A stretch of DNA of 64,000 nt, from IMG/VR virus record IMGVR_UViG_3300020152_000023, positions 1,631 through 65,630 of that record. One strand, given 5' to 3'. The notes under the pieces are model-generated. The model was not told the origin of the DNA, did no database searches, and saw nothing but the letters and a program-made list of their open reading frames with translations. A program made the position numbers and the translations under genes. This document shows positions 1 to 64,000 of the stretch, in pieces. The stretch is from a virus (Duplodnaviria; Caudoviricetes). Position 1 is the first letter of the stretch. Every line of letters starts with the position of its first letter.

Positions 1-99
1 GCATATGCCGCCTTCAGATACGGGAAAAAGTGATTCCGCAGCGATGGCCACCCGCTGGCCATCATTGAGCAATCACGCTCACCACAAAGGATAGTCCAA

Positions 100-1047
100 A
101 TGAACGCTTTTTCTTTCAACCGTAATTTCCGCGTCGCCCGTACCGCAACGGGCATTTCCCGCGCGACGTTCAACCATGCGCGGCCAATCACCGAGGACGA
201 AATGCGGACTTACGCGCCGTCGATTTTCGCGGTGGAAAAGCACGAAAGTCGCTCCGATCGTTTCCAGCCGATCCCGACAATCGAAATTCTGCGCGGCCTT
301 ATGGCCGAGGGTTTCATGCCGGTGAGCTGCCATCAATCCCGGACTCGCGACGTGTCAAAGCGCGACTTCACAAAGCACATTGTCCGGATGCGCCGCTTTG
401 ACGATGCGCGGAACATTCAGGTCGGGGATAACGTCTTTGAAATGATCCTGAAGAACGCGAACGACGGCACAGCCGCCTATGACCTTATGGGGGGTGTTTT
501 CCGCATCCGTTGCCTTAACGGTATGGTGAGCCAAATCGGCGAGTCCGATACGATCAAGGTTCGCCACACTGGCACGGCCGACGCTATCCAAGCCAAGGTG
601 ATTGACGGCACATACCGCGTTTTGAGCAATTCCGAAATCATCATGGCCGCGCCGCAAGATTGGTCAACCGCAAGCCTATCGCGCGACGAGTCCATGATCC
701 TCGCGGAGTCAGCCGCCATGCTGCGGTTCGGTGAGCCTGAAGTGAATGAGCACGGCCAGCGCGTTGGGCTTTCCGTCGATCCTCGCCAGCTACTCGCGCC
801 GCGCCGCTCCGAAGATCGGACGAACGATCTTTGGACCACGTTCAACGTGATTCAGGAGAATGTGATCAAGGGCGGCCTGCGTGGCGTCACTGTCAACGCC
901 GATACCCTCGCCCGTCGTCGCCAGACGACACGGGAAGTCACGGGGGTTGATCAAGACACCAAACTGAATCGCGCCCTATGGGTGTTGGGCCAGCGCATGG
1001 CCGAATTGAAGGGCGTTGCGCGCGCTCCGGAACCCGTTGCGGCCTGA
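100..1047 (+). CDS. DUF932/DUF945 family protein
   Basis: Motifs APSIFA..KHESRSDRF.PIPT, FTKH..R.R, NANDG..AY.L.GG.FR..C.NG, DLWTTFNVIQEN, LNRALW; SD AAGGA upstream. Confidence 0.85.
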   Translation: MNAFSFNRNFRVARTATGISRATFNHARPITEDEMRTYAPSIFAVEKHESRSDRFQPIPTIEILRGLMAEGFMPVSCHQSRTRDVSKRDFTKHIVRMRRFDDARNIQVGDNVFEMILKNANDGTAAYDLMGGVFRIRCLNGMVSQIGESDTIKVRHTGTADAIQAKVIDGTYRVLSNSEIIMAAPQDWSTASLSRDESMILAESAAMLRFGEPEVNEHGQRVGLSVDPRQLLAPRRSEDRTNDLWTTFNVIQENVIKGGLRGVTVNADTLARRRQTTREVTGVDQDTKLNRALWVLGQRMAELKGVARAPEPVAA

Positions 1048-1058
1048 TATTGCAGGGC

Positions 1059-1097
1059 AAGGGCAGGGGGCCGCAGCAATGCGGCCTCTTTGCCTTT
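1059..1097 (+). other. Long intergenic hairpin with GCAA tetraloop (terminator or RNA processing site)
   Basis: AAGGGCAGGGGGCCGCA-GCAA-TGCGGCCTCTTTGCCTTT between the DUF932 gene and the next gene. Confidence 0.5.
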
Positions 1098-1129
1098 ATC
1101 CGGCAATATCGCCGATCAAGGAGTCGACT

Positions 1130-1615
1130 ATGGAAACCCGCGCTTACGTTGATCCGCAACGATCATATGAGCAAACGCTTGAATATATGCGCGCTGCATC
1201 GCCTATCGTTGGCCATGCTGCGCCATGGTACTTTTTCCGATCCTATGTAACGGCTGCGCTATGGTCATCAAATGATGACAACGATTTTCCGCTAGATCAA
1301 AACTACGATATCAGCGATATCGCCCCGACAACGCGCGCCGCCATGCTCATCGACTGCGCCAAGTTCTATCACGCGCACGCGCATTCGATCCATTGCAACG
1401 GCGCGCCGCAAGCGCGCGACGTGAGCGGGCTTTCCATGCGCGCATGCGAGGCCTCACAAGCCGGTCATGACTTTTGGCTAACACGTTGCGGCCATGGCGC
1501 GGGCTTTTGGGATGGCGATTGGCCAGAACCCGCAGCAACCGCGCTCACGGCTGCGAGTGAAGCGTTTGGCAACGTCGATTTGTATATTGGCGACAATGGG
1601 AGAATATACGCATGA
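1130..1615 (+). CDS. Conserved phage hypothetical protein (GHDFWLTR.GHGAGFWD motif)
   Basis: Start moved to ATG 1130 after SD AAGGAG; ATGA overlap with the next gene. Confidence 0.75.
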   Translation: METRAYVDPQRSYEQTLEYMRAASPIVGHAAPWYFFRSYVTAALWSSNDDNDFPLDQNYDISDIAPTTRAAMLIDCAKFYHAHAHSIHCNGAPQARDVSGLSMRACEASQAGHDFWLTRCGHGAGFWDGDWPEPAATALTAASEAFGNVDLYIGDNGRIYA

Positions 1616-1833
1616 CAAAAGTTCTATTTCGCAAAGACTCATGGGGTGTAACAGCTTGTTTCCCTGAAGATATGAGCTGTTATTCTCGCATAGGGCAACA
1701 CTCGACTTATTCGCGCGACTGGTATCGCCAGACTCGCCCGGCAAGTCCGGAAGAATATCGCGCGCTAAAACGCGAGTTGGAGTCTTATCCATACGAATAT
1801 CAGTTGGAAATCATCCATCGCCACCCCCGTTAA
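1612..1833 (+). CDS. Hypothetical phage protein
   Basis: Translationally coupled ORF, SD GGAG. Confidence 0.7.
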   Translation: MTKVLFRKDSWGVTACFPEDMSCYSRIGQHSTYSRDWYRQTRPASPEEYRALKRELESYPYEYQLEIIHRHPR

Positions 1834-1848
1834 TCTGGAGTCCACCTT

Positions 1849-2034
1849 ATGGATGAAATAAATCAGCACGTTCCGGGGGATTGGCGCGAGTTTTTCCGGA
1901 GAGTTAATGTTATCGCGTCGCATGCAGCCTATCGGAACCCCAAACGTTTGATAGCCGTTGTTTGGCCGTGTCTCTATGAGCCGGCCGGCTATACGTTCTG
2001 GAACTACATTGATCAAGAAACAATAGGAATGTGA
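1849..2034 (+). CDS. Hypothetical protein
   Basis: SD GGAG; fills the operon gap. Confidence 0.55.
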   Translation: MDEINQHVPGDWREFFRRVNVIASHAAYRNPKRLIAVVWPCLYEPAGYTFWNYIDQETIGM

Positions 2035-2037
2035 ATC

Positions 2038-2601
2038 ATGGAAACTTTCACCTATCGCCGCTCTACTTTCAAAATCGAAATCGTTCATGACTCGGACCAT
2101 GGCACACCATGGGAAAATGAAGATGGCCATGGGCCGGTGAGCGATTGGACAAGCCGGGCGAAATGTCCGGGCGAAATGATCCTCACCGAGGATCGTGGCC
2201 GCAAGCGTTTCTATGATTTCGCCGAGGCTTGCCGCATAGCGCGCCGCGATGGCTGGAACGCTGCGCCTTATGACGTTCCGGGCGAATCCAAGCGCCAGCG
2301 GGCCGCGCGCGCTGCGATGGCCGATTTCGAACGGTTGCGCGCATGGTGCAATGATCAATGGCACTACGTTGGAGTCGTCGTCACCCGGCTTGACCGGCAT
2401 GGCAACGAAATGCGCCATGAGCGCGCCAGCTTGTGGGGGATCGAGTCCGATTGCGAGGACTATCAGGAGGAAGTCGCGCGTGAGCTGGCCGCCGAGATCA
2501 ACGCGGAACGCGCGGCGCGCCGCAAGGCTGCATTGCGGGAAGGATCACAAGGCTTTGCCAGCGCATGGCTGGAAACCGTCCAAAAGGGAGTCCCGGCATG
2601 A
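2038..2601 (+). CDS. Conserved phage hypothetical protein
   Basis: 187 aa; motifs WCNDQWHYVGVVV and ASLWGIESD; SD AGGA. Confidence 0.75.
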   Translation: METFTYRRSTFKIEIVHDSDHGTPWENEDGHGPVSDWTSRAKCPGEMILTEDRGRKRFYDFAEACRIARRDGWNAAPYDVPGESKRQRAARAAMADFERLRAWCNDQWHYVGVVVTRLDRHGNEMRHERASLWGIESDCEDYQEEVARELAAEINAERAARRKAALREGSQGFASAWLETVQKGVPA

Positions 2602-2792
2602 TCAAGATTTATCAGGGCAAAGGCGGGGCTTATGTGACGTTCGAACGTCTCACCCCGTCGGGAATGTGGTTAGTCCAATTGCGCACGGGGGCCGGTGAGC
2701 TGGCCGATAAAGTCCGATGCGACGATTACCGCGACGCAATCGCCTATCGGAAATCGTTTTTGCGCATCGCACGCAAGGGAGTTGCCGCATGA
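2598..2792 (+). CDS. Hypothetical protein
   Basis: ATGA-coupled start (MIKIYQG), SD GGGAG. Confidence 0.65.
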   Translation: MIKIYQGKGGAYVTFERLTPSGMWLVQLRTGAGELADKVRCDDYRDAIAYRKSFLRIARKGVAA

Positions 2793-3262
2793 TGACGCGC
2801 GCCGACTATATGAAGGAAACCGGCAAGGCCGCGTTTCATCGCTACTATGGCGAAATCGTTCTGGCCATTGGGCTTGAGAATATCCCGCAACCGTTTGCAC
2901 TCGACAAAGTACGGGCCGCGCTGGCACGCGGCGACGACGCCTTAAATTCTCTCCCGCTGGCCGCATGGGACTCGCATGTGAGCCTTATTCGTGGCGCGTC
3001 CAAGGTGCTGAAGGATCGCGGCGACTTCCTGTCACTTGGTACGGGGGTTTGCATCCTTAAAGAGGCCGCGCGCATTCGTGCGGAAAGCGTTGCCGCGCTG
3101 CAACCCGGTGAGCGGCTTTGGAACGGCGCAACCGTGACTCCGGAGCTGGCCAGCGCATACAACGCCTTGCAATCCCGTATCGAAAGTTTCCGCAAAGCCG
3201 GCCGGCCGGTCCCGGTGGAGCTTTTGAACGGCGCACACAATCTAATTGCCAGCGCGAAATGA
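2789..3262 (+). CDS. Hypothetical protein
   Basis: ATGA-coupled start (MMTRADY), SD GGGAG. Confidence 0.65.
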   Translation: MMTRADYMKETGKAAFHRYYGEIVLAIGLENIPQPFALDKVRAALARGDDALNSLPLAAWDSHVSLIRGASKVLKDRGDFLSLGTGVCILKEAARIRAESVAALQPGERLWNGATVTPELASAYNALQSRIESFRKAGRPVPVELLNGAHNLIASAK

Positions 3263-3477
3263 CTCCAGAACAAGAGCGCGCGTTACGCTCAAATATAGCG
3301 CAGTATAGGGCATGCCAAACCTTTCAAGTGCTGGCCATTGTAGCAGGTCTAGTGGGCTCAATATGGAAGGGTTTGCCGGCATTGCTTGCGGGATTGGCCA
3401 TCGCATGGTTCTTTCACTTGGCCAAACCCTCACCAACTGAAGAGCTAGACAAGCTAACAGGACGAAACCCCCGCTAG
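3259..3477 (+). CDS. Small membrane protein (two hydrophobic segments)
   Basis: ATGA-coupled start MTPEQ; hydrophobic FQVLAIVAGLVGSIW and LPALLAGLAIAWFF. Confidence 0.6.
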   Translation: MTPEQERALRSNIAQYRACQTFQVLAIVAGLVGSIWKGLPALLAGLAIAWFFHLAKPSPTEELDKLTGRNPR

Positions 3478-3492
3478 TCGGGGGTTTTTCTT
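3465..3492 (+). terminator. Rho-independent terminator
   Basis: AAACCCCCG-CTAGT-CGGGGGTTT followed by TTCTT. Confidence 0.85.
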
Positions 3493-3730
3493 TGCCTATA
3501 CCGCTATATCAGGGAAATCGAATATTCCCATAAATGGCCGCTGGCGCGCGTTTGCATGCCGGGATGAATTCCACCCTATCCCATGCCCTCGCCGCGCGCT
3601 GGCGGCCCGCTGGCGGCCCGCAGCATGGCCAATCCGTTTTTCTGTATAGCTGGCCACCCGCGCCGCTCACCGGGCCGGCCGAGCTTTAATCATTTGATTA
3701 AAATTGTAACTCCGGAGCGCCGCGCGCGGC

Positions 3731-3825
3731 GTTAACCTTAATTCGTAACCCTAACAAAGGGTTAACGTTAACCCGGCATTAACCTTAATCGTTAACCCTA
3801 ACGGCGCGAAATTTTCGGACTTAAC
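3731..3825. promoter_or_regulatory. TTAA(C)-rich array containing a full CtrA-type box
   Basis: TTAA-CCCGGCA-TTAAC at 3768-3783 fits TTAA-N7-TTAAC. Perfect palindrome GGGTTAACGTTAACCC at 3759-3774. Near-identical 24-nt direct repeats at 3732-3755 and 3779-3802. Confidence 0.65.
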
Positions 3826-3906
3826 CCCGCGCGCCAATCGGCCGCGCCGATGGAACCAAACCGAACGCCGAGATTTTGAGGTAGTTGACCGGGGAACACC
3901 ACGAGC

Positions 3907-3973
3907 CTACTTTGGAAACCTCGCCGGTTCCCTCGCGGACGGCGGCGCTACTTTGGAAACCTCGCCGGTTCCC
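3907..3973. repeat. 26-bp exact direct repeat, two copies
   Basis: CTACTTTGGAAACCTCGCCGGTTCCC at 3907-3932 and 3948-3973; related TTTTGGAAATGCCGGTTCC at about 4807-4825. Confidence 0.9.
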
Positions 3974-4160
3974 CCGGCCACGAATTTTCACGGCGCGCGA
4001 GCCGTGAGCGTGCAAGGCCCCAGCGTAGCGTTTCGAGTTGAGAATTGGAGCCATGCAATCGGACGAACTAGAAAGGACCGATGCAATGCCCTATCAAGAG
4101 GAAATGCAGCCGACGATTCCCGTGGCTGATCACAGCCCCAGCCACACTCCGGAGTCGAAT

Positions 4161-4655
4161 ATGCGCTCATTCCTCGGAACGATCCTTGCCCCCGGCATCG
4201 CTCTTCTCGGCGTTGCCCTCGTGGCGTTCGCACCGAGCCCGACTGAGATCGCATATGCCCTCAAGCCCATCGGGGTTGAAACCCAACTCGTGAATGGAGG
4301 GAGTGACAATGAACGTCAGTCTATCCAAACTCTTGCCGAGCGCATTGAGCTTGCCCTTGGTCCCGAGCTTGGACAAAACACCGATTGCTTTGACGATCTG
4401 CGCACCGCAGACGCCGAGAAGCTCGATAAGTGCGGCAAGCTTGTCTACCAAGCCCTCGCCGAGGTGAGTGACAATCCATCGGTTTTTCAAACCGACGTGG
4501 CGCAGGCAACGTCCCGTGAGTCGTTGATGCAGGAGCTGAAGCTCGCAGCTACCGAAGTGTGCCGTGAACGTTGGTCCCGAGAAGATGGTATCCCGGATGA
4601 CAGCCCGGCTTGCGAAGTGGCGATGCTACAGCCTATTGCGCGCGACGGGAATTGA
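4161..4655 (+). CDS. Putative exported or membrane-anchored protein with four Cys (start may be 4053)
   Basis: SD GGAG 6 nt before ATG 4161; N-terminal hydrophobic segment LGTILAPGIALLGVALVAFA. Confidence 0.6.
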   Translation: MRSFLGTILAPGIALLGVALVAFAPSPTEIAYALKPIGVETQLVNGGSDNERQSIQTLAERIELALGPELGQNTDCFDDLRTADAEKLDKCGKLVYQALAEVSDNPSVFQTDVAQATSRESLMQELKLAATEVCRERWSREDGIPDDSPACEVAMLQPIARDGN

Positions 4656-4883
4656 TGACATACATCTAGCGTCAGGAAGGGTAGGCCCTCGCAGCGCCTG
4701 CACTTTTTAAAGGGCGGTTCCAAAACGAAATTTTCGGATTGGAATCGCCCTTTTTCGTGAAATCGAAAAATCCAAAATCGATTTGACTTTTCCCGAGAAT
4801 TCGAGATTTTGGAAATGCCGGTTCCTTTCCGGTACGCCCCCGAGGCCGATCCGTCTCCAGCGGCAAAACCTCGGGGGCTGCAT

Positions 4884-4960
4884 TTAGGGGTAGGCAAGTC
4901 CGGTAAGCCGCCAGTTTTTGGTACTGGTTACCGCTGGTTCGAATCCAGCCCCCTAAACCA
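4884..4960 (+). tRNA. tRNA-Gln (anticodon TTG)
   Basis: Acceptor TTAGGGG/CCCCTAA, D arm GGCAAGTCCGGTAAGCC, anticodon stem CCAGT/ACTGG with loop TT-TTG-GT, T arm GCTGG-TTCGAAT-CCAGC, encoded ACCA end. Confidence 0.93.
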
Positions 4961-4975
4961 TCTGGAGAGCTTTCT

Positions 4976-5188
4976 ATGACCATCGTGGAATATCACGTCA
5001 CCCCGGATCACCGATACTTCATGCGCCGCAGCAAGGCCGAGATCGTCTCGAAGATCGAGCAGATGAGCGGATCAAGAGTTGAGGGAGAGCTGTACGCCGA
5101 AATGATGGCCATGTCGAAACCGCAACTGGCCGAACGGGCCATGCGAATCTGGAGGATGCTTCCCCGTGACCCCGAAAACCCTCAATGA
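4976..5188 (+). CDS. Hypothetical protein
   Basis: SD GGAG upstream. Confidence 0.6.
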   Translation: MTIVEYHVTPDHRYFMRRSKAEIVSKIEQMSGSRVEGELYAEMMAMSKPQLAERAMRIWRMLPRDPENPQ

Positions 5189-5450
5189 CGTGAAGACGGT
5201 AGACCAGCTCGGTGAGTTCGTTGGGCTCAAGCCGGGAGAAGGCAACGCGATCCTCGCCGAAGTGCGCGAGAACCACGCTAAATTGGCGGCGTGTACTCGC
5301 CACGAATTCTTCCGGCCCTCGGATGGCGTCCACCTCAACAAGCGGTTCAAATGCCTGCATTGTGACGGCGAAGTGCGCGGCGAGCAAATCCACTGGTATG
5401 CCGAGGGCGTCAAACACGGCGGCGAGCTATTTGACGTTTGGACCGATTGA
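5166..5450 (+). CDS. Hypothetical protein, possible Zn ribbon (CTRH...CLHC)
   Basis: SD GGAGG, GTG start, Cys/His pairs. Confidence 0.6.
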   Translation: MTPKTLNDVKTVDQLGEFVGLKPGEGNAILAEVRENHAKLAACTRHEFFRPSDGVHLNKRFKCLHCDGEVRGEQIHWYAEGVKHGGELFDVWTD

Positions 5451-5498
5451 GCGTATAACACGGGCTCTTCATGGCTTGAGATTGATTGTTCCCTCCCG

Positions 5499-5532
5499 AA
5501 ACCCCGGCTCACAACGGCCGGGGTTTTTCTTT
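5499..5532 (+). terminator. Rho-independent terminator
   Basis: AAACCCCGGC-TCACAACG-GCCGGGGTTT followed by TTCTTT. Confidence 0.85.
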
Positions 5533-5541
5533 ATATTCCCT

Positions 5542-5570
5542 ATTGTGCCAACAAAAAGTTGGTGATATAT
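5542..5570 (+). promoter_or_regulatory. Sigma70-type promoter with embedded CCAAC-N5-GTTGG operator
   Basis: ATTGTG-N17-ATATAT; CCAACAAAAAGTTGG at 5548-5562. Confidence 0.65.
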
Positions 5571-5576
5571 GCTGGA

Positions 5577-5940
5577 TCACCGCCAAGCGCTTACGGGCCG
5601 GGGCGGTAGTGGCAACGAACTCAAAGAAACGGGCGCTTGCGCCCGAAGGGTGAAACTCCCCGACACCACGAGCAGACGGAAGACGGACTATCCCGTGGCG
5701 CGGCACCGGGCTCCCGTGGAGGGAGTTACGACCGCAATGCCGCCGGCAACCGTTATGAGGGCCGCCAACGGGTGGCGGTCCTCGCTTCCGCAAGAGTTTG
5801 AAATGAGGAAACGCCGGTTCGAATCCGGCTCGGTGAGCGAACCGATCGTCTAGCTGGTTAGGACGCCTCGACAGGGAGATGGTGAGGTATGAACTCACCC
5901 GGCGTCGCAATCCGCCGTCGTCTAAATTTAGGATACCCTT
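5577..5940 (+). ncRNA. Candidate structured ncRNA ending in two circularly permuted tRNA-like (YrlA-like) modules
   Basis: Lies after a terminator and a promoter; multiple hairpins. Module 1 (5804-5870): T arm GCCGG-TTCGAAT-CCGGC, loop-closed acceptor TCGGT/ACCGA, D arm GTCT-AGCTGGTTA-GGAC. Module 2 (5873-5939) has the same order but is degenerate. RNA ends are estimates. Confidence 0.65.
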
Positions 5941-5964
5941 TTATCGCTCAACTGGAGAAGAGCA

Positions 5965-6213
5965 ATGAAATCACCGATGGTCACACATGCGAGCTGGTTG
6001 CCTGAGAAGGAAGGCTATTCCGATCTTCAGGTGCTCAAATCTGGCGCGGGCTGGTATGTCGGCACGATCTACACCGGGCCGGATGGCTTCCTAGAGCCGG
6101 GCAGTCGGGACACCGACTATTTCGCCACCGAGGCCGAGGCCGCCGAGTATCTCAAACAGCTCGAAGCCATGGGCGAGGACATGGCGGCCGTCGTTTGCCG
6201 GATGACGCCATGA
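5965..6213 (+). CDS. Conserved phage hypothetical protein (LQVLKS.AGWY.GT...EP.SR..DYF)
   Basis: SD GGAG; recurring small phage protein pattern. Confidence 0.7.
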   Translation: MKSPMVTHASWLPEKEGYSDLQVLKSGAGWYVGTIYTGPDGFLEPGSRDTDYFATEAEAAEYLKQLEAMGEDMAAVVCRMTP

Positions 6214-6440
6214 CCGACAAAGCAATCACCCGCCAGCTCTTCACAAATCAGATGGCAATTATGGACGCCCTTGCGAGCCTCGGCGCGCCGGTCGAAGGCT
6301 GCGGACTTCAGGCCTGTGCCGAGGCCACGGCCGAGCTTATGAAAAGCTCTGCACTCTGTGAGCACGATTGGGATTTCGGCTACAGCATGAACGGCCCCAC
6401 GCGAACGTGCAAGCTCTGCGGCACATGGGGGCGTGATTGA
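6210..6440 (+). CDS. Hypothetical protein with C-terminal Zn-ribbon-like CEH...CKLC
   Basis: ATGA-coupled. Confidence 0.6.
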   Translation: MTDKAITRQLFTNQMAIMDALASLGAPVEGCGLQACAEATAELMKSSALCEHDWDFGYSMNGPTRTCKLCGTWGRD

Positions 6441-6646
6441 TGGCCCCCGGTGACAAGTGCATCTGTCAGCGCGACGATTGGGTGAACGCCTTCGGCGAGG
6501 GCACCACGATCTGCCCTATCGGCGCGCGGCTCACCGTGCGAGATCGGCGGCTCATCGGGAGCCTGCGGTTCCTCTCGTTCGCCGAGCTGCCCGAGGATCA
6601 TTTCTTTCTAATCGACGGCTTCAAGCCACTCCGGGAGTTGAACTAA
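6437..6646 (+). CDS. Hypothetical protein
   Basis: Coupled ORF. Confidence 0.6.
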   Translation: MMAPGDKCICQRDDWVNAFGEGTTICPIGARLTVRDRRLIGSLRFLSFAELPEDHFFLIDGFKPLRELN

Positions 6647-6846
6647 TGCTCACACCGACTGAGAAACAAGCACTGACCGTTTCGCTCATGGGAAACGCCG
6701 TAATCCTCAACGCGATCAGATACCTCGTCATCAGGGTCACACCGCGCATGGAAGGCCCGACGCGAAAGGAATTCGTACAATCGATTGGGAAGGCCGAGCT
6801 AGAAGCCCGAGAGATGGTCGAAAAACTCGTTAAAGAATCCCGGTGA
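6646..6846 (+). CDS. Hypothetical protein
   Basis: TAATG coupling (MLTPTEK), SD GGGAG. Confidence 0.55.
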   Translation: MLTPTEKQALTVSLMGNAVILNAIRYLVIRVTPRMEGPTRKEFVQSIGKAELEAREMVEKLVKESR

Positions 6847-6923
6847 AACGCGACCGGGAATAGCCGGCGCGGTCTGCACACCCCTGCCCGCATAGATCGC
6901 GCCGGCACCTTACGGAGATTCGC

Positions 6924-7523
6924 ATGAAATACGAACCGGAGGAACAAGCCGAAATTGCCGAGCTGGTGACCGAGCGCGATATGCTTACGGCTAAGATAAA
7001 AGACGCCAATAGTCGTATGTTGCAGTTCGATGAAAATACCGCCGAATTTCGCTTTGCCCGAGCCCAAGTAGGAATTCACACCCCGAAACTCCGGGGTATC
7101 AAACACCGGCTCGCGTTCGTACGATATCAACCGATTGCCCGACACCAAGAGGCTAAACGCAAAAGGGAAATCGAAGCCAAAAAGCTCGCCAACAAAGCCG
7201 CACGAGAGGCCGAATGGGCGCGCCGAGGTTTGCCGCCGCGCACGCTCGAAGAAGAACGCGAACACCGCCAACGCGAAGTCTATCAGATGAGGGAAGGCGG
7301 GATGACGTTTATAGAGATCGCCGAACGTTTCGCGATCAGCCCGCCGGCCGCCAGAAATATCTACGTGAAAGCGTCGAAGATCGTGGAGCGCAACGAACAC
7401 CAAATCTCCAAAGGCCGGCCGGGCTCTGCGACGTATAGATTTCTAACAGGTCAAGACGCGGAGTCCAATGAAGCCCTACGGCGGTTTTTCGCATCCGGAA
7501 TTCAATTTGTGAGGATCGCATGA
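6924..7523 (+). CDS. Coiled-coil protein with sigma70 region-4/LuxR-like HTH
   Basis: QREVYQMREGGMTFIEIAERFAISPPAARNIYVKA resembles a sigma region-4 HTH; SD GGAG. Confidence 0.65.
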   Translation: MKYEPEEQAEIAELVTERDMLTAKIKDANSRMLQFDENTAEFRFARAQVGIHTPKLRGIKHRLAFVRYQPIARHQEAKRKREIEAKKLANKAAREAEWARRGLPPRTLEEEREHRQREVYQMREGGMTFIEIAERFAISPPAARNIYVKASKIVERNEHQISKGRPGSATYRFLTGQDAESNEALRRFFASGIQFVRIA

Positions 7524-7584
7524 CGTTCACTCTTGTAGGCTGGTATCACGTCTACCTCAAGCCGCTCTAGGAGAGTACACGGCA

Positions 7585-7836
7585 ATGGCATGGACAGCGA
7601 GCGGCGAGCACTGGAGCGAAGAGATCACCGTCATCTATGACGATGAAACCGACCCGGAACGGCTCTACTATCTCAAGCTGGCGTATGTCGTCCAACTGCA
7701 TGAGGAAGGCCCGTGGTATGCTTGTTGTCTAGGCCAGCGCTTCGGGGGTTTCGATACCAAGGAACGCGCCATGCGGCGTTGCGGTGAGTGGCTGGCCGAC
7801 AACTGGCACAAGGTCGAATGGAAGAAGGCGCAATGA
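7585..7836 (+). CDS. Hypothetical protein
   Basis: SD AGGAG. Confidence 0.6.
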   Translation: MAWTASGEHWSEEITVIYDDETDPERLYYLKLAYVVQLHEEGPWYACCLGQRFGGFDTKERAMRRCGEWLADNWHKVEWKKAQ

Positions 7837-8321
7837 GCATCAAGTGGGAGAAGACCGGCTATAGCGGCACCTATTCCAAAGGGCCGAGCGCCGAAGAGAT
7901 TCTGCGCTGGTACGAGGCCCCGAAATACAGCCACCCCTATAAGGACTTGGAAGACGCGATCCTACGGCAAGCGGCCGAAGCATTGGGAATCAAAGAGGAA
8001 CACATGAGCGCCGGCCCGAGGCAACCTAACAGCCGAACTACGACCGATCCGAAAACCGGCAAGCGGACGCGCGAGATCAATCCTGATTTCAAGCCGACGC
8101 CGAAGCCCAAGCCGCGCGGCGTGCAAATCCAAGCCAACGTTATCGCCGGGCCGAACGTCTTCGAGGTACGCATGCCCAACGGCTACTATCTGGCCGATGA
8201 GACGGGCTACCCGTGCGACATCGGCGGTTCCTACGACGCCGGCCCGGAATTCACGACAGTTGATGAAGCGCTGCGCAAGTTCGTGCATGTCGCCGAGAAA
8301 TTCAGGGAGTTCTACCCATGA
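7833..8321 (+). CDS. Hypothetical protein
   Basis: ATGA-coupled start MSIKWEK. Confidence 0.6.
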   Translation: MSIKWEKTGYSGTYSKGPSAEEILRWYEAPKYSHPYKDLEDAILRQAAEALGIKEEHMSAGPRQPNSRTTTDPKTGKRTREINPDFKPTPKPKPRGVQIQANVIAGPNVFEVRMPNGYYLADETGYPCDIGGSYDAGPEFTTVDEALRKFVHVAEKFREFYP

Positions 8322-8719
8322 CTCACACCATCGCCAAGGCCCCGTGTAAGTCGTGCCCGTATCGCTGCGATGTCCCGTCGGGCGTCTGGGCCGAGCACGA
8401 ATACGAGAAGCTTCCGCGCTATGACGGCGAGATCGCAGAACAAGTCTTCAATGGAGCGTGGGGCGTCTTCGATTGCCACCAACGCGACGGTAATCTATGT
8501 GCCGGGTGGGTGGCCTGCCATGGCGCGGATAACTTGCTCGCCTTCCGGATGACGCGCGAAGAGATCGCGCCGGAAGTCTGGGGTTACGAGAGCCCCGTGC
8601 CCGTTTTCAAGAGCGGCGAGGAAGCCGCCGCGCACGGCCTGCGGGATATCGAGAATCCCGGCGTCTGGGCGCAATCCATGATCAACAGATTGATGAGAAA
8701 GCTGGAGCGCGAGGGATGA
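8318..8719 (+). CDS. Cys-rich phage protein (DUF6283-like)
   Basis: PCKSCPYR.DVPSGVW...EY.KL..YD, F.CHQ....LCAGW..CHG. Confidence 0.7.
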   Translation: MTHTIAKAPCKSCPYRCDVPSGVWAEHEYEKLPRYDGEIAEQVFNGAWGVFDCHQRDGNLCAGWVACHGADNLLAFRMTREEIAPEVWGYESPVPVFKSGEEAAAHGLRDIENPGVWAQSMINRLMRKLEREG

Positions 8720-9459
8720 GATACGGGGAATCCGCAACCGAGCGCGAACTATTCGACGTGGCCAAGGGCGATGAGAAACGCATGGAAGTGCTGAAGGCCC
8801 GGCGCGCCCGTTCGGTTTCCCGCAGTCGGCTCATAACGTGCCCTTCCTGCCTCGTGGACGGCCACGCGAACCGGGACAAGGCCGACATCTGCAATTACTG
8901 CCTGCGGCTCTTGTGGAAGGCCGAGGACGCCTCGAAGATGGCTGACGAAGGCAACCCCTATGTCATCCCCGTTCGTTCGGTGCGCGCCGAGCATCACTTG
9001 CCGCATCCGCATCTCTCGGCCCACAAATACGATCCGACCGAAAACGCCGTTTTCGCAAAAGAAGGCTCATGGCGCGATGGCCGAATGGAAGAGTCGCCAG
9101 CCCGGATCATGCAAAAGCTCTTCAACGAAATAATCGAGGCAATGGCTGAGGCTTACCCCGTGCCGGCCACGCTGGAGCAAGGGGCCGCCACGTTCCTAAA
9201 CAGCTCATATACCGGCGATCTTTATACGATGATGCCGCGCAAGATGCTCGCCAGTCTTCTCCAGCTTTGGGCGTTCATCACTTGGGATTCCGCCGCGTCC
9301 TACGCCCAAGGCTTCTCGGATGGTAGTGATCTCATCCGGGGCATGCTCAACGGCAACTTGACCGCCGACGCATTCGCCGAGGAAGTCGGCGGGCGCACGG
9401 CTCGGCAACGCGAGGCCATCATTCGCGCTGAAGAAGGGAAGGGACACAACAGACCATGA
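8716..9459 (+). CDS. Hypothetical protein with CxxC...CxxC Zn finger
   Basis: CPSC and CNYC; ATGA-coupled. Confidence 0.65.
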   Translation: MRYGESATERELFDVAKGDEKRMEVLKARRARSVSRSRLITCPSCLVDGHANRDKADICNYCLRLLWKAEDASKMADEGNPYVIPVRSVRAEHHLPHPHLSAHKYDPTENAVFAKEGSWRDGRMEESPARIMQKLFNEIIEAMAEAYPVPATLEQGAATFLNSSYTGDLYTMMPRKMLASLLQLWAFITWDSAASYAQGFSDGSDLIRGMLNGNLTADAFAEEVGGRTARQREAIIRAEEGKGHNRP

Positions 9460-9917
9460 CCGAGCCCACCGAAATCGTCTACCTCGGCCGCCGCATGGGA
9501 TCGGACGGGAAAATCCATCACGCGATCATCACGCATGCCTTGCTGGAGAAGCACAACGGCCTCGCCGCCGACTATGTGGAGCGGCGCGCCAGTTGGTTCC
9601 AGCTCAAGAAAGCACCGGCCGCCGTCGGCGGCGTTTACCTCGCCCCGGCGACGCTGGATGAGAACGGCAAGGTGATCGAAGTCGTCTCCGGGCAGATGGA
9701 ATACAGGCGCGCCGAGACACACCCGCACGAGGCCACATGGCGCACGTTCGACCGGATGGCTGAAACCGCCAAGCGCCGCAAGGCCATGGAGGCCCGAGCG
9801 GCCAAGGATTCTGCGCTGGAACGTATGGTCGATCCGCTTCGCAGGACGTATAAGGCCCTCGCACCGAGCGACCGATTGGCGTTCCAACTATGGCTGATTA
9901 ATCAACTGATTAAATGA
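9456..9917 (+). CDS. Hypothetical protein
   Basis: ATGA-coupled; GC3-rich codons. Confidence 0.65.
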   Translation: MTEPTEIVYLGRRMGSDGKIHHAIITHALLEKHNGLAADYVERRASWFQLKKAPAAVGGVYLAPATLDENGKVIEVVSGQMEYRRAETHPHEATWRTFDRMAETAKRRKAMEARAAKDSALERMVDPLRRTYKALAPSDRLAFQLWLINQLIK

Positions 9918-10004
9918 TGGACAGGAAGACTGGAATGGTTCGAAGCATCGCAACAATCGCCATTCTAGCCCTTCTGATCTATCTCATGCTCACCGCATTC
10001 CCCG

Positions 10005-10033
10005 GTTGACCACCAACAAATAGTTGGTTATGT
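10005..10033 (+). promoter_or_regulatory. Promoter with embedded CCAAC-N5-GTTGG operator
   Basis: GTTGAC-N17-TTATGT; CCAACAAATAGTTGG at 10013-10027. Confidence 0.75.
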
Positions 10034-10064
10034 CTACCGTGCCCTCCTGACGAAAGGACATCCG

Positions 10065-10556
10065 ATGGCATTGACCCTGAAAGACCAATTCCAGATTAAG
10101 ACCGTGCCGGCCTACCAAGCGGCCGACGGCAAGCGCTTCCACGATTTGACCGAGGCTCGAGTCCACACCCGCGACAAGATGCTTGAATCGATGATCGCAA
10201 CGGCCATCAAGGATCACCCGGAATTCGCCCGGCTCGACAAGCCCTTGCTAAAGGAATTCCTCCTGAAGACAGGCACCGTCGCCGGCAAGATCATGGCCGA
10301 GCCACTGGAGCCGAGCGTTCCACCCGTCGCGGCCATCAAGGTCGAAGCCTCGGCCGATGACGATCTCGCCGAACGACTGCGCCGGCTGGCGGCCGCCGGC
10401 CATGACGCAACCACTACGCCCGTCATGCCGCGCACCCAAAACCCCGACATCTTCCGCAACGGCGGCCCGGCGAATTCGACCATTGCCGCCGCGCGCGCCG
10501 TGGACGCCGATTTAGAGCGTGAGGTTGAAGCCGAGCTGGCGAGGCAGATCGGATGA
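10065..10556 (+). CDS. Hypothetical protein
   Basis: SD AAGGA; first gene after the promoter. Confidence 0.7.
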   Translation: MALTLKDQFQIKTVPAYQAADGKRFHDLTEARVHTRDKMLESMIATAIKDHPEFARLDKPLLKEFLLKTGTVAGKIMAEPLEPSVPPVAAIKVEASADDDLAERLRRLAAAGHDATTTPVMPRTQNPDIFRNGGPANSTIAAARAVDADLEREVEAELARQIG

Positions 10557-10984
10557 AAGATCGGCTGCGCCCCTTGATCCAGAAACTCATCAAGCCGGTG
10601 CGGCCGCAACTTCTCCGGCTCGCTCTCTACCTCATTGAGCGGCGGTATCGTGGCCACCCCATCACGATCTATCGCGAGTACGATGAGGGCGAGCCGGAGG
10701 ACGTTTTCACGGGGCATATGGACACCGTTCGCGTCTCGAAGACCGACGGCCGGATCATGTTGACCCTTGTGGAAGACGGGCACTTTACCGCCTTCCAAAG
10801 CGTCGAGCATGTCGATTTCAGGAGCGTGAAATGGAACATGAAAAAGCGGCGGTTCGAAGCGCCGAAATTCGTTCGTCCGGTGGCAACCCCGTCGTCTGGT
10901 TCGAAACCCGTTCAATCAAGCCGCACACTTTCATCTGCGTTGTCAATGGTCAAGGATTCGAGGGACCGTGGCACGAGATCGTAG
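10553..10984 (+). CDS. Hypothetical protein
   Basis: ATGA-coupled; 3' end overlaps the next ORF. Confidence 0.6.
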   Translation: MKDRLRPLIQKLIKPVRPQLLRLALYLIERRYRGHPITIYREYDEGEPEDVFTGHMDTVRVSKTDGRIMLTLVEDGHFTAFQSVEHVDFRSVKWNMKKRRFEAPKFVRPVATPSSGSKPVQSSRTLSSALSMVKDSRDRGTRS

Positions 10985-11118
10985 CCGCCGGCTTCCTCGA
11001 AAAGCCGGGCGTCGTCATGCTCTGCAACCCAATCACCAAGGCGCAGCTCGACGCCGCGATCAAGAAATCGCAGCGCAAGTTCAAGCCGGGTGAAGCCGTA
11101 CCGGGGATCGCACGATGA
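10831..11118 (+). CDS. Hypothetical protein
   Basis: SD GGAG at 10821; ATGA-coupled to the next gene. Confidence 0.5.
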   Translation: MEHEKAAVRSAEIRSSGGNPVVWFETRSIKPHTFICVVNGQGFEGPWHEIVAAGFLEKPGVVMLCNPITKAQLDAAIKKSQRKFKPGEAVPGIAR

Positions 11119-11300
11119 CCGACGCGCTCACCGCCGCCGAACAACGTTTGGCGCAATACCTCGCCGACAATCCCTTGAGCCCGGAAGAAATCGACCGGGT
11201 TCGGAACTACATGGCGAAAAAGTGGGGCCTCGATCCTGAGACAGGCAAGGCCCCCGAGCCGAAGATCATCGGATATGCAAAGACAGGGCCGCAGGAATGA
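11115..11300 (+). CDS. Hypothetical protein
   Basis: Coupled ORF. Confidence 0.55.
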   Translation: MTDALTAAEQRLAQYLADNPLSPEEIDRVRNYMAKKWGLDPETGKAPEPKIIGYAKTGPQE

Positions 11301-11578
11301 CCGCAGTTAACATCACCCGGCCCGACGGCCGCCCGGAAGTCTACGACACCATCGGCGAGAGCCACGCCAATTGCTACAATTGCCTTCTGGAGGGCAACCA
11401 CCTCGCCTATGGCAACGGCTCGATCTTCATGTGCTCGCCAATCGACGCGCCGGATGGACAAGCCCATTGGGTTTGCATCAAGCACCTCCCCGACAACGTG
11501 GTGATCTACGATCCGGTGAGCGACCTATGCCGTTCGAAAGACGGGCAAACGGTCTGGCACGAGGGAGCGAAGAATTGA
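11297..11578 (+). CDS. Cys/His-rich hypothetical protein
   Basis: Coupled ORF; CYNC, CIKH. Confidence 0.6.
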   Translation: MTAVNITRPDGRPEVYDTIGESHANCYNCLLEGNHLAYGNGSIFMCSPIDAPDGQAHWVCIKHLPDNVVIYDPVSDLCRSKDGQTVWHEGAKN

Positions 11579-11814
11579 CCGATCCGACCCCCATGCACAA
11601 GGAATTCGGCCTCTACACCGGCACGATGCAGCCGAAAGACCTAGTGGCCAAGGTCAAGGTTCCGCGTTTCGCCAAGGGTGAGCCCGACGTAATCCAATGG
11701 GGATCGCGCTACTTCAAGCGCTCCGGCCACACCGATGAGAATCAGGAGTGGAAGTATCTGGAATGCTTTGTCTATGCCGTGCCGTCCGTCATCGAAAGGC
11801 CGGGGAATGGCTAA
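11575..11814 (+). CDS. Hypothetical protein (start uncertain)
   Basis: TTGA overlap with the upstream stop; SD GAGGGAG. Confidence 0.5.
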   Translation: MTDPTPMHKEFGLYTGTMQPKDLVAKVKVPRFAKGEPDVIQWGSRYFKRSGHTDENQEWKYLECFVYAVPSVIERPGNG

Positions 11815-12034
11815 GAAACGGTTTCGCATCCGCCCGCGCCGCCGCGATAACGTTCTCGAATGGCTCGTGCTTCCGTGGGTTCCGGCCCGCACGCCGGCCA
11901 AAATCCTCTCGGTAGAAACCACGCCCGAGGCGGCTATGCACGTCGCCATGAACGGCCGGCCGCCGAGATCGTACCGGCCCGACCAACCCATCCCCACGGC
12001 CGGCGATAGCCGACCGCCATATCCGGAGCACTAA
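11807..12034 (+). CDS. Basic hypothetical protein
   Basis: Start MAKKRF; fills the operon. Confidence 0.5.
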   Translation: MAKKRFRIRPRRRDNVLEWLVLPWVPARTPAKILSVETTPEAAMHVAMNGRPPRSYRPDQPIPTAGDSRPPYPEH

Positions 12035-12328
12035 ATGGCCGAGCATCATTTGAAGACCCTTCCGCAGTTCTGGGCGTCCGTCGAGAAGGGCGAGAAGACA
12101 TTCGAGGCCCGGCAAAACGACCGCGATTACAAGCCGGGTGATGAGCTGCACCTGTATCGCTACGACGAGTCCGATCTCCCGAAAAACTTCGAATTCGACC
12201 GGCACAAGCACAAGCTGCCCAAGCTGGTTTTCAAGGCCGGGATGATCCTCTACGGGCCGGGCTACGGTCTGGCCGCCGGCTACGCCGTGATCTCCCTCTT
12301 GCCCGTCAACCCGGAGAAGAAGAAATGA
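12035..12328 (+). CDS. ASCH/PUA-like (DUF3850) domain protein
   Basis: H.LK..P.F...V..G.KTFE.R.NDRDYK.GD.L.L signature. Confidence 0.8.
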   Translation: MAEHHLKTLPQFWASVEKGEKTFEARQNDRDYKPGDELHLYRYDESDLPKNFEFDRHKHKLPKLVFKAGMILYGPGYGLAAGYAVISLLPVNPEKKK

Positions 12329-12594
12329 CACATGCGGAAGAGCAAGCCGAACGCGACGCCAAGCGGCCCAAAAGTCCGCTCAACGATTTGGGCGTTTTCC
12401 TCGGCAAGGATGTCCTACCGAAGATCTACGGCCAGCGCATGGCCTTTGCCCTTCTGATCTTCGAGTTCGGCGCGGAAAAAGGCCAGTCCGACTATATCAG
12501 CAACGCCGACCGCAAAGACATGATCACGGCCATGAAGGAATTCATAGCACAGGCCGAGGGCATGTCAGCGCCAGTTCCGGAGACTCCGCAATGA
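12325..12594 (+). CDS. Conserved phage hypothetical protein (FALL.F.FG...YISNA.R.DM..AMKE)
   Basis: Coupled ORF. Confidence 0.65.
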   Translation: MTHAEEQAERDAKRPKSPLNDLGVFLGKDVLPKIYGQRMAFALLIFEFGAEKGQSDYISNADRKDMITAMKEFIAQAEGMSAPVPETPQ

Positions 12595-12908
12595 GCCAAG
12601 TGCCAGACGCCGCGAAAGAAGAAGTTTTCACCAAGATCGCCGAGGAAGCCGGCGAGATCGTGCAAGCGGTTTGCAAGCTTCTCCAGCACGGGGAATTCAG
12701 CTACCACCCGAAGGCTGACCAAGGCCACAATTTGCATCATCTGTCCAAGGAACTCGGCGACATGCTGGGGCTCATCAAGTGGGCTTTCTACATGGGCTAT
12801 CTCGATCCCTACGCCGTGCAAGAGGCGGCGCGGACGAAGATGGAGCGGGTTGCCGTGTACGCGCATAACATCCACGTCCCGGAAGGCTATGTGCCGCACG
12901 ATCTCTAA
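12591..12908 (+). CDS. MazG-like nucleotide pyrophosphohydrolase
   Basis: EEAGE...K...ELGD (ExxE...ExxD) all-alpha motif. Confidence 0.7.
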   Translation: MSQVPDAAKEEVFTKIAEEAGEIVQAVCKLLQHGEFSYHPKADQGHNLHHLSKELGDMLGLIKWAFYMGYLDPYAVQEAARTKMERVAVYAHNIHVPEGYVPHDL

Positions 12909-13420
12909 TGCCCGAACGCTTCTGGACATCGAACGGCTTTCAGTTTTCCGTGAGCGATATCGACGTGGCACGGGTGAAAGACAAGCGCTGGTACGCCGAC
13001 GTTTCGAAGTCGAGCGGTCTGCCTTACGTCCGCTCCGACTTCCGCGTGAACGGCAAGCACGTTTGCCTCTATCTGCACAAGATCATCGTGGGCGCGCCGC
13101 CGCATCTGCGGGTGGATCACAAGAATAACGACACGCTCTGCAATGAGCGGCCGAACCTCCGGGTGGCGACCTATCAGCAAAACAACGCCAACCGCCGGCC
13201 GTTCGCCAAGAGCGGCTTCAAGGGTGTCTATGCCGACCGAAACTGTTTCCGCGCCCGGATCACCCACAATGAGAAGACGCTGAATCTCGGGCACTTCCAG
13301 ACAAAGGAAGACGCGGCCCGCGCCTACGATGCCAAAGCATTCGAACTCTATGGGGAATTCGCATGGCTCAACTTCCCCGAAGAGCACATAACGAGCCTAC
13401 CCGACATCCCTTTCCCCTGA
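12908..13420 (+). CDS. HNH endonuclease with AP2 DNA-binding domain
   Basis: VDHKNNDTLCNERPNLR (HNH_3); SGFKGV...FRARI...LGHF.T.EDAARAYD..A...GEFA.LNFP (AP2). Confidence 0.9.
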   Translation: MPERFWTSNGFQFSVSDIDVARVKDKRWYADVSKSSGLPYVRSDFRVNGKHVCLYLHKIIVGAPPHLRVDHKNNDTLCNERPNLRVATYQQNNANRRPFAKSGFKGVYADRNCFRARITHNEKTLNLGHFQTKEDAARAYDAKAFELYGEFAWLNFPEEHITSLPDIPFP

Positions 13421-13434
13421 AGCTGGAGATACCA

Positions 13435-14055
13435 ATGCCGAATCTGATCCTGAATAGCCTACGCCGTGCCAACACCGAACGCGCGAAAATCTGGGGCGCG
13501 AGCGGCAAGATCGACATGGATTGGCGCATGAACGAGCTGGCCGGCGAAACGGGCGAGGCCTGCAACGTGCTCAAGAAACTCGTGCGCGAGTCGGCCGGCG
13601 AGGTGGGATCGCGAGCCACGGTCGAGCACGCTATCGCCGAGCTGGCGGATATCGCCATTTGCCTCGATCTCGCGGCCATGGCCGCCAACCTCCCGGAGTT
13701 CCGCACGACGGAAGCGGCCGAACCGCTGCCCGCCCATTTCGATCTCAATGCTCACGGGATATGGCTTTACACGACTGTCAGTGAGCTTGTTGGCGCGCAC
13801 TTCATGCAGTTCATCTCGCCGACCGACAACCGCGGTTCCGAGCGCATGCCGGCCGAGCTTTTCCGGTCCTACCAGTTGGACCACGTTATCTATTCCATGG
13901 CCGTCGTCAACGCCGTGGCGCGCAAGCTCGGCATCGTGGACATGCGACAGGCCATCTCGAAAAAGTTCAATGCCACGTCACATAAGAACGGCCTGCCCGT
14001 CTTCCTCAATCTCGAAGACGTGCTGACGACAAGCGAGGTGATCCCCAATGTGTGA
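13435..14055 (+). CDS. MazG-like nucleotide pyrophosphohydrolase with C-terminal extension
   Basis: ELAGETGEACN..KK..R....ELADI..C.DL; KKFNATS; SD GGAG before ATG 13435. Confidence 0.75.
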   Translation: MPNLILNSLRRANTERAKIWGASGKIDMDWRMNELAGETGEACNVLKKLVRESAGEVGSRATVEHAIAELADIAICLDLAAMAANLPEFRTTEAAEPLPAHFDLNAHGIWLYTTVSELVGAHFMQFISPTDNRGSERMPAELFRSYQLDHVIYSMAVVNAVARKLGIVDMRQAISKKFNATSHKNGLPVFLNLEDVLTTSEVIPNV

Positions 14056-14362
14056 TTGCATCGCGCAAATGAATGAAAAGCTGGCCCCGCGCAACACCCG
14101 GCTTGTCGTGCCCATCCTCTTTACCATGCGCGGCGCGCCAATTCCGCCCGACACCGTTTTCATTTCAACCGAGCAGATCGAACGCGGGCGCGGGAAGGCG
14201 AAAGCCACGCTGGCCGTGGCCACCTACTGCCCGTTCTGCGGCTCGAAATACGCCGTGGGACAAGCGTTGACGCCCGATCCGTTGGCCGTCAAAACGGAAG
14301 TGCATGTCATGGTTCCGGGCACCCCCATATCGCCAACCGGGACGGACCCAAGAGACGCTTGA
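14048..14362 (+). CDS. Cys-rich phage protein (MCDC...YCPFCG)
   Basis: N-terminal CxC and C-terminal CPFCG. Confidence 0.65.
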   Translation: MCDCIAQMNEKLAPRNTRLVVPILFTMRGAPIPPDTVFISTEQIERGRGKAKATLAVATYCPFCGSKYAVGQALTPDPLAVKTEVHVMVPGTPISPTGTDPRDA

Positions 14363-14386
14363 CTGCCAACAAATAGTTGGCTAGTG
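14358..14386 (+). promoter_or_regulatory. Promoter with embedded CCAAC-N5-GTTGG operator
   Basis: CTTGAC-N17-CTAGTG; CCAACAAATAGTTGG at 14366-14380. Confidence 0.7.
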
Positions 14387-14410
14387 TGCGGCTCTGAAAT
14401 GGAGTCGCAC

Positions 14411-14836
14411 ATGATCCGAATGCCCCCCGCCGCCGTGGATGTCATCCTTGACAGCATCATGGTTCGTGACCCCCGCGTAGTCCTCGAAGAGCGTCGTGCG
14501 CGTTGGGTCCAACAGGTCTGCGCCATCAAGCCGGGTGTCTCGGCCGCTGCAATTCACCGCGTATCAAACATGATCATCCAGTGCGCTTTTCGGATCGGCC
14601 GCATGTCTGCCATTGATCCGCAGATGCTTGCGCCCTTCTTCCTCGGTGTCACCTGTAAGTGGCTTATCGAAGGCCATGTGATGGACCCCGATCATCTCGT
14701 GGACCGCTTGCCGACCACCGTTGAGGGTGTCGGCACAATGGTTGTGGCCGAGCAGATCAACCCCTTGACTGGCCGCCGCCTAACCGCTGCTGATCTCGCC
14801 GCCGCCCAAAAGGGCGGAAAGCTGATTCTTAATTGA
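14411..14836 (+). CDS. Hypothetical protein
   Basis: SD GGAG before ATG 14411. Confidence 0.65.
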   Translation: MIRMPPAAVDVILDSIMVRDPRVVLEERRARWVQQVCAIKPGVSAAAIHRVSNMIIQCAFRIGRMSAIDPQMLAPFFLGVTCKWLIEGHVMDPDHLVDRLPTTVEGVGTMVVAEQINPLTGRRLTAADLAAAQKGGKLILN

Positions 14837-14843
14837 GGTAACC

Positions 14844-15320
14844 ATGGCCATGAATAGGCAAGTCGGGGGCAACCACTATCTGAAGCTGCCTATGCAGCCA
14901 TTCCATTTCACACTCAACAATGGGTGGGATGCCGGCTCGCATACGATCCTGAAATACATCTCGCGCCACCGTAACGTCGAGCGCGAGGAAGCTATCGAAT
15001 CCCTGCGCAAGGCCTACCATATCGTGGAGATCATGGATCAAGCCATGCGCGAAGAGCGGTTCGTTTACACCGCCCTTGCGGCCATCAACGCGCCCGACGT
15101 TCAAAGCGCCGTCATTCCGCTTTCCGAGTATATCCGGGTTAACGGCATCGAAGAGATCGAAGCCGTGCCACTTCTCTATCTGGCCTTCTGGATTCGCCAA
15201 GAGCCGCTCTACATTTCCGACTCCGACAAAGCCGGCGGCTCGTTGCAAAACCTCAACGCAGCCATGATCAAAAACGCCATCGAAGACATCCTAATGCAAC
15301 GCTATGGAGTGAGCGCATGA
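14844..15320 (+). CDS. DUF3310-like domain protein
   Basis: RQVGGNHY....QP......ILKYISR.....E.L.KA.H. Confidence 0.7.
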   Translation: MAMNRQVGGNHYLKLPMQPFHFTLNNGWDAGSHTILKYISRHRNVEREEAIESLRKAYHIVEIMDQAMREERFVYTALAAINAPDVQSAVIPLSEYIRVNGIEEIEAVPLLYLAFWIRQEPLYISDSDKAGGSLQNLNAAMIKNAIEDILMQRYGVSA

Positions 15321-15946
15321 ATAACCAGATCGCGGCCGCGCAAGGCACGGTCCTACGCCAATATGACGAAGACGGCGACCACCGGGATTATCCGATTGTC
15401 GGTTGGTGGAACCTCACCGGCCAGCTCGCCCAACCCTTGATCCCCGTGCCGGGCATTCTCGTGGGACCGGGGAGTCTCATCATCGTGCCGCACAATGAAT
15501 GGGTGTCGCATATCTTCTGCCATCCGGCGAGCGGCATGGCCTTCATTGAAGAGGAAGCGGCGGCCGAGTTCGTCGGCAACTACCTCACCGAACACCCCCT
15601 GCCCAAGCCGGCTGAGAAGGCATCGCCGACGGCCGCGAAGAGCAACGCGCCTCAATCCAACCCGACAGCCCCCTTGCACTTCGGGGCCAAGGTCTACGCC
15701 ACCAAGAGCTTCTGGCACTGGCCCGATCAAAACGCCGTCTTCGAGATCGAGCCGAACGAGCCCTATCCGAACGATCCCCGCGTCAAGAAAGTGAAACGCG
15801 ATGAGTACGCGATCTTCAAGCGCGACGGGGCCAGCAAGATCGATCCGCACGGCGGCGAGGTGTTGGATGACGCCGACCGCAATGCCAAGACGGGCGGCGA
15901 CGATCCGGAGGTTCCCGATGAAGTCAATGTAGAGGACTTGGTTTAA
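15317..15946 (+). CDS. Hypothetical protein with acidic C-terminus
   Basis: ATGA-coupled, SD GGAG. Confidence 0.7.
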
Positions 15947-16299
15947 TGGCGCGCCGGGCGAGAGCACGCGGCGGCGACGGCCGCGAAACACACAAGAGCG
16001 ACAACGCGGCGGCCGTGGCGCGCGATCAGCTCCGGTCCTTTGTCGAGCGCATCGAACGGCTGGAGGAAGAGCGCAAGACAATCGGCGACGACATCAAGGA
16101 TGTCTATGGCGAGGCCAAGGGCACCGGCTTTGACGCCAAAATTCTGCGTAAGGTCATCCAAATCCGGAAACAGGATCGCGACGAACGCGCCGAGCAAGAG
16201 GCCATCCTTGAAACCTATCTCAACGCCCTCGGGATGCTCGACTACACGCCGGATGACGATCTCCGGGACGATGAGGGCGACGGCGAGGGCGTCGTATGA
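15946..16299 (+). CDS. gapR: GapR-like nucleoid-associated protein (DUF2312)
   Basis: [57 protein letters not shown] is the DUF2312/GapR signature. Confidence 0.9.
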
Positions 16300-16505
16300 T
16301 CTTCGGCAACCTGTCAGTCGAGCGTGACGGCGAGCTGACAGTGTTCCAGCTCAACACCTACCATAAGGGCGTCCCGCACGCCCTTATGACCAAAGCCGAC
16401 CTAGCCAACCTCATCGCCTATCTCGGCACCGGCCCGGCCAAGCCCAAGAAAAAGGTGACCGTCGTGGTGTCTGAAGACGATTTCAATGTGGAGGACTTGA
16501 TATGA
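16296..16505 (+). CDS. Hypothetical protein
   Basis: Coupled ORF. Confidence 0.6.
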
Positions 16506-16756
16506 AAATCCCGCATTCCAAGGGCATGCGTCGCACGCTCGAATGTTTGAAGGGCACCGGCCTGCCCTACGAGATCAAAACCGGGGGAAGCCATTTCAAG
16601 GTCTACGTTGCCGGCAAGATGGTGGGCGTCCTATCCTACTGCGGCAACTCCGGCACGGGCCGGGACACCCGAGAGATCGAGAACCGAATCCGACAGCGCG
16701 CCGATGAGATCAGGCGCGGCAACGAACACGCATTGAGGGCGCTGGAATGCTCATAA
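16502..16756 (+). CDS. HicA-like small protein
   Basis: 84 aa, basic, with GGSHFKV (HicA GSH-like motif); weak call. Confidence 0.45.
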   Translation: MKIPHSKGMRRTLECLKGTGLPYEIKTGGSHFKVYVAGKMVGVLSYCGNSGTGRDTREIENRIRQRADEIRRGNEHALRALECS

Positions 16757-17415
16757 CAGAAGGCCCGTTCAAGGGCCTGCGGAAACAACACTACCGCGTC
16801 CTCTATGTAGACGTGCCGTGGCAGTACGTCACATGGTCTGGCAAGGGGAAGGGTAAGAGCCCGGATAACCACTATGACACGATGACCCTTGATGAGATCA
16901 AGGCCTTGCCGGTGCGCGATCTCTGCCACCCGGAAGGAACGTTGATGCACTTTTGGGTGATCGACAGTCACGCCGAAATCGCGCTCGACGTGATCCGGGC
17001 ATGGGGCTTCAAGTACAAAACCGTCGGCTTCTATTGGGGCAAGATTGCCAAGACGGACACGAGCAAATTCCCCATCGGCACGGGCTTTTGGACGCGCGCC
17101 AACCCGGAGCACGCCTACGAAACCTATCTGGCCGCCGATGAGCAGGAGATGGAGCGAGTCTTTCTCTCGACATGGAGACAGCCCAAGCGCGTCGCAAAGG
17201 ACGTTAGGCGGCTCATTCTGGCCCCCAGACGCGAACACTCGCGCAAACCGGATGAAATCCCATCCGAGATCATGAGGCTCACCCACGGGCCTTATTTGGA
17301 GCTTTTCGGCCGCCAGTCTCGCGACGGGTGGACGGTATGGGGGAAACAGAACACCCTTTTTGATGATCCACTGGAGCGGGCCGCTATCGAGGCCGAGATT
17401 GAGGAACTGGTATGA
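16747..17415 (+). CDS. MT-A70 family adenine methyltransferase
   Basis: DVPW (motif IV variant of DPPW), HYDTM, WGFKYKT..F.W.K, G.GFWTRAN.E, REHSRKP, YLELFGR..R.GW..WG. Confidence 0.9.
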   Translation: MLITEGPFKGLRKQHYRVLYVDVPWQYVTWSGKGKGKSPDNHYDTMTLDEIKALPVRDLCHPEGTLMHFWVIDSHAEIALDVIRAWGFKYKTVGFYWGKIAKTDTSKFPIGTGFWTRANPEHAYETYLAADEQEMERVFLSTWRQPKRVAKDVRRLILAPRREHSRKPDEIPSEIMRLTHGPYLELFGRQSRDGWTVWGKQNTLFDDPLERAAIEAEIEELV

Positions 17416-17640
17416 ACGAGATCAAGATCAAATTTGAAGGCATGCCGGGCGCGTTGAAGGCACCACGCGAATGAAGTGGCTTTGGCGTCTCACTGGCGGC
17501 CGGCCCATGCGCTACAGCGAACATTGGTTCTTTGATCATATCTTCTGGGAGCCCGTCGATCTCTACGAGGATCGGCTAGGCCGCTTCTGGATGGCTCGCA
17601 ACGCATGGGCTCCCTTCTTCCGGATAAGGATCAACGTCAA

Positions 17641-18045
17641 ATGAAGCACGCCGATATCGTCGCACTCATCTGCACGGCCTCAAATGGCGTCCAACCACTA
17701 CGACAAGTCTCGGCGATCCCCGACGGCTATCAAAAGAACCGCTATCAGATATGGCGGCTCTCGGTGAATCGAGCCCATGCTTTCGACCGAGCCGGGCTCA
17801 TCGAATTCCGGCACTACCCCGGCCGGGGCATCTACGGCTCGGGCTCCGTCCGCACCAAGAGCTATGTTTTCGCCACTCCGAAAGGCCGGCTTTACACGCG
17901 GCTCTGCCTCGAAGCGGCGCGCCTGTCCAACCTGTCATGGCCTGCCGAGGACTACGAGGGCTACGAGACATGGCAGGCCGAATGGAAAGAGCGGCGTGAA
18001 GCGTTCGCCCGCGCCCTCAACCGCATGGACCCCGGAGCACCGTAA
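17641..18045 (+). CDS. Hypothetical protein (start uncertain)
   Basis: Start MKHAD after SD AAGGA. Confidence 0.55.
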   Translation: MKHADIVALICTASNGVQPLRQVSAIPDGYQKNRYQIWRLSVNRAHAFDRAGLIEFRHYPGRGIYGSGSVRTKSYVFATPKGRLYTRLCLEAARLSNLSWPAEDYEGYETWQAEWKERREAFARALNRMDPGAP

Positions 18046-18206
18046 TGATCAAGTTCACCGCGTCTGTCATCACAACATTGCTTGTAGTCGTGGCCGTGCA
18101 TGCCGTCTGCATTGCACTCAAATCGACAGTCGGGATAGAACTCAACCCGGATCGCGTCTTGATCTACGGCCTCGTGTCGTTCGCTCTCGCCACCCATGCC
18201 TATTGA
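18045..18206 (+). CDS. Small two-TM membrane protein (below the ORF-track cutoff)
   Basis: TAATG coupling; MIKFTASVITTLLVVVAVHAVCIAL...LIYGLVSFALATHAY. Confidence 0.5.
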   Translation: MIKFTASVITTLLVVVAVHAVCIALKSTVGIELNPDRVLIYGLVSFALATHAY

Positions 18207-18678
18207 CCATGACAAGCTCCGGAAGTTCGTTGGCATGCTCGGCTCGGATCACGAGGGCGAGCAGCTCAACGCCTTGCGTTTTATCAAGAAAATCGCGGCC
18301 GACGAAAAGCTGACGATCACCGAACTCTTGCTCTCCGGTAAAGAGCGAATCATCGAAAAAGTCGTCTACCGGGACGCGCCGCAGCAACCATATCGACGCA
18401 ACTATTCAGGGGGTTACTACCATGAAGAGCCACGACAAAAGCAACATACATCGGGATTTTCGAACGGCGATGGCGGCCTTGATTCCCGAGAAATCCTCGA
18501 CGCCCTCAAGAAAGCCGGAGAAGAAGGCCGCGAAATCCTATCCTTCCCGGAACTCGATTTCGCCCGCACAATCCCCTATGAGTACGGATACGACTACGAG
18601 CTTTCTAGCAAACAGGTTCGATGGGCTCGAAAGATCATAGCCAAGTTCCGGCGCGGTTCGACCGATGCCGTCATATAG
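18196..18678 (+). CDS. Conserved phage hypothetical protein (LGSDH.GE..NA motif)
   Basis: KL.K..GMLGSDHEGEQLNA; LS.KQ..W...I. Confidence 0.65.
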   Translation: MPIDHDKLRKFVGMLGSDHEGEQLNALRFIKKIAADEKLTITELLLSGKERIIEKVVYRDAPQQPYRRNYSGGYYHEEPRQKQHTSGFSNGDGGLDSREILDALKKAGEEGREILSFPELDFARTIPYEYGYDYELSSKQVRWARKIIAKFRRGSTDAVI

Positions 18679-18688
18679 GAGCCGTGTG

Positions 18689-18925
18689 ATGGAATCCCTT
18701 ATCGTTCGCATCTTCGACCGCAAGAATGCCGAGATGATCAACTTACAGGTCAAGCACCTCGCCAAGGCCGATCCGGCCGCGTTCATGAGCGAGATGCTCA
18801 CGGCGCTCGTGGCGCGCAAGGTGCTCACCGTTGACGATGCCGAGACAATCGGCCAGCACGTCTTCAACGCCTGCGAGGACGCCGGCACGGCCGATGCTAT
18901 CGAGCGTTGGCCGCGTCGATCCTGA
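18689..18925 (+). CDS. Hypothetical protein
   Basis: SD AGGAG before MESLIV; last plus-strand gene of the block. Confidence 0.55.
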   Translation: MESLIVRIFDRKNAEMINLQVKHLAKADPAAFMSEMLTALVARKVLTVDDAETIGQHVFNACEDAGTADAIERWPRRS

Positions 18926-19397
18926 AGATGTTCGAATATTTCACGATTTGCTTGTCTGGCCAGCCGGGGCGTTTCATCTTCCAGCTCCCTCGAATCCGAT
19001 AGGAGCCCGGCGGCAACAGCGCGCACCGCCGGCCGATGAACCATTCAAACGACACGGCGTTGCGCGGGATGTAATCGGCTATCTCGTAGTCATTGACGCC
19101 GGCCCCGGTGCATTCGAGCACCGACTTGCCGTCGTCCAACAGCCGCTCAACCTCGATCACCCAAAAGCCCCGGAACGGTTCTTTGATGGTGCGATCATAG
19201 GTGATCGTGGGGTTTTCGTCGGCCCGGTGATCCGGGATGTAGATGTCGTTCACCGTGAACCAGTTGGCCGCCGGCACGTCAGCGCGTTGCCGCATCTGCA
19301 CGTAGTCCGTGAGATACAGCACCGAAATCAAGATGACCAAGGCCGCCGACAGCTCCATGAACCGGAACCGCCACCATGCCCAAGAAAAACGCGCCAC
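18897..19397 (-). CDS. Single-TM membrane protein with periplasmic beta domain (lysis region)
   Basis: N-terminal TM LSAALVILISVLYL; two Cys in the distal domain. Confidence 0.65.
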   Translation of the reverse strand: MARFSWAWWRFRFMELSAALVILISVLYLTDYVQMRQRADVPAANWFTVNDIYIPDHRADENPTITYDRTIKEPFRGFWVIEVERLLDDGKSVLECTGAGVNDYEIADYIPRNAVSFEWFIGRRCALLPPGSYRIRGSWKMKRPGWPDKQIVKYSNIFRIDAANAR

Positions 19398-19398
19398 G

Positions 19399-19719
19399 TT
19401 AACCCCCTGCGGATGTCTTGATGAATTGAACTGCGATGTCTTTTACAGCCCACCACATGACACATAGAGAGCCAAGGAAGAGCAGCACATTACGCGCCCC
19501 GGCGATGATCCCCGTGGTAGCGGTAACGCTCGCGTAGAACTGGATCGCGGCAATGGCGACCTTAGTTTGATCCGGCGTCAAGCCCACGATATGCCCCGTC
19601 TCACCGAGCCGACGCAATGCGTCGAGCGTCTGGCGTTCCTCGGGCGCGAGCTTCGAGGTATCGCCTACACCCCAAAACATGGTGGCCATCCTTCCATGAG
19701 TCGTATCGATCTGGGCCAT
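19399..19719 (-). CDS. Membrane protein with C-terminal TM (holin/antiholin-like candidate)
   Basis: IIAGARNVLLFLGSLCVMWWAV; lysis region. Confidence 0.55.
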   Translation of the reverse strand: MAQIDTTHGRMATMFWGVGDTSKLAPEERQTLDALRRLGETGHIVGLTPDQTKVAIAAIQFYASVTATTGIIAGARNVLLFLGSLCVMWWAVKDIAVQFIKTSAGG

Positions 19720-19779
19720 AATGCGTGCAGTTTAATATGTAAGCACCGATCCAGACACTCCAAAATCTTGCCATTTATC

Positions 19780-19812
19780 AAGCGAAACGCCGACCCTTTT
19801 GGGGGCCGGCGC
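19780..19812 (-). terminator. Probable terminator after the holin-like gene
   Basis: GC-rich hairpin on the minus strand (GCGCCGGCCCC-CAAA-AGGGTCGGCGT) followed by TTCGCTT. Confidence 0.45.
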
Positions 19813-19837
19813 TCATAATCCTGCCACTATCTCGTTT

Positions 19838-20242
19838 TCACGATTGGACGGACGACGGCAATTTCGCCAGTAGGATATCTTCGAGCTGCTTATCAGAAAC
19901 GCCAAGCTTGGCCAGCCCTTCCGGGTTTTTATCCTTGACGTATTCCTTTGCCGTTCGAAGCGTATCCACAAGCTGGTTGTCTCCGAGCCCCCTTATATCG
20001 TTAAAAGAGAGCCCCAATTTTTTCAAGGCATAGAGCCATGCGTTTTGCGATGAGGCGTGGATCGCGTCGCGCAAGGCTTTCTCCAGCGCGGCTCGATCTG
20101 CCTCTTGCTTGACGTTGAGCACGGCTGCGATCTTGACCGAAATCCATGTCACGAGGACGGGGCCGACGGTCATTACGAGAAGCTGGAGGATCGGGGAGAA
20201 CACCCCGTAGATTTCCCGCAGCCATTCCGGTGTTTCGTTCAT
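19838..20242 (-). CDS. Putative holin (single N-terminal TM)
   Basis: Start MNETPEW coupled to the upstream stop; TM ILQLLVMTVGPVLVTWISVKIAAVL; two genes after the endolysin. Confidence 0.55.
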   Translation of the reverse strand: MNETPEWLREIYGVFSPILQLLVMTVGPVLVTWISVKIAAVLNVKQEADRAALEKALRDAIHASSQNAWLYALKKLGLSFNDIRGLGDNQLVDTLRTAKEYVKDKNPEGLAKLGVSDKQLEDILLAKLPSSVQS

Positions 20243-20568
20243 TTGTCTCTCTTTTTCTTCCGAGCCGAACCAAGCGCCGACGAAATCGTTGCATAGGCGC
20301 TGGCGGCCGTGATGAGCGCGTCGGCGGCCGTAGCGCTTTGTGGGTTGGCGCAAATGGCCCGAGTGCTTGTGTAGGCCGCCATCTCGGCGTTTGCTGTCTT
20401 CCGGCTGATCTGGCCGGTGGCGGCAAGCACCGCAAAGGCGGCATGTGAAGTCTCGATCAGAGCGCATGTTCTGGGTAGATTGCTCTGAATCGTGGAGTCC
20501 ACGTTGGCGGTTGCTTGGCATCCGGCCAACGTGGCCACGGCGGCGATGACTGCGATAATCTTGATCAT
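20239..20568 (-). CDS. Lipoprotein, spanin candidate
   Basis: Signal peptide with lipobox LAGC; directly after the endolysin. Confidence 0.7.
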   Translation of the reverse strand: MIKIIAVIAAVATLAGCQATANVDSTIQSNLPRTCALIETSHAAFAVLAATGQISRKTANAEMAAYTSTRAICANPQSATAADALITAASAYATISSALGSARKKKRDK

Positions 20569-20571
20569 GCG

Positions 20572-21285
20572 TTATCCGAGTTCCGCCGTGACAAGATTCC
20601 GGATGTAATCACCAACGGCTACGGCTCCGATGATGCCCGGCTCGAATGGCAAGCGGGTATAATCCCACTTGCCGCGTTGCTGAATCCCCAAAGTCGGTTG
20701 GACTTCGGCATGCGAAAGCGTGGTTCTCCGCCCGACGGGGATTTTGTACCGGGCGCAGAGCTGGGCCGTGATACTCACGAGCTGCAAGAGCTGACTGCGC
20801 TTGAAGGGGTACTTGCCGGGGTTATACGGCGATTCGGTGGCCCCCGCCATGCAGCACACCGACAGGCCGATTGAGCCCGTGTTCGTCCCGAGGGTGTGCG
20901 CAGCATAGGTTCCCTCGCCCATGATCCGCTCATTGGCCTTGATCGAAAACTCGCCCTTGATCACGTCGTCATCGCCTTCGATCACCATGTGATAGTGCTC
21001 TTTGTCGGTTTCCGAAGCGTTGTAGCTCCCGGCTGTCCAATGCCAGATGATACGCGACATCTTGGCGTCGGGCATCCATATCGCCGGTATCTTGAACCCG
21101 CTCGGCCGCTCGATCACTTCGGCCACCGTGTCGCCCGTCAACGGCGAGACGCGCGGCGAGGCCCGGATCGCGGCGATGGCGGCCACCTCCGTCGCCGGCC
21201 CCATGTCGCCATCTGCGCCCCAGCGGCCGAGATCATAGCCCTTGTCGAGCAATTCGAGTTGGATATTGCGCACCCGTGCATCCAT
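20572..21285 (-). CDS. Endolysin: PG-binding domain plus N-acetylmuramoyl-L-alanine amidase (Amidase_2)
   Basis: IQ..L...GYDLG..GADG..GP.T..A (PG_binding_1); IIWHWTA, AAHT.G.N.GSIG, LSHAEV...K.D. Confidence 0.88.
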   Translation of the reverse strand: MDARVRNIQLELLDKGYDLGRWGADGDMGPATEVAAIAAIRASPRVSPLTGDTVAEVIERPSGFKIPAIWMPDAKMSRIIWHWTAGSYNASETDKEHYHMVIEGDDDVIKGEFSIKANERIMGEGTYAAHTLGTNTGSIGLSVCCMAGATESPYNPGKYPFKRSQLLQLVSITAQLCARYKIPVGRRTTLSHAEVQPTLGIQQRGKWDYTRLPFEPGIIGAVAVGDYIRNLVTAELG

Positions 21286-21302
21286 TGGTTTCCGCTCCCT
21301 TG

Positions 21303-21344
21303 TTAACCATACGGGACTTTATACCAACTTTTTGTTTGCACAAA
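21303..21344 (-). promoter_or_regulatory. Candidate lysis promoter with operator variant and TTAACCAT CtrA half-site
   Basis: Minus strand TTTGTG-CAAACAAAAAGTTGG-TATAAAG mirrors the site at 5542; TTAACCAT at 21303-21310. Confidence 0.55.
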
Positions 21345-21378
21345 GTGCTATTGCCGTGTACACGTCAGGCATCAAATC

Positions 21379-21723
21379 GTGCTGGAGACGATCATGTGCA
21401 AGTGCATCGAATGTGGTAGCCAATTCACCAAAACGCGCGACCACGAGCAGTTCTTTTGCTCTAACGGTTGCCGCACTTCCCACGCGAACCGGAGGAAGAC
21501 GCGCGGGGCCGATCTCTACGACCTATTCATGACTATGCGCTATGATCGCGGCGTTGCCAAGGTGCTCGGCGTCTGGGCCATCATGTGCCGCATGGCGCAG
21601 GCTTGGAATGAGGAAGACGTAGCGGCGGGCCGGCGTTCGTTCATGCCGGCCCGCAAGGTTCTGGAGCGCCACGTTCAACACGTAGCCGTCAAGCACGATA
21701 TCAGTAGGCGAGCACGGAGATAG
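21379..21723 (+). CDS. Zn-finger hypothetical protein on the strand opposite the late genes
   Basis: CIEC...FFCSNGC; start may be ATG 21394. Confidence 0.65.
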   Translation: MLETIMCKCIECGSQFTKTRDHEQFFCSNGCRTSHANRRKTRGADLYDLFMTMRYDRGVAKVLGVWAIMCRMAQAWNEEDVAAGRRSFMPARKVLERHVQHVAVKHDISRRARR

Positions 21724-21997
21724 TCTCGCGGCCCTTCACGGCGCGCGCGAAGAAGCGCGTGCCCTCCGGGAGCCCGCCGGCCGAGAACGACGACTCCATG
21801 TCCGTCGAGTTGCGGGCAATGGTCACATGGCCCTCATCGCCGGCCGGATCGGAATCGCCGGCCGCCGCGCCGTGAATGTGGACGACGCCCGTGGAGATCG
21901 CCTGAATCAGGACAAACGTTTGGCCATTCGTGAGCGGCTCCCAATCCGGGCCGATTTCAACGAAAGAAGTCATTCGAGTGACAACGGGCATGATCAA
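21701..21997 (-). CDS. Small putative virion/fibre-associated protein
   Basis: Coupled to the stop of the fibre gene; beta-rich composition. Confidence 0.6.
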   Translation of the reverse strand: MIMPVVTRMTSFVEIGPDWEPLTNGQTFVLIQAISTGVVHIHGAAAGDSDPAGDEGHVTIARNSTDMESSFSAGGLPEGTRFFARAVKGRETISVLAY

Positions 21998-24900
21998 CCT
22001 ACCTTTAGTCCGGAGCCGTATCTTAGGACGGGACCGCCGCCCACGGTTAGCGAAGAGTTGGCCGTGGAAGCACTCGGGGCGATAGCGCCCGGCCGCGCCG
22101 AACTCGCGCCGCTTCCGATGGGTAGATAGCCGACAAGATCAAGAGTGACTTCCACCGCTCCGACAGTGTACGTCGCTTCCATCGTCGCGAGATAGCCCGT
22201 CGCCGAGAGTGTGGCAACGTTGCGCGACTTGGCCTCGATCTCAATCACGGGAAGGAGCCCCATGCCGACGATTGTGGCCTCATTGGTCTGCGGGATGTCG
22301 ATCAAGCCTTCCATGGTGGGAAGCAAGCCGAGCGCCTCGATATCCACTTCATAGACCGCCTCGCCGCCGATCTCGGCCACGGGCAGATAGCCGGTGACAT
22401 CGGCCGTTGCGACATAGGCAAACGGCTCGGCCGCGATCTCGGCGAACGGCAACAGCCCGTTTAGGTCGATCTCCAGTTCCAGATTGAGGCCGACGCCGAT
22501 CAGCGCCACGGGCAGATAGCCTTCCATCTCAGCCGTGATGCGAGTCGGGAACTGGATCATGCCTTGAGTGAATGGCAGATACCCTTCCGCCGCGATCTCG
22601 GCCTCGGGCGAGAGCGCCATGGAGCCTTCCGCCGTCGGCAAGTATCCCTGTACGTCGGCCGTGATTTCGAACTGGAAGACAGGTGCATCGATCTCGGCCG
22701 TGGGCAGGAAGCCCATCGCTTCGATGTCCACGACGTAAACCGCCTCGCCGCCGATCTCGGCCACGGGCAAATAGCCGGTGAGATCGAGCGTGGCCCGAAC
22801 CGGGAACTCCGACATGATCTCGGCGGTGGGCAGATAGCCGTTGAATTCGAGCGTGGCCCGCGTCTGGATGCGGAACTCGCCTTCCATGAACGGCAAGAGG
22901 CCATCCGTCTCAATCGTCGCGACCGTCCGCATGCCACCGGCAATCTCGGCCGTCGGGAGATAGCCGTTCAAATCGCCTTCGAACTCGGACGGCGACGCCA
23001 CCGAGATCGCGGCCGTGGGCAGATAGCCGGCCAGTTCGGCGGTGACCGCCATGGGCATCTCGGCCACGATGTCGGCCGTGGGCAGATATCCTTCCCCCGG
23101 AACGGCCACGGTGGGCGGCGGCGGGTTGGTGCTCTTGTATGGATGGCCGGCCGGCAAGAGGCCGCGCAAGCCCCATTTCGCGGCTGCATAGCCTTCGAGC
23201 TTCTGGCGCTCGACATCCGTAATGCGGCGGCTGAAGATCAGGATGTCTTGCGCCGAACCGTTCCAGTAGACCGTAGCGTCGCGGAAGATATAGGCGTCCT
23301 GCGCCACCACGTTGTCGTAGGTGGCAACCTTGATCCAGTCGGCCTCACCGTTGACGTTGAGCTGCGAGCCGAAATATTCGTAGCCGCCGATCACGATGGC
23401 ATCTTTGTTCGTCCAAATCTCGTTGGACGAACTATTCGTGGCCCCCGAACCGCCGATGATGCCGACCTTTTCGAGGTTGTCTTTGGCGATACCGCGCCGA
23501 GCCGACGGCGCACCCCACTTGAAGAGCATGCGGTATGCGCCGGGGGCGTGATTGGCGTAATAGGCCACGCCCATCACGGTGTGATAATCATCATTGACGG
23601 GCAGGCCGGGGCCTACCGGATTGATCACAAGGTGATCGCCGGCTCCGTCCGCGATAACGGCCGGTTTGCCGCTGCGGCCTGTCATGGAATGCGTAGGCTG
23701 CGAGCCGCCCACCGCTTGCGTGGCGTTCCACGAGCCCCAGCGGGAAGCCCACATGGAAACGAGGCCGCTACCGTCTTTGGTGATCGTGGCCTCGGCCGCC
23801 GCATCAAACCAGCACAAAAGGCCCGGCACGTCGGCCGGCGTAAACAAGTCGATCCGGTTGGAACGGAGTCCGTTCAATGCCCGGAACTGAATCGTCTTGC
23901 CTTCCCACTCGGCCTTCATGGTGAGCGTCAGGCCGGTTTCCCCGACAAGCGGTTGCCCCCCGGCGTACCACTGGCCGAGATTGCCTTGATCGCGGGTATA
24001 GACCGAACCGGCGTAACCAGTACCGGAGGTGACTGAGATCGTGATGGGCTCGGAACCTACCGCGTCTATCAAGGCCTCGGCCGTAGGCAGGAGGCCCGTG
24101 GCTTCCACGTTGGCGTTGACGCCAACGCCTCCGGAGATCGCAGCCGTCGGAAGATAGCCGGCCGCGTCTACCGTGACAGCCGGGCCGGTGGGCGGATTGG
24201 TGCTCTTGTACTCGTGGCCGGCGGGGAGAAGCGCGCGCGTGCCCCACTTCGACGCCATATAGCCTTCGAGGCGCTTCCGGTCATCAAGGGACAACGCCGC
24301 GCTGTAGAAAAGAAGCTCTTGCACCGAGCCCGGCCAGTACCCGGAGTTGTTCGTAAACCGGAAGAGCTGGGCAATCGTCGGGACGGGCGTGTTGAGCGTG
24401 ATTGCCGCCGACGCCCCGGTGTATTGGCCGTCAATACGGGCGTCGAGATTGGTGGGGTTGAAGTTGCCCACCACGATCTTGTCGGCATCGAGCCACGTTG
24501 CACCGGCCGGGAAAGTGTGCGAGCCGGCCGATCCGAGCGAAATGCCCGCCCGGTTGGTGGAGTCTTGTTTTGAAATCTGGCGGGCCGTCGTAACGGTGGA
24601 CGTGCCATAGACGAAAACGCCCGTCCATGCACCCGAATTGGCATTCGGATGATACGCCATGGCCGCCATGCAGCTCGCGTTCGCCCCTTGCGGCAAGGCC
24701 GATGGCGTGTTGAGCGTCATAAAGAGCGACGTACCGTTGCCCGAGACGGCCGGCTTGCTGTTACGGCCGGTTGCCGACCATAGCGGCCGGTTGGCGTCCG
24801 TCGTCTGATTAAGCACCAAAGCCCCGACACTCGAAGCCCACGACGCGACCTTGTTGGAATTGAAGGTCATCAAGTCGTTTCGGGCCGCGTCGAATTGCGC

Positions 24901-25143
24901 GACCAATCCCGGAATCATCGACGGGACAAACACTCGAATGGGGTTGGATTTTTCGTCGGGGGAAGCCGTCCGGAAGGAGATCGCCTTGCCTTCGTTTTTG
25001 GCTTCCATCGTGTAGGTGTTGCCGGTCTGGCCGGCAATAGGGTCTTCGTCCGCATACCATTGGCCAGCGCCGGCCGCTCCGGTTTGCGTATAGATGGAAC
25101 CGAAGTAGCCCGTGCCCGAGGTGATCGAAATTGTGATAGCCAC
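21994..25143 (-). CDS. Fibre/adhesin protein: two duplicated Ig-like plus LamG/ConA-like modules and G[YLF]LPxxxI repeats
   Basis: Internal duplication (ITIS.TSGTGY.GS.YT; W/FDAA; EGY.A.KWG...LLPAGH.YKSTNPP, each twice); 18 GYLPTA-type repeats. Confidence 0.8.
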   Translation of the reverse strand: MAITISITSGTGYFGSIYTQTGAAGAGQWYADEDPIAGQTGNTYTMEAKNEGKAISFRTASPDEKSNPIRVFVPSMIPGLVAQFDAARNDLMTFNSNKVASWASSVGALVLNQTTDANRPLWSATGRNSKPAVSGNGTSLFMTLNTPSALPQGANASCMAAMAYHPNANSGAWTGVFVYGTSTVTTARQISKQDSTNRAGISLGSAGSHTFPAGATWLDADKIVVGNFNPTNLDARIDGQYTGASAAITLNTPVPTIAQLFRFTNNSGYWPGSVQELLFYSAALSLDDRKRLEGYMASKWGTRALLPAGHEYKSTNPPTGPAVTVDAAGYLPTAAISGGVGVNANVEATGLLPTAEALIDAVGSEPITISVTSGTGYAGSVYTRDQGNLGQWYAGGQPLVGETGLTLTMKAEWEGKTIQFRALNGLRSNRIDLFTPADVPGLLCWFDAAAEATITKDGSGLVSMWASRWGSWNATQAVGGSQPTHSMTGRSGKPAVIADGAGDHLVINPVGPGLPVNDDYHTVMGVAYYANHAPGAYRMLFKWGAPSARRGIAKDNLEKVGIIGGSGATNSSSNEIWTNKDAIVIGGYEYFGSQLNVNGEADWIKVATYDNVVAQDAYIFRDATVYWNGSAQDILIFSRRITDVERQKLEGYAAAKWGLRGLLPAGHPYKSTNPPPPTVAVPGEGYLPTADIVAEMPMAVTAELAGYLPTAAISVASPSEFEGDLNGYLPTAEIAGGMRTVATIETDGLLPFMEGEFRIQTRATLEFNGYLPTAEIMSEFPVRATLDLTGYLPVAEIGGEAVYVVDIEAMGFLPTAEIDAPVFQFEITADVQGYLPTAEGSMALSPEAEIAAEGYLPFTQGMIQFPTRITAEMEGYLPVALIGVGLNLELEIDLNGLLPFAEIAAEPFAYVATADVTGYLPVAEIGGEAVYEVDIEALGLLPTMEGLIDIPQTNEATIVGMGLLPVIEIEAKSRNVATLSATGYLATMEATYTVGAVEVTLDLVGYLPIGSGASSARPGAIAPSASTANSSLTVGGGPVLRYGSGLKVG

Positions 25144-25222
25144 GGCCGGCCCCTAGTTCGCTGGAAGGGAGCGGCCCGCCGCAACGCGGAAGCGGATGGC
25201 GGGCCGGCGTCGTATCGCGGCG

Positions 25223-25651
25223 TTACCAACCCTTGGGCTGAGTGTACGTAAAGCTCACGATAGACACTTCCACCGTGGCGACGATGGCCGTGGAGGTGAC
25301 TTTCATGTCGCCCGCGCCACCAGTGTCGGTCACGTCGCCATCGAACCACGGATTCCCGTCGCCGTCGAATGCTCGGAACCACGTCGCCGTGCCGGTCGCA
25401 GCCGCCGCCACCGGATCGATGTCTTCCGCCGTTGCCCGCGCGCCGCCGGTCACCGCCACCGCATCGCCGAAGGCCGGTTCGGGCAGAACGAAATCCACGA
25501 GCTTGACTTGCGTGGAGATGGCCACGCCGGGATTGGCCGGGCGCGTGCCGTCATAGATTTCGACGGAGCCTGCGCCCGCGCCGCTATCGAGCCCATCAAC
25601 GATGGCGTTGGCCGCAGCGATGGCGGCGTTGTCTGCGAATTTCAAAGCCAT
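25223..25651 (-). CDS. Small beta-rich virion structural protein (fibre subunit candidate)
   Basis: IYDGTRPA...L..F.L..PAFG...A.ATGTATWFR....G...DG.V...G.GD pattern seen in phage structural proteins; Ala/Gly/Thr rich; SD AGGAG. Confidence 0.7.
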   Translation of the reverse strand: MALKFADNAAIAAANAIVDGLDSGAGAGSVEIYDGTRPANPGVAISTQVKLVDFVLPEPAFGDAVAVTGGARATAEDIDPVAAAATGTATWFRAFDGDGNPWFDGDVTDTGGAGDMKVTSTAIVATVEVSIVSFTYTQPKGW

Positions 25652-25705
25652 GAGTGTCTCCTACGTTGGGCTCTTCGGTTCGATTCCGCTATATCCGAAA
25701 ATGCT

Positions 25706-28700
25706 TTACTGCGCTACTGACGCCACTCGGAAAGTCACCGAAACAACGCTGTAGGGAACATAACTAATATTCGTCAGCGTGTTCGGATCGTACGTACCCG
25801 GATAGCCGGGATTCGTAAGAGGGTCTGGCTCAATGATGATTTCGTCTTCATCGATCCAATCGACATCGGGCCATTCATGTTCGGGGAGAGTAGGCGGTTC
25901 TATCGGTTCGTCAAGCTCTTCTTCTTCGTCTTTCTCCCATTCGTCCTCACCTTCCTCTATAGTGGTAACCGTGTCGGGAGTTACAACCACGATCCCCTCG
26001 CAATCGTCCCGGAAGGCCACGGCGAGGATCACGCCCACATAATCCCAATCGATGGTGACCGGGTTGGGTGTGAGGACATTGCCCGGATCGTCATGAATGA
26101 AAAAGCTCATGGGCGGTGAACCGCCATGCGCTACCACCACGTCATTGCAGGCCGAGAAATCAGGAGGCCCGAACGACACAGGCTTGGTGTCTTGCGTATC
26201 GAACACATAGTTCACGCCGAACTCATGGAGCGTGATGACCGGATCGTTGGTGTCGAGGTGCTCGTGGGTAACGACAAACTCCGTTGAGAACGGCGAGAAC
26301 GCCATCAACGAATTGGTCATCTCGGCTTCCCAGACGTTGCCCCGGAATTCGAACTTGTCGAAAGAGATATCATAGATCAACCGACCTTGAACCGTGTCGC
26401 CCGGCGCGCCATCGGGGGCGATGACATGATAGGCCAGCACCTCTTCGTTCGGCGAGAACTGGAAATCCTTGATGATCGAATCTATCAAATGGATCGAATA
26501 GGACCGGAGATTGAACGTGTCGCCCGTCCGGTCGTACAGCTCAACGAACGCCGCCCGGAGGGTTTCCGTGTTGAGGTAGGCACTCGCCGAGTTCGGCCGC
26601 GTCGCTATCCCGATCCCGTTCGCCGTCTGATAGAGCACAATGCGTTCCGAGGCCGAGAGCTGATAGCCCCACAAATCCGTGATCGCATATTGAGGGGCGA
26701 ACCCGAGCGACGCGGGATATGTCGGGCTTGGCGAGAAACTTTCCGTGAAAGGATGGGATGCCCAATTTGACCCTCCGAAGTTGGCGATGGAATCGGTGTC
26801 GTTATAGCCGTCGGCCGGCTGCAATGCCGTGCCGGGGCCGGTGAACGTGTAGAGCGGCGAATAGCTCGGATACTCCACGAATTGGCTGTAGAGCCAATGA
26901 TTGAGATAGGAGCCGGTGTTCTGGAAAAACGTCAACGTTCCTTCAGTCCAGACGACGGCCGAGGACGACGCGGCCGCGCCAGTGTCGGACGGGATCGCGT
27001 AGGAAACCCAATCGGGGTTGTCCGCGTCGCCTTCATTGTGGAAGAGCCGGAGCCACTGGATCGCGGTATTGTTCTGCCAGACGACAGCCACCAGCTTTTC
27101 ATCCGGCGAGAGCTGGAGGTGGACGGGCGTTCCTGACATAGCCGGCGAGGGCGCTACGGTCTGGAAAAGCGAAAACGTGTTGGCCACGCTATCAAACTCG
27201 AAAACGTGCAAGAGGAAGCCGGAGCCGACATTGTTGCGCGTGATCATGAGAAGGAACGCGCCGTTGCCAGTCCACGTCGCCTTGCCCCACATTTGGTTAT
27301 AGCCCGACTGGTAGGGAAACGGGCTCGGCGCGATAGTCCACGTTCCCGAGATCAGCCGCACGAATTTCGGCGCAACACCCGAGCCGATGCCGCCATAGCC
27401 GTTGAAGACAAGAATGTCGTCTCGCGTCGGATGCCACAACGGAGCATGTTGCACGAGATTGGTGGCGTCGGTGTTGCTCATCGCGATATCCGCGCCCACC
27501 TGAGTCCATGCGCCCGTGCCGACGTTGCGCTGATAAATCCGGCACATGCCGGCGTTGGTTCCCGTCTGATTAAAGGTGAGGGCGCAGAACTGGCCGTCCC
27601 GCGAGATCGAGACACCCCGGCACGTCCCGGCCGGCACCGTGGGGGCCGTCGCCGAGGCCCACGCCGAGCCGTTCCAGTTGAATAGCGTGATCGCGTTCGC
27701 ACCTTGCTTGATCAACCAAAGGCCGTCGCGCGAGATGTCATAGCTGGCATTGTTGGTTGACCAGCCGGCCGGTGTCGTCGCGATAAACGAGCCGGTTACC
27801 GGATCGTAGGAATAGGTGGCGTTGGCGACGGCAATCCGATGGCCCGCAGCATCGCGCACGGGCTTTGGTGCGCCGCCGGTCAAAGCCGCGCCGGCCGTGA
27901 ACGGGGCCGCCGGGCCGGCCACCAAGACATCCGGGACAACGGAAATGCGCTCAAGGAACTCGGCTTTCGCCCCGCCGTCCGTATGCGTGTAGAAAGCCTG
28001 CGAGCCGTCGGCCTTGAACTTGATGTCGCTGACATCCCACGTCGTCGCGGTCGCATGGTTGCCGGTAGTGATCAACACCCAATTGCCGCCTTGTCGGGCG
28101 TAGAATTTGGGCATTCCCGTTCCCGAGGTGGCGCGGCCGTTGAGCGCCAGCACCGTCTCATCCGGGGAGTAATGCGCCTTGCGATCTGTCCCGGCCGATC
28201 CGGGCAAGGCGTAGGCCAGTGTGAATACACGACTACCTAGATCGAGATTATAGACATCCACGTCGCCGCCCGTATCGGCCACGATCCATTCCAGCTCATC
28301 GGATCGAACGGCGAGGAAAAGGCCGGCCGGGAGTGACGGCGGCGCGACAGGCGCATTGAGGTTCTGGATATCGAAGAGCTTGAATCCGAGGCCCGTCTTG
28401 ACGATGAGGAAATTATTGAGCGGGCTGATCTCCAGACCGAGGACGGCCGCGCCGATGGCGAGGGGGTCTACCAGTTCCCATTGCCCCTCGGGATCGTTCT
28501 CATCGCCGCCGCTCCACTGGTAGACTTGCACGTTTTGCGTATCGTTTTGCTTGACGGCATACATGAAGCGGCCGGCCTTCGAGAAGGCGGCATGCAGAAA
28601 GGATGTATTGGTGGGCCAGTCGGCATTCGGATAGGCGTTCGTTCGCGTGTAGACCGGGCCGGTGCGCTCGTAGAGCCGAGGCGGATTGGTTCCCGTGTTG

Positions 28701-28975
28701 CCAAACAAAATCCAGCGGTCGTTCCAGTGAATGACGCGGATGCCGTCGGTAGGCACGTTCTCCGTCGGGTTGCCGATTGCCGGCAATTCTTCGATCCGGA
28801 TGTCGGTGTGCATCGCGAGCTTGGTCAAGCTCCGGGCCGCCTTGAGCTTCTTCGGCGTCGCGGCGAGCTTCGGATAGAGCTTGAGCGGCGTGCCGGGCTC
28901 GCCGGGCATCGTCCGTTCCTTGAGCTTGAGAAACGGCGAATTGAATAGCGGTTCGGCGATGAGCGTGGCCGGCAT
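25706..28975 (-). CDS. Large tail-associated protein with beta-propeller (WD40-like) repeats
   Basis: Repeated FSKAG/ISPLN/YSPDE/ISRDG/LSPDE/FSPNE blade turns; tail module position. Confidence 0.7.
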   Translation of the reverse strand: MPATLIAEPLFNSPFLKLKERTMPGEPGTPLKLYPKLAATPKKLKAARSLTKLAMHTDIRIEELPAIGNPTENVPTDGIRVIHWNDRWILFGNTGTNPPRLYERTGPVYTRTNAYPNADWPTNTSFLHAAFSKAGRFMYAVKQNDTQNVQVYQWSGGDENDPEGQWELVDPLAIGAAVLGLEISPLNNFLIVKTGLGFKLFDIQNLNAPVAPPSLPAGLFLAVRSDELEWIVADTGGDVDVYNLDLGSRVFTLAYALPGSAGTDRKAHYSPDETVLALNGRATSGTGMPKFYARQGGNWVLITTGNHATATTWDVSDIKFKADGSQAFYTHTDGGAKAEFLERISVVPDVLVAGPAAPFTAGAALTGGAPKPVRDAAGHRIAVANATYSYDPVTGSFIATTPAGWSTNNASYDISRDGLWLIKQGANAITLFNWNGSAWASATAPTVPAGTCRGVSISRDGQFCALTFNQTGTNAGMCRIYQRNVGTGAWTQVGADIAMSNTDATNLVQHAPLWHPTRDDILVFNGYGGIGSGVAPKFVRLISGTWTIAPSPFPYQSGYNQMWGKATWTGNGAFLLMITRNNVGSGFLLHVFEFDSVANTFSLFQTVAPSPAMSGTPVHLQLSPDEKLVAVVWQNNTAIQWLRLFHNEGDADNPDWVSYAIPSDTGAAASSSAVVWTEGTLTFFQNTGSYLNHWLYSQFVEYPSYSPLYTFTGPGTALQPADGYNDTDSIANFGGSNWASHPFTESFSPSPTYPASLGFAPQYAITDLWGYQLSASERIVLYQTANGIGIATRPNSASAYLNTETLRAAFVELYDRTGDTFNLRSYSIHLIDSIIKDFQFSPNEEVLAYHVIAPDGAPGDTVQGRLIYDISFDKFEFRGNVWEAEMTNSLMAFSPFSTEFVVTHEHLDTNDPVITLHEFGVNYVFDTQDTKPVSFGPPDFSACNDVVVAHGGSPPMSFFIHDDPGNVLTPNPVTIDWDYVGVILAVAFRDDCEGIVVVTPDTVTTIEEGEDEWEKDEEEELDEPIEPPTLPEHEWPDVDWIDEDEIIIEPDPLTNPGYPGTYDPNTLTNISYVPYSVVSVTFRVASVAQ

Positions 28976-29769
28976 TACATGAGTTCCCCAACGATAGACA
29001 CGGTGACACCCTTATAGATTTTCCCGACGAACGGCGAGACGGGGGGCGCTCGAAGGGCGAGCACGTCGCCCGTGTTGAACTCGACCGGAAGGCCGCTGAT
29101 CGCCCGCACACCGCTCGAATGCTCCGACTGGTAGGCGTATCCGACTTGCACGCCATTCTTCAGGATGGCGAGCTGGCCGAACTGAGTCCAGCCGCGCACT
29201 CGGCCGCTGTAGCAGTCGGCATGTAGGCGGAACGGTTCCTTGACGGTGTGCGCGGCGACGATCCGATCAGCGCGCGTCTCGGAAATGAAGATCGAGATTT
29301 CGATCTCATCCACATATTCCTGAAACATCGCAAGGCCTTGCCAGCCACCATCCCCGCCGCCCGTCGGTTGATGGAAGCCGACCAATTGCCGATCTGCCAA
29401 TATGGGGATCATGACGCCGGGCCACGGCTTGAGGTTACGCCATGAGGGGAGGGAGGGCCATAGATGGTAAACCGAATGCAGCATCCTTATCTCAGTCGGT
29501 TCCACATTATGATCCGGCTCGATGAGAAAAATCCGATAATCGGGGGAGTACCAAGGATAGTTCGGCCCAAACCAACGATTCATCGCGTAGTCGGCCATCC
29601 ACCAATCGAACCACTCCATGGAGTTGTTCATGTCCTGATCCCACATTTGCTCGCCCTTGCGCCAGAACGCACGGATGATTCCGTCCATCCCGGCGAGCGG
29701 CCGTGAGTGATCCGGGTAGGCTACCGCGTTGAGCTGGTGATAGTCGCGATCCGGATAGTAGTAGGGCAT
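28975..29769 (-). CDS. Minor tail/fibre protein (probable paralogue of the upstream gene)
   Basis: Similar size and C-terminal beta domain (F..GDVL...AP....GVTVSI.G). Confidence 0.6.
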   Translation of the reverse strand: MPYYYPDRDYHQLNAVAYPDHSRPLAGMDGIIRAFWRKGEQMWDQDMNNSMEWFDWWMADYAMNRWFGPNYPWYSPDYRIFLIEPDHNVEPTEIRMLHSVYHLWPSLPSWRNLKPWPGVMIPILADRQLVGFHQPTGGGDGGWQGLAMFQEYVDEIEISIFISETRADRIVAAHTVKEPFRLHADCYSGRVRGWTQFGQLAILKNGVQVGYAYQSEHSSGVRAISGLPVEFNTGDVLALRAPPVSPFVGKIYKGVTVSIVGELM

Positions 29770-30509
29770 TAGTCAATGCTCCTGATTTTTCCGCAGATCG
29801 TAACGTTGAGCCCTTCCATGCCGTGGAGATTGGCCGGCGAACTCACCTGAAAGACATGCGCCTTTTCGTATTCGTTTTCCTCTACGGTGGGCAGGCAAAC
29901 CACTTCGTCGGGAATATTCACACTTCCATCCAACGAACCGGCGTCAAACGTAATCGAGCCCACCACTGGCCCGCGCGCCCGAATGGTGAAACTCACGGGT
30001 TGCGTCGGCGCGATTTCGCAATACGCCCCGGAGCCCGGCGCGCCGGCTTCGATCACCCACTCTTGCGTGGCGACGTAGGAAAACAACGTAGAATTGGGCC
30101 GGATGAGATACGGATTATACCAAGAGAATTCGCGAGGAATGGCCCGGTGAGTCTTGTTCGGATCGAACAAGAGTTGCCATTCGTTCATCTGGTTGTAGAA
30201 ATACCATTTGTCCTCATCGGCGACATACATTTTCAAGCCGAGGACAGTGGTGATTATATACCATTGCGCGGGGATAATATCATCCCCGTCATTGAACTCT
30301 TCCACCCACACATAGATATTTCCGTTGGACGGGTGGATATATACATCGTTCTCTTCGCCCGTGGCCGGCGGAACGGTAGTCTTGCTCAAGGCTGCGCCGT
30401 GGGTGACGACGGCCATGCGAATAAGATTCCAGTTCATGAGCGTGCCCCAATTATGGGAGCGCTTAGAAAACTGTCTGGCCGTGCCGGCCCGGCCAATATT
30501 CAGCACCAT
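29769..30509 (-). CDS. Minor tail/fibre protein, DUF2793-like
   Basis: WGTLMNWNL..., TVPP...ENDVYI, W......G...YVADE..WY.Y; start set to MVLNIG after SD GGAG. Confidence 0.65.
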   Translation of the reverse strand: MVLNIGRAGTARQFSKRSHNWGTLMNWNLIRMAVVTHGAALSKTTVPPATGEENDVYIHPSNGNIYVWVEEFNDGDDIIPAQWYIITTVLGLKMYVADEDKWYFYNQMNEWQLLFDPNKTHRAIPREFSWYNPYLIRPNSTLFSYVATQEWVIEAGAPGSGAYCEIAPTQPVSFTIRARGPVVGSITFDAGSLDGSVNIPDEVVCLPTVEENEYEKAHVFQVSSPANLHGMEGLNVTICGKIRSID

Positions 30510-30510
30510 G

Positions 30511-32988
30511 CTAATTCTCCACTTCGATAGAGGCCGTTGGCAGATATCCTTCCAAATCAACATCTTCGATTTGCGTCAAGATCGAGCCGTGCGGCCAGCC
30601 GCCCCAATAGTAATCCCAATCCGAACCGTAGCCCTTCATGTAGAGCTTGAGGTTGATCACCATGCCCTGAAGCGACGTGATCCCGTCTGGATAGTCAGGA
30701 TGGGGCCGACGCGAAATGAATTGGAAATTCATATCGGTGTACTGGAACGTCTTCTCCATGAGCTTGAGCGTGTAGGACGTGCCGGTCAATCCGACAACCC
30801 GGTCAATCTCGGTCCTTCCGAGCATGATGATAATCTCGGTTGTCTGGCCGTCTTCGGGCGGTACGTCCGCGTCGTTCCATGCAAGCCATGTCAGGTCTTC
30901 CGAGAACCGATTCCGGCGAGCCCATGTAAAATCGATCTCCCACTCGCGCGGCACATGTTCCAAGGCGAATATGTCATACTCGGCCTCCGGGTCGATTTTT
31001 TGACGTTGATCGGACGTGCCGAAGCGAACGCCTGCAATCTGGCAGTCGGCCGGCCGAAACGGCATATATGGCCGGTCTACTCGATTGGTTATCACTTCCT
31101 CGGTGAGCGCCGTATCGCCGGTAGACATCTTGAATTTGAACTTATAGCGCTCATCCTCGAAGGCGAACCGGCCGCTCCAGTCGTAGCCGTTGTAGTTGTT
31201 CGCATGGATGATGATGCGGGTGTTCGCCGGCCACTCCCACGGAATGGTATCGATCACGCCGCGCCGGATACGCCAGCGCGGGTTGCCGTCCTCATCGGGC
31301 TCCAGCTTCTCTTCGAAAACGAATAGCTCATCGGTGTGCTCATCCTCGCCGAGGAACATGCCGAGCCAACCCACCTTTGGCCAGTCTCCGGGACCAACAT
31401 AAGGGTCCATGGTGATGTTGGATCGGATCGCCTGTCCGATGCCTTCCACGAGCGCCGTATGGCCTTGCGTGCGCTTCTCGCCGAGAGATGTCCATACGGG
31501 CTCGCCGAGCGTGTTTACGCTGGGGCGATAGGGCTCGTAATATTGGAGGTCGAATTGCTCATCGGTGGGCAGGACATAGGTGTTGATCGCAATCGTCGGC
31601 CACTTGTCATCTGCCACCGAGAAAGGATCGTTGCCGATCTGCGGCGCGCGGCGATGGATGAGCGGGAGCGGCGTGGCCCGGAAGAGATATTCGATATCCT
31701 CGTAGATCGGATTATCCGGCTCGACAGGCGGTTCCCATTCGGTGTCGTCGGGCGGCACCCAAACGGCATAGGGGAAGCCGAACACGTCTTCGATGCAGTT
31801 GAACGTGACCTTGGCGTCACCAACCGAGCCCCAATCAACTTCCATGAGTCGGAAGATGACCTGAGACGCGCCGTAGAGCGGGTAGTTGAGAATGAAGACA
31901 TCGCCGGGCACATAGGGCCGGCCGGTCATCGGGTTGATTTGCTGGCGATTGATTTCGATGTCGGCCGTGGCGAGCGGCGAGGCGGCGAGTCGAAGTTCAC
32001 GCGCGCAAACATCGGTCGCCAGCGGCCGATTGCGAATGCCCCGGAGATCGCGCGTCTCCGACACCACGTCGCCCTGCATGGCGATGTTCGCCAAGTCTTG
32101 GAACGTGATGGACTCCTGCTCTTCGTTGAGCGGATTGGTGTAGTTGAGAACGATTTCGTTGGTCGTCTCACCCCACAACGGGCGGCGGAACGTCTTGACC
32201 TTGCACGTATCCGGCCCGATCTGGCCGAGTAGATCGCGCTCGTAATCCTTGCGGAGAAGCTTCAGGACAAGCTTGCCGGTGAAAGGGTTGAAGAAAAGCA
32301 AGCCGTTGATATGATTGAGAATTTCCTGAATGAAATCCTCGATCGGTGATGTTGCGGTCCATAGCAGGGAGAGCCCAAACTTTTCATCGTTGAGCCAATC
32401 GGCCGCGTAATTGAACGAGTCCACGTCGATCATGCCGGGGCGGCCGTTCATCATGTCCTTATGCACGAGGCATTCGTAGATGATATTGGCCGGGTTGCTA
32501 TCGTGCCAATTGCGGCCTTGATCGTCCTCGAAGACGATGACCTTGTGGTTATTGTCGAGCTGCTCGGATTTGCGCTGGAGGCGCATTTCGAAGTTAGGAA
32601 CTTGCGGGTTATTGCAGCTCACCGCGAAGCCCTTAGCCCCGCTATCGTCATTGCCGCAAAGGAAGAAAGACACGATCCCCCGGAAGCCGGGCATGCGATT
32701 GACCGGCCGGCCGCACCGCTTGGCGAGCGCTTCCGGCGCTTCCTGATCGCCGCCGCCGTTCATGAAATACATGTCGCCGACTAGACCGCCTTCCCGGAGG
32801 TGGCCGCCATAGAGATCGGGGCGATTGATCGATTCCTTGGCGCTCGTAAAGTGATTGAAATTGTCCTCGAAGACATGCTTGTCTTTGCACTTCGCGCCGC
32901 GCCATGCGTCCACCGGCCCCCGGCAATAGCTCAAGTGCATGGAGATATAATATTCGACGTATGGCGTGCCGGCCGGCTTTTTACCCAT
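30511..32988 (-). CDS. Tail tip/baseplate hub protein (Phage-tail_3 / GTA-like)
   Basis: YY.SMHL..C.GPVD, LYGG...EGG..G, NPANIIYECL, FI.EIL.HI.G.L, IRRG..DT.P..W; position after the BR0599-type gene. Confidence 0.85.
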   Translation of the reverse strand: MGKKPAGTPYVEYYISMHLSYCRGPVDAWRGAKCKDKHVFEDNFNHFTSAKESINRPDLYGGHLREGGLVGDMYFMNGGGDQEAPEALAKRCGRPVNRMPGFRGIVSFFLCGNDDSGAKGFAVSCNNPQVPNFEMRLQRKSEQLDNNHKVIVFEDDQGRNWHDSNPANIIYECLVHKDMMNGRPGMIDVDSFNYAADWLNDEKFGLSLLWTATSPIEDFIQEILNHINGLLFFNPFTGKLVLKLLRKDYERDLLGQIGPDTCKVKTFRRPLWGETTNEIVLNYTNPLNEEQESITFQDLANIAMQGDVVSETRDLRGIRNRPLATDVCARELRLAASPLATADIEINRQQINPMTGRPYVPGDVFILNYPLYGASQVIFRLMEVDWGSVGDAKVTFNCIEDVFGFPYAVWVPPDDTEWEPPVEPDNPIYEDIEYLFRATPLPLIHRRAPQIGNDPFSVADDKWPTIAINTYVLPTDEQFDLQYYEPYRPSVNTLGEPVWTSLGEKRTQGHTALVEGIGQAIRSNITMDPYVGPGDWPKVGWLGMFLGEDEHTDELFVFEEKLEPDEDGNPRWRIRRGVIDTIPWEWPANTRIIIHANNYNGYDWSGRFAFEDERYKFKFKMSTGDTALTEEVITNRVDRPYMPFRPADCQIAGVRFGTSDQRQKIDPEAEYDIFALEHVPREWEIDFTWARRNRFSEDLTWLAWNDADVPPEDGQTTEIIIMLGRTEIDRVVGLTGTSYTLKLMEKTFQYTDMNFQFISRRPHPDYPDGITSLQGMVINLKLYMKGYGSDWDYYWGGWPHGSILTQIEDVDLEGYLPTASIEVEN

Positions 32989-33184
32989 CGCGTTGCTCCC
33001 GCAGCTTCCTCACTCGCGCGACCAACTGCGGATGCACTTTCATCGCTACGTCGATGGGCATGCCTGTCCGTAGATATTGACGCCAGCCCGGCAACCGATC
33101 CTCCAGCCACTTGCGTTGACCGCGTGCGCAGTATCCGGCGTCGCGGGCCTCGGCCATGGTGATCGGCGGTTCGGTCTTCTTCAC
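32981..33184 (-). CDS. Tail assembly chaperone (GYC..G.R.W family)
   Basis: GYCARGQRKW...W..YL..G.P; conserved position. Confidence 0.7.
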   Translation of the reverse strand: MKKTEPPITMAEARDAGYCARGQRKWLEDRLPGWRQYLRTGMPIDVAMKVHPQLVARVRKLREQRDG

Positions 33185-33411
33185 TTCTTTTCCCCGGAAT
33201 CGTCTTCCAGATTCTTGTATTGCTTATCCCAATGGCCGATGAAATTCGGCGACTTGAGCCACATATCCCCGAAGAGCCACGGAATTTCCCGGCTCGTGGC
33301 CGTGGGGTTTTCCATTTCGGTGATCTCTTGCTTTTCTTCCGGCGGCTGCGGCATGAGCATATAGCCGAGGATCATGAGCGCGAGGCCGAGAACCAATTGC
33401 ACGAGGAACAT
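33181..33411 (-). CDS. Small tail assembly protein
   Basis: N-terminal hydrophobic segment, PTA...EIP.LFG....KSPN. Confidence 0.75.
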   Translation of the reverse strand: MFLVQLVLGLALMILGYMLMPQPPEEKQEITEMENPTATSREIPWLFGDMWLKSPNFIGHWDKQYKNLEDDSGEKK

Positions 33412-33417
33412 GAGCGG

Positions 33418-34251
33418 TCACCAGAAATTGTGATGTCGGACAGGATTGGTTAGCGGTATCCACGGTTGCCCGCCGAAGTTCTTGATGTTGTCGAAAACTT
33501 CCTCGCAATCCGTCATGCGCCGATTGCATCCCAAGATCAACTCGACTGTCTGGCCCGGCTCGATCCCCCGGAGCTGGCCGATGAAAACCACGCGGTCATC
33601 CTGCACTTGCCGGATCGAACGATACTCAATGCCGTATGGCGACTCCCATCGGAGCATGCCTGTCTTGAATTGATCCTTCTGGAAGGGTTGGTTCCAGCCG
33701 TTCGCGAAGACGGGAACGCCGTCGATCACGGCGAGCACTTCAGCTTCTACCGTAAAGTCTTCCCGTTCGGCGTTGCACTGGCCAACACCCTTGCTGTAGA
33801 GCACGAGCGGGCATCCGATCTGCCAGCGGCGGCGCACGCCGAGCCGCTTGAGAGAGATCAACAGGCTCTCGCATGTCAACACCACGTCGCCCGCTTCGCT
33901 GAATGCGTTGGACAGGACGCGGCCCATCCAGACCACCATGGGCAAGCCGCCCTCGAAGTGCCCGGCCCAAATGGTCACATACACCTCATAGGGCGGCGGG
34001 TAGGGCAGGATCATTTGCGCGATGCTCGACTCCGTCGGCAACGTGATATTCATCTGATCGCGCTCGGCCTTGCCGGATGTCTTGTAGGCGTCCCGGCGGA
34101 TGGGGGTGGGCACGAAATCGGGAAAGCCCGGCACTTCTTCTTCGGTGTTGGCGTACTTGTAGGAATCCTCCGGGCGCGGCCCATAGACGAACTCGTACAG
34201 CTCGTAGGGCGCGCCGAGGTCTTTCGATGTCTCGATATCGAGAAACGTCAT
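33418..34251 (-). CDS. Tail hub protein DUF2163/BR0599 family
   Basis: P.ELYEF, C...LY.....C, GC......C...F.N..NFGG.PWIP..NP. Confidence 0.88.
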   Translation of the reverse strand: MTFLDIETSKDLGAPYELYEFVYGPRPEDSYKYANTEEEVPGFPDFVPTPIRRDAYKTSGKAERDQMNITLPTESSIAQMILPYPPPYEVYVTIWAGHFEGGLPMVVWMGRVLSNAFSEAGDVVLTCESLLISLKRLGVRRRWQIGCPLVLYSKGVGQCNAEREDFTVEAEVLAVIDGVPVFANGWNQPFQKDQFKTGMLRWESPYGIEYRSIRQVQDDRVVFIGQLRGIEPGQTVELILGCNRRMTDCEEVFDNIKNFGGQPWIPLTNPVRHHNFW

Positions 34252-35507
34252 AGCTCGAAGTTCTCCAGCGTCTTCATGGCCAGCGTGAATGTCGCAACGC
34301 TATCCGTCATGAACTGCACGTCAAGACGATCCTGCGCAAAACGCGACACAAGCAACCAAGAAATGCCGGTGACCGTCTGCGGTGTCAACTCCACCACGGG
34401 CAAGGGCTCGATGACGCGCACGACGGACGAGTCTGTATCCGGGAGCGATTCTACATACTCCACTTGGTGGTAGCTAACCGAACCGTCGGTGTAGCGAACC
34501 ATGATCCGGCGGAACACGGTGGAGTCCTGATAGACATGGCCGAACGCCCGGCCCTCCACAAGGATCGACAGGCCGCCGCCTGCGAGCGTTGTGAACGGGA
34601 TGTCATCTTGCCACGTTGGCATGAAGAATTCGCTTCGTTGGCCCTTGTGGCGCTGAAAGAAGGCCATAACCTCGTAGGTGTCCCGAAGCGTCTTGCGCGC
34701 ATATTCGAACTTGTAAATCCGGGAAGGGAATTCCACGGGCGTCCAATTGCTCCATTGCCCGTACCCATAGTCGATCACGTTGTGCGGCCAAAGGAAATCC
34801 GTGCCGACGCCGCCGGCCCAATTGGGCTTGAACGGGAAGAGTTCAAGGTTGCCCACATAGTAGGGCTCGCCGATATCTGCCACCGGCATGATCCCGCCCG
34901 TCGGCTTGAGCGGAACGGAGAAGGTCGCCGTGCCGGCGCGCGTCGAGAGCTGCATGCTCGGCTGCTCTTCGTTGATATAGCCCGGATGCGCCGGCATGAT
35001 CCGGGAGTCGACCGGGAAGCCGCGATCACTGGTTTCCTGAAACGTCATGCTGGCCGCGCCGACGGACGCGATAGTGCGGCTTTCCCGGATCGCCTTGTCG
35101 GCTCCGTTCACGATGATGACGGGCATTCCGGCCTCAAACCAGAATGGCGGATCAACGCCAACCGGCTGGAAGGAAACACCTGTAGCCTCGGGAGCCATGG
35201 CGGCCGTGGTACGCACCGCCAGATGCTCCATGCCGAACATGATGTCCTCTTTCTGCCACCCCGTCATGAGAAGCTGAAGATTGAGCTTCTCGCGCTTCCA
35301 GACGTTTCCCGCGTACTCGGCAACAAGGCGCGGCCGATTGCGCACGGCGCGGCGCTGCTCTTTACCGTTGACCGACGTAATGATGTCGGTGCGAAACTCC
35401 ATGCTGTATTTGAAGGGCTCCATCCAATTGTGCGCCACGGGAAAGATGCGGAAGCTATCCGTATCGCGAGGCACTTCCGTTTGGACGACGGTTCCGATGA
35501 TGGGCAT
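34248..35507 (-). CDS. Distal tail protein
   Basis: EF.TDII.S..G.EQRRA.R..PR; F..RHKGQ..EF.MPTW; R.AQDRL; follows the tape measure gene. Confidence 0.75.
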   Translation of the reverse strand: MPIIGTVVQTEVPRDTDSFRIFPVAHNWMEPFKYSMEFRTDIITSVNGKEQRRAVRNRPRLVAEYAGNVWKREKLNLQLLMTGWQKEDIMFGMEHLAVRTTAAMAPEATGVSFQPVGVDPPFWFEAGMPVIIVNGADKAIRESRTIASVGAASMTFQETSDRGFPVDSRIMPAHPGYINEEQPSMQLSTRAGTATFSVPLKPTGGIMPVADIGEPYYVGNLELFPFKPNWAGGVGTDFLWPHNVIDYGYGQWSNWTPVEFPSRIYKFEYARKTLRDTYEVMAFFQRHKGQRSEFFMPTWQDDIPFTTLAGGGLSILVEGRAFGHVYQDSTVFRRIMVRYTDGSVSYHQVEYVESLPDTDSSVVRVIEPLPVVELTPQTVTGISWLLVSRFAQDRLDVQFMTDSVATFTLAMKTLENFEL

Positions 35508-38500
35508 TACTTCATCACCTCTTTAACGCTCGCCTTTTCCTTCCGCATCTTGTTGATAAACACCTTTGTCCCGGCCGGCGAATTCAAGGCTTCCTCAAGG
35601 ATCGCAGCGGAATCGATGAGGTTGAGCACCTTGATATCCTGTTTACCGCCACCCGCGCCGGCCGCAGCGGCGGCGGCCATCGTGCGCGCTTGGTTCTGCG
35701 GATGGAAGGGCGAATCCTTCGTCTGCACCGATTCCGTCTTATCGAGGATCGTGGCCACCTCGTTTGATCCGAGGCCCGATTGATAGCCGCGATGGAAGCG
35801 CGGAGCCATGGCGAAAACCCGAGGGTCCACGTTGCGCGTCCGGTTCGATGGGTTGGACGCAAGCGTTCCCGATCCAGTGCCCGAGTGCGCGACGCCCGCG
35901 CCGAGGGGGTTGGTGAGGCCGGGGAAAATGCCCGACAAGGCGTTGAAGAGCATCTGTTTGATGATCATCTTGCCGATGTCGATAAGGAATTGGGCGGCGG
36001 CTTTCTGGAGTGCGCGGCCGAGCGCCTTCCATGCGTTCTCACCGTTGGCCACGGCTTGCGCGAATTCGTCAATCGCCGTGGACAGGTTATTCATGAGCGA
36101 CTCGCCCACGGCCGTCCACATTTGCGAAACCTGATTCCCGGTCGTCTTCAGGTTTTGCGACTCGAGATTGGCTTGCCGGATTTTCTCGATAGCGGCTTGC
36201 GCCTCCGGGCCGCCGATCTTCTGCCACATGGCGATAGCCGCAGCGGCGGCTTGATCCATGGATGTCTTCAGCGCGTTGGCTTGCTGCACGGCCGCATTCG
36301 CGCCGGCCGTATTGCCCTGCGCCCGGAGCGCGTCGGCTTGTTTGAGCAAAGCGGCCCGTTGTTGCGCGATGGCATTGAACTTGGACTCGGCTTCCTCGGC
36401 CGTCTTCTTCGAAGCGTTAACGGCATCCTGCGCCGCTTGCTCCTGATACTTGAGCCGCGTGTTCTCGATAATCGCCGCGCGCTCTTGTTCGGTGAGCGTC
36501 GTGCCGGCTTCCTTGGCCTTGTTCTCAGCCTCCCGGATCGCCTTGGCCGTCTCGCGCGTCACAAGGTCTTCTTTGGAGAGCGCGTTCTCTTGCGCGAGCG
36601 CCTCATTCGACTGGAGCTGCTCATCGTGGAATTTCTTGGCGGCCTCGGCCTGTTTTTCCTTTTCCTTGGTGAGTTCTTTTTGGGTGTTGAGATACGCCTT
36701 GGTTTCGGCGTCAACGTCAGTTCCGCTCTCGAAGGCGGCGGCCTCATAAAGCCGGCGGTCCCGGTTAATGCCCTTATTGTCTGTCTGGAGTTCCCGGATC
36801 GCGGCTGCGATCTCTTCGGGCGTACCGTTGGCATTGATGACGTTCGCTAGGCTCTGCGGAAGCTCGCCGTAGTTATAGGCGATGGATGTCAGCACGCCTT
36901 GTTGCGCGGCCGAGAATTGCCCGAACTTATCTCCGATCTGGCCGACGATGACATTGTTGAATTCGCCGATGCGACGGTAAAGATCGCGATTGGCGTCGGC
37001 GACGGTGACACGAGTGGACTCCGTGACCTTGCGGACTACGTTATTTTCGTCGGTCGTGGTGTCCGATCCGAAGCCCGTCCGGAGCGCGTTGACATCCATC
37101 TTGGCGTAGGGGATGAAACCCTCACGCGCTCGAAGAATGGTAGCGGCGGCCTCCACGCCGTCGGTGATGCCCTTCAGGTCCGCGCCGGCCGCATTGGCGA
37201 ACAACGCGCTGGCGGTTTCGTTGTATTGTTTGATCGCGCCATTGAGTTCGGAGATCGTCTGGGCCGCACGCACGGCCGACTGAAAGGCCGCATCGAGATT
37301 GGCCTTTTGCTGCATCACGTCGAGGCCCTTATTAACCTCGGGGATGAGCGATTTCATTTCGTCAAGCGCGCTATTGAACGTCTTCGAGCCGGCCGCCATA
37401 GACTCGACCGAACGGCCGCTGGCGTCCGTAGCACCCGTAAGACGCTTCATGGCGGCTTCCGCCACTTCCGCCTTACTCGATTTCACGTCGAGCGCGTCGG
37501 CTGCTTCTTTGACGGCCTTGGCTGCGTTAAACGTCTCTTCCGAAAGATCATGCGCGCCTTGGATAGCGTCGGCCAGACCACTACCGTTCGGCCCGAGCTT
37601 TGCCGCCGCTTGTTGCAGCGCGTCGAGTTCGTTTCGATATTCCTCCAGTGACTTCTTGCCGTCGAACACCGCATTGGTGAGATCAACCATAGACTGGTTG
37701 ATCGCCCGCACGGCCGGATCGCCCATGTCGGTAGCGGCCCCTTCCTCGAAACCCGAGAGCGCATTGATGCGCGCCGTCTCGGCAGCGCTCTTCACGCGCT
37801 GGAGGTTGTTCGTCAGCTCTTGCGTGGACAGCTCGGCGAGCGATTTGCGCCACGCTTCAACCGATTGCTGGTTTTGGTCATAGGCCCCCTTCACGAGGCC
37901 CATGATCCGTTGGTGTTCGGTCATGGCCTCATTGACTTCACCGGCCGACGTGAGCCACTGAGTCAAAAGGCCGACGACAGCACCCACGGCAAGCCCGGCA
38001 AGGCCTCCACGCAAGCCTTGCGCGGCGACACTCAACGCGCTCACCCGGCCGGCCGTCGTGCCCACCGTAGCTCCGAGCGCGGCCGATTCTCGGCGGAAAA
38101 TTGCCGCTTGAATCTGCGCTTGGTTCATCGCCCGGCCGAAGTTCGTAAAGGCAAGGCCGAGCGAGGTGATGGCGGGCAGGAGCCGAATGCCGACGAACGT
38201 TCCGACGATGGCAATCAGGACTTTGAAGTTCTCCACGAGAACGCCAATGGTCTTTGCCAGCAAACCGAATGCCGCTGATACGTTCTGAGCGAACGCGAGG
38301 AAATCAGCGTCCCGTAACGTGGCCGTCAAGGACCGCAGAAGCGAGTTGAAGCCGTCGATAAAACCGCCCTGCCCGAACGCCAGCAACGCGCGCGTGAGAG
38401 CGTTTTCGAACCGGCCGATTTCGGCGCTAGTCGTCTTCAACGCGGCCGGGAGCGCCTCGCCGTAGCGTTCGGCGAGATTGTCGGCAAAATTTGCCAAGGC

Positions 38501-40540
38501 CGAGCTGGATACCTCGCCTTTCTTCGTCAGCTCCAGAAGCTCTTCGGTCGTGATGCCGAGGCCATCAGCCATAATTTGCAATGCACCTGGGAGCCTATCC
38601 CCAAGTTGTCCTGTGAGCTCTTCTAGTTGTACTTTTCCTTTACTCGCGATTTGCGTGAGTGCCTTGAAAATACCCGACATATCGGCCATTGACAGGCCGT
38701 TGACGCGCCCGGCCTCGGCCACCCGTAGGAAGACATCACGGGTCTTCTGCCCGGCAAGCACGGTTCCTTTGGTTGCAGCGGAGAACTTAGTGTACTCATC
38801 GGCGAGTTCGCCAATATCGATCCCGAGCCGGTCGGCCGTCCGGGAGATGAATTCGAATTCCGCGCCGGCCTTTGCGGTGTCGCCCGAATAGAGCGCCGTG
38901 AGACGGATTTGCGCCCGCTCAACCTTTTGCGTGGCCTCAACCACGCGCTGGAGCATGGTGATAACACCGAAGATGCCACCATATGCCGATACGAGCGACA
39001 GCACCTCGCCCCGGAGGCGTTGGGTGTAGGAGAGGGCTTGCCGGCTCTCACCGTAGATCTGGCGATAGGCGTTTGCGAGCGCACTGGACCGCTGCGCCGC
39101 TTGCCCCATAGCCGCCGCAGTTTGGCCCGTCGCGCGGGCGAGTCGCTCTTCGTTGACGACGGCTTGCCCGGTCGATTGCGATAGGCGGCTCATCGTGCCG
39201 GCGGCTTGGGCCGACTCCGCGCGTACACGGCCGAGTGCTGCGGCCGCTTGGCTTGTCGTCTGGCCGAAACGTGTCGTCACGGCTATGAGCTGATCGGTGT
39301 CACCCGTAAGGCCTTGCACGGCCGCCTGCATTTCCTTGTAGGCGGAACGTTGCTGGCCGAACTCGGCTTCTACTTCATTGAGGGATTGCCGCAGCCGGTT
39401 ATACGCCGCGACCATCTCGCCCGAAGCCGACAGGCCAGCGCCCCGCATGGCGGCGTTGACTTGCGCCAGCTCCGTTCGGATTTTCTGGTACTCTTGGCTG
39501 ATCTGTGAAACGACGCCGCGTTGCGCGGCAACGGCTTGCGCCAGCGGCCCACGCGCGGCCGCCGCGAGCTGCGCCATGTTGGCCGAAACTTTATCCGTCG
39601 CCGCGCCGAGGGTTTCGAGGCCTTGTTCCGCGCCCTTTAGCTGGCCTTCCTGCCGTTTGACCGCTGCGCCGGCTTTGGTCGCGCTTTGCTCCAGCTCGCG
39701 TTGTGTCGCCGCCGCTTCTTTGATGTTGCTCTTGTAATCCGCGATTTGTTGCGACGTAGCCGCAATCGCAGCCTCTTGCGTCTTGATGCCGGCGGCCGAG
39801 GCCTCGATCTTCGCACCGAACTCAGCCGCAGCGGCCGAGGCTTGCTCCATCTCGGCGACAGCGCTTTCGAGCCGGTCCCGATATTCGGCGAGGGTGGCCG
39901 TTTGTTTCTCCAGCCGCGTGCCGAGATTGGCGAACCGTTCCTGAAGCGTTGCGCTCGGCTTTTCAGCGGCCGCGATCTTCTGGCCGAGCGCCTCGTATTT
40001 GGCGGCCGTCTCGGTGACCTTGGCTTGCTGATCGAAGATATCCCGAGTGAGATTCGGGATAGACCGGGTGAGCTTTTTAATCTCGGCGTCGGCTTTTTTG
40101 AGGCCGTCGGCATACTTCGCTTGCGCGGTCGTCGCCTTGCCGAGGTCCGCTGCCTGATCAGTGAGTTGCTTTTCCGCGCCGGCAAGCGCGGCCTTGAGCC
40201 GGTCGGTTTCGGTAGCCGCTTCCGTGGCGCGCTTCGAATAATCCGTGAGATCGCCTTGGGCCTGCTCAAGGCCGGAGCGCAGCGCTTCAACCGCCCGGTT
40301 GGCCTTGTTGAGATCGTCGGCCAGCTTGTCGGCCGAGTTGCCGCCCTTGAGGGCCTTGCCGAGATCGGCGACAGCGCTAACGAGGCCGCCGATTCCCGTG
40401 CTTGTCTTTTTGGCGTTGGCCGTAAGGTCGGCCTGCGCGTCCACCATACTGTTGATGGCGTCGGTGATCGCGTCGAGAACCCGTACCGCGTCGTCTTTGG
40501 CCTTTACGATAAGATCGACTTCGCGGCGCGCGTTGGCCAT
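35507..40540 (-). CDS. Tape measure protein with embedded lysozyme-like domain
   Basis: 1677 aa, Ala-rich helical; ALTQIASKGKVQLEEL.GQLGDRLPGA tape-measure motif; GH24-like segment at about 36725-37150. Confidence 0.93.
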   Translation of the reverse strand: MANARREVDLIVKAKDDAVRVLDAITDAINSMVDAQADLTANAKKTSTGIGGLVSAVADLGKALKGGNSADKLADDLNKANRAVEALRSGLEQAQGDLTDYSKRATEAATETDRLKAALAGAEKQLTDQAADLGKATTAQAKYADGLKKADAEIKKLTRSIPNLTRDIFDQQAKVTETAAKYEALGQKIAAAEKPSATLQERFANLGTRLEKQTATLAEYRDRLESAVAEMEQASAAAAEFGAKIEASAAGIKTQEAAIAATSQQIADYKSNIKEAAATQRELEQSATKAGAAVKRQEGQLKGAEQGLETLGAATDKVSANMAQLAAAARGPLAQAVAAQRGVVSQISQEYQKIRTELAQVNAAMRGAGLSASGEMVAAYNRLRQSLNEVEAEFGQQRSAYKEMQAAVQGLTGDTDQLIAVTTRFGQTTSQAAAALGRVRAESAQAAGTMSRLSQSTGQAVVNEERLARATGQTAAAMGQAAQRSSALANAYRQIYGESRQALSYTQRLRGEVLSLVSAYGGIFGVITMLQRVVEATQKVERAQIRLTALYSGDTAKAGAEFEFISRTADRLGIDIGELADEYTKFSAATKGTVLAGQKTRDVFLRVAEAGRVNGLSMADMSGIFKALTQIASKGKVQLEELTGQLGDRLPGALQIMADGLGITTEELLELTKKGEVSSSALANFADNLAERYGEALPAALKTTSAEIGRFENALTRALLAFGQGGFIDGFNSLLRSLTATLRDADFLAFAQNVSAAFGLLAKTIGVLVENFKVLIAIVGTFVGIRLLPAITSLGLAFTNFGRAMNQAQIQAAIFRRESAALGATVGTTAGRVSALSVAAQGLRGGLAGLAVGAVVGLLTQWLTSAGEVNEAMTEHQRIMGLVKGAYDQNQQSVEAWRKSLAELSTQELTNNLQRVKSAAETARINALSGFEEGAATDMGDPAVRAINQSMVDLTNAVFDGKKSLEEYRNELDALQQAAAKLGPNGSGLADAIQGAHDLSEETFNAAKAVKEAADALDVKSSKAEVAEAAMKRLTGATDASGRSVESMAAGSKTFNSALDEMKSLIPEVNKGLDVMQQKANLDAAFQSAVRAAQTISELNGAIKQYNETASALFANAAGADLKGITDGVEAAATILRAREGFIPYAKMDVNALRTGFGSDTTTDENNVVRKVTESTRVTVADANRDLYRRIGEFNNVIVGQIGDKFGQFSAAQQGVLTSIAYNYGELPQSLANVINANGTPEEIAAAIRELQTDNKGINRDRRLYEAAAFESGTDVDAETKAYLNTQKELTKEKEKQAEAAKKFHDEQLQSNEALAQENALSKEDLVTRETAKAIREAENKAKEAGTTLTEQERAAIIENTRLKYQEQAAQDAVNASKKTAEEAESKFNAIAQQRAALLKQADALRAQGNTAGANAAVQQANALKTSMDQAAAAAIAMWQKIGGPEAQAAIEKIRQANLESQNLKTTGNQVSQMWTAVGESLMNNLSTAIDEFAQAVANGENAWKALGRALQKAAAQFLIDIGKMIIKQMLFNALSGIFPGLTNPLGAGVAHSGTGSGTLASNPSNRTRNVDPRVFAMAPRFHRGYQSGLGSNEVATILDKTESVQTKDSPFHPQNQARTMAAAAAAGAGGGKQDIKVLNLIDSAAILEEALNSPAGTKVFINKMRKEKASVKEVMK

Positions 40541-40542
40541 GG

Positions 40543-41279
40543 CTATTCCTCGTCGGGCGGGTCAACTTCCGTATCGAGAGCGTCTATGCTTTTGCGAAAA
40601 GCATCCCACCCTTTCTTGCTGATTATCGTTGTGATGGCCGATTGCAGCAAGGTGACTTCGGTTTTAATCCGCGCGTTTTCCCGTGCGATGATGATGTTCG
40701 ATTCATCATATACCCAACCGATGGGGTAGAACCAAGCATCATCACCGTAGCCGGCCGCCGCTAGTTGATTGACTCGCTTACGGATTGAGAAGAGCCAAAC
40801 GGAAAACTGAAGCCTAGATCGGCCTCCACTTGCGCCCGCACGCCGAGTACGAGATTCGCGATCTGGCGGGCGGCCTTTGTCAGAATCTCGGTTGCTTTTT
40901 TTAGTTCGGCTTCAGTCGTAATCGACAGCTCCATGATTTTGATCAGTGCCTCGATTTGAACGGTTGCCCGGAGATTGGACGCCATTTCCACGCCCTCATC
41001 GTTGTTCTCATCGGCCGCGAGCGCGATGATCTCAGCGATGAGAACCGGGAAGTCCATGGCCGCCTCTTGAATGAACTCCACGAGCATTTCGGACGTAAAC
41101 TTGCCGTTGCCCTTCTTTCCCATGAAGTCATTGAAAAGCTTGGTGATGACTTCGGTATGCCGGCGGAAAAGGCGCGTGATATCCGCGAGCGAGACGCCGC
41201 GAACTTCGAAAAAATCTTCCTCGGTAACGTGGATCGGTGCGCGCACGATCACCACGTTTTTCAGCTTCAGTTTGGCCAT
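40543..41279 (-). CDS. Tail assembly chaperone, -1 frameshift product (gpGT-like)
   Basis: Slippery CTA AAA AAA G (A7 at 40896-40902); the -1 frame is open to TAG at 40543-40545, just before the tape measure ATG. Confidence 0.8.
40761..41279 (-). CDS. Tail assembly chaperone (gpG-like)
   Basis: Between the major tail and tape measure genes; FEVRGVSL.DI..L. Confidence 0.85.
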   Translation of the reverse strand: MAKLKLKNVVIVRAPIHVTEEDFFEVRGVSLADITRLFRRHTEVITKLFNDFMGKKGNGKFTSEMLVEFIQEAAMDFPVLIAEIIALAADENNDEGVEMASNLRATVQIEALIKIMELSITTEAELKKATEILTKAARQIANLVLGVRAQVEADLGFSFPFGSSQSVSESIN

Positions 41280-41317
41280 TACGCGGAACTCCTGTCAGGT
41301 TGGGTAGGCCGTCGGTA

Positions 41318-42109
41318 TTAGACCGTGAAGAGCGGTTCATCGTCCACATAGACGGCTTCGAGATTGCCGAGCTTCTGGATATCCAGCGTGAACGGGATCG
41401 TCTGCCACTCATCGCCCTTCAGCGCATAGTCGCCGTTGGGAGTGAGCTTGACGAACGGCATGAAGTAGTCCTGCTGCCCGCCCTTGGGGTTGAACGAAAT
41501 GTACTTTACGGCGCCTTCGACCGGCTGCGATCCGGAGATGATCCGGTTTTTGGTCGAAGCCTTCACGGTGTAGGTGACTTCCACGTCCGAACCGGCCGCA
41601 ATCGTGCCGGTGGAGAGGATTTTGATCATGCCCGTACGAGCATAGACCTTGTAGTCCACGTCCACGACATGGGTGGTGGCTCCCACCGCTACCGTGATGG
41701 CCGCTTCGTCAAGGCCACCGAGGCCGAGCGGATTGGAAGGCGTGACGCCGAGCTGATAAGATGCGTCGAGAACAACATCGGTCAGCGTCTCTTCAACCGC
41801 CGCAGCGGCGGCCGTCGTAACGACGTTGACCGTGCCGAAGTAGAAGAGCGCGATGTTGTGGACCTTGATGTTGTCGGTAGTGAACGAGCCGGTGCGGTTC
41901 ACTTGCAACGTCATGGAGTCATCCTTCTCGCGGATGCCATGGTCCGAGTCGTAGTGATCGAGCATTTCGATCTCGACCGAGATGTTGATTTCCGGCGTGT
42001 TGCCGAAATAGATGTAATCCTTGGGGGTCCGCGTTCCGGGAAGGAACCGCGCGAAATGGAATTCACCGCGACCAAGGGTGTAATTCTGGTTGTCTTTCTG
42101 AAGGGCCAT
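41318..42109 (-). CDS. Major tail tube protein
   Basis: NYTLGRG...F, Y.GNTPE, LDHY.SD.G.R.KD, NP.G...DY..P.V.L.P.GD.ALKGDEW. Confidence 0.9.
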   Translation of the reverse strand: MALQKDNQNYTLGRGEFHFARFLPGTRTPKDYIYFGNTPEINISVEIEMLDHYDSDHGIREKDDSMTLQVNRTGSFTTDNIKVHNIALFYFGTVNVVTTAAAAAVEETLTDVVLDASYQLGVTPSNPLGLGGLDEAAITVAVGATTHVVDVDYKVYARTGMIKILSTGTIAAGSDVEVTYTVKASTKNRIISGSQPVEGAVKYISFNPKGGQQDYFMPFVKLTPNGDYALKGDEWQTIPFTLDIQKLGNLEAVYVDDEPLFTV

Positions 42110-42126
42110 TACTGCGGTTCCTTATG

Positions 42127-42696
42127 TTAGTTTCCGGCATCGTAGGGATCGGTGAGAGTCTCTGCGATTGTCAAACTGATCGGTAGCCAAAAGAACGCCT
42201 TGGCCGAAATTTCATCCGGTGGACGAACAACGCCCACCCCGATCTTCAAGGCGGTGATGCACCGGAAGCCGAAGATACCACCGCCGGGGCTGAAGTCCAA
42301 CGCCTTCACCTTTTCTTGGGCGAGTCGTTTAACGACATCCGCTAACAGATATTGTGCTGGGTCGGTAGGGTCTTCCGGATCATCATCCACAAAGCCTTGC
42401 ACCATCAAATCCCAATCACCCACCCGATGCGGGTTGTCTGGCGCACGGTCGGGGATTTGGTCTGGCGGCAACACGATCTCCAGCAACGATGTCATGGGCA
42501 GGGGGTCGTCCTCGCCGAACATCACGCGGCCCCGGAAGTTACGGCGTTGCATGACAACCGTGCCGTCATTCTTGGTTCGCTCGAAAGGCCGGAGATCGAA
42601 GTTCCATCCGTCGGCGTTCCCGCTGATCTCATCAAACGCGGCCGTGATCCTCTTGAGGATCGCAAGCCGGAAAGGATCACCGTTCGGATACGCCAT
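42127..42696 (-). CDS. Tail terminator (gpU-like)
   Basis: FRGR..FG..DPLP, VQGFV.DD...PTDPA..L.ADV..RL, VRPPDE.S..AFF. Confidence 0.8.
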   Translation of the reverse strand: MAYPNGDPFRLAILKRITAAFDEISGNADGWNFDLRPFERTKNDGTVVMQRRNFRGRVMFGEDDPLPMTSLLEIVLPPDQIPDRAPDNPHRVGDWDLMVQGFVDDDPEDPTDPAQYLLADVVKRLAQEKVKALDFSPGGGIFGFRCITALKIGVGVVRPPDEISAKAFFWLPISLTIAETLTDPYDAGN

Positions 42697-43331
42697 TACA
42701 GATCAAGCTCCATGAGCCGCAAGAATTCATTCTGAAGAAAGTCGAGCATATCAGGAGTCATCTCTGAGGCAACACCCTCGCCGGCCCGACTTCCCGTGGC
42801 ATTGATGAATAGCTGATCTACGGACGGGCCGTAAAGCAAGTATAGCCCTTGATCGAGCTGCACGAGATGGCGCTTGTTTCGAATGCGCTGGCCCTTGCCG
42901 AGGCGAATGGCGAGGCCGAGATTGAATTGTGTATCGACCGGGCCGCGACCTTGGGGGAGCTTTACGAGGAAGGCACGCGGAAGCTTTCGGGCCGGCTTGT
43001 CCTGATTGACCTTTACCGTCACGCCGACGTTATCGGCCTCGCGCGACGTGATGTACCGGGCGAGAGAAGTCGGCCGGCCGCGCGCACGGATGATCGACTC
43101 CATGTTCCCGCGCGTGGCCTTCGAGGCGACATAGAGGCGCTTGGCGGCGGGATTGAGATAATGGGCCGGGAGGTTGATATCCCCGAGGATGAGATCGGCA
43201 CCGCGCTTCCTAAACCGTGCCGTGGTGGCGTTGACGGCGCGCACGATGTTGAGTTTCGTCGCACTTGACATATCGGCAACGTCGCCTAGCCCTTCGAGGC
43301 CTTCAACATATACCGCCCATCGGTCAACCAC
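42696..43331 (-). CDS. Tail completion/neck protein (gpZ-like)
   Basis: I.ARGRPTSLARY, AF...L, LYLLYGPSVDQ.F. Confidence 0.8.
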   Translation of the reverse strand: MVDRWAVYVEGLEGLGDVADMSSATKLNIVRAVNATTARFRKRGADLILGDINLPAHYLNPAAKRLYVASKATRGNMESIIRARGRPTSLARYITSREADNVGVTVKVNQDKPARKLPRAFLVKLPQGRGPVDTQFNLGLAIRLGKGQRIRNKRHLVQLDQGLYLLYGPSVDQLFINATGSRAGEGVASEMTPDMLDFLQNEFLRLMELDL

Positions 43332-43773
43332 TGTCTACCTCAATGGCGGCCGTGGGCAAGAGTCCCCATGCAGCCGAGTACACGACAGCCTCGGGTGGGC
43401 TCTTATACAGCGCTTGTTCCTTTGGCCCTAGCCGGGCAACGTTGGCGGCTTGCGTGATGTTGTAGACCGGCTCCACGTTATCCACGCGCCAGACATCTCC
43501 GGGCGCTATGGCGACGACATCGCCGCGCTCCGGGGTGTGCTGCTCTACCAGAAAGATGATTTGCGACTTGCGGGTGTCGTTCCGCTCGGCATAGACCAAG
43601 CTCGTGCCCTTGACGTCGCCGAGTGCGCCCCATTCGGTCAAGGATCGCACATATACGAGCTTGATCGGGCCGGCCGCATTCCCGGACATATAAAGGTACG
43701 CCGCGTCCTGCAATCCTTCATGCAAGTCGCGGCGTGCCTGTAGCTTCGCTTCTCGGTGATGAGTAAGCATCAA
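43324..43773 (-). CDS. Head-tail joining/closure protein (gpFII-like) with C-terminal GLLPTAAI motif
   Basis: K..ARRDLH; P.RG.VV.......WRVDN..P; position after the capsid genes. Confidence 0.7.
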   Translation of the reverse strand: MMLTHHREAKLQARRDLHEGLQDAAYLYMSGNAAGPIKLVYVRSLTEWGALGDVKGTSLVYAERNDTRKSQIIFLVEQHTPERGDVVAIAPGDVWRVDNVEPVYNITQAANVARLGPKEQALYKSPPEAVVYSAAWGLLPTAAIEVDSG

Positions 43774-44417
43774 ACTACGTCGTCATCCTTTTCGGCCGAA
43801 TCCTTGATCTTGGACTTGCCGGTAGTGGTGGATGCATTGGCGGAAGTGGACGCGCCGGAGGTGCTCGAAGTCGTCTGGCGGCCCTGCGCCGATGCCTCGG
43901 CTTGCTTGGCGTCCTGGGCCTTCCGTTCGGCGGCGGCCTCATCTGCGGCGGCCACCTTGGCCGGCTCTTCCTTTTTGGCGATTTCCGCCGCCAGTTCGCC
44001 TTCGGTCTTCCGCTTGGGGGCCGGGGCGGTGGACTTGCGGACGGCCGCCGGATCGTTCGTTCCCGTGCCGGAGCCGTCTTGCTGGATCGACTGGCCGTCG
44101 TTCGCGTTGGAAACAGTCTCGGAAACCCGGAAGTTTTCGGTAAACTCGCCACCGCCGACGACATTCGACAGGCGATTGAGCGCGGCCTCATCTTCCTCGG
44201 ACCAATCGCGAATGGCCTTGGCGGCCATCAATTCGTCATACTGCGATTTCGCCTGCCCGCGATGCTTGACCGTATCGGCCATGAATGTCGTGCCCGGCGG
44301 GATCGTCATGGTTTGCGGACGAACGCCCGGATCACCCTTTGCCCGGTCGCCACGCTGGCCTTCCGACGTGGTGATGACGATAGTGTTGAGGGCGATAACC
44401 TTTGCCTTTTCAGCCAT
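43770..44417 (-). CDS. Hypothetical protein after the capsid gene (lambda gpFI position); low-complexity C-terminal half
   Basis: SD GGAG; synteny. Confidence 0.65.
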   Translation of the reverse strand: MAEKAKVIALNTIVITTSEGQRGDRAKGDPGVRPQTMTIPPGTTFMADTVKHRGQAKSQYDELMAAKAIRDWSEEDEAALNRLSNVVGGGEFTENFRVSETVSNANDGQSIQQDGSGTGTNDPAAVRKSTAPAPKRKTEGELAAEIAKKEEPAKVAAADEAAAERKAQDAKQAEASAQGRQTTSSTSGASTSANASTTTGKSKIKDSAEKDDDVV

Positions 44418-44483
44418 TGTCTTACTCTCCGATGGGGTTTCTAGCGTCGTGAGGCGGCCTAAGCCGCCCCGCGCTGGATGACG

Positions 44484-45533
44484 TTAGGCTACAACGGTGG
44501 CCTTGAACGATGCGTTCGGGTTGATCGGCACCATGAGCGGAGCGCTCTGCGTCATGATGAACGTGGCCGACGGGTCTTGTTCGTTCCACATCTTCATGAA
44601 AACGGTGAGCGGCTGGAGCTGCGCGCCGAAGTCCTGAATCGCGCCGTAGCAGCGCATACCCCGGATGTTGGGCGAGGTGAGCACGATATCCTTGGGCGAC
44701 ATGTACTCGATCACCGTGCCATCCGAGTCCTGATAGTAATCGGAGTAGACGAACACTTCGAGGCCTTCGATGTTGCCGACGCGCTCGACTTCGAGCCCGT
44801 CAAGCATGCCGAGACGGAGGTTGATGTTCGCTCCGAGACGGTATTGCGTGTTGAGGAACTCGCGGATTTCGGGGTCATTGCGCATGACATCCCAAACATC
44901 CGTGCCGACGGTGAGGCGCGTGGCGACGCCGCCGAAGCGGGCCTTGCGCATGATGTTCTTCCAGCTCGCGAGGTTCGACAGGATCGAAACGCCCGCGTCG
45001 CCCCAGCGGTTGCCGGCCGTGAGCGTCACGGTCTGGGCGGCGTTGCGCTGGAAGTCAACCAGCGTGCGGGGGTAGCGCTCATCTTCGAGAAGCACCTTGG
45101 CATCGATAGTCGCGGCGGCGGCCATCCACTCCCAACGACGCTCGATGGAGTAGCGATGCTGGCGAACGATGTCCGTCACGATGGCCTGATAGCGTTGCTG
45201 CGGCGAGAGCGGCTGGGTCTGGGCCAGCTCGCCGAGGCCGGCGGCGCGGCGGATCATGCGGGTGGCGGTAACCGGGTCTTTCGGCTTCAGGTAGGCCGGC
45301 TTGACTTGCACGAGCCGTTCGGCGGCCGAGTAGATCGGAACACCTTGTGCGGTGGGCACGACAAGCGGCGCGAGCTTGCGGACATCGGCGAGCTGCGAGA
45401 AATCGATAGTCTCGGTCGTGAAATTGAGCGTCTGCGGGTAGAACTGGAGCCAGTAATTCTCCGGCGGCTCCATGGAGTTCTGATCCCAGAAAACGCCCAA
45501 GAGCGTGCGGCTATCGTAAACTGTAGGTTCCAT
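44484..45533 (-). CDS. Major capsid protein (lambda gpE family)
   Basis: F.TE.IDF, LAP.V.P..QG, PAY.KPK, I..R.EWMAA, W...DPS....MTQSAPL..P..PNA. Confidence 0.93.
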   Translation of the reverse strand: MEPTVYDSRTLLGVFWDQNSMEPPENYWLQFYPQTLNFTTETIDFSQLADVRKLAPLVVPTAQGVPIYSAAERLVQVKPAYLKPKDPVTATRMIRRAAGLGELAQTQPLSPQQRYQAIVTDIVRQHRYSIERRWEWMAAAATIDAKVLLEDERYPRTLVDFQRNAAQTVTLTAGNRWGDAGVSILSNLASWKNIMRKARFGGVATRLTVGTDVWDVMRNDPEIREFLNTQYRLGANINLRLGMLDGLEVERVGNIEGLEVFVYSDYYQDSDGTVIEYMSPKDIVLTSPNIRGMRCYGAIQDFGAQLQPLTVFMKMWNEQDPSATFIMTQSAPLMVPINPNASFKATVVA

Positions 45534-45578
45534 TGGTTCGAGTCCTTTGATCTTGGGCGAATTCCTACGCGACCAACG

Positions 45579-46019
45579 TTAGATGTTGATCGCGTTGTTC
45601 GGGAAATTTTTCTTCGAGACGAAGATGTTCGGCGACGTGGAGCCTTCGAACGCCGTTTGCTTGAGCAAATCGGTATTGAAGGAAGCGTGCCAAACGAGGC
45701 TATCCATGTTCCAATGGCCCTCACGATAGAACGGGAGGGACATGGAATCGCCTACGCCGAACGCGGCCGGGGCTGCAAGGATCGCGTTGGCGTTGGACTC
45801 GCCGGCCGTCACTTGCGCCATGGTGATCGCGCCGTTGTCGGCGATATTCACCACGGAATAGAGCGGGAAGTTGACCGCGCCGGCCGACGTGACTTCCCGA
45901 TGGGTTGTCGTCGGTACGCCCTCGCCGTAGCGGGGGTCTTGCGGGCTCTCCCACGACTCCGTTGCGAAGCCCGCAATGCCGGGCTCCGGATTCGGGATTT
46001 TGTTGTCAATCGGGGGCAT
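45579..46019 (-). CDS. Head decoration protein (gpD-like)
   Basis: Between protease and capsid; Y..G..N..SLVW. Confidence 0.8.
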   Translation of the reverse strand: MPPIDNKIPNPEPGIAGFATESWESPQDPRYGEGVPTTTHREVTSAGAVNFPLYSVVNIADNGAITMAQVTAGESNANAILAAPAAFGVGDSMSLPFYREGHWNMDSLVWHASFNTDLLKQTAFEGSTSPNIFVSKKNFPNNAINI

Positions 46020-46045
46020 TGTCGGGCTCTCCTGTTAGTGTTGCG

Positions 46046-46549
46046 TTACGCGGCGGCCTTGTCGGCCTCACGCTTCTTGCCGGTGGCCACGGCATACGAG
46101 CTGAGAAGCTCGTTGGTTTGCTCGGCGGCCTTGTCGCCCGTATCGCCCGTCGTCTTGGTCGTGGCCGAGATGTTCGGGTTTTGGGTGGTTTCCATGGCCT
46201 CTTCGAACGGATTGCGCTTGGCCTTGTCGCCTGCGCCTTGCGTGGTGGCGTCGGTTGTGTCGGGCTTCTTCTCGGCCGTCACTTCCTCGGGCATCTTGGA
46301 CAGCTTGTCCTTTGCGACTTCGGCGCTCACGCCGAGTTCGATCAGCATGTTGGTCGCCGACGGGCGGGCCTTGGCTTCATCCAAGCCGCGAATGGCGGTC
46401 TGGCGGTCCTGCTCGGCCTTCATACCCTCGGCGTGGCCTTCGGCGCGCGCTTCGGCAACGGCGGCGTCGAGCTGCGCCTTGGTGTAGCCCTGCTCGGTTG
46501 CATTCTGGCCTTCGGGCTTCTGGCCGGTGACATTTCCTTGGGTTGCCAT
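46046..46549 (-). CDS. Nested in-frame scaffolding protein (Nu3-like)
   Basis: Internal ATG (MATQGNV) preceded by SD GGAG; helical Ala/Glu-rich segment, as in lambda C/Nu3. Confidence 0.55.
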   Translation of the reverse strand: MATQGNVTGQKPEGQNATEQGYTKAQLDAAVAEARAEGHAEGMKAEQDRQTAIRGLDEAKARPSATNMLIELGVSAEVAKDKLSKMPEEVTAEKKPDTTDATTQGAGDKAKRNPFEEAMETTQNPNISATTKTTGDTGDKAAEQTNELLSSYAVATGKKREADKAAA

Positions 46550-47458
46550 GTACTCATCTCCGTTGTCTGACAGTTCGGTAGTGTAAACCACCAGCTCTTC
46601 TTCCAAAGCCCCGATTCGATCCGCGAATCCAACTTCGATTGCTTCCTCGGCATCGTATGTCAATGCCTTGGTTGCACGAACGGCTTCTTCTTCCATGTCA
46701 CGATTGCGGGCAACCGTCGAGGTGAAGACACCATAAATCTTGTCGATACGTGACTGAATCCGCTTTTTAGCAGAAGCCGACAGTTTTTCGTAGGGGTTGC
46801 CGTCAACCTTGTGCTCCCCGGCGAAAATAAAGGTGACCTTGATACCGACATCTTCAAGATATTTGGAGAACTCGACATGCGCGGTCACCACACCAACCGA
46901 GCCGGCACCTCCGGATCGGGTGATGATGATGTTGTTCGGCCCGGCGGCCGAGGCAATGGAGAAGCACGCCGAATAGGCGTAGTTGGCGACAAACGCGCGC
47001 ACCGGCTTTTGGTCACGCCATTCGTAAATCTTGTCCGTCAGCTCGAAGCATTCGGTAACCTCGCCGCCCGGCGAGTGGCATAGGAGCGCGAAGCCCTTGA
47101 CATCGGGGTCTTCGAGGCCGCGCCGGAACGCCATTTCGATATACTTGTAGCCGGTGGCCCATCGGCCGAGCTGCCATGGGAACTGCGACAGAAGCACACC
47201 CATCACGGGGATTTGCAGCACGCCGTCAATCACCACATACGGGCGGTAACTCGCGCGCCAGTCGTCGGCCCAAAACTCATCGTCGGCCGCCGCCGAGAGG
47301 TTGGTGCGGGCGTCGATAAGCTCGCTGGCCTTCTCGTGTTGGATGAGGTGGTTGAGGCACGTTGCGAAGAGATCGGCCGAGTCCGACGCCACCATGAGCA
47401 CTTCATTCTGAAGCTGGGCGATGAGCGGCGACGATTGCGGGTTGGTGATCTTGCTCAT
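46046..47458 (-). CDS. Prohead protease, S49 family (gpC-like), with C-terminal scaffold
   Basis: HSPGGEV, AYSACF.IASA, GSVGVV.AH, AG.HKVDGNPY. Confidence 0.92.
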   Translation of the reverse strand: MSKITNPQSSPLIAQLQNEVLMVASDSADLFATCLNHLIQHEKASELIDARTNLSAAADDEFWADDWRASYRPYVVIDGVLQIPVMGVLLSQFPWQLGRWATGYKYIEMAFRRGLEDPDVKGFALLCHSPGGEVTECFELTDKIYEWRDQKPVRAFVANYAYSACFSIASAAGPNNIIITRSGGAGSVGVVTAHVEFSKYLEDVGIKVTFIFAGEHKVDGNPYEKLSASAKKRIQSRIDKIYGVFTSTVARNRDMEEEAVRATKALTYDAEEAIEVGFADRIGALEEELVVYTTELSDNGDEYMATQGNVTGQKPEGQNATEQGYTKAQLDAAVAEARAEGHAEGMKAEQDRQTAIRGLDEAKARPSATNMLIELGVSAEVAKDKLSKMPEEVTAEKKPDTTDATTQGAGDKAKRNPFEEAMETTQNPNISATTKTTGDTGDKAAEQTNELLSSYAVATGKKREADKAAA

Positions 47459-49146
47459 TTTTCCGTCGCCTTCTCTTCATTGTCTTCCGAGCTGGCGGCG
47501 TTCTCTTGGCTGGCGGCCCGGTCGGCGGCGGCCAGCGACGCGGCGTCGGCGAGCATGATGCCCCGGTCTTCGAGTTCCTTTTGCTCGCGTTCCAACTGCA
47601 CGAAAACCTTGCGCCAATCCTTGCCGAGGCGGCCAAGCTCATCTTCCCATGTCGAGAGGCCGGAGCGGATACGGAGGATCGCGGCTTGGGTTTCCTTGAG
47701 TTCGTCAATCTGGCCGCGCGACGCGCCGATCCAGTCGCAAGCCGTGAAGGCTTCCGCCATGAGTGGTTCGTAGAAGTTCGGGAGCTTCGAGTAGTTCATC
47801 GCCTCGATAGCGCCCTTGTTGATCATCTCTTCGAACCAATTCATGAAAACCATCGTGGCGAAACGGTCGGCCACGGCTTTCTTCCGGGCCATCATGAACT
47901 TGTAGGTTTCGTTGATCCCGCCCTTCATGCTCGAATAGTTCGTCTTGGCGTAATCCTTCGAGAGCTGCTCGTAGGAGATGCCGAGAAGGGCGGCCGTATG
48001 ACGGATAAGCGACGCCTCGAAGTCCTGCCCCACGCCGCCGGGCGTGCCGACGGGCCGGAGCTGGAATTTCGTACCGGGGAAGAGATGGGGGATTTTCGCC
48101 CCGTCGATCATGAGCCCCTTGGCGTTCTCGGCGTACATTGCGGCCGCCGAAAGATAGTCGGTGGCGAACGCCGCAGCCGCCGCGCCGGGTGTCCCGGTCT
48201 TCAGGTTGCCCGCGCCGAGCTGCGCATAGACGGCTTCCGAGGGCAGTTCGGACTCGATGGTGGCGGCAAACATCGCGCCGGTAACGGCGTTCTGGAGCGT
48301 GACCTTGCGGAACTTCTTCGCGATTTGCGTTTCCATGAGGCCGGCCACCATGTCGGAGATGCCGCGTGTTTGGTGCGGCCGCTTCTGCTCGACAATATGG
48401 CACACTTGTCGGCGGCCCCACGGCTTGCGGGCGGCGACGAACTTGGCCTCATCCATGCCGTTGCCGATGGGATATGTGTGGCCCATCGCCGGGTTGTCCA
48501 CGATCCAGTATCCGACGGGCATGCCGTAGCGGTCCATCTGCACGCCGCCCCGGATGTTCTGATCGGGCAGGCGGTGATATGGCGTCTTGAGCCGGATCGG
48601 ATCGAGCACGCTTACAGCCGTGCGGAACGGGCGCTCGGATGCCCGGAGCCATTCGAACACGGCCAGCATCTCACCGGATGCGGCGACGGATGCGATGGCC
48701 AAGCGGCACATGTCGGTGAACGTTGCGCGGCGCGCGGCGTCCAACCAGCAATTCACCGACTCCGATCCGAGAGTGAACTTGGCTTCCACTTCCTCTTGGA
48801 ACTCGGCCTGCCACACCTCATCGTCAATCCCCAGCACCCGCATCTCGGGTTTGGAGTTGAGAAGATACATGGAACCGACAATCGAGTTTTTGTTGATCTC
48901 GATACCGGATTGCACATAGCCGTCATTGCGCGCGAGATCGTTCACGCGGGCGTCGGCCATGAACTTGTCGGGCAGGATATCGGCGTCGGCCGACTGGAGG
49001 GCTGGAGCCCACATGGCCACGCTGCGGTCGAACCGATCAGCGCCTTCCAGCGGGCTTCCCATGGCCATGTCTTGCGGGACCGGCCCTACGAGAGCTTCGA
49101 TGTCCCGGATCATTTGTGGGGTGAGCGCAGCCGTCATTACATCCAC
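47455..49146 (-). CDS. Portal protein, lambda gpB family
   Basis: AR..DLARND, RGGV..D..G.P..Y, QTRGIS, G.SYEQLS.DY...NYSS, IDELKE..A...RI..GLST. Confidence 0.93.
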   Translation of the reverse strand: MDVMTAALTPQMIRDIEALVGPVPQDMAMGSPLEGADRFDRSVAMWAPALQSADADILPDKFMADARVNDLARNDGYVQSGIEINKNSIVGSMYLLNSKPEMRVLGIDDEVWQAEFQEEVEAKFTLGSESVNCWLDAARRATFTDMCRLAIASVAASGEMLAVFEWLRASERPFRTAVSVLDPIRLKTPYHRLPDQNIRGGVQMDRYGMPVGYWIVDNPAMGHTYPIGNGMDEAKFVAARKPWGRRQVCHIVEQKRPHQTRGISDMVAGLMETQIAKKFRKVTLQNAVTGAMFAATIESELPSEAVYAQLGAGNLKTGTPGAAAAAFATDYLSAAAMYAENAKGLMIDGAKIPHLFPGTKFQLRPVGTPGGVGQDFEASLIRHTAALLGISYEQLSKDYAKTNYSSMKGGINETYKFMMARKKAVADRFATMVFMNWFEEMINKGAIEAMNYSKLPNFYEPLMAEAFTACDWIGASRGQIDELKETQAAILRIRSGLSTWEDELGRLGKDWRKVFVQLEREQKELEDRGIMLADAASLAAADRAASQENAASSEDNEEKATEK

Positions 49147-49367
49147 ACATTTAGCGGGCCGGCCCCAGCGCCGATACCGAGTTGTCGTTTCAGCTCGGCG
49201 ATATACTTCGAGAGCTGGAGCGCCGAGCCGGTGCTATATTCCATCCGCTCGCCGTTCTGATCAACGAAAACCTTGAGGGATCGTCCCGTCATGAGCGAAT
49301 GGTAGGCATTCTCGGCGTCTTCGAGCCGCTTTACCAAGATGAGCCGATACGCTGGATCAATGGTCAT
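49137..49367 (-). CDS. Head-tail joining protein gpW
   Basis: L..AE.AYH.LMTG....V.VDQNGER.EY......L..YI.EL. Confidence 0.9.
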   Translation of the reverse strand: MTIDPAYRLILVKRLEDAENAYHSLMTGRSLKVFVDQNGERMEYSTGSALQLSKYIAELKRQLGIGAGAGPLNVWM

Positions 49368-51502
49368 CCCAAGATGGCTCCGAGTTTCGCAAGGTCGGCG
49401 AGCCCGTTGGTGGGCTCTTCTTCGAATGGGGCCGGCCCGTTGATGTCAAAGATCATATCGTTGCGATCCCATTCGGCGGCCCATGACGGGGGATCGGTCC
49501 AATCGATATGCTCCCAGAAGATTGTACGATGCAATAGCCCTACGAGGCAATATACCAACAAATCCCACGATTCGTTGCGATACTTGTTGGGGTTGATCCA
49601 CTTGTTGTTTTTGGGGTCTTTCGACTCCACGGTCAGTTCCTTGTAGAAGCTCGCCGGCAACCAGTTGGCAAAGTTGATCCGGCCACCCGGCTCGGTACGA
49701 TCAAGGATGCCGTCGAGCTGATCTTTCATGAGATTGGTATTCACGAAAATCACGGGGATTTCACCGCGCGCGCCCGCGTGACGATCCTTGCGCTCGGAAT
49801 CGGGGAAGCCTTGCCGGATGCGCGGCGCACTAGGGAGCGGGTCACCCTTTAGGAGGTGGAAGCGCGCGAGAAGATGCGGGAACCACGGGTACTTTTCCTG
49901 CATCTCATCGTTCTCGATATTCCCGGATTCATCGGCGTTGTAGCCGCGACGGAGCCACCGGACGAACTCGTATGCGTTGGCGGTCGTGCCTTCGGAGCCG
50001 CCCGAATCGCAGAACGTTTGCCAGATGGACATATGCTTGTCGGGGTCGCTGAAGAGCGGGTAGCTTTTCATCATCACTTGGGTAACGAGCAAACGCCAGT
50101 CCTCGGGATACGCGCCGGCATGCACATAGGAGAACTGGCCGGGGTAGTCGGGCTGCTCGCGCTTCGAATATTTGATCTGGAAGCGATCGATGACCCAAAT
50201 GTCGTCCGTTCCGATCCCGTGAACTTGCACCTCGAAGCGATGCTTTTGCACGTCGATTGTGGCGACAAGGAAGCGGACACCGGGCGGCACAACCTTGTGG
50301 CCATAGTCCTGCGCCCGGTTTTTCAACACTTCGGGCAGGCGCGCCATGGACAGCGCCTTGTGGATGTAGGGCTCGCCGTGCTTGGTGTTGATGACGGTCT
50401 TGAGGGTGTTTTCCGATCCCGTCTCGGCGTATTCCTTCTCGCCGTTGATCAGCCCTTGCACGAGATCGGACCACGAGCTGAAGGTGGCGGCGACGCCCAT
50501 CAACCAGAAGCTCCCGTTATTCGAGCGCGCCGCCGTGCCGCCTATCTGATCGTTCGGCATCCAGACTTGGCCATCCTTGATCCAGCGCGAGTGCCCGCCC
50601 TTCTCGAATAGCTGGTTCATGACGCGCTTGCCGGGAGCGTCTTGGGTTTCCACCTCGTGATATTTATGGGAGCAATGCGGGCACGAGAGATACGCTTGCT
50701 CGCCGGCCTCTATCGGGTCTTCCGAGTTCGGCCACGTCAAGAGCGTCCGATGAGGCTCGAAGGCTTGCCGGCAATTCGGATTGACGCATTTCCAGTACCA
50801 GCGCCGACGGTCGCCCGCGTTGTAGATCGACAGGATGCCTTCGCAAGGCGGGGCCTCGTGACGGGTCTTCCTGATCCATTGGGGGTCGGTCACCGGAAAG
50901 CCGGGTGAGGATTCCACCACTACCTTGCCGTAGCGGCCGAACGTTGTCGTGCGCGCGACGCCGAGCGAATAGGGTGTGCCTTCCGCGTCCACGTCTTGGT
51001 TCATGCGGTCGTAGTCGGTTTCCCAAATGAAGGGCACCGGGCGGCCCGAAAGCTCATTGATTGACGGCCATGTCATGCGGAGCATCATGCCGGAGCGGTA
51101 ACGCTTGTCGTACACGTTGTCGGCGTCCCGGCTCGCCAGAAGGCGATTGGCCACGTCGGGGCTTTGCCGGTGGAGCCGATCCACGCGGCTGATTGAGAAG
51201 TCGCGCGCCGTGGCCTGCGCCGTCTGCACAAGCATCACGTCGGCCGGATCGCAGACGACGCGATAGGTGAGGAAGTTGAGGAACATATCCGTCTTGCCGC
51301 ATTGCGCCGGCCCGACAAAGGTAACCGTCGAAAGTAGCTGGTTTGTCAGCTCGTTCATCGGCTCCACGAGATATGGGGTGATATCGTTGTTCCAATCGCC
51401 TTGATACCCGCCGAGGTTTTTCAGCTTCCGATATTTGGTCGCAGCTTCCGATACGGTGAGGCGCTCGGCCGGGCGAACACCCTCGGCCGCGACAACAAGC
51501 AT
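49364..51502 (-). CDS. terL: Terminase large subunit (lambda gpA family)
   Basis: TPYLVEPM, Walker A GPAQCGKT, TDYDRM, ESSPG, GDRRRWYW.C..C, TIDVQ, DSGG, NE.WDL.VY; start set to the ATG after SD GGAGGA (the ORF is open to 51565). Confidence 0.95.
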   Translation of the reverse strand: MLVVAAEGVRPAERLTVSEAATKYRKLKNLGGYQGDWNNDITPYLVEPMNELTNQLLSTVTFVGPAQCGKTDMFLNFLTYRVVCDPADVMLVQTAQATARDFSISRVDRLHRQSPDVANRLLASRDADNVYDKRYRSGMMLRMTWPSINELSGRPVPFIWETDYDRMNQDVDAEGTPYSLGVARTTTFGRYGKVVVESSPGFPVTDPQWIRKTRHEAPPCEGILSIYNAGDRRRWYWKCVNPNCRQAFEPHRTLLTWPNSEDPIEAGEQAYLSCPHCSHKYHEVETQDAPGKRVMNQLFEKGGHSRWIKDGQVWMPNDQIGGTAARSNNGSFWLMGVAATFSSWSDLVQGLINGEKEYAETGSENTLKTVINTKHGEPYIHKALSMARLPEVLKNRAQDYGHKVVPPGVRFLVATIDVQKHRFEVQVHGIGTDDIWVIDRFQIKYSKREQPDYPGQFSYVHAGAYPEDWRLLVTQVMMKSYPLFSDPDKHMSIWQTFCDSGGSEGTTANAYEFVRWLRRGYNADESGNIENDEMQEKYPWFPHLLARFHLLKGDPLPSAPRIRQGFPDSERKDRHAGARGEIPVIFVNTNLMKDQLDGILDRTEPGGRINFANWLPASFYKELTVESKDPKNNKWINPNKYRNESWDLLVYCLVGLLHRTIFWEHIDWTDPPSWAAEWDRNDMIFDINGPAPFEEEPTNGLADLAKLGAILG

Positions 51503-51515
51503 GTCCTCCAGATGG

Positions 51516-52253
51516 TCAAACAAGACTCTCAACGAGCAACTCCATATCTTCTTCGTCTTCCTCAACGGTCTTGATTTGGGCGTCGCGCTCGGCCGCTTCC
51601 CGGTCGTAGTCTTCCTGAAGCACCGATTTATGCTTCTTCCGGCCGAGCGTCGCCAGCACTTGCTTGTGGAGCTTCGTTTCTAGCTGATCTACCATTTCCT
51701 GTAAAATCAGGTGTTGCTTGTCGGTCAATCCGACGGTCTTTTCCAGCGTGGCGGCCCATTGTTGGTGCTCGGATTTCACCATCGCGAACAACTCGCCGTA
51801 GAGCGTCAAAACGGCTTCGTCCCGCCATAGGTGGCCGGCTTCTTCCTCGTACTGGAGCCGCGCCGTCTTCGCGCCCCAATATTCACGGGTGAGCTTCGGC
51901 GGTAGATCGTTGACATTGGCATTCTTGATGAAATTCTCGATATCGAACCGGGGCTTGATCAGATACGAGCACGCGATCCGGATGTCATAGAGGAATCCAT
52001 TCTTATATTTCCGGAGCGGCGGGCAGTCCCGGAGCTTGTTCTTAACGGTCATGAAATTCATGCCGAACGCCTGCGCCAACCATCCGACGGTGACGCCTTT
52101 CATTACGGCGTCGATATCCATGGTGGCCGGGCCTTCGTGGATGCCTTCTGCATTTCCCCGCCCGGTGGCGATGCCGACATTCTTGCGATTGGCTTCCGCC
52201 AGCCGGGCCAGCGTGGCGCTCGCGGTTTCCTGTCTTCGTTGCGTGCGGGTCAT
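51516..52253 (-). CDS. terS: Terminase small subunit (DUF1441/Nu1-like)
   Basis: HTH-like GVTV.WLA.AF.M....V...L; LPP.L..EYW.A...R..YEE.AG.LW; immediately upstream of TerL. Confidence 0.85.
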   Translation of the reverse strand: MTRTQRRQETASATLARLAEANRKNVGIATGRGNAEGIHEGPATMDIDAVMKGVTVGWLAQAFGMNFMTVKNKLRDCPPLRKYKNGFLYDIRIACSYLIKPRFDIENFIKNANVNDLPPKLTREYWGAKTARLQYEEEAGHLWRDEAVLTLYGELFAMVKSEHQQWAATLEKTVGLTDKQHLILQEMVDQLETKLHKQVLATLGRKKHKSVLQEDYDREAAERDAQIKTVEEDEEDMELLVESLV

Positions 52254-53851
52254 GCCGCCATCCTTTCATACTCATAACGCTTGGCCAGTGAGACGCGAAC
52301 GGCGTCGGTGATCCGGTCTTGCCGGGCTCCCTTCGTTTCAAGGGCCTTGGCCACGATTTCGTCTGCCGTGTACTTGGCAAGGATGCGATGCAGCACGACA
52401 GCCGCCGCCTCCTGCCCCGAGCGGTGCAACCGCTTGCGGAATTGGAGGTAGAGTTCAAGGCTCCAGTTGAGGCCGTACCAGACGCCGATATGGCCGCCAT
52501 ACTGGAAATTCATACCGTGGCCAGCCGATGCCGGATGAGTCAAGAGCATCCGGATTTTGCCGGCATTCCAGTCCCGGAGATCGTTGCGACTATCGCCGAA
52601 GATGCGGACGTAGGGGAACCGTTTCTTGATGGCCTCGCGGTCAAACTCGAAGGAATAGGCCACGAGAACCGACTGGCCCTTGCTCTCTTCCATGATGTTT
52701 TCGAGCGCATCGAGCTTCTCATCATGGATGCGGCGCGCCGTTTGATCGGTGAGGTAGACCGAGCCGTTGGCCATCTGGAGAAGCTTGTTGATCAGCACGC
52801 CGCCATTGGCTGCTTCGAGATCGAATTCCTCCAACGCCATTTCGGAGGCGAACCGTTCGTATTGCTCGGCCGCGCGCGGGGGCAGGCGCACCATGTGATC
52901 GCGGACGATGAGCGGGGGTAGATCGAGGTAGTCGGCTTCCTTCAGACTGAAGAAAACCGGCTTGATGAGGCGCATGATCTGGCGCTCGGAATGACTATGC
53001 GCCTCCCACTTGTAGCGGTATTGGTCATAGGAGAACCACCGCTTGAGGAAGGCGGTTTTCGACGTGCCGAGGCGGTGGCCCTTGTCTATGATAAACATCG
53101 GCCCCCATAGGTCTTCGAGGCCCTCGGGCGTCGGCGTGCCAGACAACAGCACGACGTGTTTGAACTTATACCGCATCTTCGCGAGCACGCCGAATTCAGA
53201 CGTTCGCTTGATTCCGATAGTACCGTCTTTGCGCTCGGTGGGCTTGGTGCGTTTCGAACCGCCCGAGAGCCGGCGCGCTTCGTCATAGATCAACATGTCA
53301 TAATCGAAGGCGCGCGTGCCGAGGTGCTCTTTGAGCCACACAAGGTTCTCCCGGTTGATGATATGGAGGTGGCCGCCGCGCTTGACGGCCGCGATCCTTT
53401 CGTCTTCGTCGCCCGTGATAACCGTGTATTCGAGGCCGCGAGCAAAGGTCCACTTGGCGATCTCATCCGGCCATGTGTTCTCGGCGACGTTGAGCGGGGC
53501 CACGATCAGCACCTTGCGCACCGCGCCCGACAGGATGAGCTTGAATGCGGCGTAGAGACTGGCGGCCGTCTTGCCGAGGCCCATTTCGGCCGCGATATAG
53601 ACGGCCGGAAGCCGGATCATCTTCTCGGCCATCCAGCGTTGATAGTTACGGAAATCCTTATAGGCGAGCACCTTCGGCGGCCGGCCATAGATCAAATCGT
53701 TCTCTTCGACGCCGCATAGGATTTTCGGCCGTCGCCAATGCTCGCCGTAGAGCCAATCACAGTATCTTGGCGCGTCGCGAAGTGCGGGCGGTATGTGAAG
53801 TTGAGGCAAGGTTTTTGATTCCCAATATCTCGCATCCGTGATCGAGATCAT
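52250..53851 (-). CDS. SNF2-family DNA helicase
   Basis: EMGLGKT, DEA, LSGTP, KLLQ.ANG, HPASAGHG.N.Q, RLHRSGQ. Confidence 0.93.
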   Translation of the reverse strand: MISITDARYWESKTLPQLHIPPALRDAPRYCDWLYGEHWRRPKILCGVEENDLIYGRPPKVLAYKDFRNYQRWMAEKMIRLPAVYIAAEMGLGKTAASLYAAFKLILSGAVRKVLIVAPLNVAENTWPDEIAKWTFARGLEYTVITGDEDERIAAVKRGGHLHIINRENLVWLKEHLGTRAFDYDMLIYDEARRLSGGSKRTKPTERKDGTIGIKRTSEFGVLAKMRYKFKHVVLLSGTPTPEGLEDLWGPMFIIDKGHRLGTSKTAFLKRWFSYDQYRYKWEAHSHSERQIMRLIKPVFFSLKEADYLDLPPLIVRDHMVRLPPRAAEQYERFASEMALEEFDLEAANGGVLINKLLQMANGSVYLTDQTARRIHDEKLDALENIMEESKGQSVLVAYSFEFDREAIKKRFPYVRIFGDSRNDLRDWNAGKIRMLLTHPASAGHGMNFQYGGHIGVWYGLNWSLELYLQFRKRLHRSGQEAAAVVLHRILAKYTADEIVAKALETKGARQDRITDAVRVSLAKRYEYERMAA

Positions 53852-54101
53852 TCACGAGGTGATATTCCGCGCCGGCTTGGATGAGCTTGTCGGCTTCTCT
53901 CTTCTGCATTGTCGTTCGGGTGTCTTTCGCCGGGCCGGTCGTCGCCGACGGTCGCTTGAACTCAATGAAAACCACCCGGCCTTTCTTGATGAATAGCCGG
54001 TCTGGCGCGCCGACAACGGCGATCCATTTGAGCTTGCGGACGAACCATCCCTGCGCTTCCGCCCATTTGGAGAGCGGCTTTTCCACGTTCGCTTCGATCA
54101 T
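53757..54101 (-). CDS. VRR-NUC domain nuclease
   Basis: E..VE, G.PDRLF, FIEFKRP, Q. Confidence 0.9.
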   Translation of the reverse strand: MIEANVEKPLSKWAEAQGWFVRKLKWIAVVGAPDRLFIKKGRVVFIEFKRPSATTGPAKDTRTTMQKREADKLIQAGAEYHLVNDLDHGCEILGIKNLASTSHTARTSRRAKIL

Positions 54102-54598
54102 GGGCCGTGCCTTTCGGCACGCCCGGCACGTTGTTCTGCGGGGGTGGCCTTCCGAACATACATAAGCGCGGATGTCATCCAGACATCATAGCCTTTGACC
54201 AAGGGAACCAATGAAACTCGGTCTTTCCCAAGTACCGTTTTAACAACGCGATCACATTCCGTTCCCCAATTGGCCCGATCATCCCCGCTCACCTTTTCGA
54301 CATAGAGTCGCACCACGTCGCCCGGCACGAGTGACCGTTTGTTGAAATCCAAGGCAATCGGCTCATCATCCGGCTTTTCGGCGGCCTCACCGAAATCCCA
54401 ATAGGTCGTATATCGGCCGTCGAAAAACTCTTCGCACGTTCGGGTGAATTCCGGCCCCGTGCCGTCCACGCGGCGATAGGACACTTGCGGCACTAGGTCT
54501 TTTTCTCGCAACGGGAACCCGGTGATCTGGTAGATATGTTTGCTTTTGACGTGCTTCCATTGCATGTTCTTAAATGATGCTACTGACATCGAAATCAT
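54098..54598 (-). CDS. DUF1653-like protein (start may be MQWKH at about 54565)
   Basis: W.H.K....Y.I......E.DL...V.Y....G....TR...EF. Confidence 0.55.
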   Translation of the reverse strand: MISMSVASFKNMQWKHVKSKHIYQITGFPLREKDLVPQVSYRRVDGTGPEFTRTCEEFFDGRYTTYWDFGEAAEKPDDEPIALDFNKRSLVPGDVVRLYVEKVSGDDRANWGTECDRVVKTVLGKDRVSLVPLVKGYDVWMTSALMYVRKATPAEQRAGRAERHGP

Positions 54599-54845
54599 CC
54601 TCCAGTTCTGTTTCGACTTTCTTTTCCGCGTCGTCCTTAAACACGCGCATGAAATCTACCGCTTCCCGAAACGCTGCTATGCAATCCGGGATAGTCTTAT
54701 AGCCGTATTTGATGAAACTGCCTCGAATAAATCCGAACGTATCATTACGCTCGGAGTCGAGAATCCTATATATACTTACGGTTTCTCGGCGATATGTGTT
54801 CTCGGCGATAAACATCATTGTCCGAATGTGCGAAGCGGAAAGCAT
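54570..54845 (-). CDS. Hypothetical protein, lower GC
   Basis: Fills the gap directly after PolA. Confidence 0.55.
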   Translation of the reverse strand: MLSASHIRTMMFIAENTYRRETVSIYRILDSERNDTFGFIRGSFIKYGYKTIPDCIAAFREAVDFMRVFKDDAEKKVETELEDDFDVSSII

Positions 54846-54848
54846 TAC

Positions 54849-57158
54849 TCAATCCTTCACAAAGATTTTGGAGATGAACCCGGCCGATGCGAGCGGGAGA
54901 TCGGGAGCCCACGACGGCCGCCGGCTCATCGCCTCTTGAAGCTGCGCCAGCTTCTCTTCCGCTTCGTCCTCCGGGCAAAGGCCCACGATCTGATCGTGGA
55001 CGTGAATCCGCACGTCGATGTCATACTCGCGCTTGGCGATCATCATGCCGTGGGCGATGAGATCGCGGCTAATCGCTTGGTCGGCGTTCTCGGTGATCTT
55101 GCCGGGGTGGGTGGCTTGGCGAAACCATTGCTTCTTATCGTTGAGGCCCTCGTAGGTGATTTGCTCGCGCTTCTCGCCCCACGGCGTCTTGCGCATTTCG
55201 AGGCGCGGCCGGCAATAGTGGAGCGCCCGGCCCGAGGGCAGGATCATGCGGCAAAACGGCCCCTTGATATCGAACCGGATCATATGGTGGCGGGTAGGCT
55301 GGCCGGTGCGAATGCACTTCCGCATGGCCCGTTCGATGTCGTACCAGAAGTCTTTCACCTCATCGAATTCGCGGCGGAACGTGTCAACCGAGAGCTTCGA
55401 CTGATCGGCCGTGAATTCCTTAATCCCCATGTTCCATGCGTAGCCGAGAAGCCCGGTGGCCTCCATCTCGGCCGTCTTCGGATTGTACTTTTCCTCGCCC
55501 GCGCCGAGCATGTAGCCGCAGCCGAGCACGCCCGGCTTTGAGATCGTGCGCTTTGTGCCGTCGCCTGCCTTGTACTCGGCAAGTCGCTCATCGTATGTGC
55601 CGCCGAAGAGATGGGTGGCGAAGTCAATGTAGGGGTCGCGGTTGAGTTCGAAGACTCGAAGGATTTTGCGGCATTTGGCGATCCAGCCGAGCACGCGGTT
55701 TTCGATGGCATTCAAGTCGGCGTCGATAAACACAAAGCCGTCTGGAGCCTGCGCGCACGGGCGGATGCAGGACGTGAGGACATCCATGGCATCGGGCCAT
55801 AGGAGCTTCAAGGCCGGCGCGTAGAGCTTGGCAATGTGCTCGGCCGCGAGCGCGATGTTCTTTTCTATGTGTTTGGTGGCCGGCCGAGGTAGGTTCTGCG
55901 CTTGGAAGGAGCGGCCCGCCCAACGCCACGTCCTGCCCGCCCCGGCGAACTGAAATGCGTTGCGGATGACGACGTTCTGCGGGTCGCTCGCATCACTGTA
56001 ATCCACGAGGGCGAAGTATTTTTTAGGGCTCGCCTTGGCCGCACGAATCCGCAGCCATAGCACCCGGCGAATGACCGCGATTTCTTCCCACTCGGCGTTC
56101 CAACTATAGGCTTGCCCGGCGCGTGCGGAATCCAGCACCGCTTCGACAATGGACTCTTCCTCATTGGCATCAACGTTCCATTCCTTGAGCTGCTCGGCCG
56201 CCCGTTCCTCGCCGCGACGCACATGACCGGCCTTGAGATCATCGAACGGATAGCCGCGCGCCTTGAGCCACTTCAGGAGCTGCGGCGTCGAGTTCGGATT
56301 GTCAAGCCCCGTGAGATATCCCAGCTCTTCCAGCGTCTCATCCACCAAATCGGTGTAGATCGTGATCGCATTGCGGACCATGGCCATGTTGATAGGGATG
56401 CCGGCCTCATTGATTTCCTGATCGAGGAACCATGCCTCCCACTCGCGCGGCGGGAGATCATAAGGCTTCAGGCGCTTGTAAATGCCGCGCTCGGCGGCCA
56501 CGTCCGTCCGATTATAGAGCTTGAATTCGTTCCAGTCGGCCGGCGCATCCCATGGCATCCACCGTGTCGATTTGTTCGTCTTGGTCGGCTTCCTCGGCAT
56601 GCAGAACTTGCGGATGAGCGCCTTGCCGCGCTTCATTTTCGCTTGGTCTTCCGGAAGCTCGACAACCTTGCCGGCCTTCTCCAGCGAGCCGGGGAGGGAG
56701 CATGTGAACGCCATCACCATCGGGTCGCGCCATTGCTCATGCGGCACATAGAGCCGCAGAACGTGCCGCCAGATGGCCCACTCGAAGGGCTTGTTCCACG
56801 CGAACTTGACGGCCTTGGGGTCTTCCATCATCTCGCGGAGATCGGCCGGCATCGGCTCGCCCTCGGCCGGAAGCCATTGCAAGATGTCCTCATCGTCGCA
56901 GGCGTAGGCACACATGAGAACTTCGGTGCTTGGGTGACGGGCGTAGACATCCGAGCCCACGTCCATCACCGAAACATCGCAGTAGGTTTCAAAATCGTGA
57001 TGCAGGCGGTAGAACCCGCCGAGATCGCGGATGGCCTTGTTTGCCGCGCGCGCGGCGGCCTCGACCACCGAGCGCGGCAAGCCCCATCGCTCTGCGCCGA
57101 CGGCCAGCCGCTCCATATACCATCGGATGAGATTGTCGGACATTCGAGCCTCGGGCAA
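54849..57158 (-). CDS. DNA polymerase family A with 3'-5' exonuclease (start may be MSDNL at about 57143)
   Basis: Exo I HDFETY; Exo III YNRTDV; motif A DADLNAIENRV; motif B R...K...LG..Y; motif C HVHDQIV. Confidence 0.93.
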   Translation of the reverse strand: MPEARMSDNLIRWYMERLAVGAERWGLPRSVVEAAARAANKAIRDLGGFYRLHHDFETYCDVSVMDVGSDVYARHPSTEVLMCAYACDDEDILQWLPAEGEPMPADLREMMEDPKAVKFAWNKPFEWAIWRHVLRLYVPHEQWRDPMVMAFTCSLPGSLEKAGKVVELPEDQAKMKRGKALIRKFCMPRKPTKTNKSTRWMPWDAPADWNEFKLYNRTDVAAERGIYKRLKPYDLPPREWEAWFLDQEINEAGIPINMAMVRNAITIYTDLVDETLEELGYLTGLDNPNSTPQLLKWLKARGYPFDDLKAGHVRRGEERAAEQLKEWNVDANEEESIVEAVLDSARAGQAYSWNAEWEEIAVIRRVLWLRIRAAKASPKKYFALVDYSDASDPQNVVIRNAFQFAGAGRTWRWAGRSFQAQNLPRPATKHIEKNIALAAEHIAKLYAPALKLLWPDAMDVLTSCIRPCAQAPDGFVFIDADLNAIENRVLGWIAKCRKILRVFELNRDPYIDFATHLFGGTYDERLAEYKAGDGTKRTISKPGVLGCGYMLGAGEEKYNPKTAEMEATGLLGYAWNMGIKEFTADQSKLSVDTFRREFDEVKDFWYDIERAMRKCIRTGQPTRHHMIRFDIKGPFCRMILPSGRALHYCRPRLEMRKTPWGEKREQITYEGLNDKKQWFRQATHPGKITENADQAISRDLIAHGMMIAKREYDIDVRIHVHDQIVGLCPEDEAEEKLAQLQEAMSRRPSWAPDLPLASAGFISKIFVKD

Positions 57159-57193
57159 TGGGGCCGCCCGCCATGGAGCGGCCCCGACACGGA

Positions 57194-57829
57194 TTAGACC
57201 AGCGAGTCGATCTCTTCATCATCCGTGTATTCGCCGTCCGGATCGTACATGTCGTCGCCTTCGTCGGCCTCGATCTCGGCGAATTTCTCGCGCGTATCGA
57301 CAGGTCCGCCACCGCCGAATGCGGGACCATCCTTGACGAACTGGACGGCTTCTACCGAGGCGTTGAGCCTCTTACCGTACTCGGTGCTGTCTTGTGCCCA
57401 CAAGCGAACGAGCATGTTGACGACGCAGCCCGAATAGAGCTTGCCCTTTTTGGCAGGCAACCACTCGCCCTTGCCATCCTTGAACTTGGTGATGAGCTGG
57501 GGCTGTTTCTTGTTGGACGCCGAGATGTAGTAATGCCCGGCATAGCCCTCGTAATCTTCTTCATCGCCATCGCGAACACAAACTTGGTTCGCCTTGAGCC
57601 GGGGCTGTTTGTTGCCCCATTTCTTTTCCTTCACTTGTTCCGACGCCTTTTTGAGCTTGGCAAGATTTCGCTTGCCCTCGGCGGTCGTCTTGGAAATCAG
57701 ACCGTTGGCCTGATACTTGAGCGTCGTTTCGCCTTTGTCGCTCTTCTGCTCTTTCGGCTCATCCAAGTGCGCGAACGACAGCCGCACGTTGGTCAATAGG
57801 ACTTCTCCCACGGGGGTTTCAGCCATCAT
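57194..57829 (-). CDS. DUF2815 family single-stranded DNA-binding protein
   Basis: NVRLSFA.L.EP, RDGD, YSGC.V, A.VEAVQFVKDG..FGG; acidic tail. Confidence 0.9.
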   Translation of the reverse strand: MMAETPVGEVLLTNVRLSFAHLDEPKEQKSDKGETTLKYQANGLISKTTAEGKRNLAKLKKASEQVKEKKWGNKQPRLKANQVCVRDGDEEDYEGYAGHYYISASNKKQPQLITKFKDGKGEWLPAKKGKLYSGCVVNMLVRLWAQDSTEYGKRLNASVEAVQFVKDGPAFGGGGPVDTREKFAEIEADEGDDMYDPDGEYTDDEEIDSLV

Positions 57830-59070
57830 TCTTCTCCATCTTCCTCATCTGCCTCGATACCCTCGAAATGCACCATGTTCGAAGGAATTGCCTTGCGGCC
57901 GTCGGTGATCGGCACCAACATCGGTTTTGCCTCGGATTGCGACACGTAAACGGCAACATCTTCCTCATACCGCTTCTTCCCGATCAGCTCTTGCAGCGCG
58001 GCCGGCGTGATCGGAACCCAAGCTTTGTCAGGGTCCACGTTCGTATCCAGATAGGTTTCGACTTGACGCTTGTATTCGTCCCGCCATTTGCGATGACCGC
58101 GATTGCCGGGCACCGCCTTGATCATGGGTGTGGGCCGGCCCTTCTGGTAGTCGAACATGATCTCATCGCCGAGCATCTTCAGCCACCGCGTGATGGCCTT
58201 GCGATGCAGCCACACATAGGACCGGCGCTCGGGTGTCCACGTCTCGAAGTCGGTCGGGAGGTTCGGCGTAACATCCAGCTCGATTCCCTCATCGATATCC
58301 TCGAATTTCAGGCCGATCATGCGCAAATTGTACGCCGCATATTCCACGCATTGAGGCTGGAACTTGCAGTACCGGCATTGCTTCTCGCCGGGGATGCGCG
58401 GCGCGTCGGGATCATAGGTCGCGGCCGCATCGATCCGGATATTGTCGCCCTCGGCCAAGAGCCATTCCATGGTGGTTTCCCACTCACCCCCGCCGCCGGG
58501 CACGCGCGGTTGCCAGATGATGAGCTTGACCGTGATATCAACCGGATTCCAGTTAAATATCTCGCCGGCCACCGTCTCCCAGACACCGAGGGCATAAAGA
58601 ATTTCTTGGTCGTTTTCGACAGGAGAGACGGAGATTTTGCCGTATTTCCAATCGAAAACTATGATCTCCCGGCGATCCGGGTAGATGATAATCACGTCCG
58701 ACGTGCCGAAGCCGCCGAGTTCCAAGGTATAGGGCTCGATCCTTACTTGCTCTTCGATCCGGACAATACATCCCGGCTCCATGAGCGATTCGAGAAGATC
58801 GAGGCCGCCGATCATATTGTCTACCATCTCTTGATTAAAAGAGACGGTATGCCCCGACACAATCCGGGTTTCACCTTGCGGGAGCATCTGCGGATCAATC
58901 CCCGTAATCAGGCAGATTTCCGCAGCCTCGTGAAACACCGTTCCTTCGGCGGCCTCGCGCCCAACGCGGTCGGGTAGACCGCGCTCGGCGTTGATCTTGC
59001 CGGGGCATCGCCGCCAGCCATGCGCGCCAGACGGCGACCGAGTTGAATGCTCTTGGATTTGCTCGGTCAC
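57826..59070 (-). CDS. DUF2800 / Cas4-like PD-(D/E)xK exonuclease
   Basis: SPS.A..W..CPG, A.EGT..HE, FGTSD, DWKYG, N.Q...YALG, QPR, QCRYC....C. Confidence 0.9.
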   Translation of the reverse strand: MTEQIQEHSTRSPSGAHGWRRCPGKINAERGLPDRVGREAAEGTVFHEAAEICLITGIDPQMLPQGETRIVSGHTVSFNQEMVDNMIGGLDLLESLMEPGCIVRIEEQVRIEPYTLELGGFGTSDVIIIYPDRREIIVFDWKYGKISVSPVENDQEILYALGVWETVAGEIFNWNPVDITVKLIIWQPRVPGGGGEWETTMEWLLAEGDNIRIDAAATYDPDAPRIPGEKQCRYCKFQPQCVEYAAYNLRMIGLKFEDIDEGIELDVTPNLPTDFETWTPERRSYVWLHRKAITRWLKMLGDEIMFDYQKGRPTPMIKAVPGNRGHRKWRDEYKRQVETYLDTNVDPDKAWVPITPAALQELIGKKRYEEDVAVYVSQSEAKPMLVPITDGRKAIPSNMVHFEGIEADEEDGEE

Positions 59071-59083
59071 CGCCTGCCCCGGA

Positions 59084-59515
59084 TTAGACTACGGAATCGC
59101 CGTCGTCGCCACCGCCATCGCCACCGAACTCGGCCAGCACGTCGTCAACATCCTCGCCCTCAATGACGCGATCCAGAATCGCGAAGGCGTCGGGCCAGAT
59201 GCTCGGATCAGCTTCGGTCATCTTCGGCACGTCGAAATGGCCGTTGATCTTCTTCACGATGGCAACGCGCTCATCGCGTTCGTCCTTGTCGGTGACCTTG
59301 AGGTACTCGCCGAACTTCTTCTGCACGTCCTCAAGCTTGATCTTCTTCGGGCCGGCCGGCTTGGTCCCGCCGGGTTTGGTTCCGGCCGGCTTGGTCCCGG
59401 CGTCGCCAGATGCCGCACCGCCGGCCTTGCCGCTCGCCTTCACGAATGATTCGAGGGCGGTGGTATGCTTGTTGAGCGCTTCAGTCAGCGCCCTCATTTC
59501 AGCTTCGATTGGCAT
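59084..59515 (-). CDS. Conserved hypothetical protein with short GTKP[AG] repeats
   Basis: SD AAGGAG; GTKPAGTKPGGTKPAG linker; first gene of the leftward replication operon. Confidence 0.75.
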   Translation of the reverse strand: MPIEAEMRALTEALNKHTTALESFVKASGKAGGAASGDAGTKPAGTKPGGTKPAGPKKIKLEDVQKKFGEYLKVTDKDERDERVAIVKKINGHFDVPKMTEADPSIWPDAFAILDRVIEGEDVDDVLAEFGGDGGGDDGDSVV

Positions 59516-59584
59516 ATGTTCTCCTTATGATCACGGTGAGCCGGGGTCAATTGACCATTTTCCGTATAGGCCTGCGCAAAGGGA

Positions 59585-59613
59585 CTTGTCAACAATTAGT
59601 TGGCAGTTTATAT
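59585..59613 (+). promoter_or_regulatory. Promoter with operator variant in the divergent control region
   Basis: CTTGTC-N17-TTATAT; TCAACAATTAGTTGG at 59589-59603. Confidence 0.7.
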
Positions 59614-59639
59614 GCAATCTCGATATCAGGAGCCCCGGA

Positions 59640-59915
59640 ATGAACCCAACGGAAACGCTGCATGACTTGCTCATCCGAGCGTGCCCCCCGCATAGCCGGC
59701 AACAGAATTCGGCCGGCCGGTGGGTCTATCTCCCCGATGAAAAAGGCTCGTACAAAAGTATCGCGATCCTCGCAAGCCTGCTCGGGATGTCGGCGTGGGG
59801 CGTCCAAAAGTGGTGCAAATCCAACCATATCCCCCCGCGCCGGGCGGCGCAGATCGTGGACTTGAACCCCGGCGAAGTCTCTCTTGCGGATTTTGGCCGC
59901 TTCATTTACATGTGA
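59640..59915 (+). CDS. Cro-like HTH transcription regulator
   Basis: IAILASLLGMSAWGVQKW.....IPP.RA..IV; SD AGGAG. Confidence 0.75.
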   Translation: MNPTETLHDLLIRACPPHSRQQNSAGRWVYLPDEKGSYKSIAILASLLGMSAWGVQKWCKSNHIPPRRAAQIVDLNPGEVSLADFGRFIYM

Positions 59916-59982
59916 TTTCCTTGTGAGAGCTACCAACTTCTCGTAGTCTCTTGCTTACAAGGCTTCCTGACAGGATTCGGAC

Positions 59983-60222
59983 ATGGCGTATGTTGTGGAC
60001 CGGCGGGACAACCGCTGGAATGATGCCGTTTGGCGTACAGAAACCCTTCTCTTGCTGATGTCCGAACACGGGCTCACCGTGGCGGATATTGCCCATTATT
60101 TCGGCCGCGCCACCAGCACCGTCTCCCACTGGCGATCCGGGCTCCACGTCGTCATCCCCAAGGATACCTTGCGTCTCCTGATGCTCGAATTGGCGCTCGG
60201 GGGTAAGAATGCCATCACATAA
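59983..60222 (+). CDS. XRE-type HTH protein
   Basis: LMSEHGLTVADIAHYFGRATSTVSHWRSG. Confidence 0.75.
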   Translation: MAYVVDRRDNRWNDAVWRTETLLLLMSEHGLTVADIAHYFGRATSTVSHWRSGLHVVIPKDTLRLLMLELALGGKNAIT

Positions 60223-63208
60223 GCATAACCTGATAACCGTAAGGTGGTCTGAAGGCTCGGGTAAAAATCTCGCCAAGACTAAGAACATGTCGGCTCACTG
60301 GCCGAAGTTCTATAAACAGTTCGAAAAGCCGTTTGTCACGCCTGAGAAGCGCAAAGCTTTCGACAAGATGTCGAAAGAGCAACAGGACGATCTCAAAAAG
60401 ATCAACGGGTGGGTGTCCGGTGCGCAGTTCGAAGGCAAATGGCGCAACAAGCGCAACTTGCTTCCGCGCAACTTGGTCACCATCGATATCGACTATGCGC
60501 CGGATCACATCCTTGAGCTGATCGAGCTGGGGTTGATCGGCGTCAACATGTATGTCGGCCTTTGGCATTCGTCCCGGCGGCATACCCCCAAGAGCCCCCG
60601 CGTGCGCGGCTTCTTCCCGCTCTCGCGCGAGGTGACGACTGACGAGTACACGGCTATCGTCCGTCATCTCGGCAAGCTCATTGACGAAGACATGAAAACC
60701 GTCGATCCGGTGAGTTACCGGCCGGCGCAGATGATGTTCCGGCCGACGTGCTCGGTGGACGACGCCAAGCACTACTTCTTCCACCTCCAGTCGGACGACT
60801 CGCATGAGGTGATCGACGCCGACGACATGCTTGCCGAGATAGACCGCCGCTATGGCGACTGGCGCGATCACGCATGCCTGCCCCGACATCCCGACGAAGA
60901 GAAGTACCGCCGCCGGGCCGACAAGGCCGAAGACCCTCTTGAGAAGCAAGGCCCCGTCGGTGACTTGTGCCGCGCCTACCCCGATATCGAGGTGGGCATG
61001 GAGCACTTCCTAGAGGGCGTCTACACGCCCGGCGACACGGACGGCCGCTACACCTATGCCGGCGCAACCAGCTCCAACGGCGCGGTCATCTACGAAGGCA
61101 AATTCCTCTATTCGCACCATGGCACCGATCCGGTTTGCGATCAGCTCGTGAACCTTTGGGATTTGGTTCGCATCCACAAGTTCGGCGATCTCGACACCAA
61201 GGGCGACGATTACGAGCACATGCGCGACCGGCCGAGCTGGAAAGCGATGATGGATTTCGTCAAGCGCGATCCGGGCTATCGCGATGAGCAAGTGGCGCGT
61301 AAGTTTTCAGCAATCCACGAGCGTTTCTCTGAAGAGGTTGAGGCAGATGAATCGGATGGCGATGGTTCTGAGGATGGCGGAGAGGGAGAATCTGAGCCTG
61401 AAACAGACGGCGAGACTCCTTCGAGCCGTCGAGATAATCGAGGATCAGGAACGCGCCACGATACGCGCTCTCGAAGCCATGAACGAACGTCTTCGGCAAA
61501 TGGGCCGCGAGATCGTGGAGATGATGACGGAGAAAGTAGCTCACCAGATGGTGACAGCGATGGCGACGCTACCGACGACGGCTGGAAATCCGCTTTTGAA
61601 GGCATCGAACCTGAAGAAGGCCAACCGGACGACTACGATCCATTCGAAGACCTTGTGGGCTCCGGCCCCCGGCAAAAAGCTTCATCATCCAAGGCCCGCA
61701 AAGCGCGGACGTTCGACAAGCCGTCGTCTCGGTGGCTAACCCGGCTGATCGATTACACCGACAACGGCGAGATCAAGCCGACGGTGACCAACATCCAGAC
61801 GATCTTGCGCAACGATAAGCGATTCTGGGGCAAGATCGCGTTCAACGAGCTGAATCAGAACATCGTCCTCCTAGACGACATCGATCCGGGCATTCCGGGC
61901 TTGCCCAAGCTGCGCTGCGCCGATAGGTTCAATGGCGACCGCTGGCAGGACCACATGTCGGGCATCCTGCATCTTGTGCTCGAAGCGCAGCATTCCGACG
62001 ATATCGCCGGATTCGGCATGCGAGTGGGCATTTCCGACGTAGAAATGGCACTGGCCGCCGTCGCAAGAGGCAATAATTTCAACCCCGTCACAGAGCACTT
62101 GTTGAGCTTGGAGGGCTCACATGACGGGGAGGCGCGAGCCCCTACGTTGTTCGTAGACTATTTCGGGGAGCCCGACTCTCCCTACGTTCGCGAAGTCGCC
62201 ATGCTGGCGCTCATCGCCTCGATAGATCGCGCGTTCAATCCCGGCCACAAATGGGATAACATGATGATCATCGAAGGCCCGCAGGGTTGCCGGAAATCCA
62301 CGTTCGTCCATAACCTCTCGCCCGATCCGAAGTGGTTCGGTGAGCTGCACGCGCGGCTTGACGACTTCGGCCGCATCGCCGAGCAAGTCGCCGGCTACTG
62401 GATCATCGAAATGCCCGAGCTGGCGGGCTTCACAAAGACCGACGCCAACCACCTCAAATCGTTCACCCGCAAGCGGAAGGACGACTGGCGCATGGCCTAT
62501 GGCCGGCACGTCACCGAGTTGCCCCGGCGCTTCTCTCTATGGGGCACAACGAACCAATCCAAGGTTCTGAAAGACGACACCGGCAACCGCACCTACCTCA
62601 TGCTCAAGGTGCTCGTGCCGAAGATCGACACCAACAAGCTCACGGCCAACGTCAACCAAATCTGGGCCGAGGCGATGGTAGCATGGCGCGCCGCGCGCGA
62701 AGCGGAGCCGATGGGTGATTTGACACTGGAGCTGAAGAGCGATGAGGCCAAGGCCGAGGCGCTCGCCCGGCAACAGACGGCCCGGCTCGAGTCTCACGTC
62801 GAGCGGCTTGTTCGCGAAGCGTTGGATTGGGCCGAGCAACCGTTGCCCCTGAAGACGCTCATGGAAGAGATGGGCATCGCGGATCGTATGGACGAGAAAT
62901 TTGAGGAAGGCCCCGGCAAAAGGCTCGTGCGCCGAACATGCTTCCGAGAGAAAGACTTGCGCCTGCATTGCTTCGGGCTCGACAAGACGACTTTCAATCA
63001 ACAAACCGATGCGGCGATCCAGCACGTTCTCGAAATCTTGCCGAAGAATGGTTGGGTGAAAGTCGGTGACCGAGATCATAAGAAAACCCGGTTCGGTAAA
63101 CAACGAGATGGCGGGATCACCGGCATATGGTGGGAGCGCACCGACGCGCCGGGAGGTGCCGTCATTCGTGGTTACGAGTTCATGGAAGATGACGAAGACC
63201 TGATATAG
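60209..63208 (+). CDS. Primase-helicase (N-terminal primase-like, C-terminal VirE/VapE SF3-type ATPase)
   Basis: TIDID, HSS..HT...PR.R, YSHH.TDP; Walker A EGPQGCRKST, IIEMPEL, R.AY, WGTTN...LKDDTGNR. Confidence 0.9.
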   Translation: MPSHKHNLITVRWSEGSGKNLAKTKNMSAHWPKFYKQFEKPFVTPEKRKAFDKMSKEQQDDLKKINGWVSGAQFEGKWRNKRNLLPRNLVTIDIDYAPDHILELIELGLIGVNMYVGLWHSSRRHTPKSPRVRGFFPLSREVTTDEYTAIVRHLGKLIDEDMKTVDPVSYRPAQMMFRPTCSVDDAKHYFFHLQSDDSHEVIDADDMLAEIDRRYGDWRDHACLPRHPDEEKYRRRADKAEDPLEKQGPVGDLCRAYPDIEVGMEHFLEGVYTPGDTDGRYTYAGATSSNGAVIYEGKFLYSHHGTDPVCDQLVNLWDLVRIHKFGDLDTKGDDYEHMRDRPSWKAMMDFVKRDPGYRDEQVARKFSAIHERFSEEVEADESDGDGSEDGGEGESEPETDGETPSSRRDNRGSGTRHDTRSRSHERTSSANGPRDRGDDDGESSSPDGDSDGDATDDGWKSAFEGIEPEEGQPDDYDPFEDLVGSGPRQKASSSKARKARTFDKPSSRWLTRLIDYTDNGEIKPTVTNIQTILRNDKRFWGKIAFNELNQNIVLLDDIDPGIPGLPKLRCADRFNGDRWQDHMSGILHLVLEAQHSDDIAGFGMRVGISDVEMALAAVARGNNFNPVTEHLLSLEGSHDGEARAPTLFVDYFGEPDSPYVREVAMLALIASIDRAFNPGHKWDNMMIIEGPQGCRKSTFVHNLSPDPKWFGELHARLDDFGRIAEQVAGYWIIEMPELAGFTKTDANHLKSFTRKRKDDWRMAYGRHVTELPRRFSLWGTTNQSKVLKDDTGNRTYLMLKVLVPKIDTNKLTANVNQIWAEAMVAWRAAREAEPMGDLTLELKSDEAKAEALARQQTARLESHVERLVREALDWAEQPLPLKTLMEEMGIADRMDEKFEEGPGKRLVRRTCFREKDLRLHCFGLDKTTFNQQTDAAIQHVLEILPKNGWVKVGDRDHKKTRFGKQRDGGITGIWWERTDAPGGAVIRGYEFMEDDEDLI
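61347..61739 (+). CDS. Putative overprinted gene (+1 frame) inside the primase linker
   Basis: GAGG SD before ATG 61347; codons end mainly in G/C in this frame but often A/T in the primase frame; amphipathic helical product. Confidence 0.45.
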   Translation: MNRMAMVLRMAERENLSLKQTARLLRAVEIIEDQERATIRALEAMNERLRQMGREIVEMMTEKVAHQMVTAMATLPTTAGNPLLKASNLKKANRTTTIHSKTLWAPAPGKKLHHPRPAKRGRSTSRRLGG

Positions 63209-63218
63209 GAGACGACAA

Positions 63219-63467
63219 ATGAAATGGATCATAGCCAAAACCAAAAGCGGCGATCTACAGTTCGTCCGTACCGACTGGATTTTAGCAAACGAGGTTGTCG
63301 GAAACATCACCTATCTCGCTTGGAAAGACGGAGGAAATTGCTGCGAATCGGGAATTTGCTTTACGGGTGATCTCGGTAGCTGGAGTGATATGCAGGAATT
63401 CGAAATGACGGACGCTATGAAAAACCGGGCCTTCAAATTCGAACAAAATGTTTTTAGTGACGATTGA
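63219..63467 (+). CDS. Hypothetical protein, lower GC
   Basis: SD AGGAG; followed by a terminator. Confidence 0.6.
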   Translation: MKWIIAKTKSGDLQFVRTDWILANEVVGNITYLAWKDGGNCCESGICFTGDLGSWSDMQEFEMTDAMKNRAFKFEQNVFSDD

Positions 63468-63499
63468 TACCCACACCCGTAACATTTACCCACACCAGT

Positions 63500-63524
63500 A
63501 GCCCGGCCGCGTGCCGGGCTTTTT
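63500..63524 (+). terminator. Rho-independent terminator
   Basis: AGCCCGGC-CGCGT-GCCGGGCT-TTTT. Confidence 0.8.
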
Positions 63525-63532
63525 CGTGCCGG

Positions 63533-63808
63533 GTGATACCCCAAGTGATACCCCATACACCCTCTGAAAAAAGCCTGTAAAATCAATCACTGATACCCTG
63601 ATACCCCAAACCGGCTTAATTTTCCAATTAGGGCTCCCGGCCATTTTCAAGTTCCATTTCGCTTAAAATGCACCTCTGTTTCGGATTCTAGAAGATAGTC
63701 AAATTTTGCCATTTATGGGGTATCGGGGTATCAAGCATTGAAATCATTAGTGAATTTTGAAACCCCAGCCCAAAATCGTGGGGTATCGCTGGGGTATCAG
63801 GGGTATTT
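63533..63808. repeat. Inverted iteron-like GATACCC(C) array around an AT-rich core (candidate origin)
   Basis: GATACCC copies at about 63535, 63547, 63592 and 63600; inverted GGGGTAT(C) at about 63717, 63725, 63780, 63791 and 63800. Confidence 0.75.
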
Positions 63809-63987
63809 GTTGTTTTCCACATTTTGCGAGGATTTTGGGGGGTGATTTCTCCGAAACTCCGGGAAACGGGGCTGGGCGTGCAAGATTCCCGCGTTTACCC
63901 CTGCGGAAGTCGTTCACCCATATGGGTGAATATCCCCGTACACGTATTTAGTTACGGAGCCGAAACGAAAAACTCTGAAGCACCACG

Positions 63988-64000
63988 AGCTCGCCGCCCC
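63988..64000 (-). other. Lambda-like cohesive end (cosN) candidate at the genome terminus
   Basis: Reverse complement reads (G)GGGCGGCGAGCT-CGTGG versus lambda GGGCGGCGACCT-CGCGG; gpA-type terminase; the window ends here. Confidence 0.7.

Follow-up and report, generated by a model that had tools for sequence, protein, structure and literature searches.

Fibres in which a chain (the "rope") holds a row of small protein dimers (the "beads") are already in print for the phages GP4, VP1 and A1002 and for the neck of Bas63, although an earlier note on the DNA studied here knew of no description of such an arrangement. So far, these rope-and-bead fibres have been recognised only from cryo-EM maps of those few phages. 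According to the available text of the A1002 report, the fibre of this Pseudomonas podophage has 11 dimers, each forming an augmented β-sheet with the rope; its structure of gp40 and gp41 (PDB 44NX) contains a gp40 of 147 residues. In Bas63, the rope passes through grooves of the whisker monomers and completes their incomplete sandwiches, each neck collar protein holding two dimers, and in A511 an extended chain crosses each connector dimer. The garland protein gp014 of phage 7-7-1 is included in the "tail fibers" model of that phage (PDB 9RKV), and the authors of the Milano structure describe the "string" of its garland as unknown. Weak multivalent adhesion to the host surface has been proposed in print for Fiber-1 of GP4 and for the whiskers of Bas63.

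A probably comparable set of genes lies in the window analysed here, a stretch of 64,000 nucleotides from an uncultured virus of the Caudoviricetes (Table 1). All of the genes are coded on the minus strand, and the positions in the earlier note are correct. It is likely that the repeat array of the fibre protein is a rope, that dimers of a 142-aa protein are its beads, and that single terminal units on two other proteins recruit beads to the neck and the tail tip. The system would then be a rope-and-bead ("chain-like") fibre in a siphophage with a GTA-like tail tip.

Table 1. Features of the locus, with positions counted from the first letter of the window
Feature	Position	Strand	Basis or remark
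98-aa protein directly downstream of the rope gene	21701..21997	(-)	conserved cassette member
Fibre (putative rope) protein, 1049 aa	21994..25143	(-)	ORF; motif and PHROG searches
Gly-rich C-terminal tail of the rope, ending in TVGGGPVLRYGSGLKVG before the stop	21997..22068	(-)	conserved; candidate anchor
Main array, 16 tandem units of 21-23 aa	22096..23118 (about)	(-)	residues about 676-1016, motifs at 685-1005
Two isolated units between the lectin-like modules	24061..24186 (about)	(-)	G at residues 329 and 350
142-aa (putative bead) protein	25223..25651	(-)	phrog_3758; homologue of 7-7-1 garland gp014 and A1002 gp40
1089-aa protein upstream of the bead gene, first cassette member	25706..28975	(-)	β-propeller-type match
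Tail-tip protein, 825 aa, GTA g15-like, Phage-tail_3	30511..32988	(-)	Pfam, PHROG
Terminal unit of the tail-tip protein, ending in IEDVDLEGYLPTASIEVEN before the stop	30514..30576	(-)	residues 805-825; HMM
Head-closure (stopper) protein, 149 aa	43324..43773	(-)	PHROG, fold match, gene order
Terminal unit of the head-closure protein, ending in PEAVVYSAAWGLLPTAAIEVDSG	43327..43395	(-)	residues 127-149; HMM, predicted interface

The fibre protein is laid out as two cassettes, each composed of a small β domain and a lectin-like module; two units follow cassette 1, and 16 units and a Gly-rich tail follow cassette 2. The motif G[YLF]L[PA][TVFI] occurs 18 times in this ORF (16 tandem and two isolated copies). 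The units are 21-23 aa long and share the consensus xφxφxφx-G[YLF]LP[TVF]AEI, with GYLA instead of GYLP in one of the 16 tandem copies, and their spacings along the main array are 21, 21, 21, 21, 21, 21, 22, 21, 21, 21, 22, 21, 23, 21 and 22. A six-frame count gives 20 occurrences of G[YLF]LP in one frame versus 0-3 in each of the other five. At nt 23163 the fibre has a nineteenth G[YLF]LP (GLLPAGHPYKST), which belongs to the end of the second module and was rejected as a unit. Tandem Repeats Finder detects no DNA-level repeat in the array, codons vary between units, and conservation of the repeat is confined to the peptide level. Autocorrelation gives a sharp peak at lag 21 in the arrays of all six related genomes; two similar half-sites should also give a signal at half the period, and this signal is weak. 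With its 16 tandem candidate sites and two more, the array displays the tandem docking sites that are a feature of rope-and-bead fibres.

Relatives of the fibre amount to 29 matches among 1.84 billion representatives. The Gly-rich tail is kept in most members of the family and has a pLDDT below 50 in the monomer model. No Pfam family was found for the fibre, as a whole protein or as the array alone, and its lectin-like modules match PHROG 10356 and 11772, both without lectin annotation. For the earlier description of these modules as LamG-like, no curated Pfam threshold is reached, and a relative (P0046) matches Laminin_G_3 at 22.1 bits, under the cut-off of 27.6.

The same unit recurs at the C-termini of two other virion proteins. 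Only the 18 fibre units went into an HMM, which was searched against the 1269 stop-to-stop ORFs in the genome of 65,630 bp. Beyond the fibre it finds only two ORFs, that of the tail-tip protein (E=1.6e-5) and that of the head-closure protein (E=0.0064); the next ORF stands at E=1.5. Motif counts and HMM together confirm the earlier observation of a peptide shared by the fibre (18 copies), the tail tip and the head-closure protein. Among 1310 C-terminal windows of 60 aa from six related genomes, the eight top scores are fibres, tips and head-closure proteins of three of them (G000-G002); the tail-tip unit scores 23.6 bits and the best unrelated ORF 3.2 bits. In 11 head-closure sequences, the G, L and P of the unit are invariant or nearly so, GxLP is present in 10, and five carry extra copies, some homologues having 2-3 units. 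The 19 tip homologues comprise nine with a strict GxLP, five with one-residue variants and five with none.

The tail-tip unit reaches z=10.5 when compared with its own array, and the head-closure unit reaches z=5.5. Tails and arrays co-vary at the level of genome groups, the tails following the motif class of their own group, but the co-variation is not cleanly diagonal (the G005 tail scores z=5.8 against the G004 array versus 2.8 against its own, and the G004 tail 1.4 against its own). The head-closure tail, which ends in AVVYSAAWGLLPTAAIEVDSG before the stop, stays under a pLDDT of 50 in the monomer model, which suits a peptide that folds on a partner.

The tail-tip protein matches PF13550 at 23.6 bits (cut-off 23) and phrog_1101 at E=4.9e-140, genes upstream of it match PF09356 and, below its cut-off, PF09343, and a Phage-tail_3 domain combined with DUF2460 / BR0599 neighbour genes assigns it to the tail-tip family. 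The model of the head-closure protein (mean pLDDT 65, core blocks 71-84) matches the necks of phage Chi (8vhx_F, E=1.5e-4) and λ (8k37_M, E=4.2e-4) in Foldseek, with weaker rows for the R4C stopper, the T1 stopper, the SPP1 connector and GTA. Its gene stands in the order MCP (44484-45533), 215-aa ORF, 149-aa ORF, Neck1 (phrog_27), tail terminator (phrog_5078) and major tail protein. Judged by its modelled fold and gene position, the 149-aa protein is a stopper of the λ gpFII and SPP1 gp16 type.

The 142-aa protein ties the locus to the described systems. A family profile built from 57 sequences reaches 9rkv_A (E=2.4e-29) and, over its full 147 aa, 44nx_B (E=5.4e-15), and the single sequence finds the 7-7-1 garland protein, its closest sequence relative, at E=1.2e-21. 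By sequence, the protein is a homologue of the 7-7-1 garland protein and of A1002 gp40. Its relatives are dimers in solved structures, and this homology supplies the bead-size protein (about 140-170 aa, gp40/gp80 type) that is a further feature of rope-and-bead fibres. The profile reached no Bas63 or GP4 chain at E<=10, so that kinship to the beads of those phages is only indirect, through the fold similarity given in the A1002 paper. Bead homologues adjoin tips without a detected array in L016, L033 and L096. Milano and 7-7-1 likewise have bead homologues, and no repeat array was found there, including in the neighbours gp126 and gp013.

The earlier suggestion that units are clamped by the 142-aa protein is supported by a complex prediction with two 142-aa copies and head-closure residues 100-148, run with its own alignments and three controls. 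With the head-closure tail as the sole partner tested, the complex scores 0.87, 0.86 and 0.87 versus 0.10 for the best control, a result that may partly reflect model memory because similar complexes have been solved (GP4, Bas63, A1002, 7-7-1). By the tool's own statement, 58 of 80 solved complexes, and 2 of 110 mismatched pairs, come up to the score mark used; this job departs from that calibration in its alignments and its two copies. At least 91% of contacts are shared between runs, with a partner pLDDT of 63-64. The confident partner interface consists of head-closure residues 125-148, which is the unit itself, and the two strands of the unit are predicted to lie on the C-terminal strands (about 127-141) of both 142-aa copies. 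These copies fold together at pLDDT 95-96 and both touch the partner. Augmentation of the bead β-sheet by a strand of the unit, another feature of rope-and-bead fibres, is thus predicted with the head-closure tail.

In the proposed mechanism, each 21-aa unit would be the docking site for one 142-aa homodimer. The unit would begin with an amphipathic strand and continue with the core G-[YLF]-L-P-x-A-E-I, strand 1 completing the β-sheet of one monomer and strand 2 that of the other. Given 16 tandem sites and two more, one rope chain would carry up to 18 dimers, at 21-23 aa of rope per dimer versus about 24 aa in A1002 (about 268 aa for 11 dimers, computed from the residue ranges in the paper), and the variable N-terminal modules would serve as receptor-binding heads. 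The stopper and tail-tip proteins would each have gained one complete unit, attached to the C-terminus as a flexible appendage; with one unit per subunit, each should recruit one bead dimer, at the neck and at the tail tip. A dimer of its own for each terminal unit fits the evidence better than the earlier idea that these copies serve to anchor the filament or to nucleate it. Three sites on the virion probably recruit this one small protein, and by analogy with GP4 and Bas63 its function is probably weak multivalent adhesion to the host surface. That a unit donates a strand to the 142-aa protein or is clamped by it, and that repeat number sets filament length, was already proposed in the earlier note; homology, one complex prediction and the period now speak for it. 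We infer binding and stoichiometry, and the interface is a predicted one.

Related genomes keep these genes together. The order large protein, bead, rope, 98-aa protein holds in all six related genomes read whole, and a homologue of the 98-aa protein adjoins the rope in each; these genomes form one clade, so their co-occurrence is not independent evidence. The 98-aa protein has no match in Pfam or PHROG, and the 1089-aa protein matches PF10282 at 24.6 bits and is 47% identical to its counterpart in genome G001. That genome has three bead paralogues and two unit classes in its rope, 13 units being of the GP[FY]AD type; its head-closure and tip tails are closest to the one LLP-type unit of its own rope and resemble the last rung of the array. 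Tentatively, the 21-aa unit might be a portable address tag: any virion protein gaining one copy would gain a bead dimer, and unit classes and bead paralogues would diversify into orthogonal tag-bead pairs, a docking code setting which bead goes where. On this joint claim, which is possible but doubtful, phages of this clade would display a single small adhesin at neck and tail tip and 18 times along a rope with lectin heads, and in G001 one paralogue would go to the LLP-type tags (neck, tip and last rope unit) and the others to the 13 GP[FY]AD-type units.

Folded alone, the array takes another form. In the AlphaFold2 model, fibre residues 671-1049 are entirely β, each unit contributing two strands (mean pLDDT 77, pTM 0.71), and form a self-contained β-solenoid whose best structural match is curli CsgA (8c50_A, Z=33.2, rmsd 8.3, 322 aligned) versus Z=24.0 or less for other β-helices. 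The earlier note had held that self-contained solenoid folding would speak against docking, and because the monomer model folds in just this way, a rival stays alive in which the array forms a shaft, a two-sheet β-solenoid like that of curli, to which every unit adds one strand-turn-strand rung. The neck and tip units would then dock as extra rungs on the open end, as CsgB nucleates CsgA, and the 142-aa protein would bind elsewhere. Curli (Pontibacter korlensis R15.5, PDB 8C50) are alike in that a repeat of about 20 aa is one rung, folded as one β-arch, that subunits join through β-augmentation, and that nucleator and subunit share a repeat; the similarity of the G001 terminal units to the last array rung agrees with this. 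Unlike curli, the phage array has no secretion context, no Pfam curlin repeat and no N-x-Ψ-x-Ψ-x-Q motif (its unit consensus is without flanking N/Q), and its model finds nothing in Foldseek at E<=0.001. Such a shaft also leaves unexplained the bead gene in six of six cassettes, the three bead paralogues of G001 and the high score of the unit on the bead dimer relative to controls, and a partner-binding repeat modelled as a monomer may collapse on itself. The resemblance to curli probably arises only in the isolated-chain model, and the solenoid shaft is unlikely.

Other rivals concern the terminal units. Stopper rings and tip trimers are oligomeric in other phages, and the single units on these proteins might act within their own oligomers, neighbouring stopper tails or the three tip subunits zipping together, with likeness to the fibre units due to shared ancestry or recombination; the 2-3 units of some head-closure homologues could self-stack. 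This needs no tracking of the fibre motif, yet the motif class of the tails goes with their genome group, the head-closure tail is confidently predicted on the bead dimer, and no DNA-level repeat points to recent conversion; zipping within oligomers is very improbable. Alternatively, in line with the anchoring idea of the earlier note, the beads might be bivalent connectors, each with a rope unit bound to one face and a unit of the neck or tip bound to its other face, tying the fibre to the virion, much as dimers of the T4 gp8 / A511 gp105 type are described as connectors between the baseplate and the fibre network; no other rope anchor has been identified. Against this, one complete unit occupies both monomers in the prediction, so that no second equivalent site is left on the dimer, and the Bas63 and A1002 ropes likewise pass through both monomers. 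The conserved Gly-rich rope tail offers an alternative anchor, and bivalent connectors are quite unlikely.

The likely rope-and-bead arrangement would extend this architecture to siphophages and to ropes bearing their own receptor-binding heads. It would also give docking sites a signature at the sequence level (a period of 21 aa, with an amphipathic strand and a core that contains Pro) and suggests that unrelated virion proteins, in this phage the stopper and the tail-tip protein, can each bear such a site as a single appendage. If binding is confirmed, bead sites and their copy number would be readable from genomes of uncultured phages, the locus would be a natural case of peptide-tag-directed virion decoration, and G001 would be a test case for orthogonal tag-bead pairs. 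The address-tag reading, if true, could reveal what serves as the missing "string" in garlands like that of Milano, and would allow the bead sites of uncultured phages to be predicted from sequence.

Among described systems, the garlands of the Agrobacterium phages 7-7-1 (gp014) and Milano (gp125/gp127) are alike in being small virion homodimers whose gene adjoins a fibre gene, and unlike in that their dimers form a ring round the distal ends of tailspikes and fibres on a myophage baseplate. A1002 (nozzle-rope gp39, fibre dimers gp40/gp41; PDB 44NX/44NY) shares, in the available text of its report, a homologous bead, tandem dimers and β-sheet augmentation, and its two bead kinds on one rope compare with G001, which has three paralogues and two unit classes. 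No sequence similarity was detected between the fibre rope and the A1002 rope, and that text describes no docking units on the stopper or tail tip. There the rope is a domain of a podophage nozzle protein with 11 dimers, whereas the phage studied here is a siphophage with a separate rope protein, lectin-like heads and 16+2 sites. The Bas63 collar and the GP4 rope-Fiber-1 pair are alike in having a neck-associated protein whose short rope holds dimers "like beads on a string", and the Bas63 collar is the closest parallel to the head-closure tail (1-3 units in homologues). In Bas63, the rope is an N-terminal extension of a dedicated Ig-like collar protein on the connector, whereas in the phage studied here the putative rope segment is the stopper's own C-terminal tail.

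A peptide unit of 21-23 aa, an amphipathic strand followed by a G[YLF]LP core, occurs as 16 tandem and two isolated copies in the 1049-aa fibre (here the rope). Frame counts and a fibre-unit HMM confirm the earlier note's claim that the 825-aa tail-tip protein and the 149-aa head-closure protein (the stopper) share it. A single reading frame holds 20 copies of G[YLF]LP, compared with 0-3 in any of the remaining five. When an HMM made from the 18 fibre units alone is searched against the genome's 1269 ORFs, it picks out, beyond the fibre, two C-termini only: that of the tip at E=1.6e-5 and that of the 149-aa protein at E=0.0064. The next ORF is at E=1.5. Both terminal copies are whole units, alternating strand and then core. 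The strand part of the unit profile is hydrophobic at −6, −4 and −2 and carries Glu, Thr and Asp/Glu at −7, −5 and −3; the core reads invariant G, Y/L/F, invariant L, P (17/18), T/V/F, A, E, I. The repeat is kept as peptide and not as DNA: no tandem repeat is detected by TRF, and the units use different codons, so a DNA-level repeat or recombination site is rejected. A search for two similar half-sites within each unit yields a weak signal at lags 10/11.

The window is taken from one viral contig and covers 64,000 of its 65,630 bases. The structural module with the fibre, tip and head-closure genes lies on the minus strand, and a plus-strand reading of the same coordinates is rejected, as its frames are not open. 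Neck1/tail completion is followed by the tail terminator, the major tail protein, the tape measure (1677 aa), and DUF2460-like and BR0599 proteins. The fibre is built of two cassettes in which a small β domain is paired with a lectin-like module; two units come after the first, and the 16-unit array and a Gly-rich tail after the second.

Structural genes of the window that bear on the shared unit
Feature	Coordinates	Strand	Gene order and annotation
Major capsid protein	44484-45533	-	heads the module's gene order; 215-aa ORF next
149-aa protein	43324-43773	-	after the 215-aa ORF, before Neck1/tail completion
Tail-tip protein, 825 aa	30511-32988	-	Phage-tail_3, phrog_1101; then two 264-aa ORFs and a 1089-aa protein
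142-aa protein	25223-25651	-	between the 1089-aa protein and the fibre gene
Fibre, 1049 aa	21994-25143	-	followed by a 98-aa ORF and an amidase endolysin

Several other features of the window were recorded. The final 53 nt of the tip gene (30511-30563), which code most of the terminal unit, are shared with the longest ORF of the gene that follows (29769-30563, ATG at 30563); the corresponding ORFs of G001, one of five related phage genomes (G001-G005), likewise overlap by ~20 nt (tip to 32780; next-gene match from 32761). The 1089-aa protein (25706-28975, minus strand) matches a 7-bladed β-propeller (Lactonase, PF10282; 24.6 bits against a cut-off of 21.7), is kept at 47% identity in G001, and is possibly another receptor-binding or baseplate-peripheral protein. 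The sole tRNA is a tRNA-Gln (anticodon TTG) at 4884-4960 on the plus strand. Among deposited phages, the major capsid protein is nearest to that of Synechococcus virus S-ESS1 (64% identity over 89%), then to those of Achromobacter and Rhizobium phages (46-50%).

Homologues retain the unit to differing degrees. In the head-closure family (the window's protein plus 10 homologues) every one of the 11 sequences has a unit near its C-terminus; the unit's core is GxLP in 10 and GFLA in one, and 5/11 carry further copies. P0007, P0008, P0009, P0013 and P0016 bear 2-3 unit-like copies in longer tails (164-176 aa, or truncated 126 aa), so neck copy number differs between close relatives. The core of this protein has the stopper fold (8vhx_F, E=1.5e-4; 8k37_M, E=4.2e-4), and its PHROG profile stops near residue 115, which places the unit on an appendage; in the monomer model the pLDDT of the tail stays below 50. 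Nine of 19 tip homologues end in a strict GxLP tail after a conserved ...GYGSDWxYxWGGWP core, five have one-residue variants, and five, including the three most distant, have no unit.

For the array fibre, a sensitive search of 1.84 billion representatives returns 29 proteins only. In the relatives inspected, 21-aa arrays sit beneath differing N-terminal domains (lectin-like, WD40-like propeller, right-handed β-helix, BNR-like), and a conserved Gly-rich tail ends most of them. In P0047 (1399 aa), LTGYAPTV-type 21-aa arrays flank a right-handed β-helix domain (PF13229, E=3e-12), and in P0050 (428 aa) a mid-protein array precedes a different C-terminal domain; arrays thus need not be C-terminal and may lie on either side of an enzyme-like domain. 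A whole-fibre protein search of G001 gives no match, though a diverged array is present there. Searched against the PDB, the whole fibre has no match and the array profile finds no rope, its matches being to WD40 alone through N-terminal columns. An ESM Atlas search with the array returns solely unnamed viral clusters (score 0.90, low recognition).

Structure prediction points to the 142-aa protein (the bead) as the partner of the unit. Two bead copies were modelled with head-closure residues 100-148, the scored partner and sole unit-bearing one, using own alignments for both proteins; the scores are 0.87, 0.86 and 0.87 against 0.10 for the best of three controls, but the pass may partly stem from model memory of similar complexes already solved, and own alignments and two copies depart from the calibration of the tool, whose mark is reached by 58/80 solved complexes and 2/110 mismatched pairs. 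At least 91% of contacts agree between runs, with pLDDT of 63-64 for the partner and 95-96 for the others. On the head-closure partner, the confidently predicted interface coincides with the unit (residues 125-148). In the model the invariant Gly and the residues immediately preceding it contact residues 135-139 of one bead copy, and the LPTAAIEV strand contacts residues 131-138 and 116-117 of the other. Because the unit contacts both copies, one unit would span one dimer, as in solved relatives. With the unit as the modelled interface, the earlier proposal that the 142-aa protein clamps it appears largely right.

Related genomes place rope and bead in one cassette. Tip alignment led to 160 fetched loci, many of them duplicates, in which arrays were sought by a motif-free period scan; an LLP-specific detector misses divergent arrays. 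Among these loci, a tip ending in the unit occurs outside the window in two contigs only (G001 and G002), both with array fibres and the 142-aa gene. The more distant G003-G005 (tip identity 39-41%), read as whole genomes, encode propeller-headed fibres with 21-aa arrays of differing core (φxLPxφ, LS[YF]PAL, [TS][FL]P[AT]F); their tips lack the unit, yet motifs of the local type appear on their head-closure tails. A large protein, bead, rope and 98-aa protein form a cassette common to 6/6 genomes, although these are one clade, which limits the reach of the co-occurrence. The rope may be anchored by its conserved Gly-rich tail or by the 98-aa protein. A 486-562-aa ORF between the bead and rope genes of G001-G005 (e.g. 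G001 39012-40478) is absent from the window's genome (G000).

Co-variation of tails with arrays was scored as a z-score against shuffled tails. The G000 head-closure tail scores 5.5 on its own array, 6.6 on that of G002 and <1 on all others. Own-array values are 4.4 for G001, 2.8 for G003 (the best of its row) and 1.4 for G004; the G005 tail scores 2.8 on its own array vs 5.8 on that of G004, and the G002 contig (L008) ends before the head-closure gene and so gives no neck datum. Tip tails score 10.5 (G000) and 5.2 (G002) on their own arrays, that of G001 scores 2.0 on its own vs 4.1-4.2 on LLP-type arrays, and none is significant in G003-G005. Strict own-genome co-variation is therefore not upheld by this test; tails follow the fibre motif by genome group rather than strictly within each genome. 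Three bead paralogues are encoded in G001, whose units fall into two classes, 13 of GP[FY]AD type and one of LLP type; that single LLP-type unit is the best match for both the head-closure tail and the tip tail of G001. The bead contact strand reads ...SFT[YF]TQPKG[WY] in LLP-class genomes vs ...S[FL]TxTMP... in the other class, and one G001 paralogue retains the LLP-class strand. As this difference also tracks phylogeny, it may but need not reflect co-diversification of bead and unit.

The period scan also flagged repeats elsewhere. In L107, the 1080-aa ORF at 17326-20565 (plus strand), which lies downstream of a distant tip homologue, repeats strongly at the protein level with period 20 (score 37) and may be another rope type. 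A very strong 18-19 aa period at about 57.9-59.1 kb of G004 (loci L176-L177), in overlapping ORFs on both strands with scores up to 77, probably reflects tandemly repeated DNA that lies outside the structural module. Period-21 signals (score 29) at about 1.2-5.0 kb of L073, L117, L119, L121, L128 and L133 fall in 1070-1258-aa ORFs upstream of distant tip homologues, a position that suggests tape-measure proteins.

It is unlikely that the array instead folds by itself as a curli-like solenoid to which the terminal units add rungs. AlphaFold2 does model the isolated array (residues 671-1049, 24-row alignment) as all-β with two strands per unit (mean pLDDT 77, pTM 0.71), and a wide structural search with this model ranks curli CsgA first (8c50_A, Z=33.2, rmsd 8.3, 322 aligned), ahead of generic β-helices at Z of 24 or less; Foldseek finds no match at E<=0.001. 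Available text on curli describes one β-arch per repeat, subunits joined by β-augmentation and nucleation by CsgB, which makes a rung-adding solenoid coherent. The solenoid ranks below the rope because the array has neither a curlin motif nor any Pfam match, the bead gene and its paralogues are left unexplained, and the complex prediction confidently places the unit on the bead; a rope modelled without beads may also collapse on itself. No work pairing "curli-like" with bacteriophage tail fiber was found in the literature searched.

The proposed docking of bead dimers on rope units has close counterparts among solved fibres. A single-sequence search with the 142-aa protein finds PDB 9RKV (E=1.2e-21), the "tail fibers" model of phage 7-7-1, and a 57-sequence profile of its family matches 44nx_B (147 aa) over its full length (E=5.4e-15). 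In the accessible part of the A1002 paper, 44NX is a model of fibre dimers gp40 and gp41, gp40 is 147 residues long, and each dimer joins the rope in an augmented β-sheet; residue ranges printed there put about 268 aa of rope against 11 dimers, or about 24 aa per dimer. In the excerpted 7-7-1 paper, gp014 (141 aa) is a garland protein, 36 homodimers of which surround the distal baseplate, bound to the lower parts of the fibres. Garland proteins share the fold of the T4 gp8 and A511 gp105 connector dimers, according to the portion available of the Milano paper, which has an extended chain crossing each A511 dimer "like beads on a string" and gives Milano's own string as unknown. Milano gp126 and 7-7-1 gp013 were checked as repeat-bearing strings and no array was seen, nor was one detected in L016, L033 and L096, loci with bead homologues.

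The earlier note knew of no description of a shared motif of this kind; the architecture itself has published precedents, the rope-and-bead fibres of A1002, Bas63 and GP4. In the Bas63 text available, a rope extension of the neck collar protein holds two whisker dimers and passes through monomer grooves, completing incomplete sandwiches; its authors draw a parallel with GP4, where the rope has a gene of its own and holds five dimers. The bead-chain neck fibre of A-1(L) is another architecture, its trimers being joined head to tail. Docking units on a stopper or tail-tip protein are not described in the literature searched, as far as the accessible text extends. The present system, known here from genes and with its binding predicted, probably belongs with the rope-and-bead fibres. 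What is new relative to them is the siphophage setting, the putative receptor-binding heads on the rope, and the single units, predicted to dock, on the stopper and tip.
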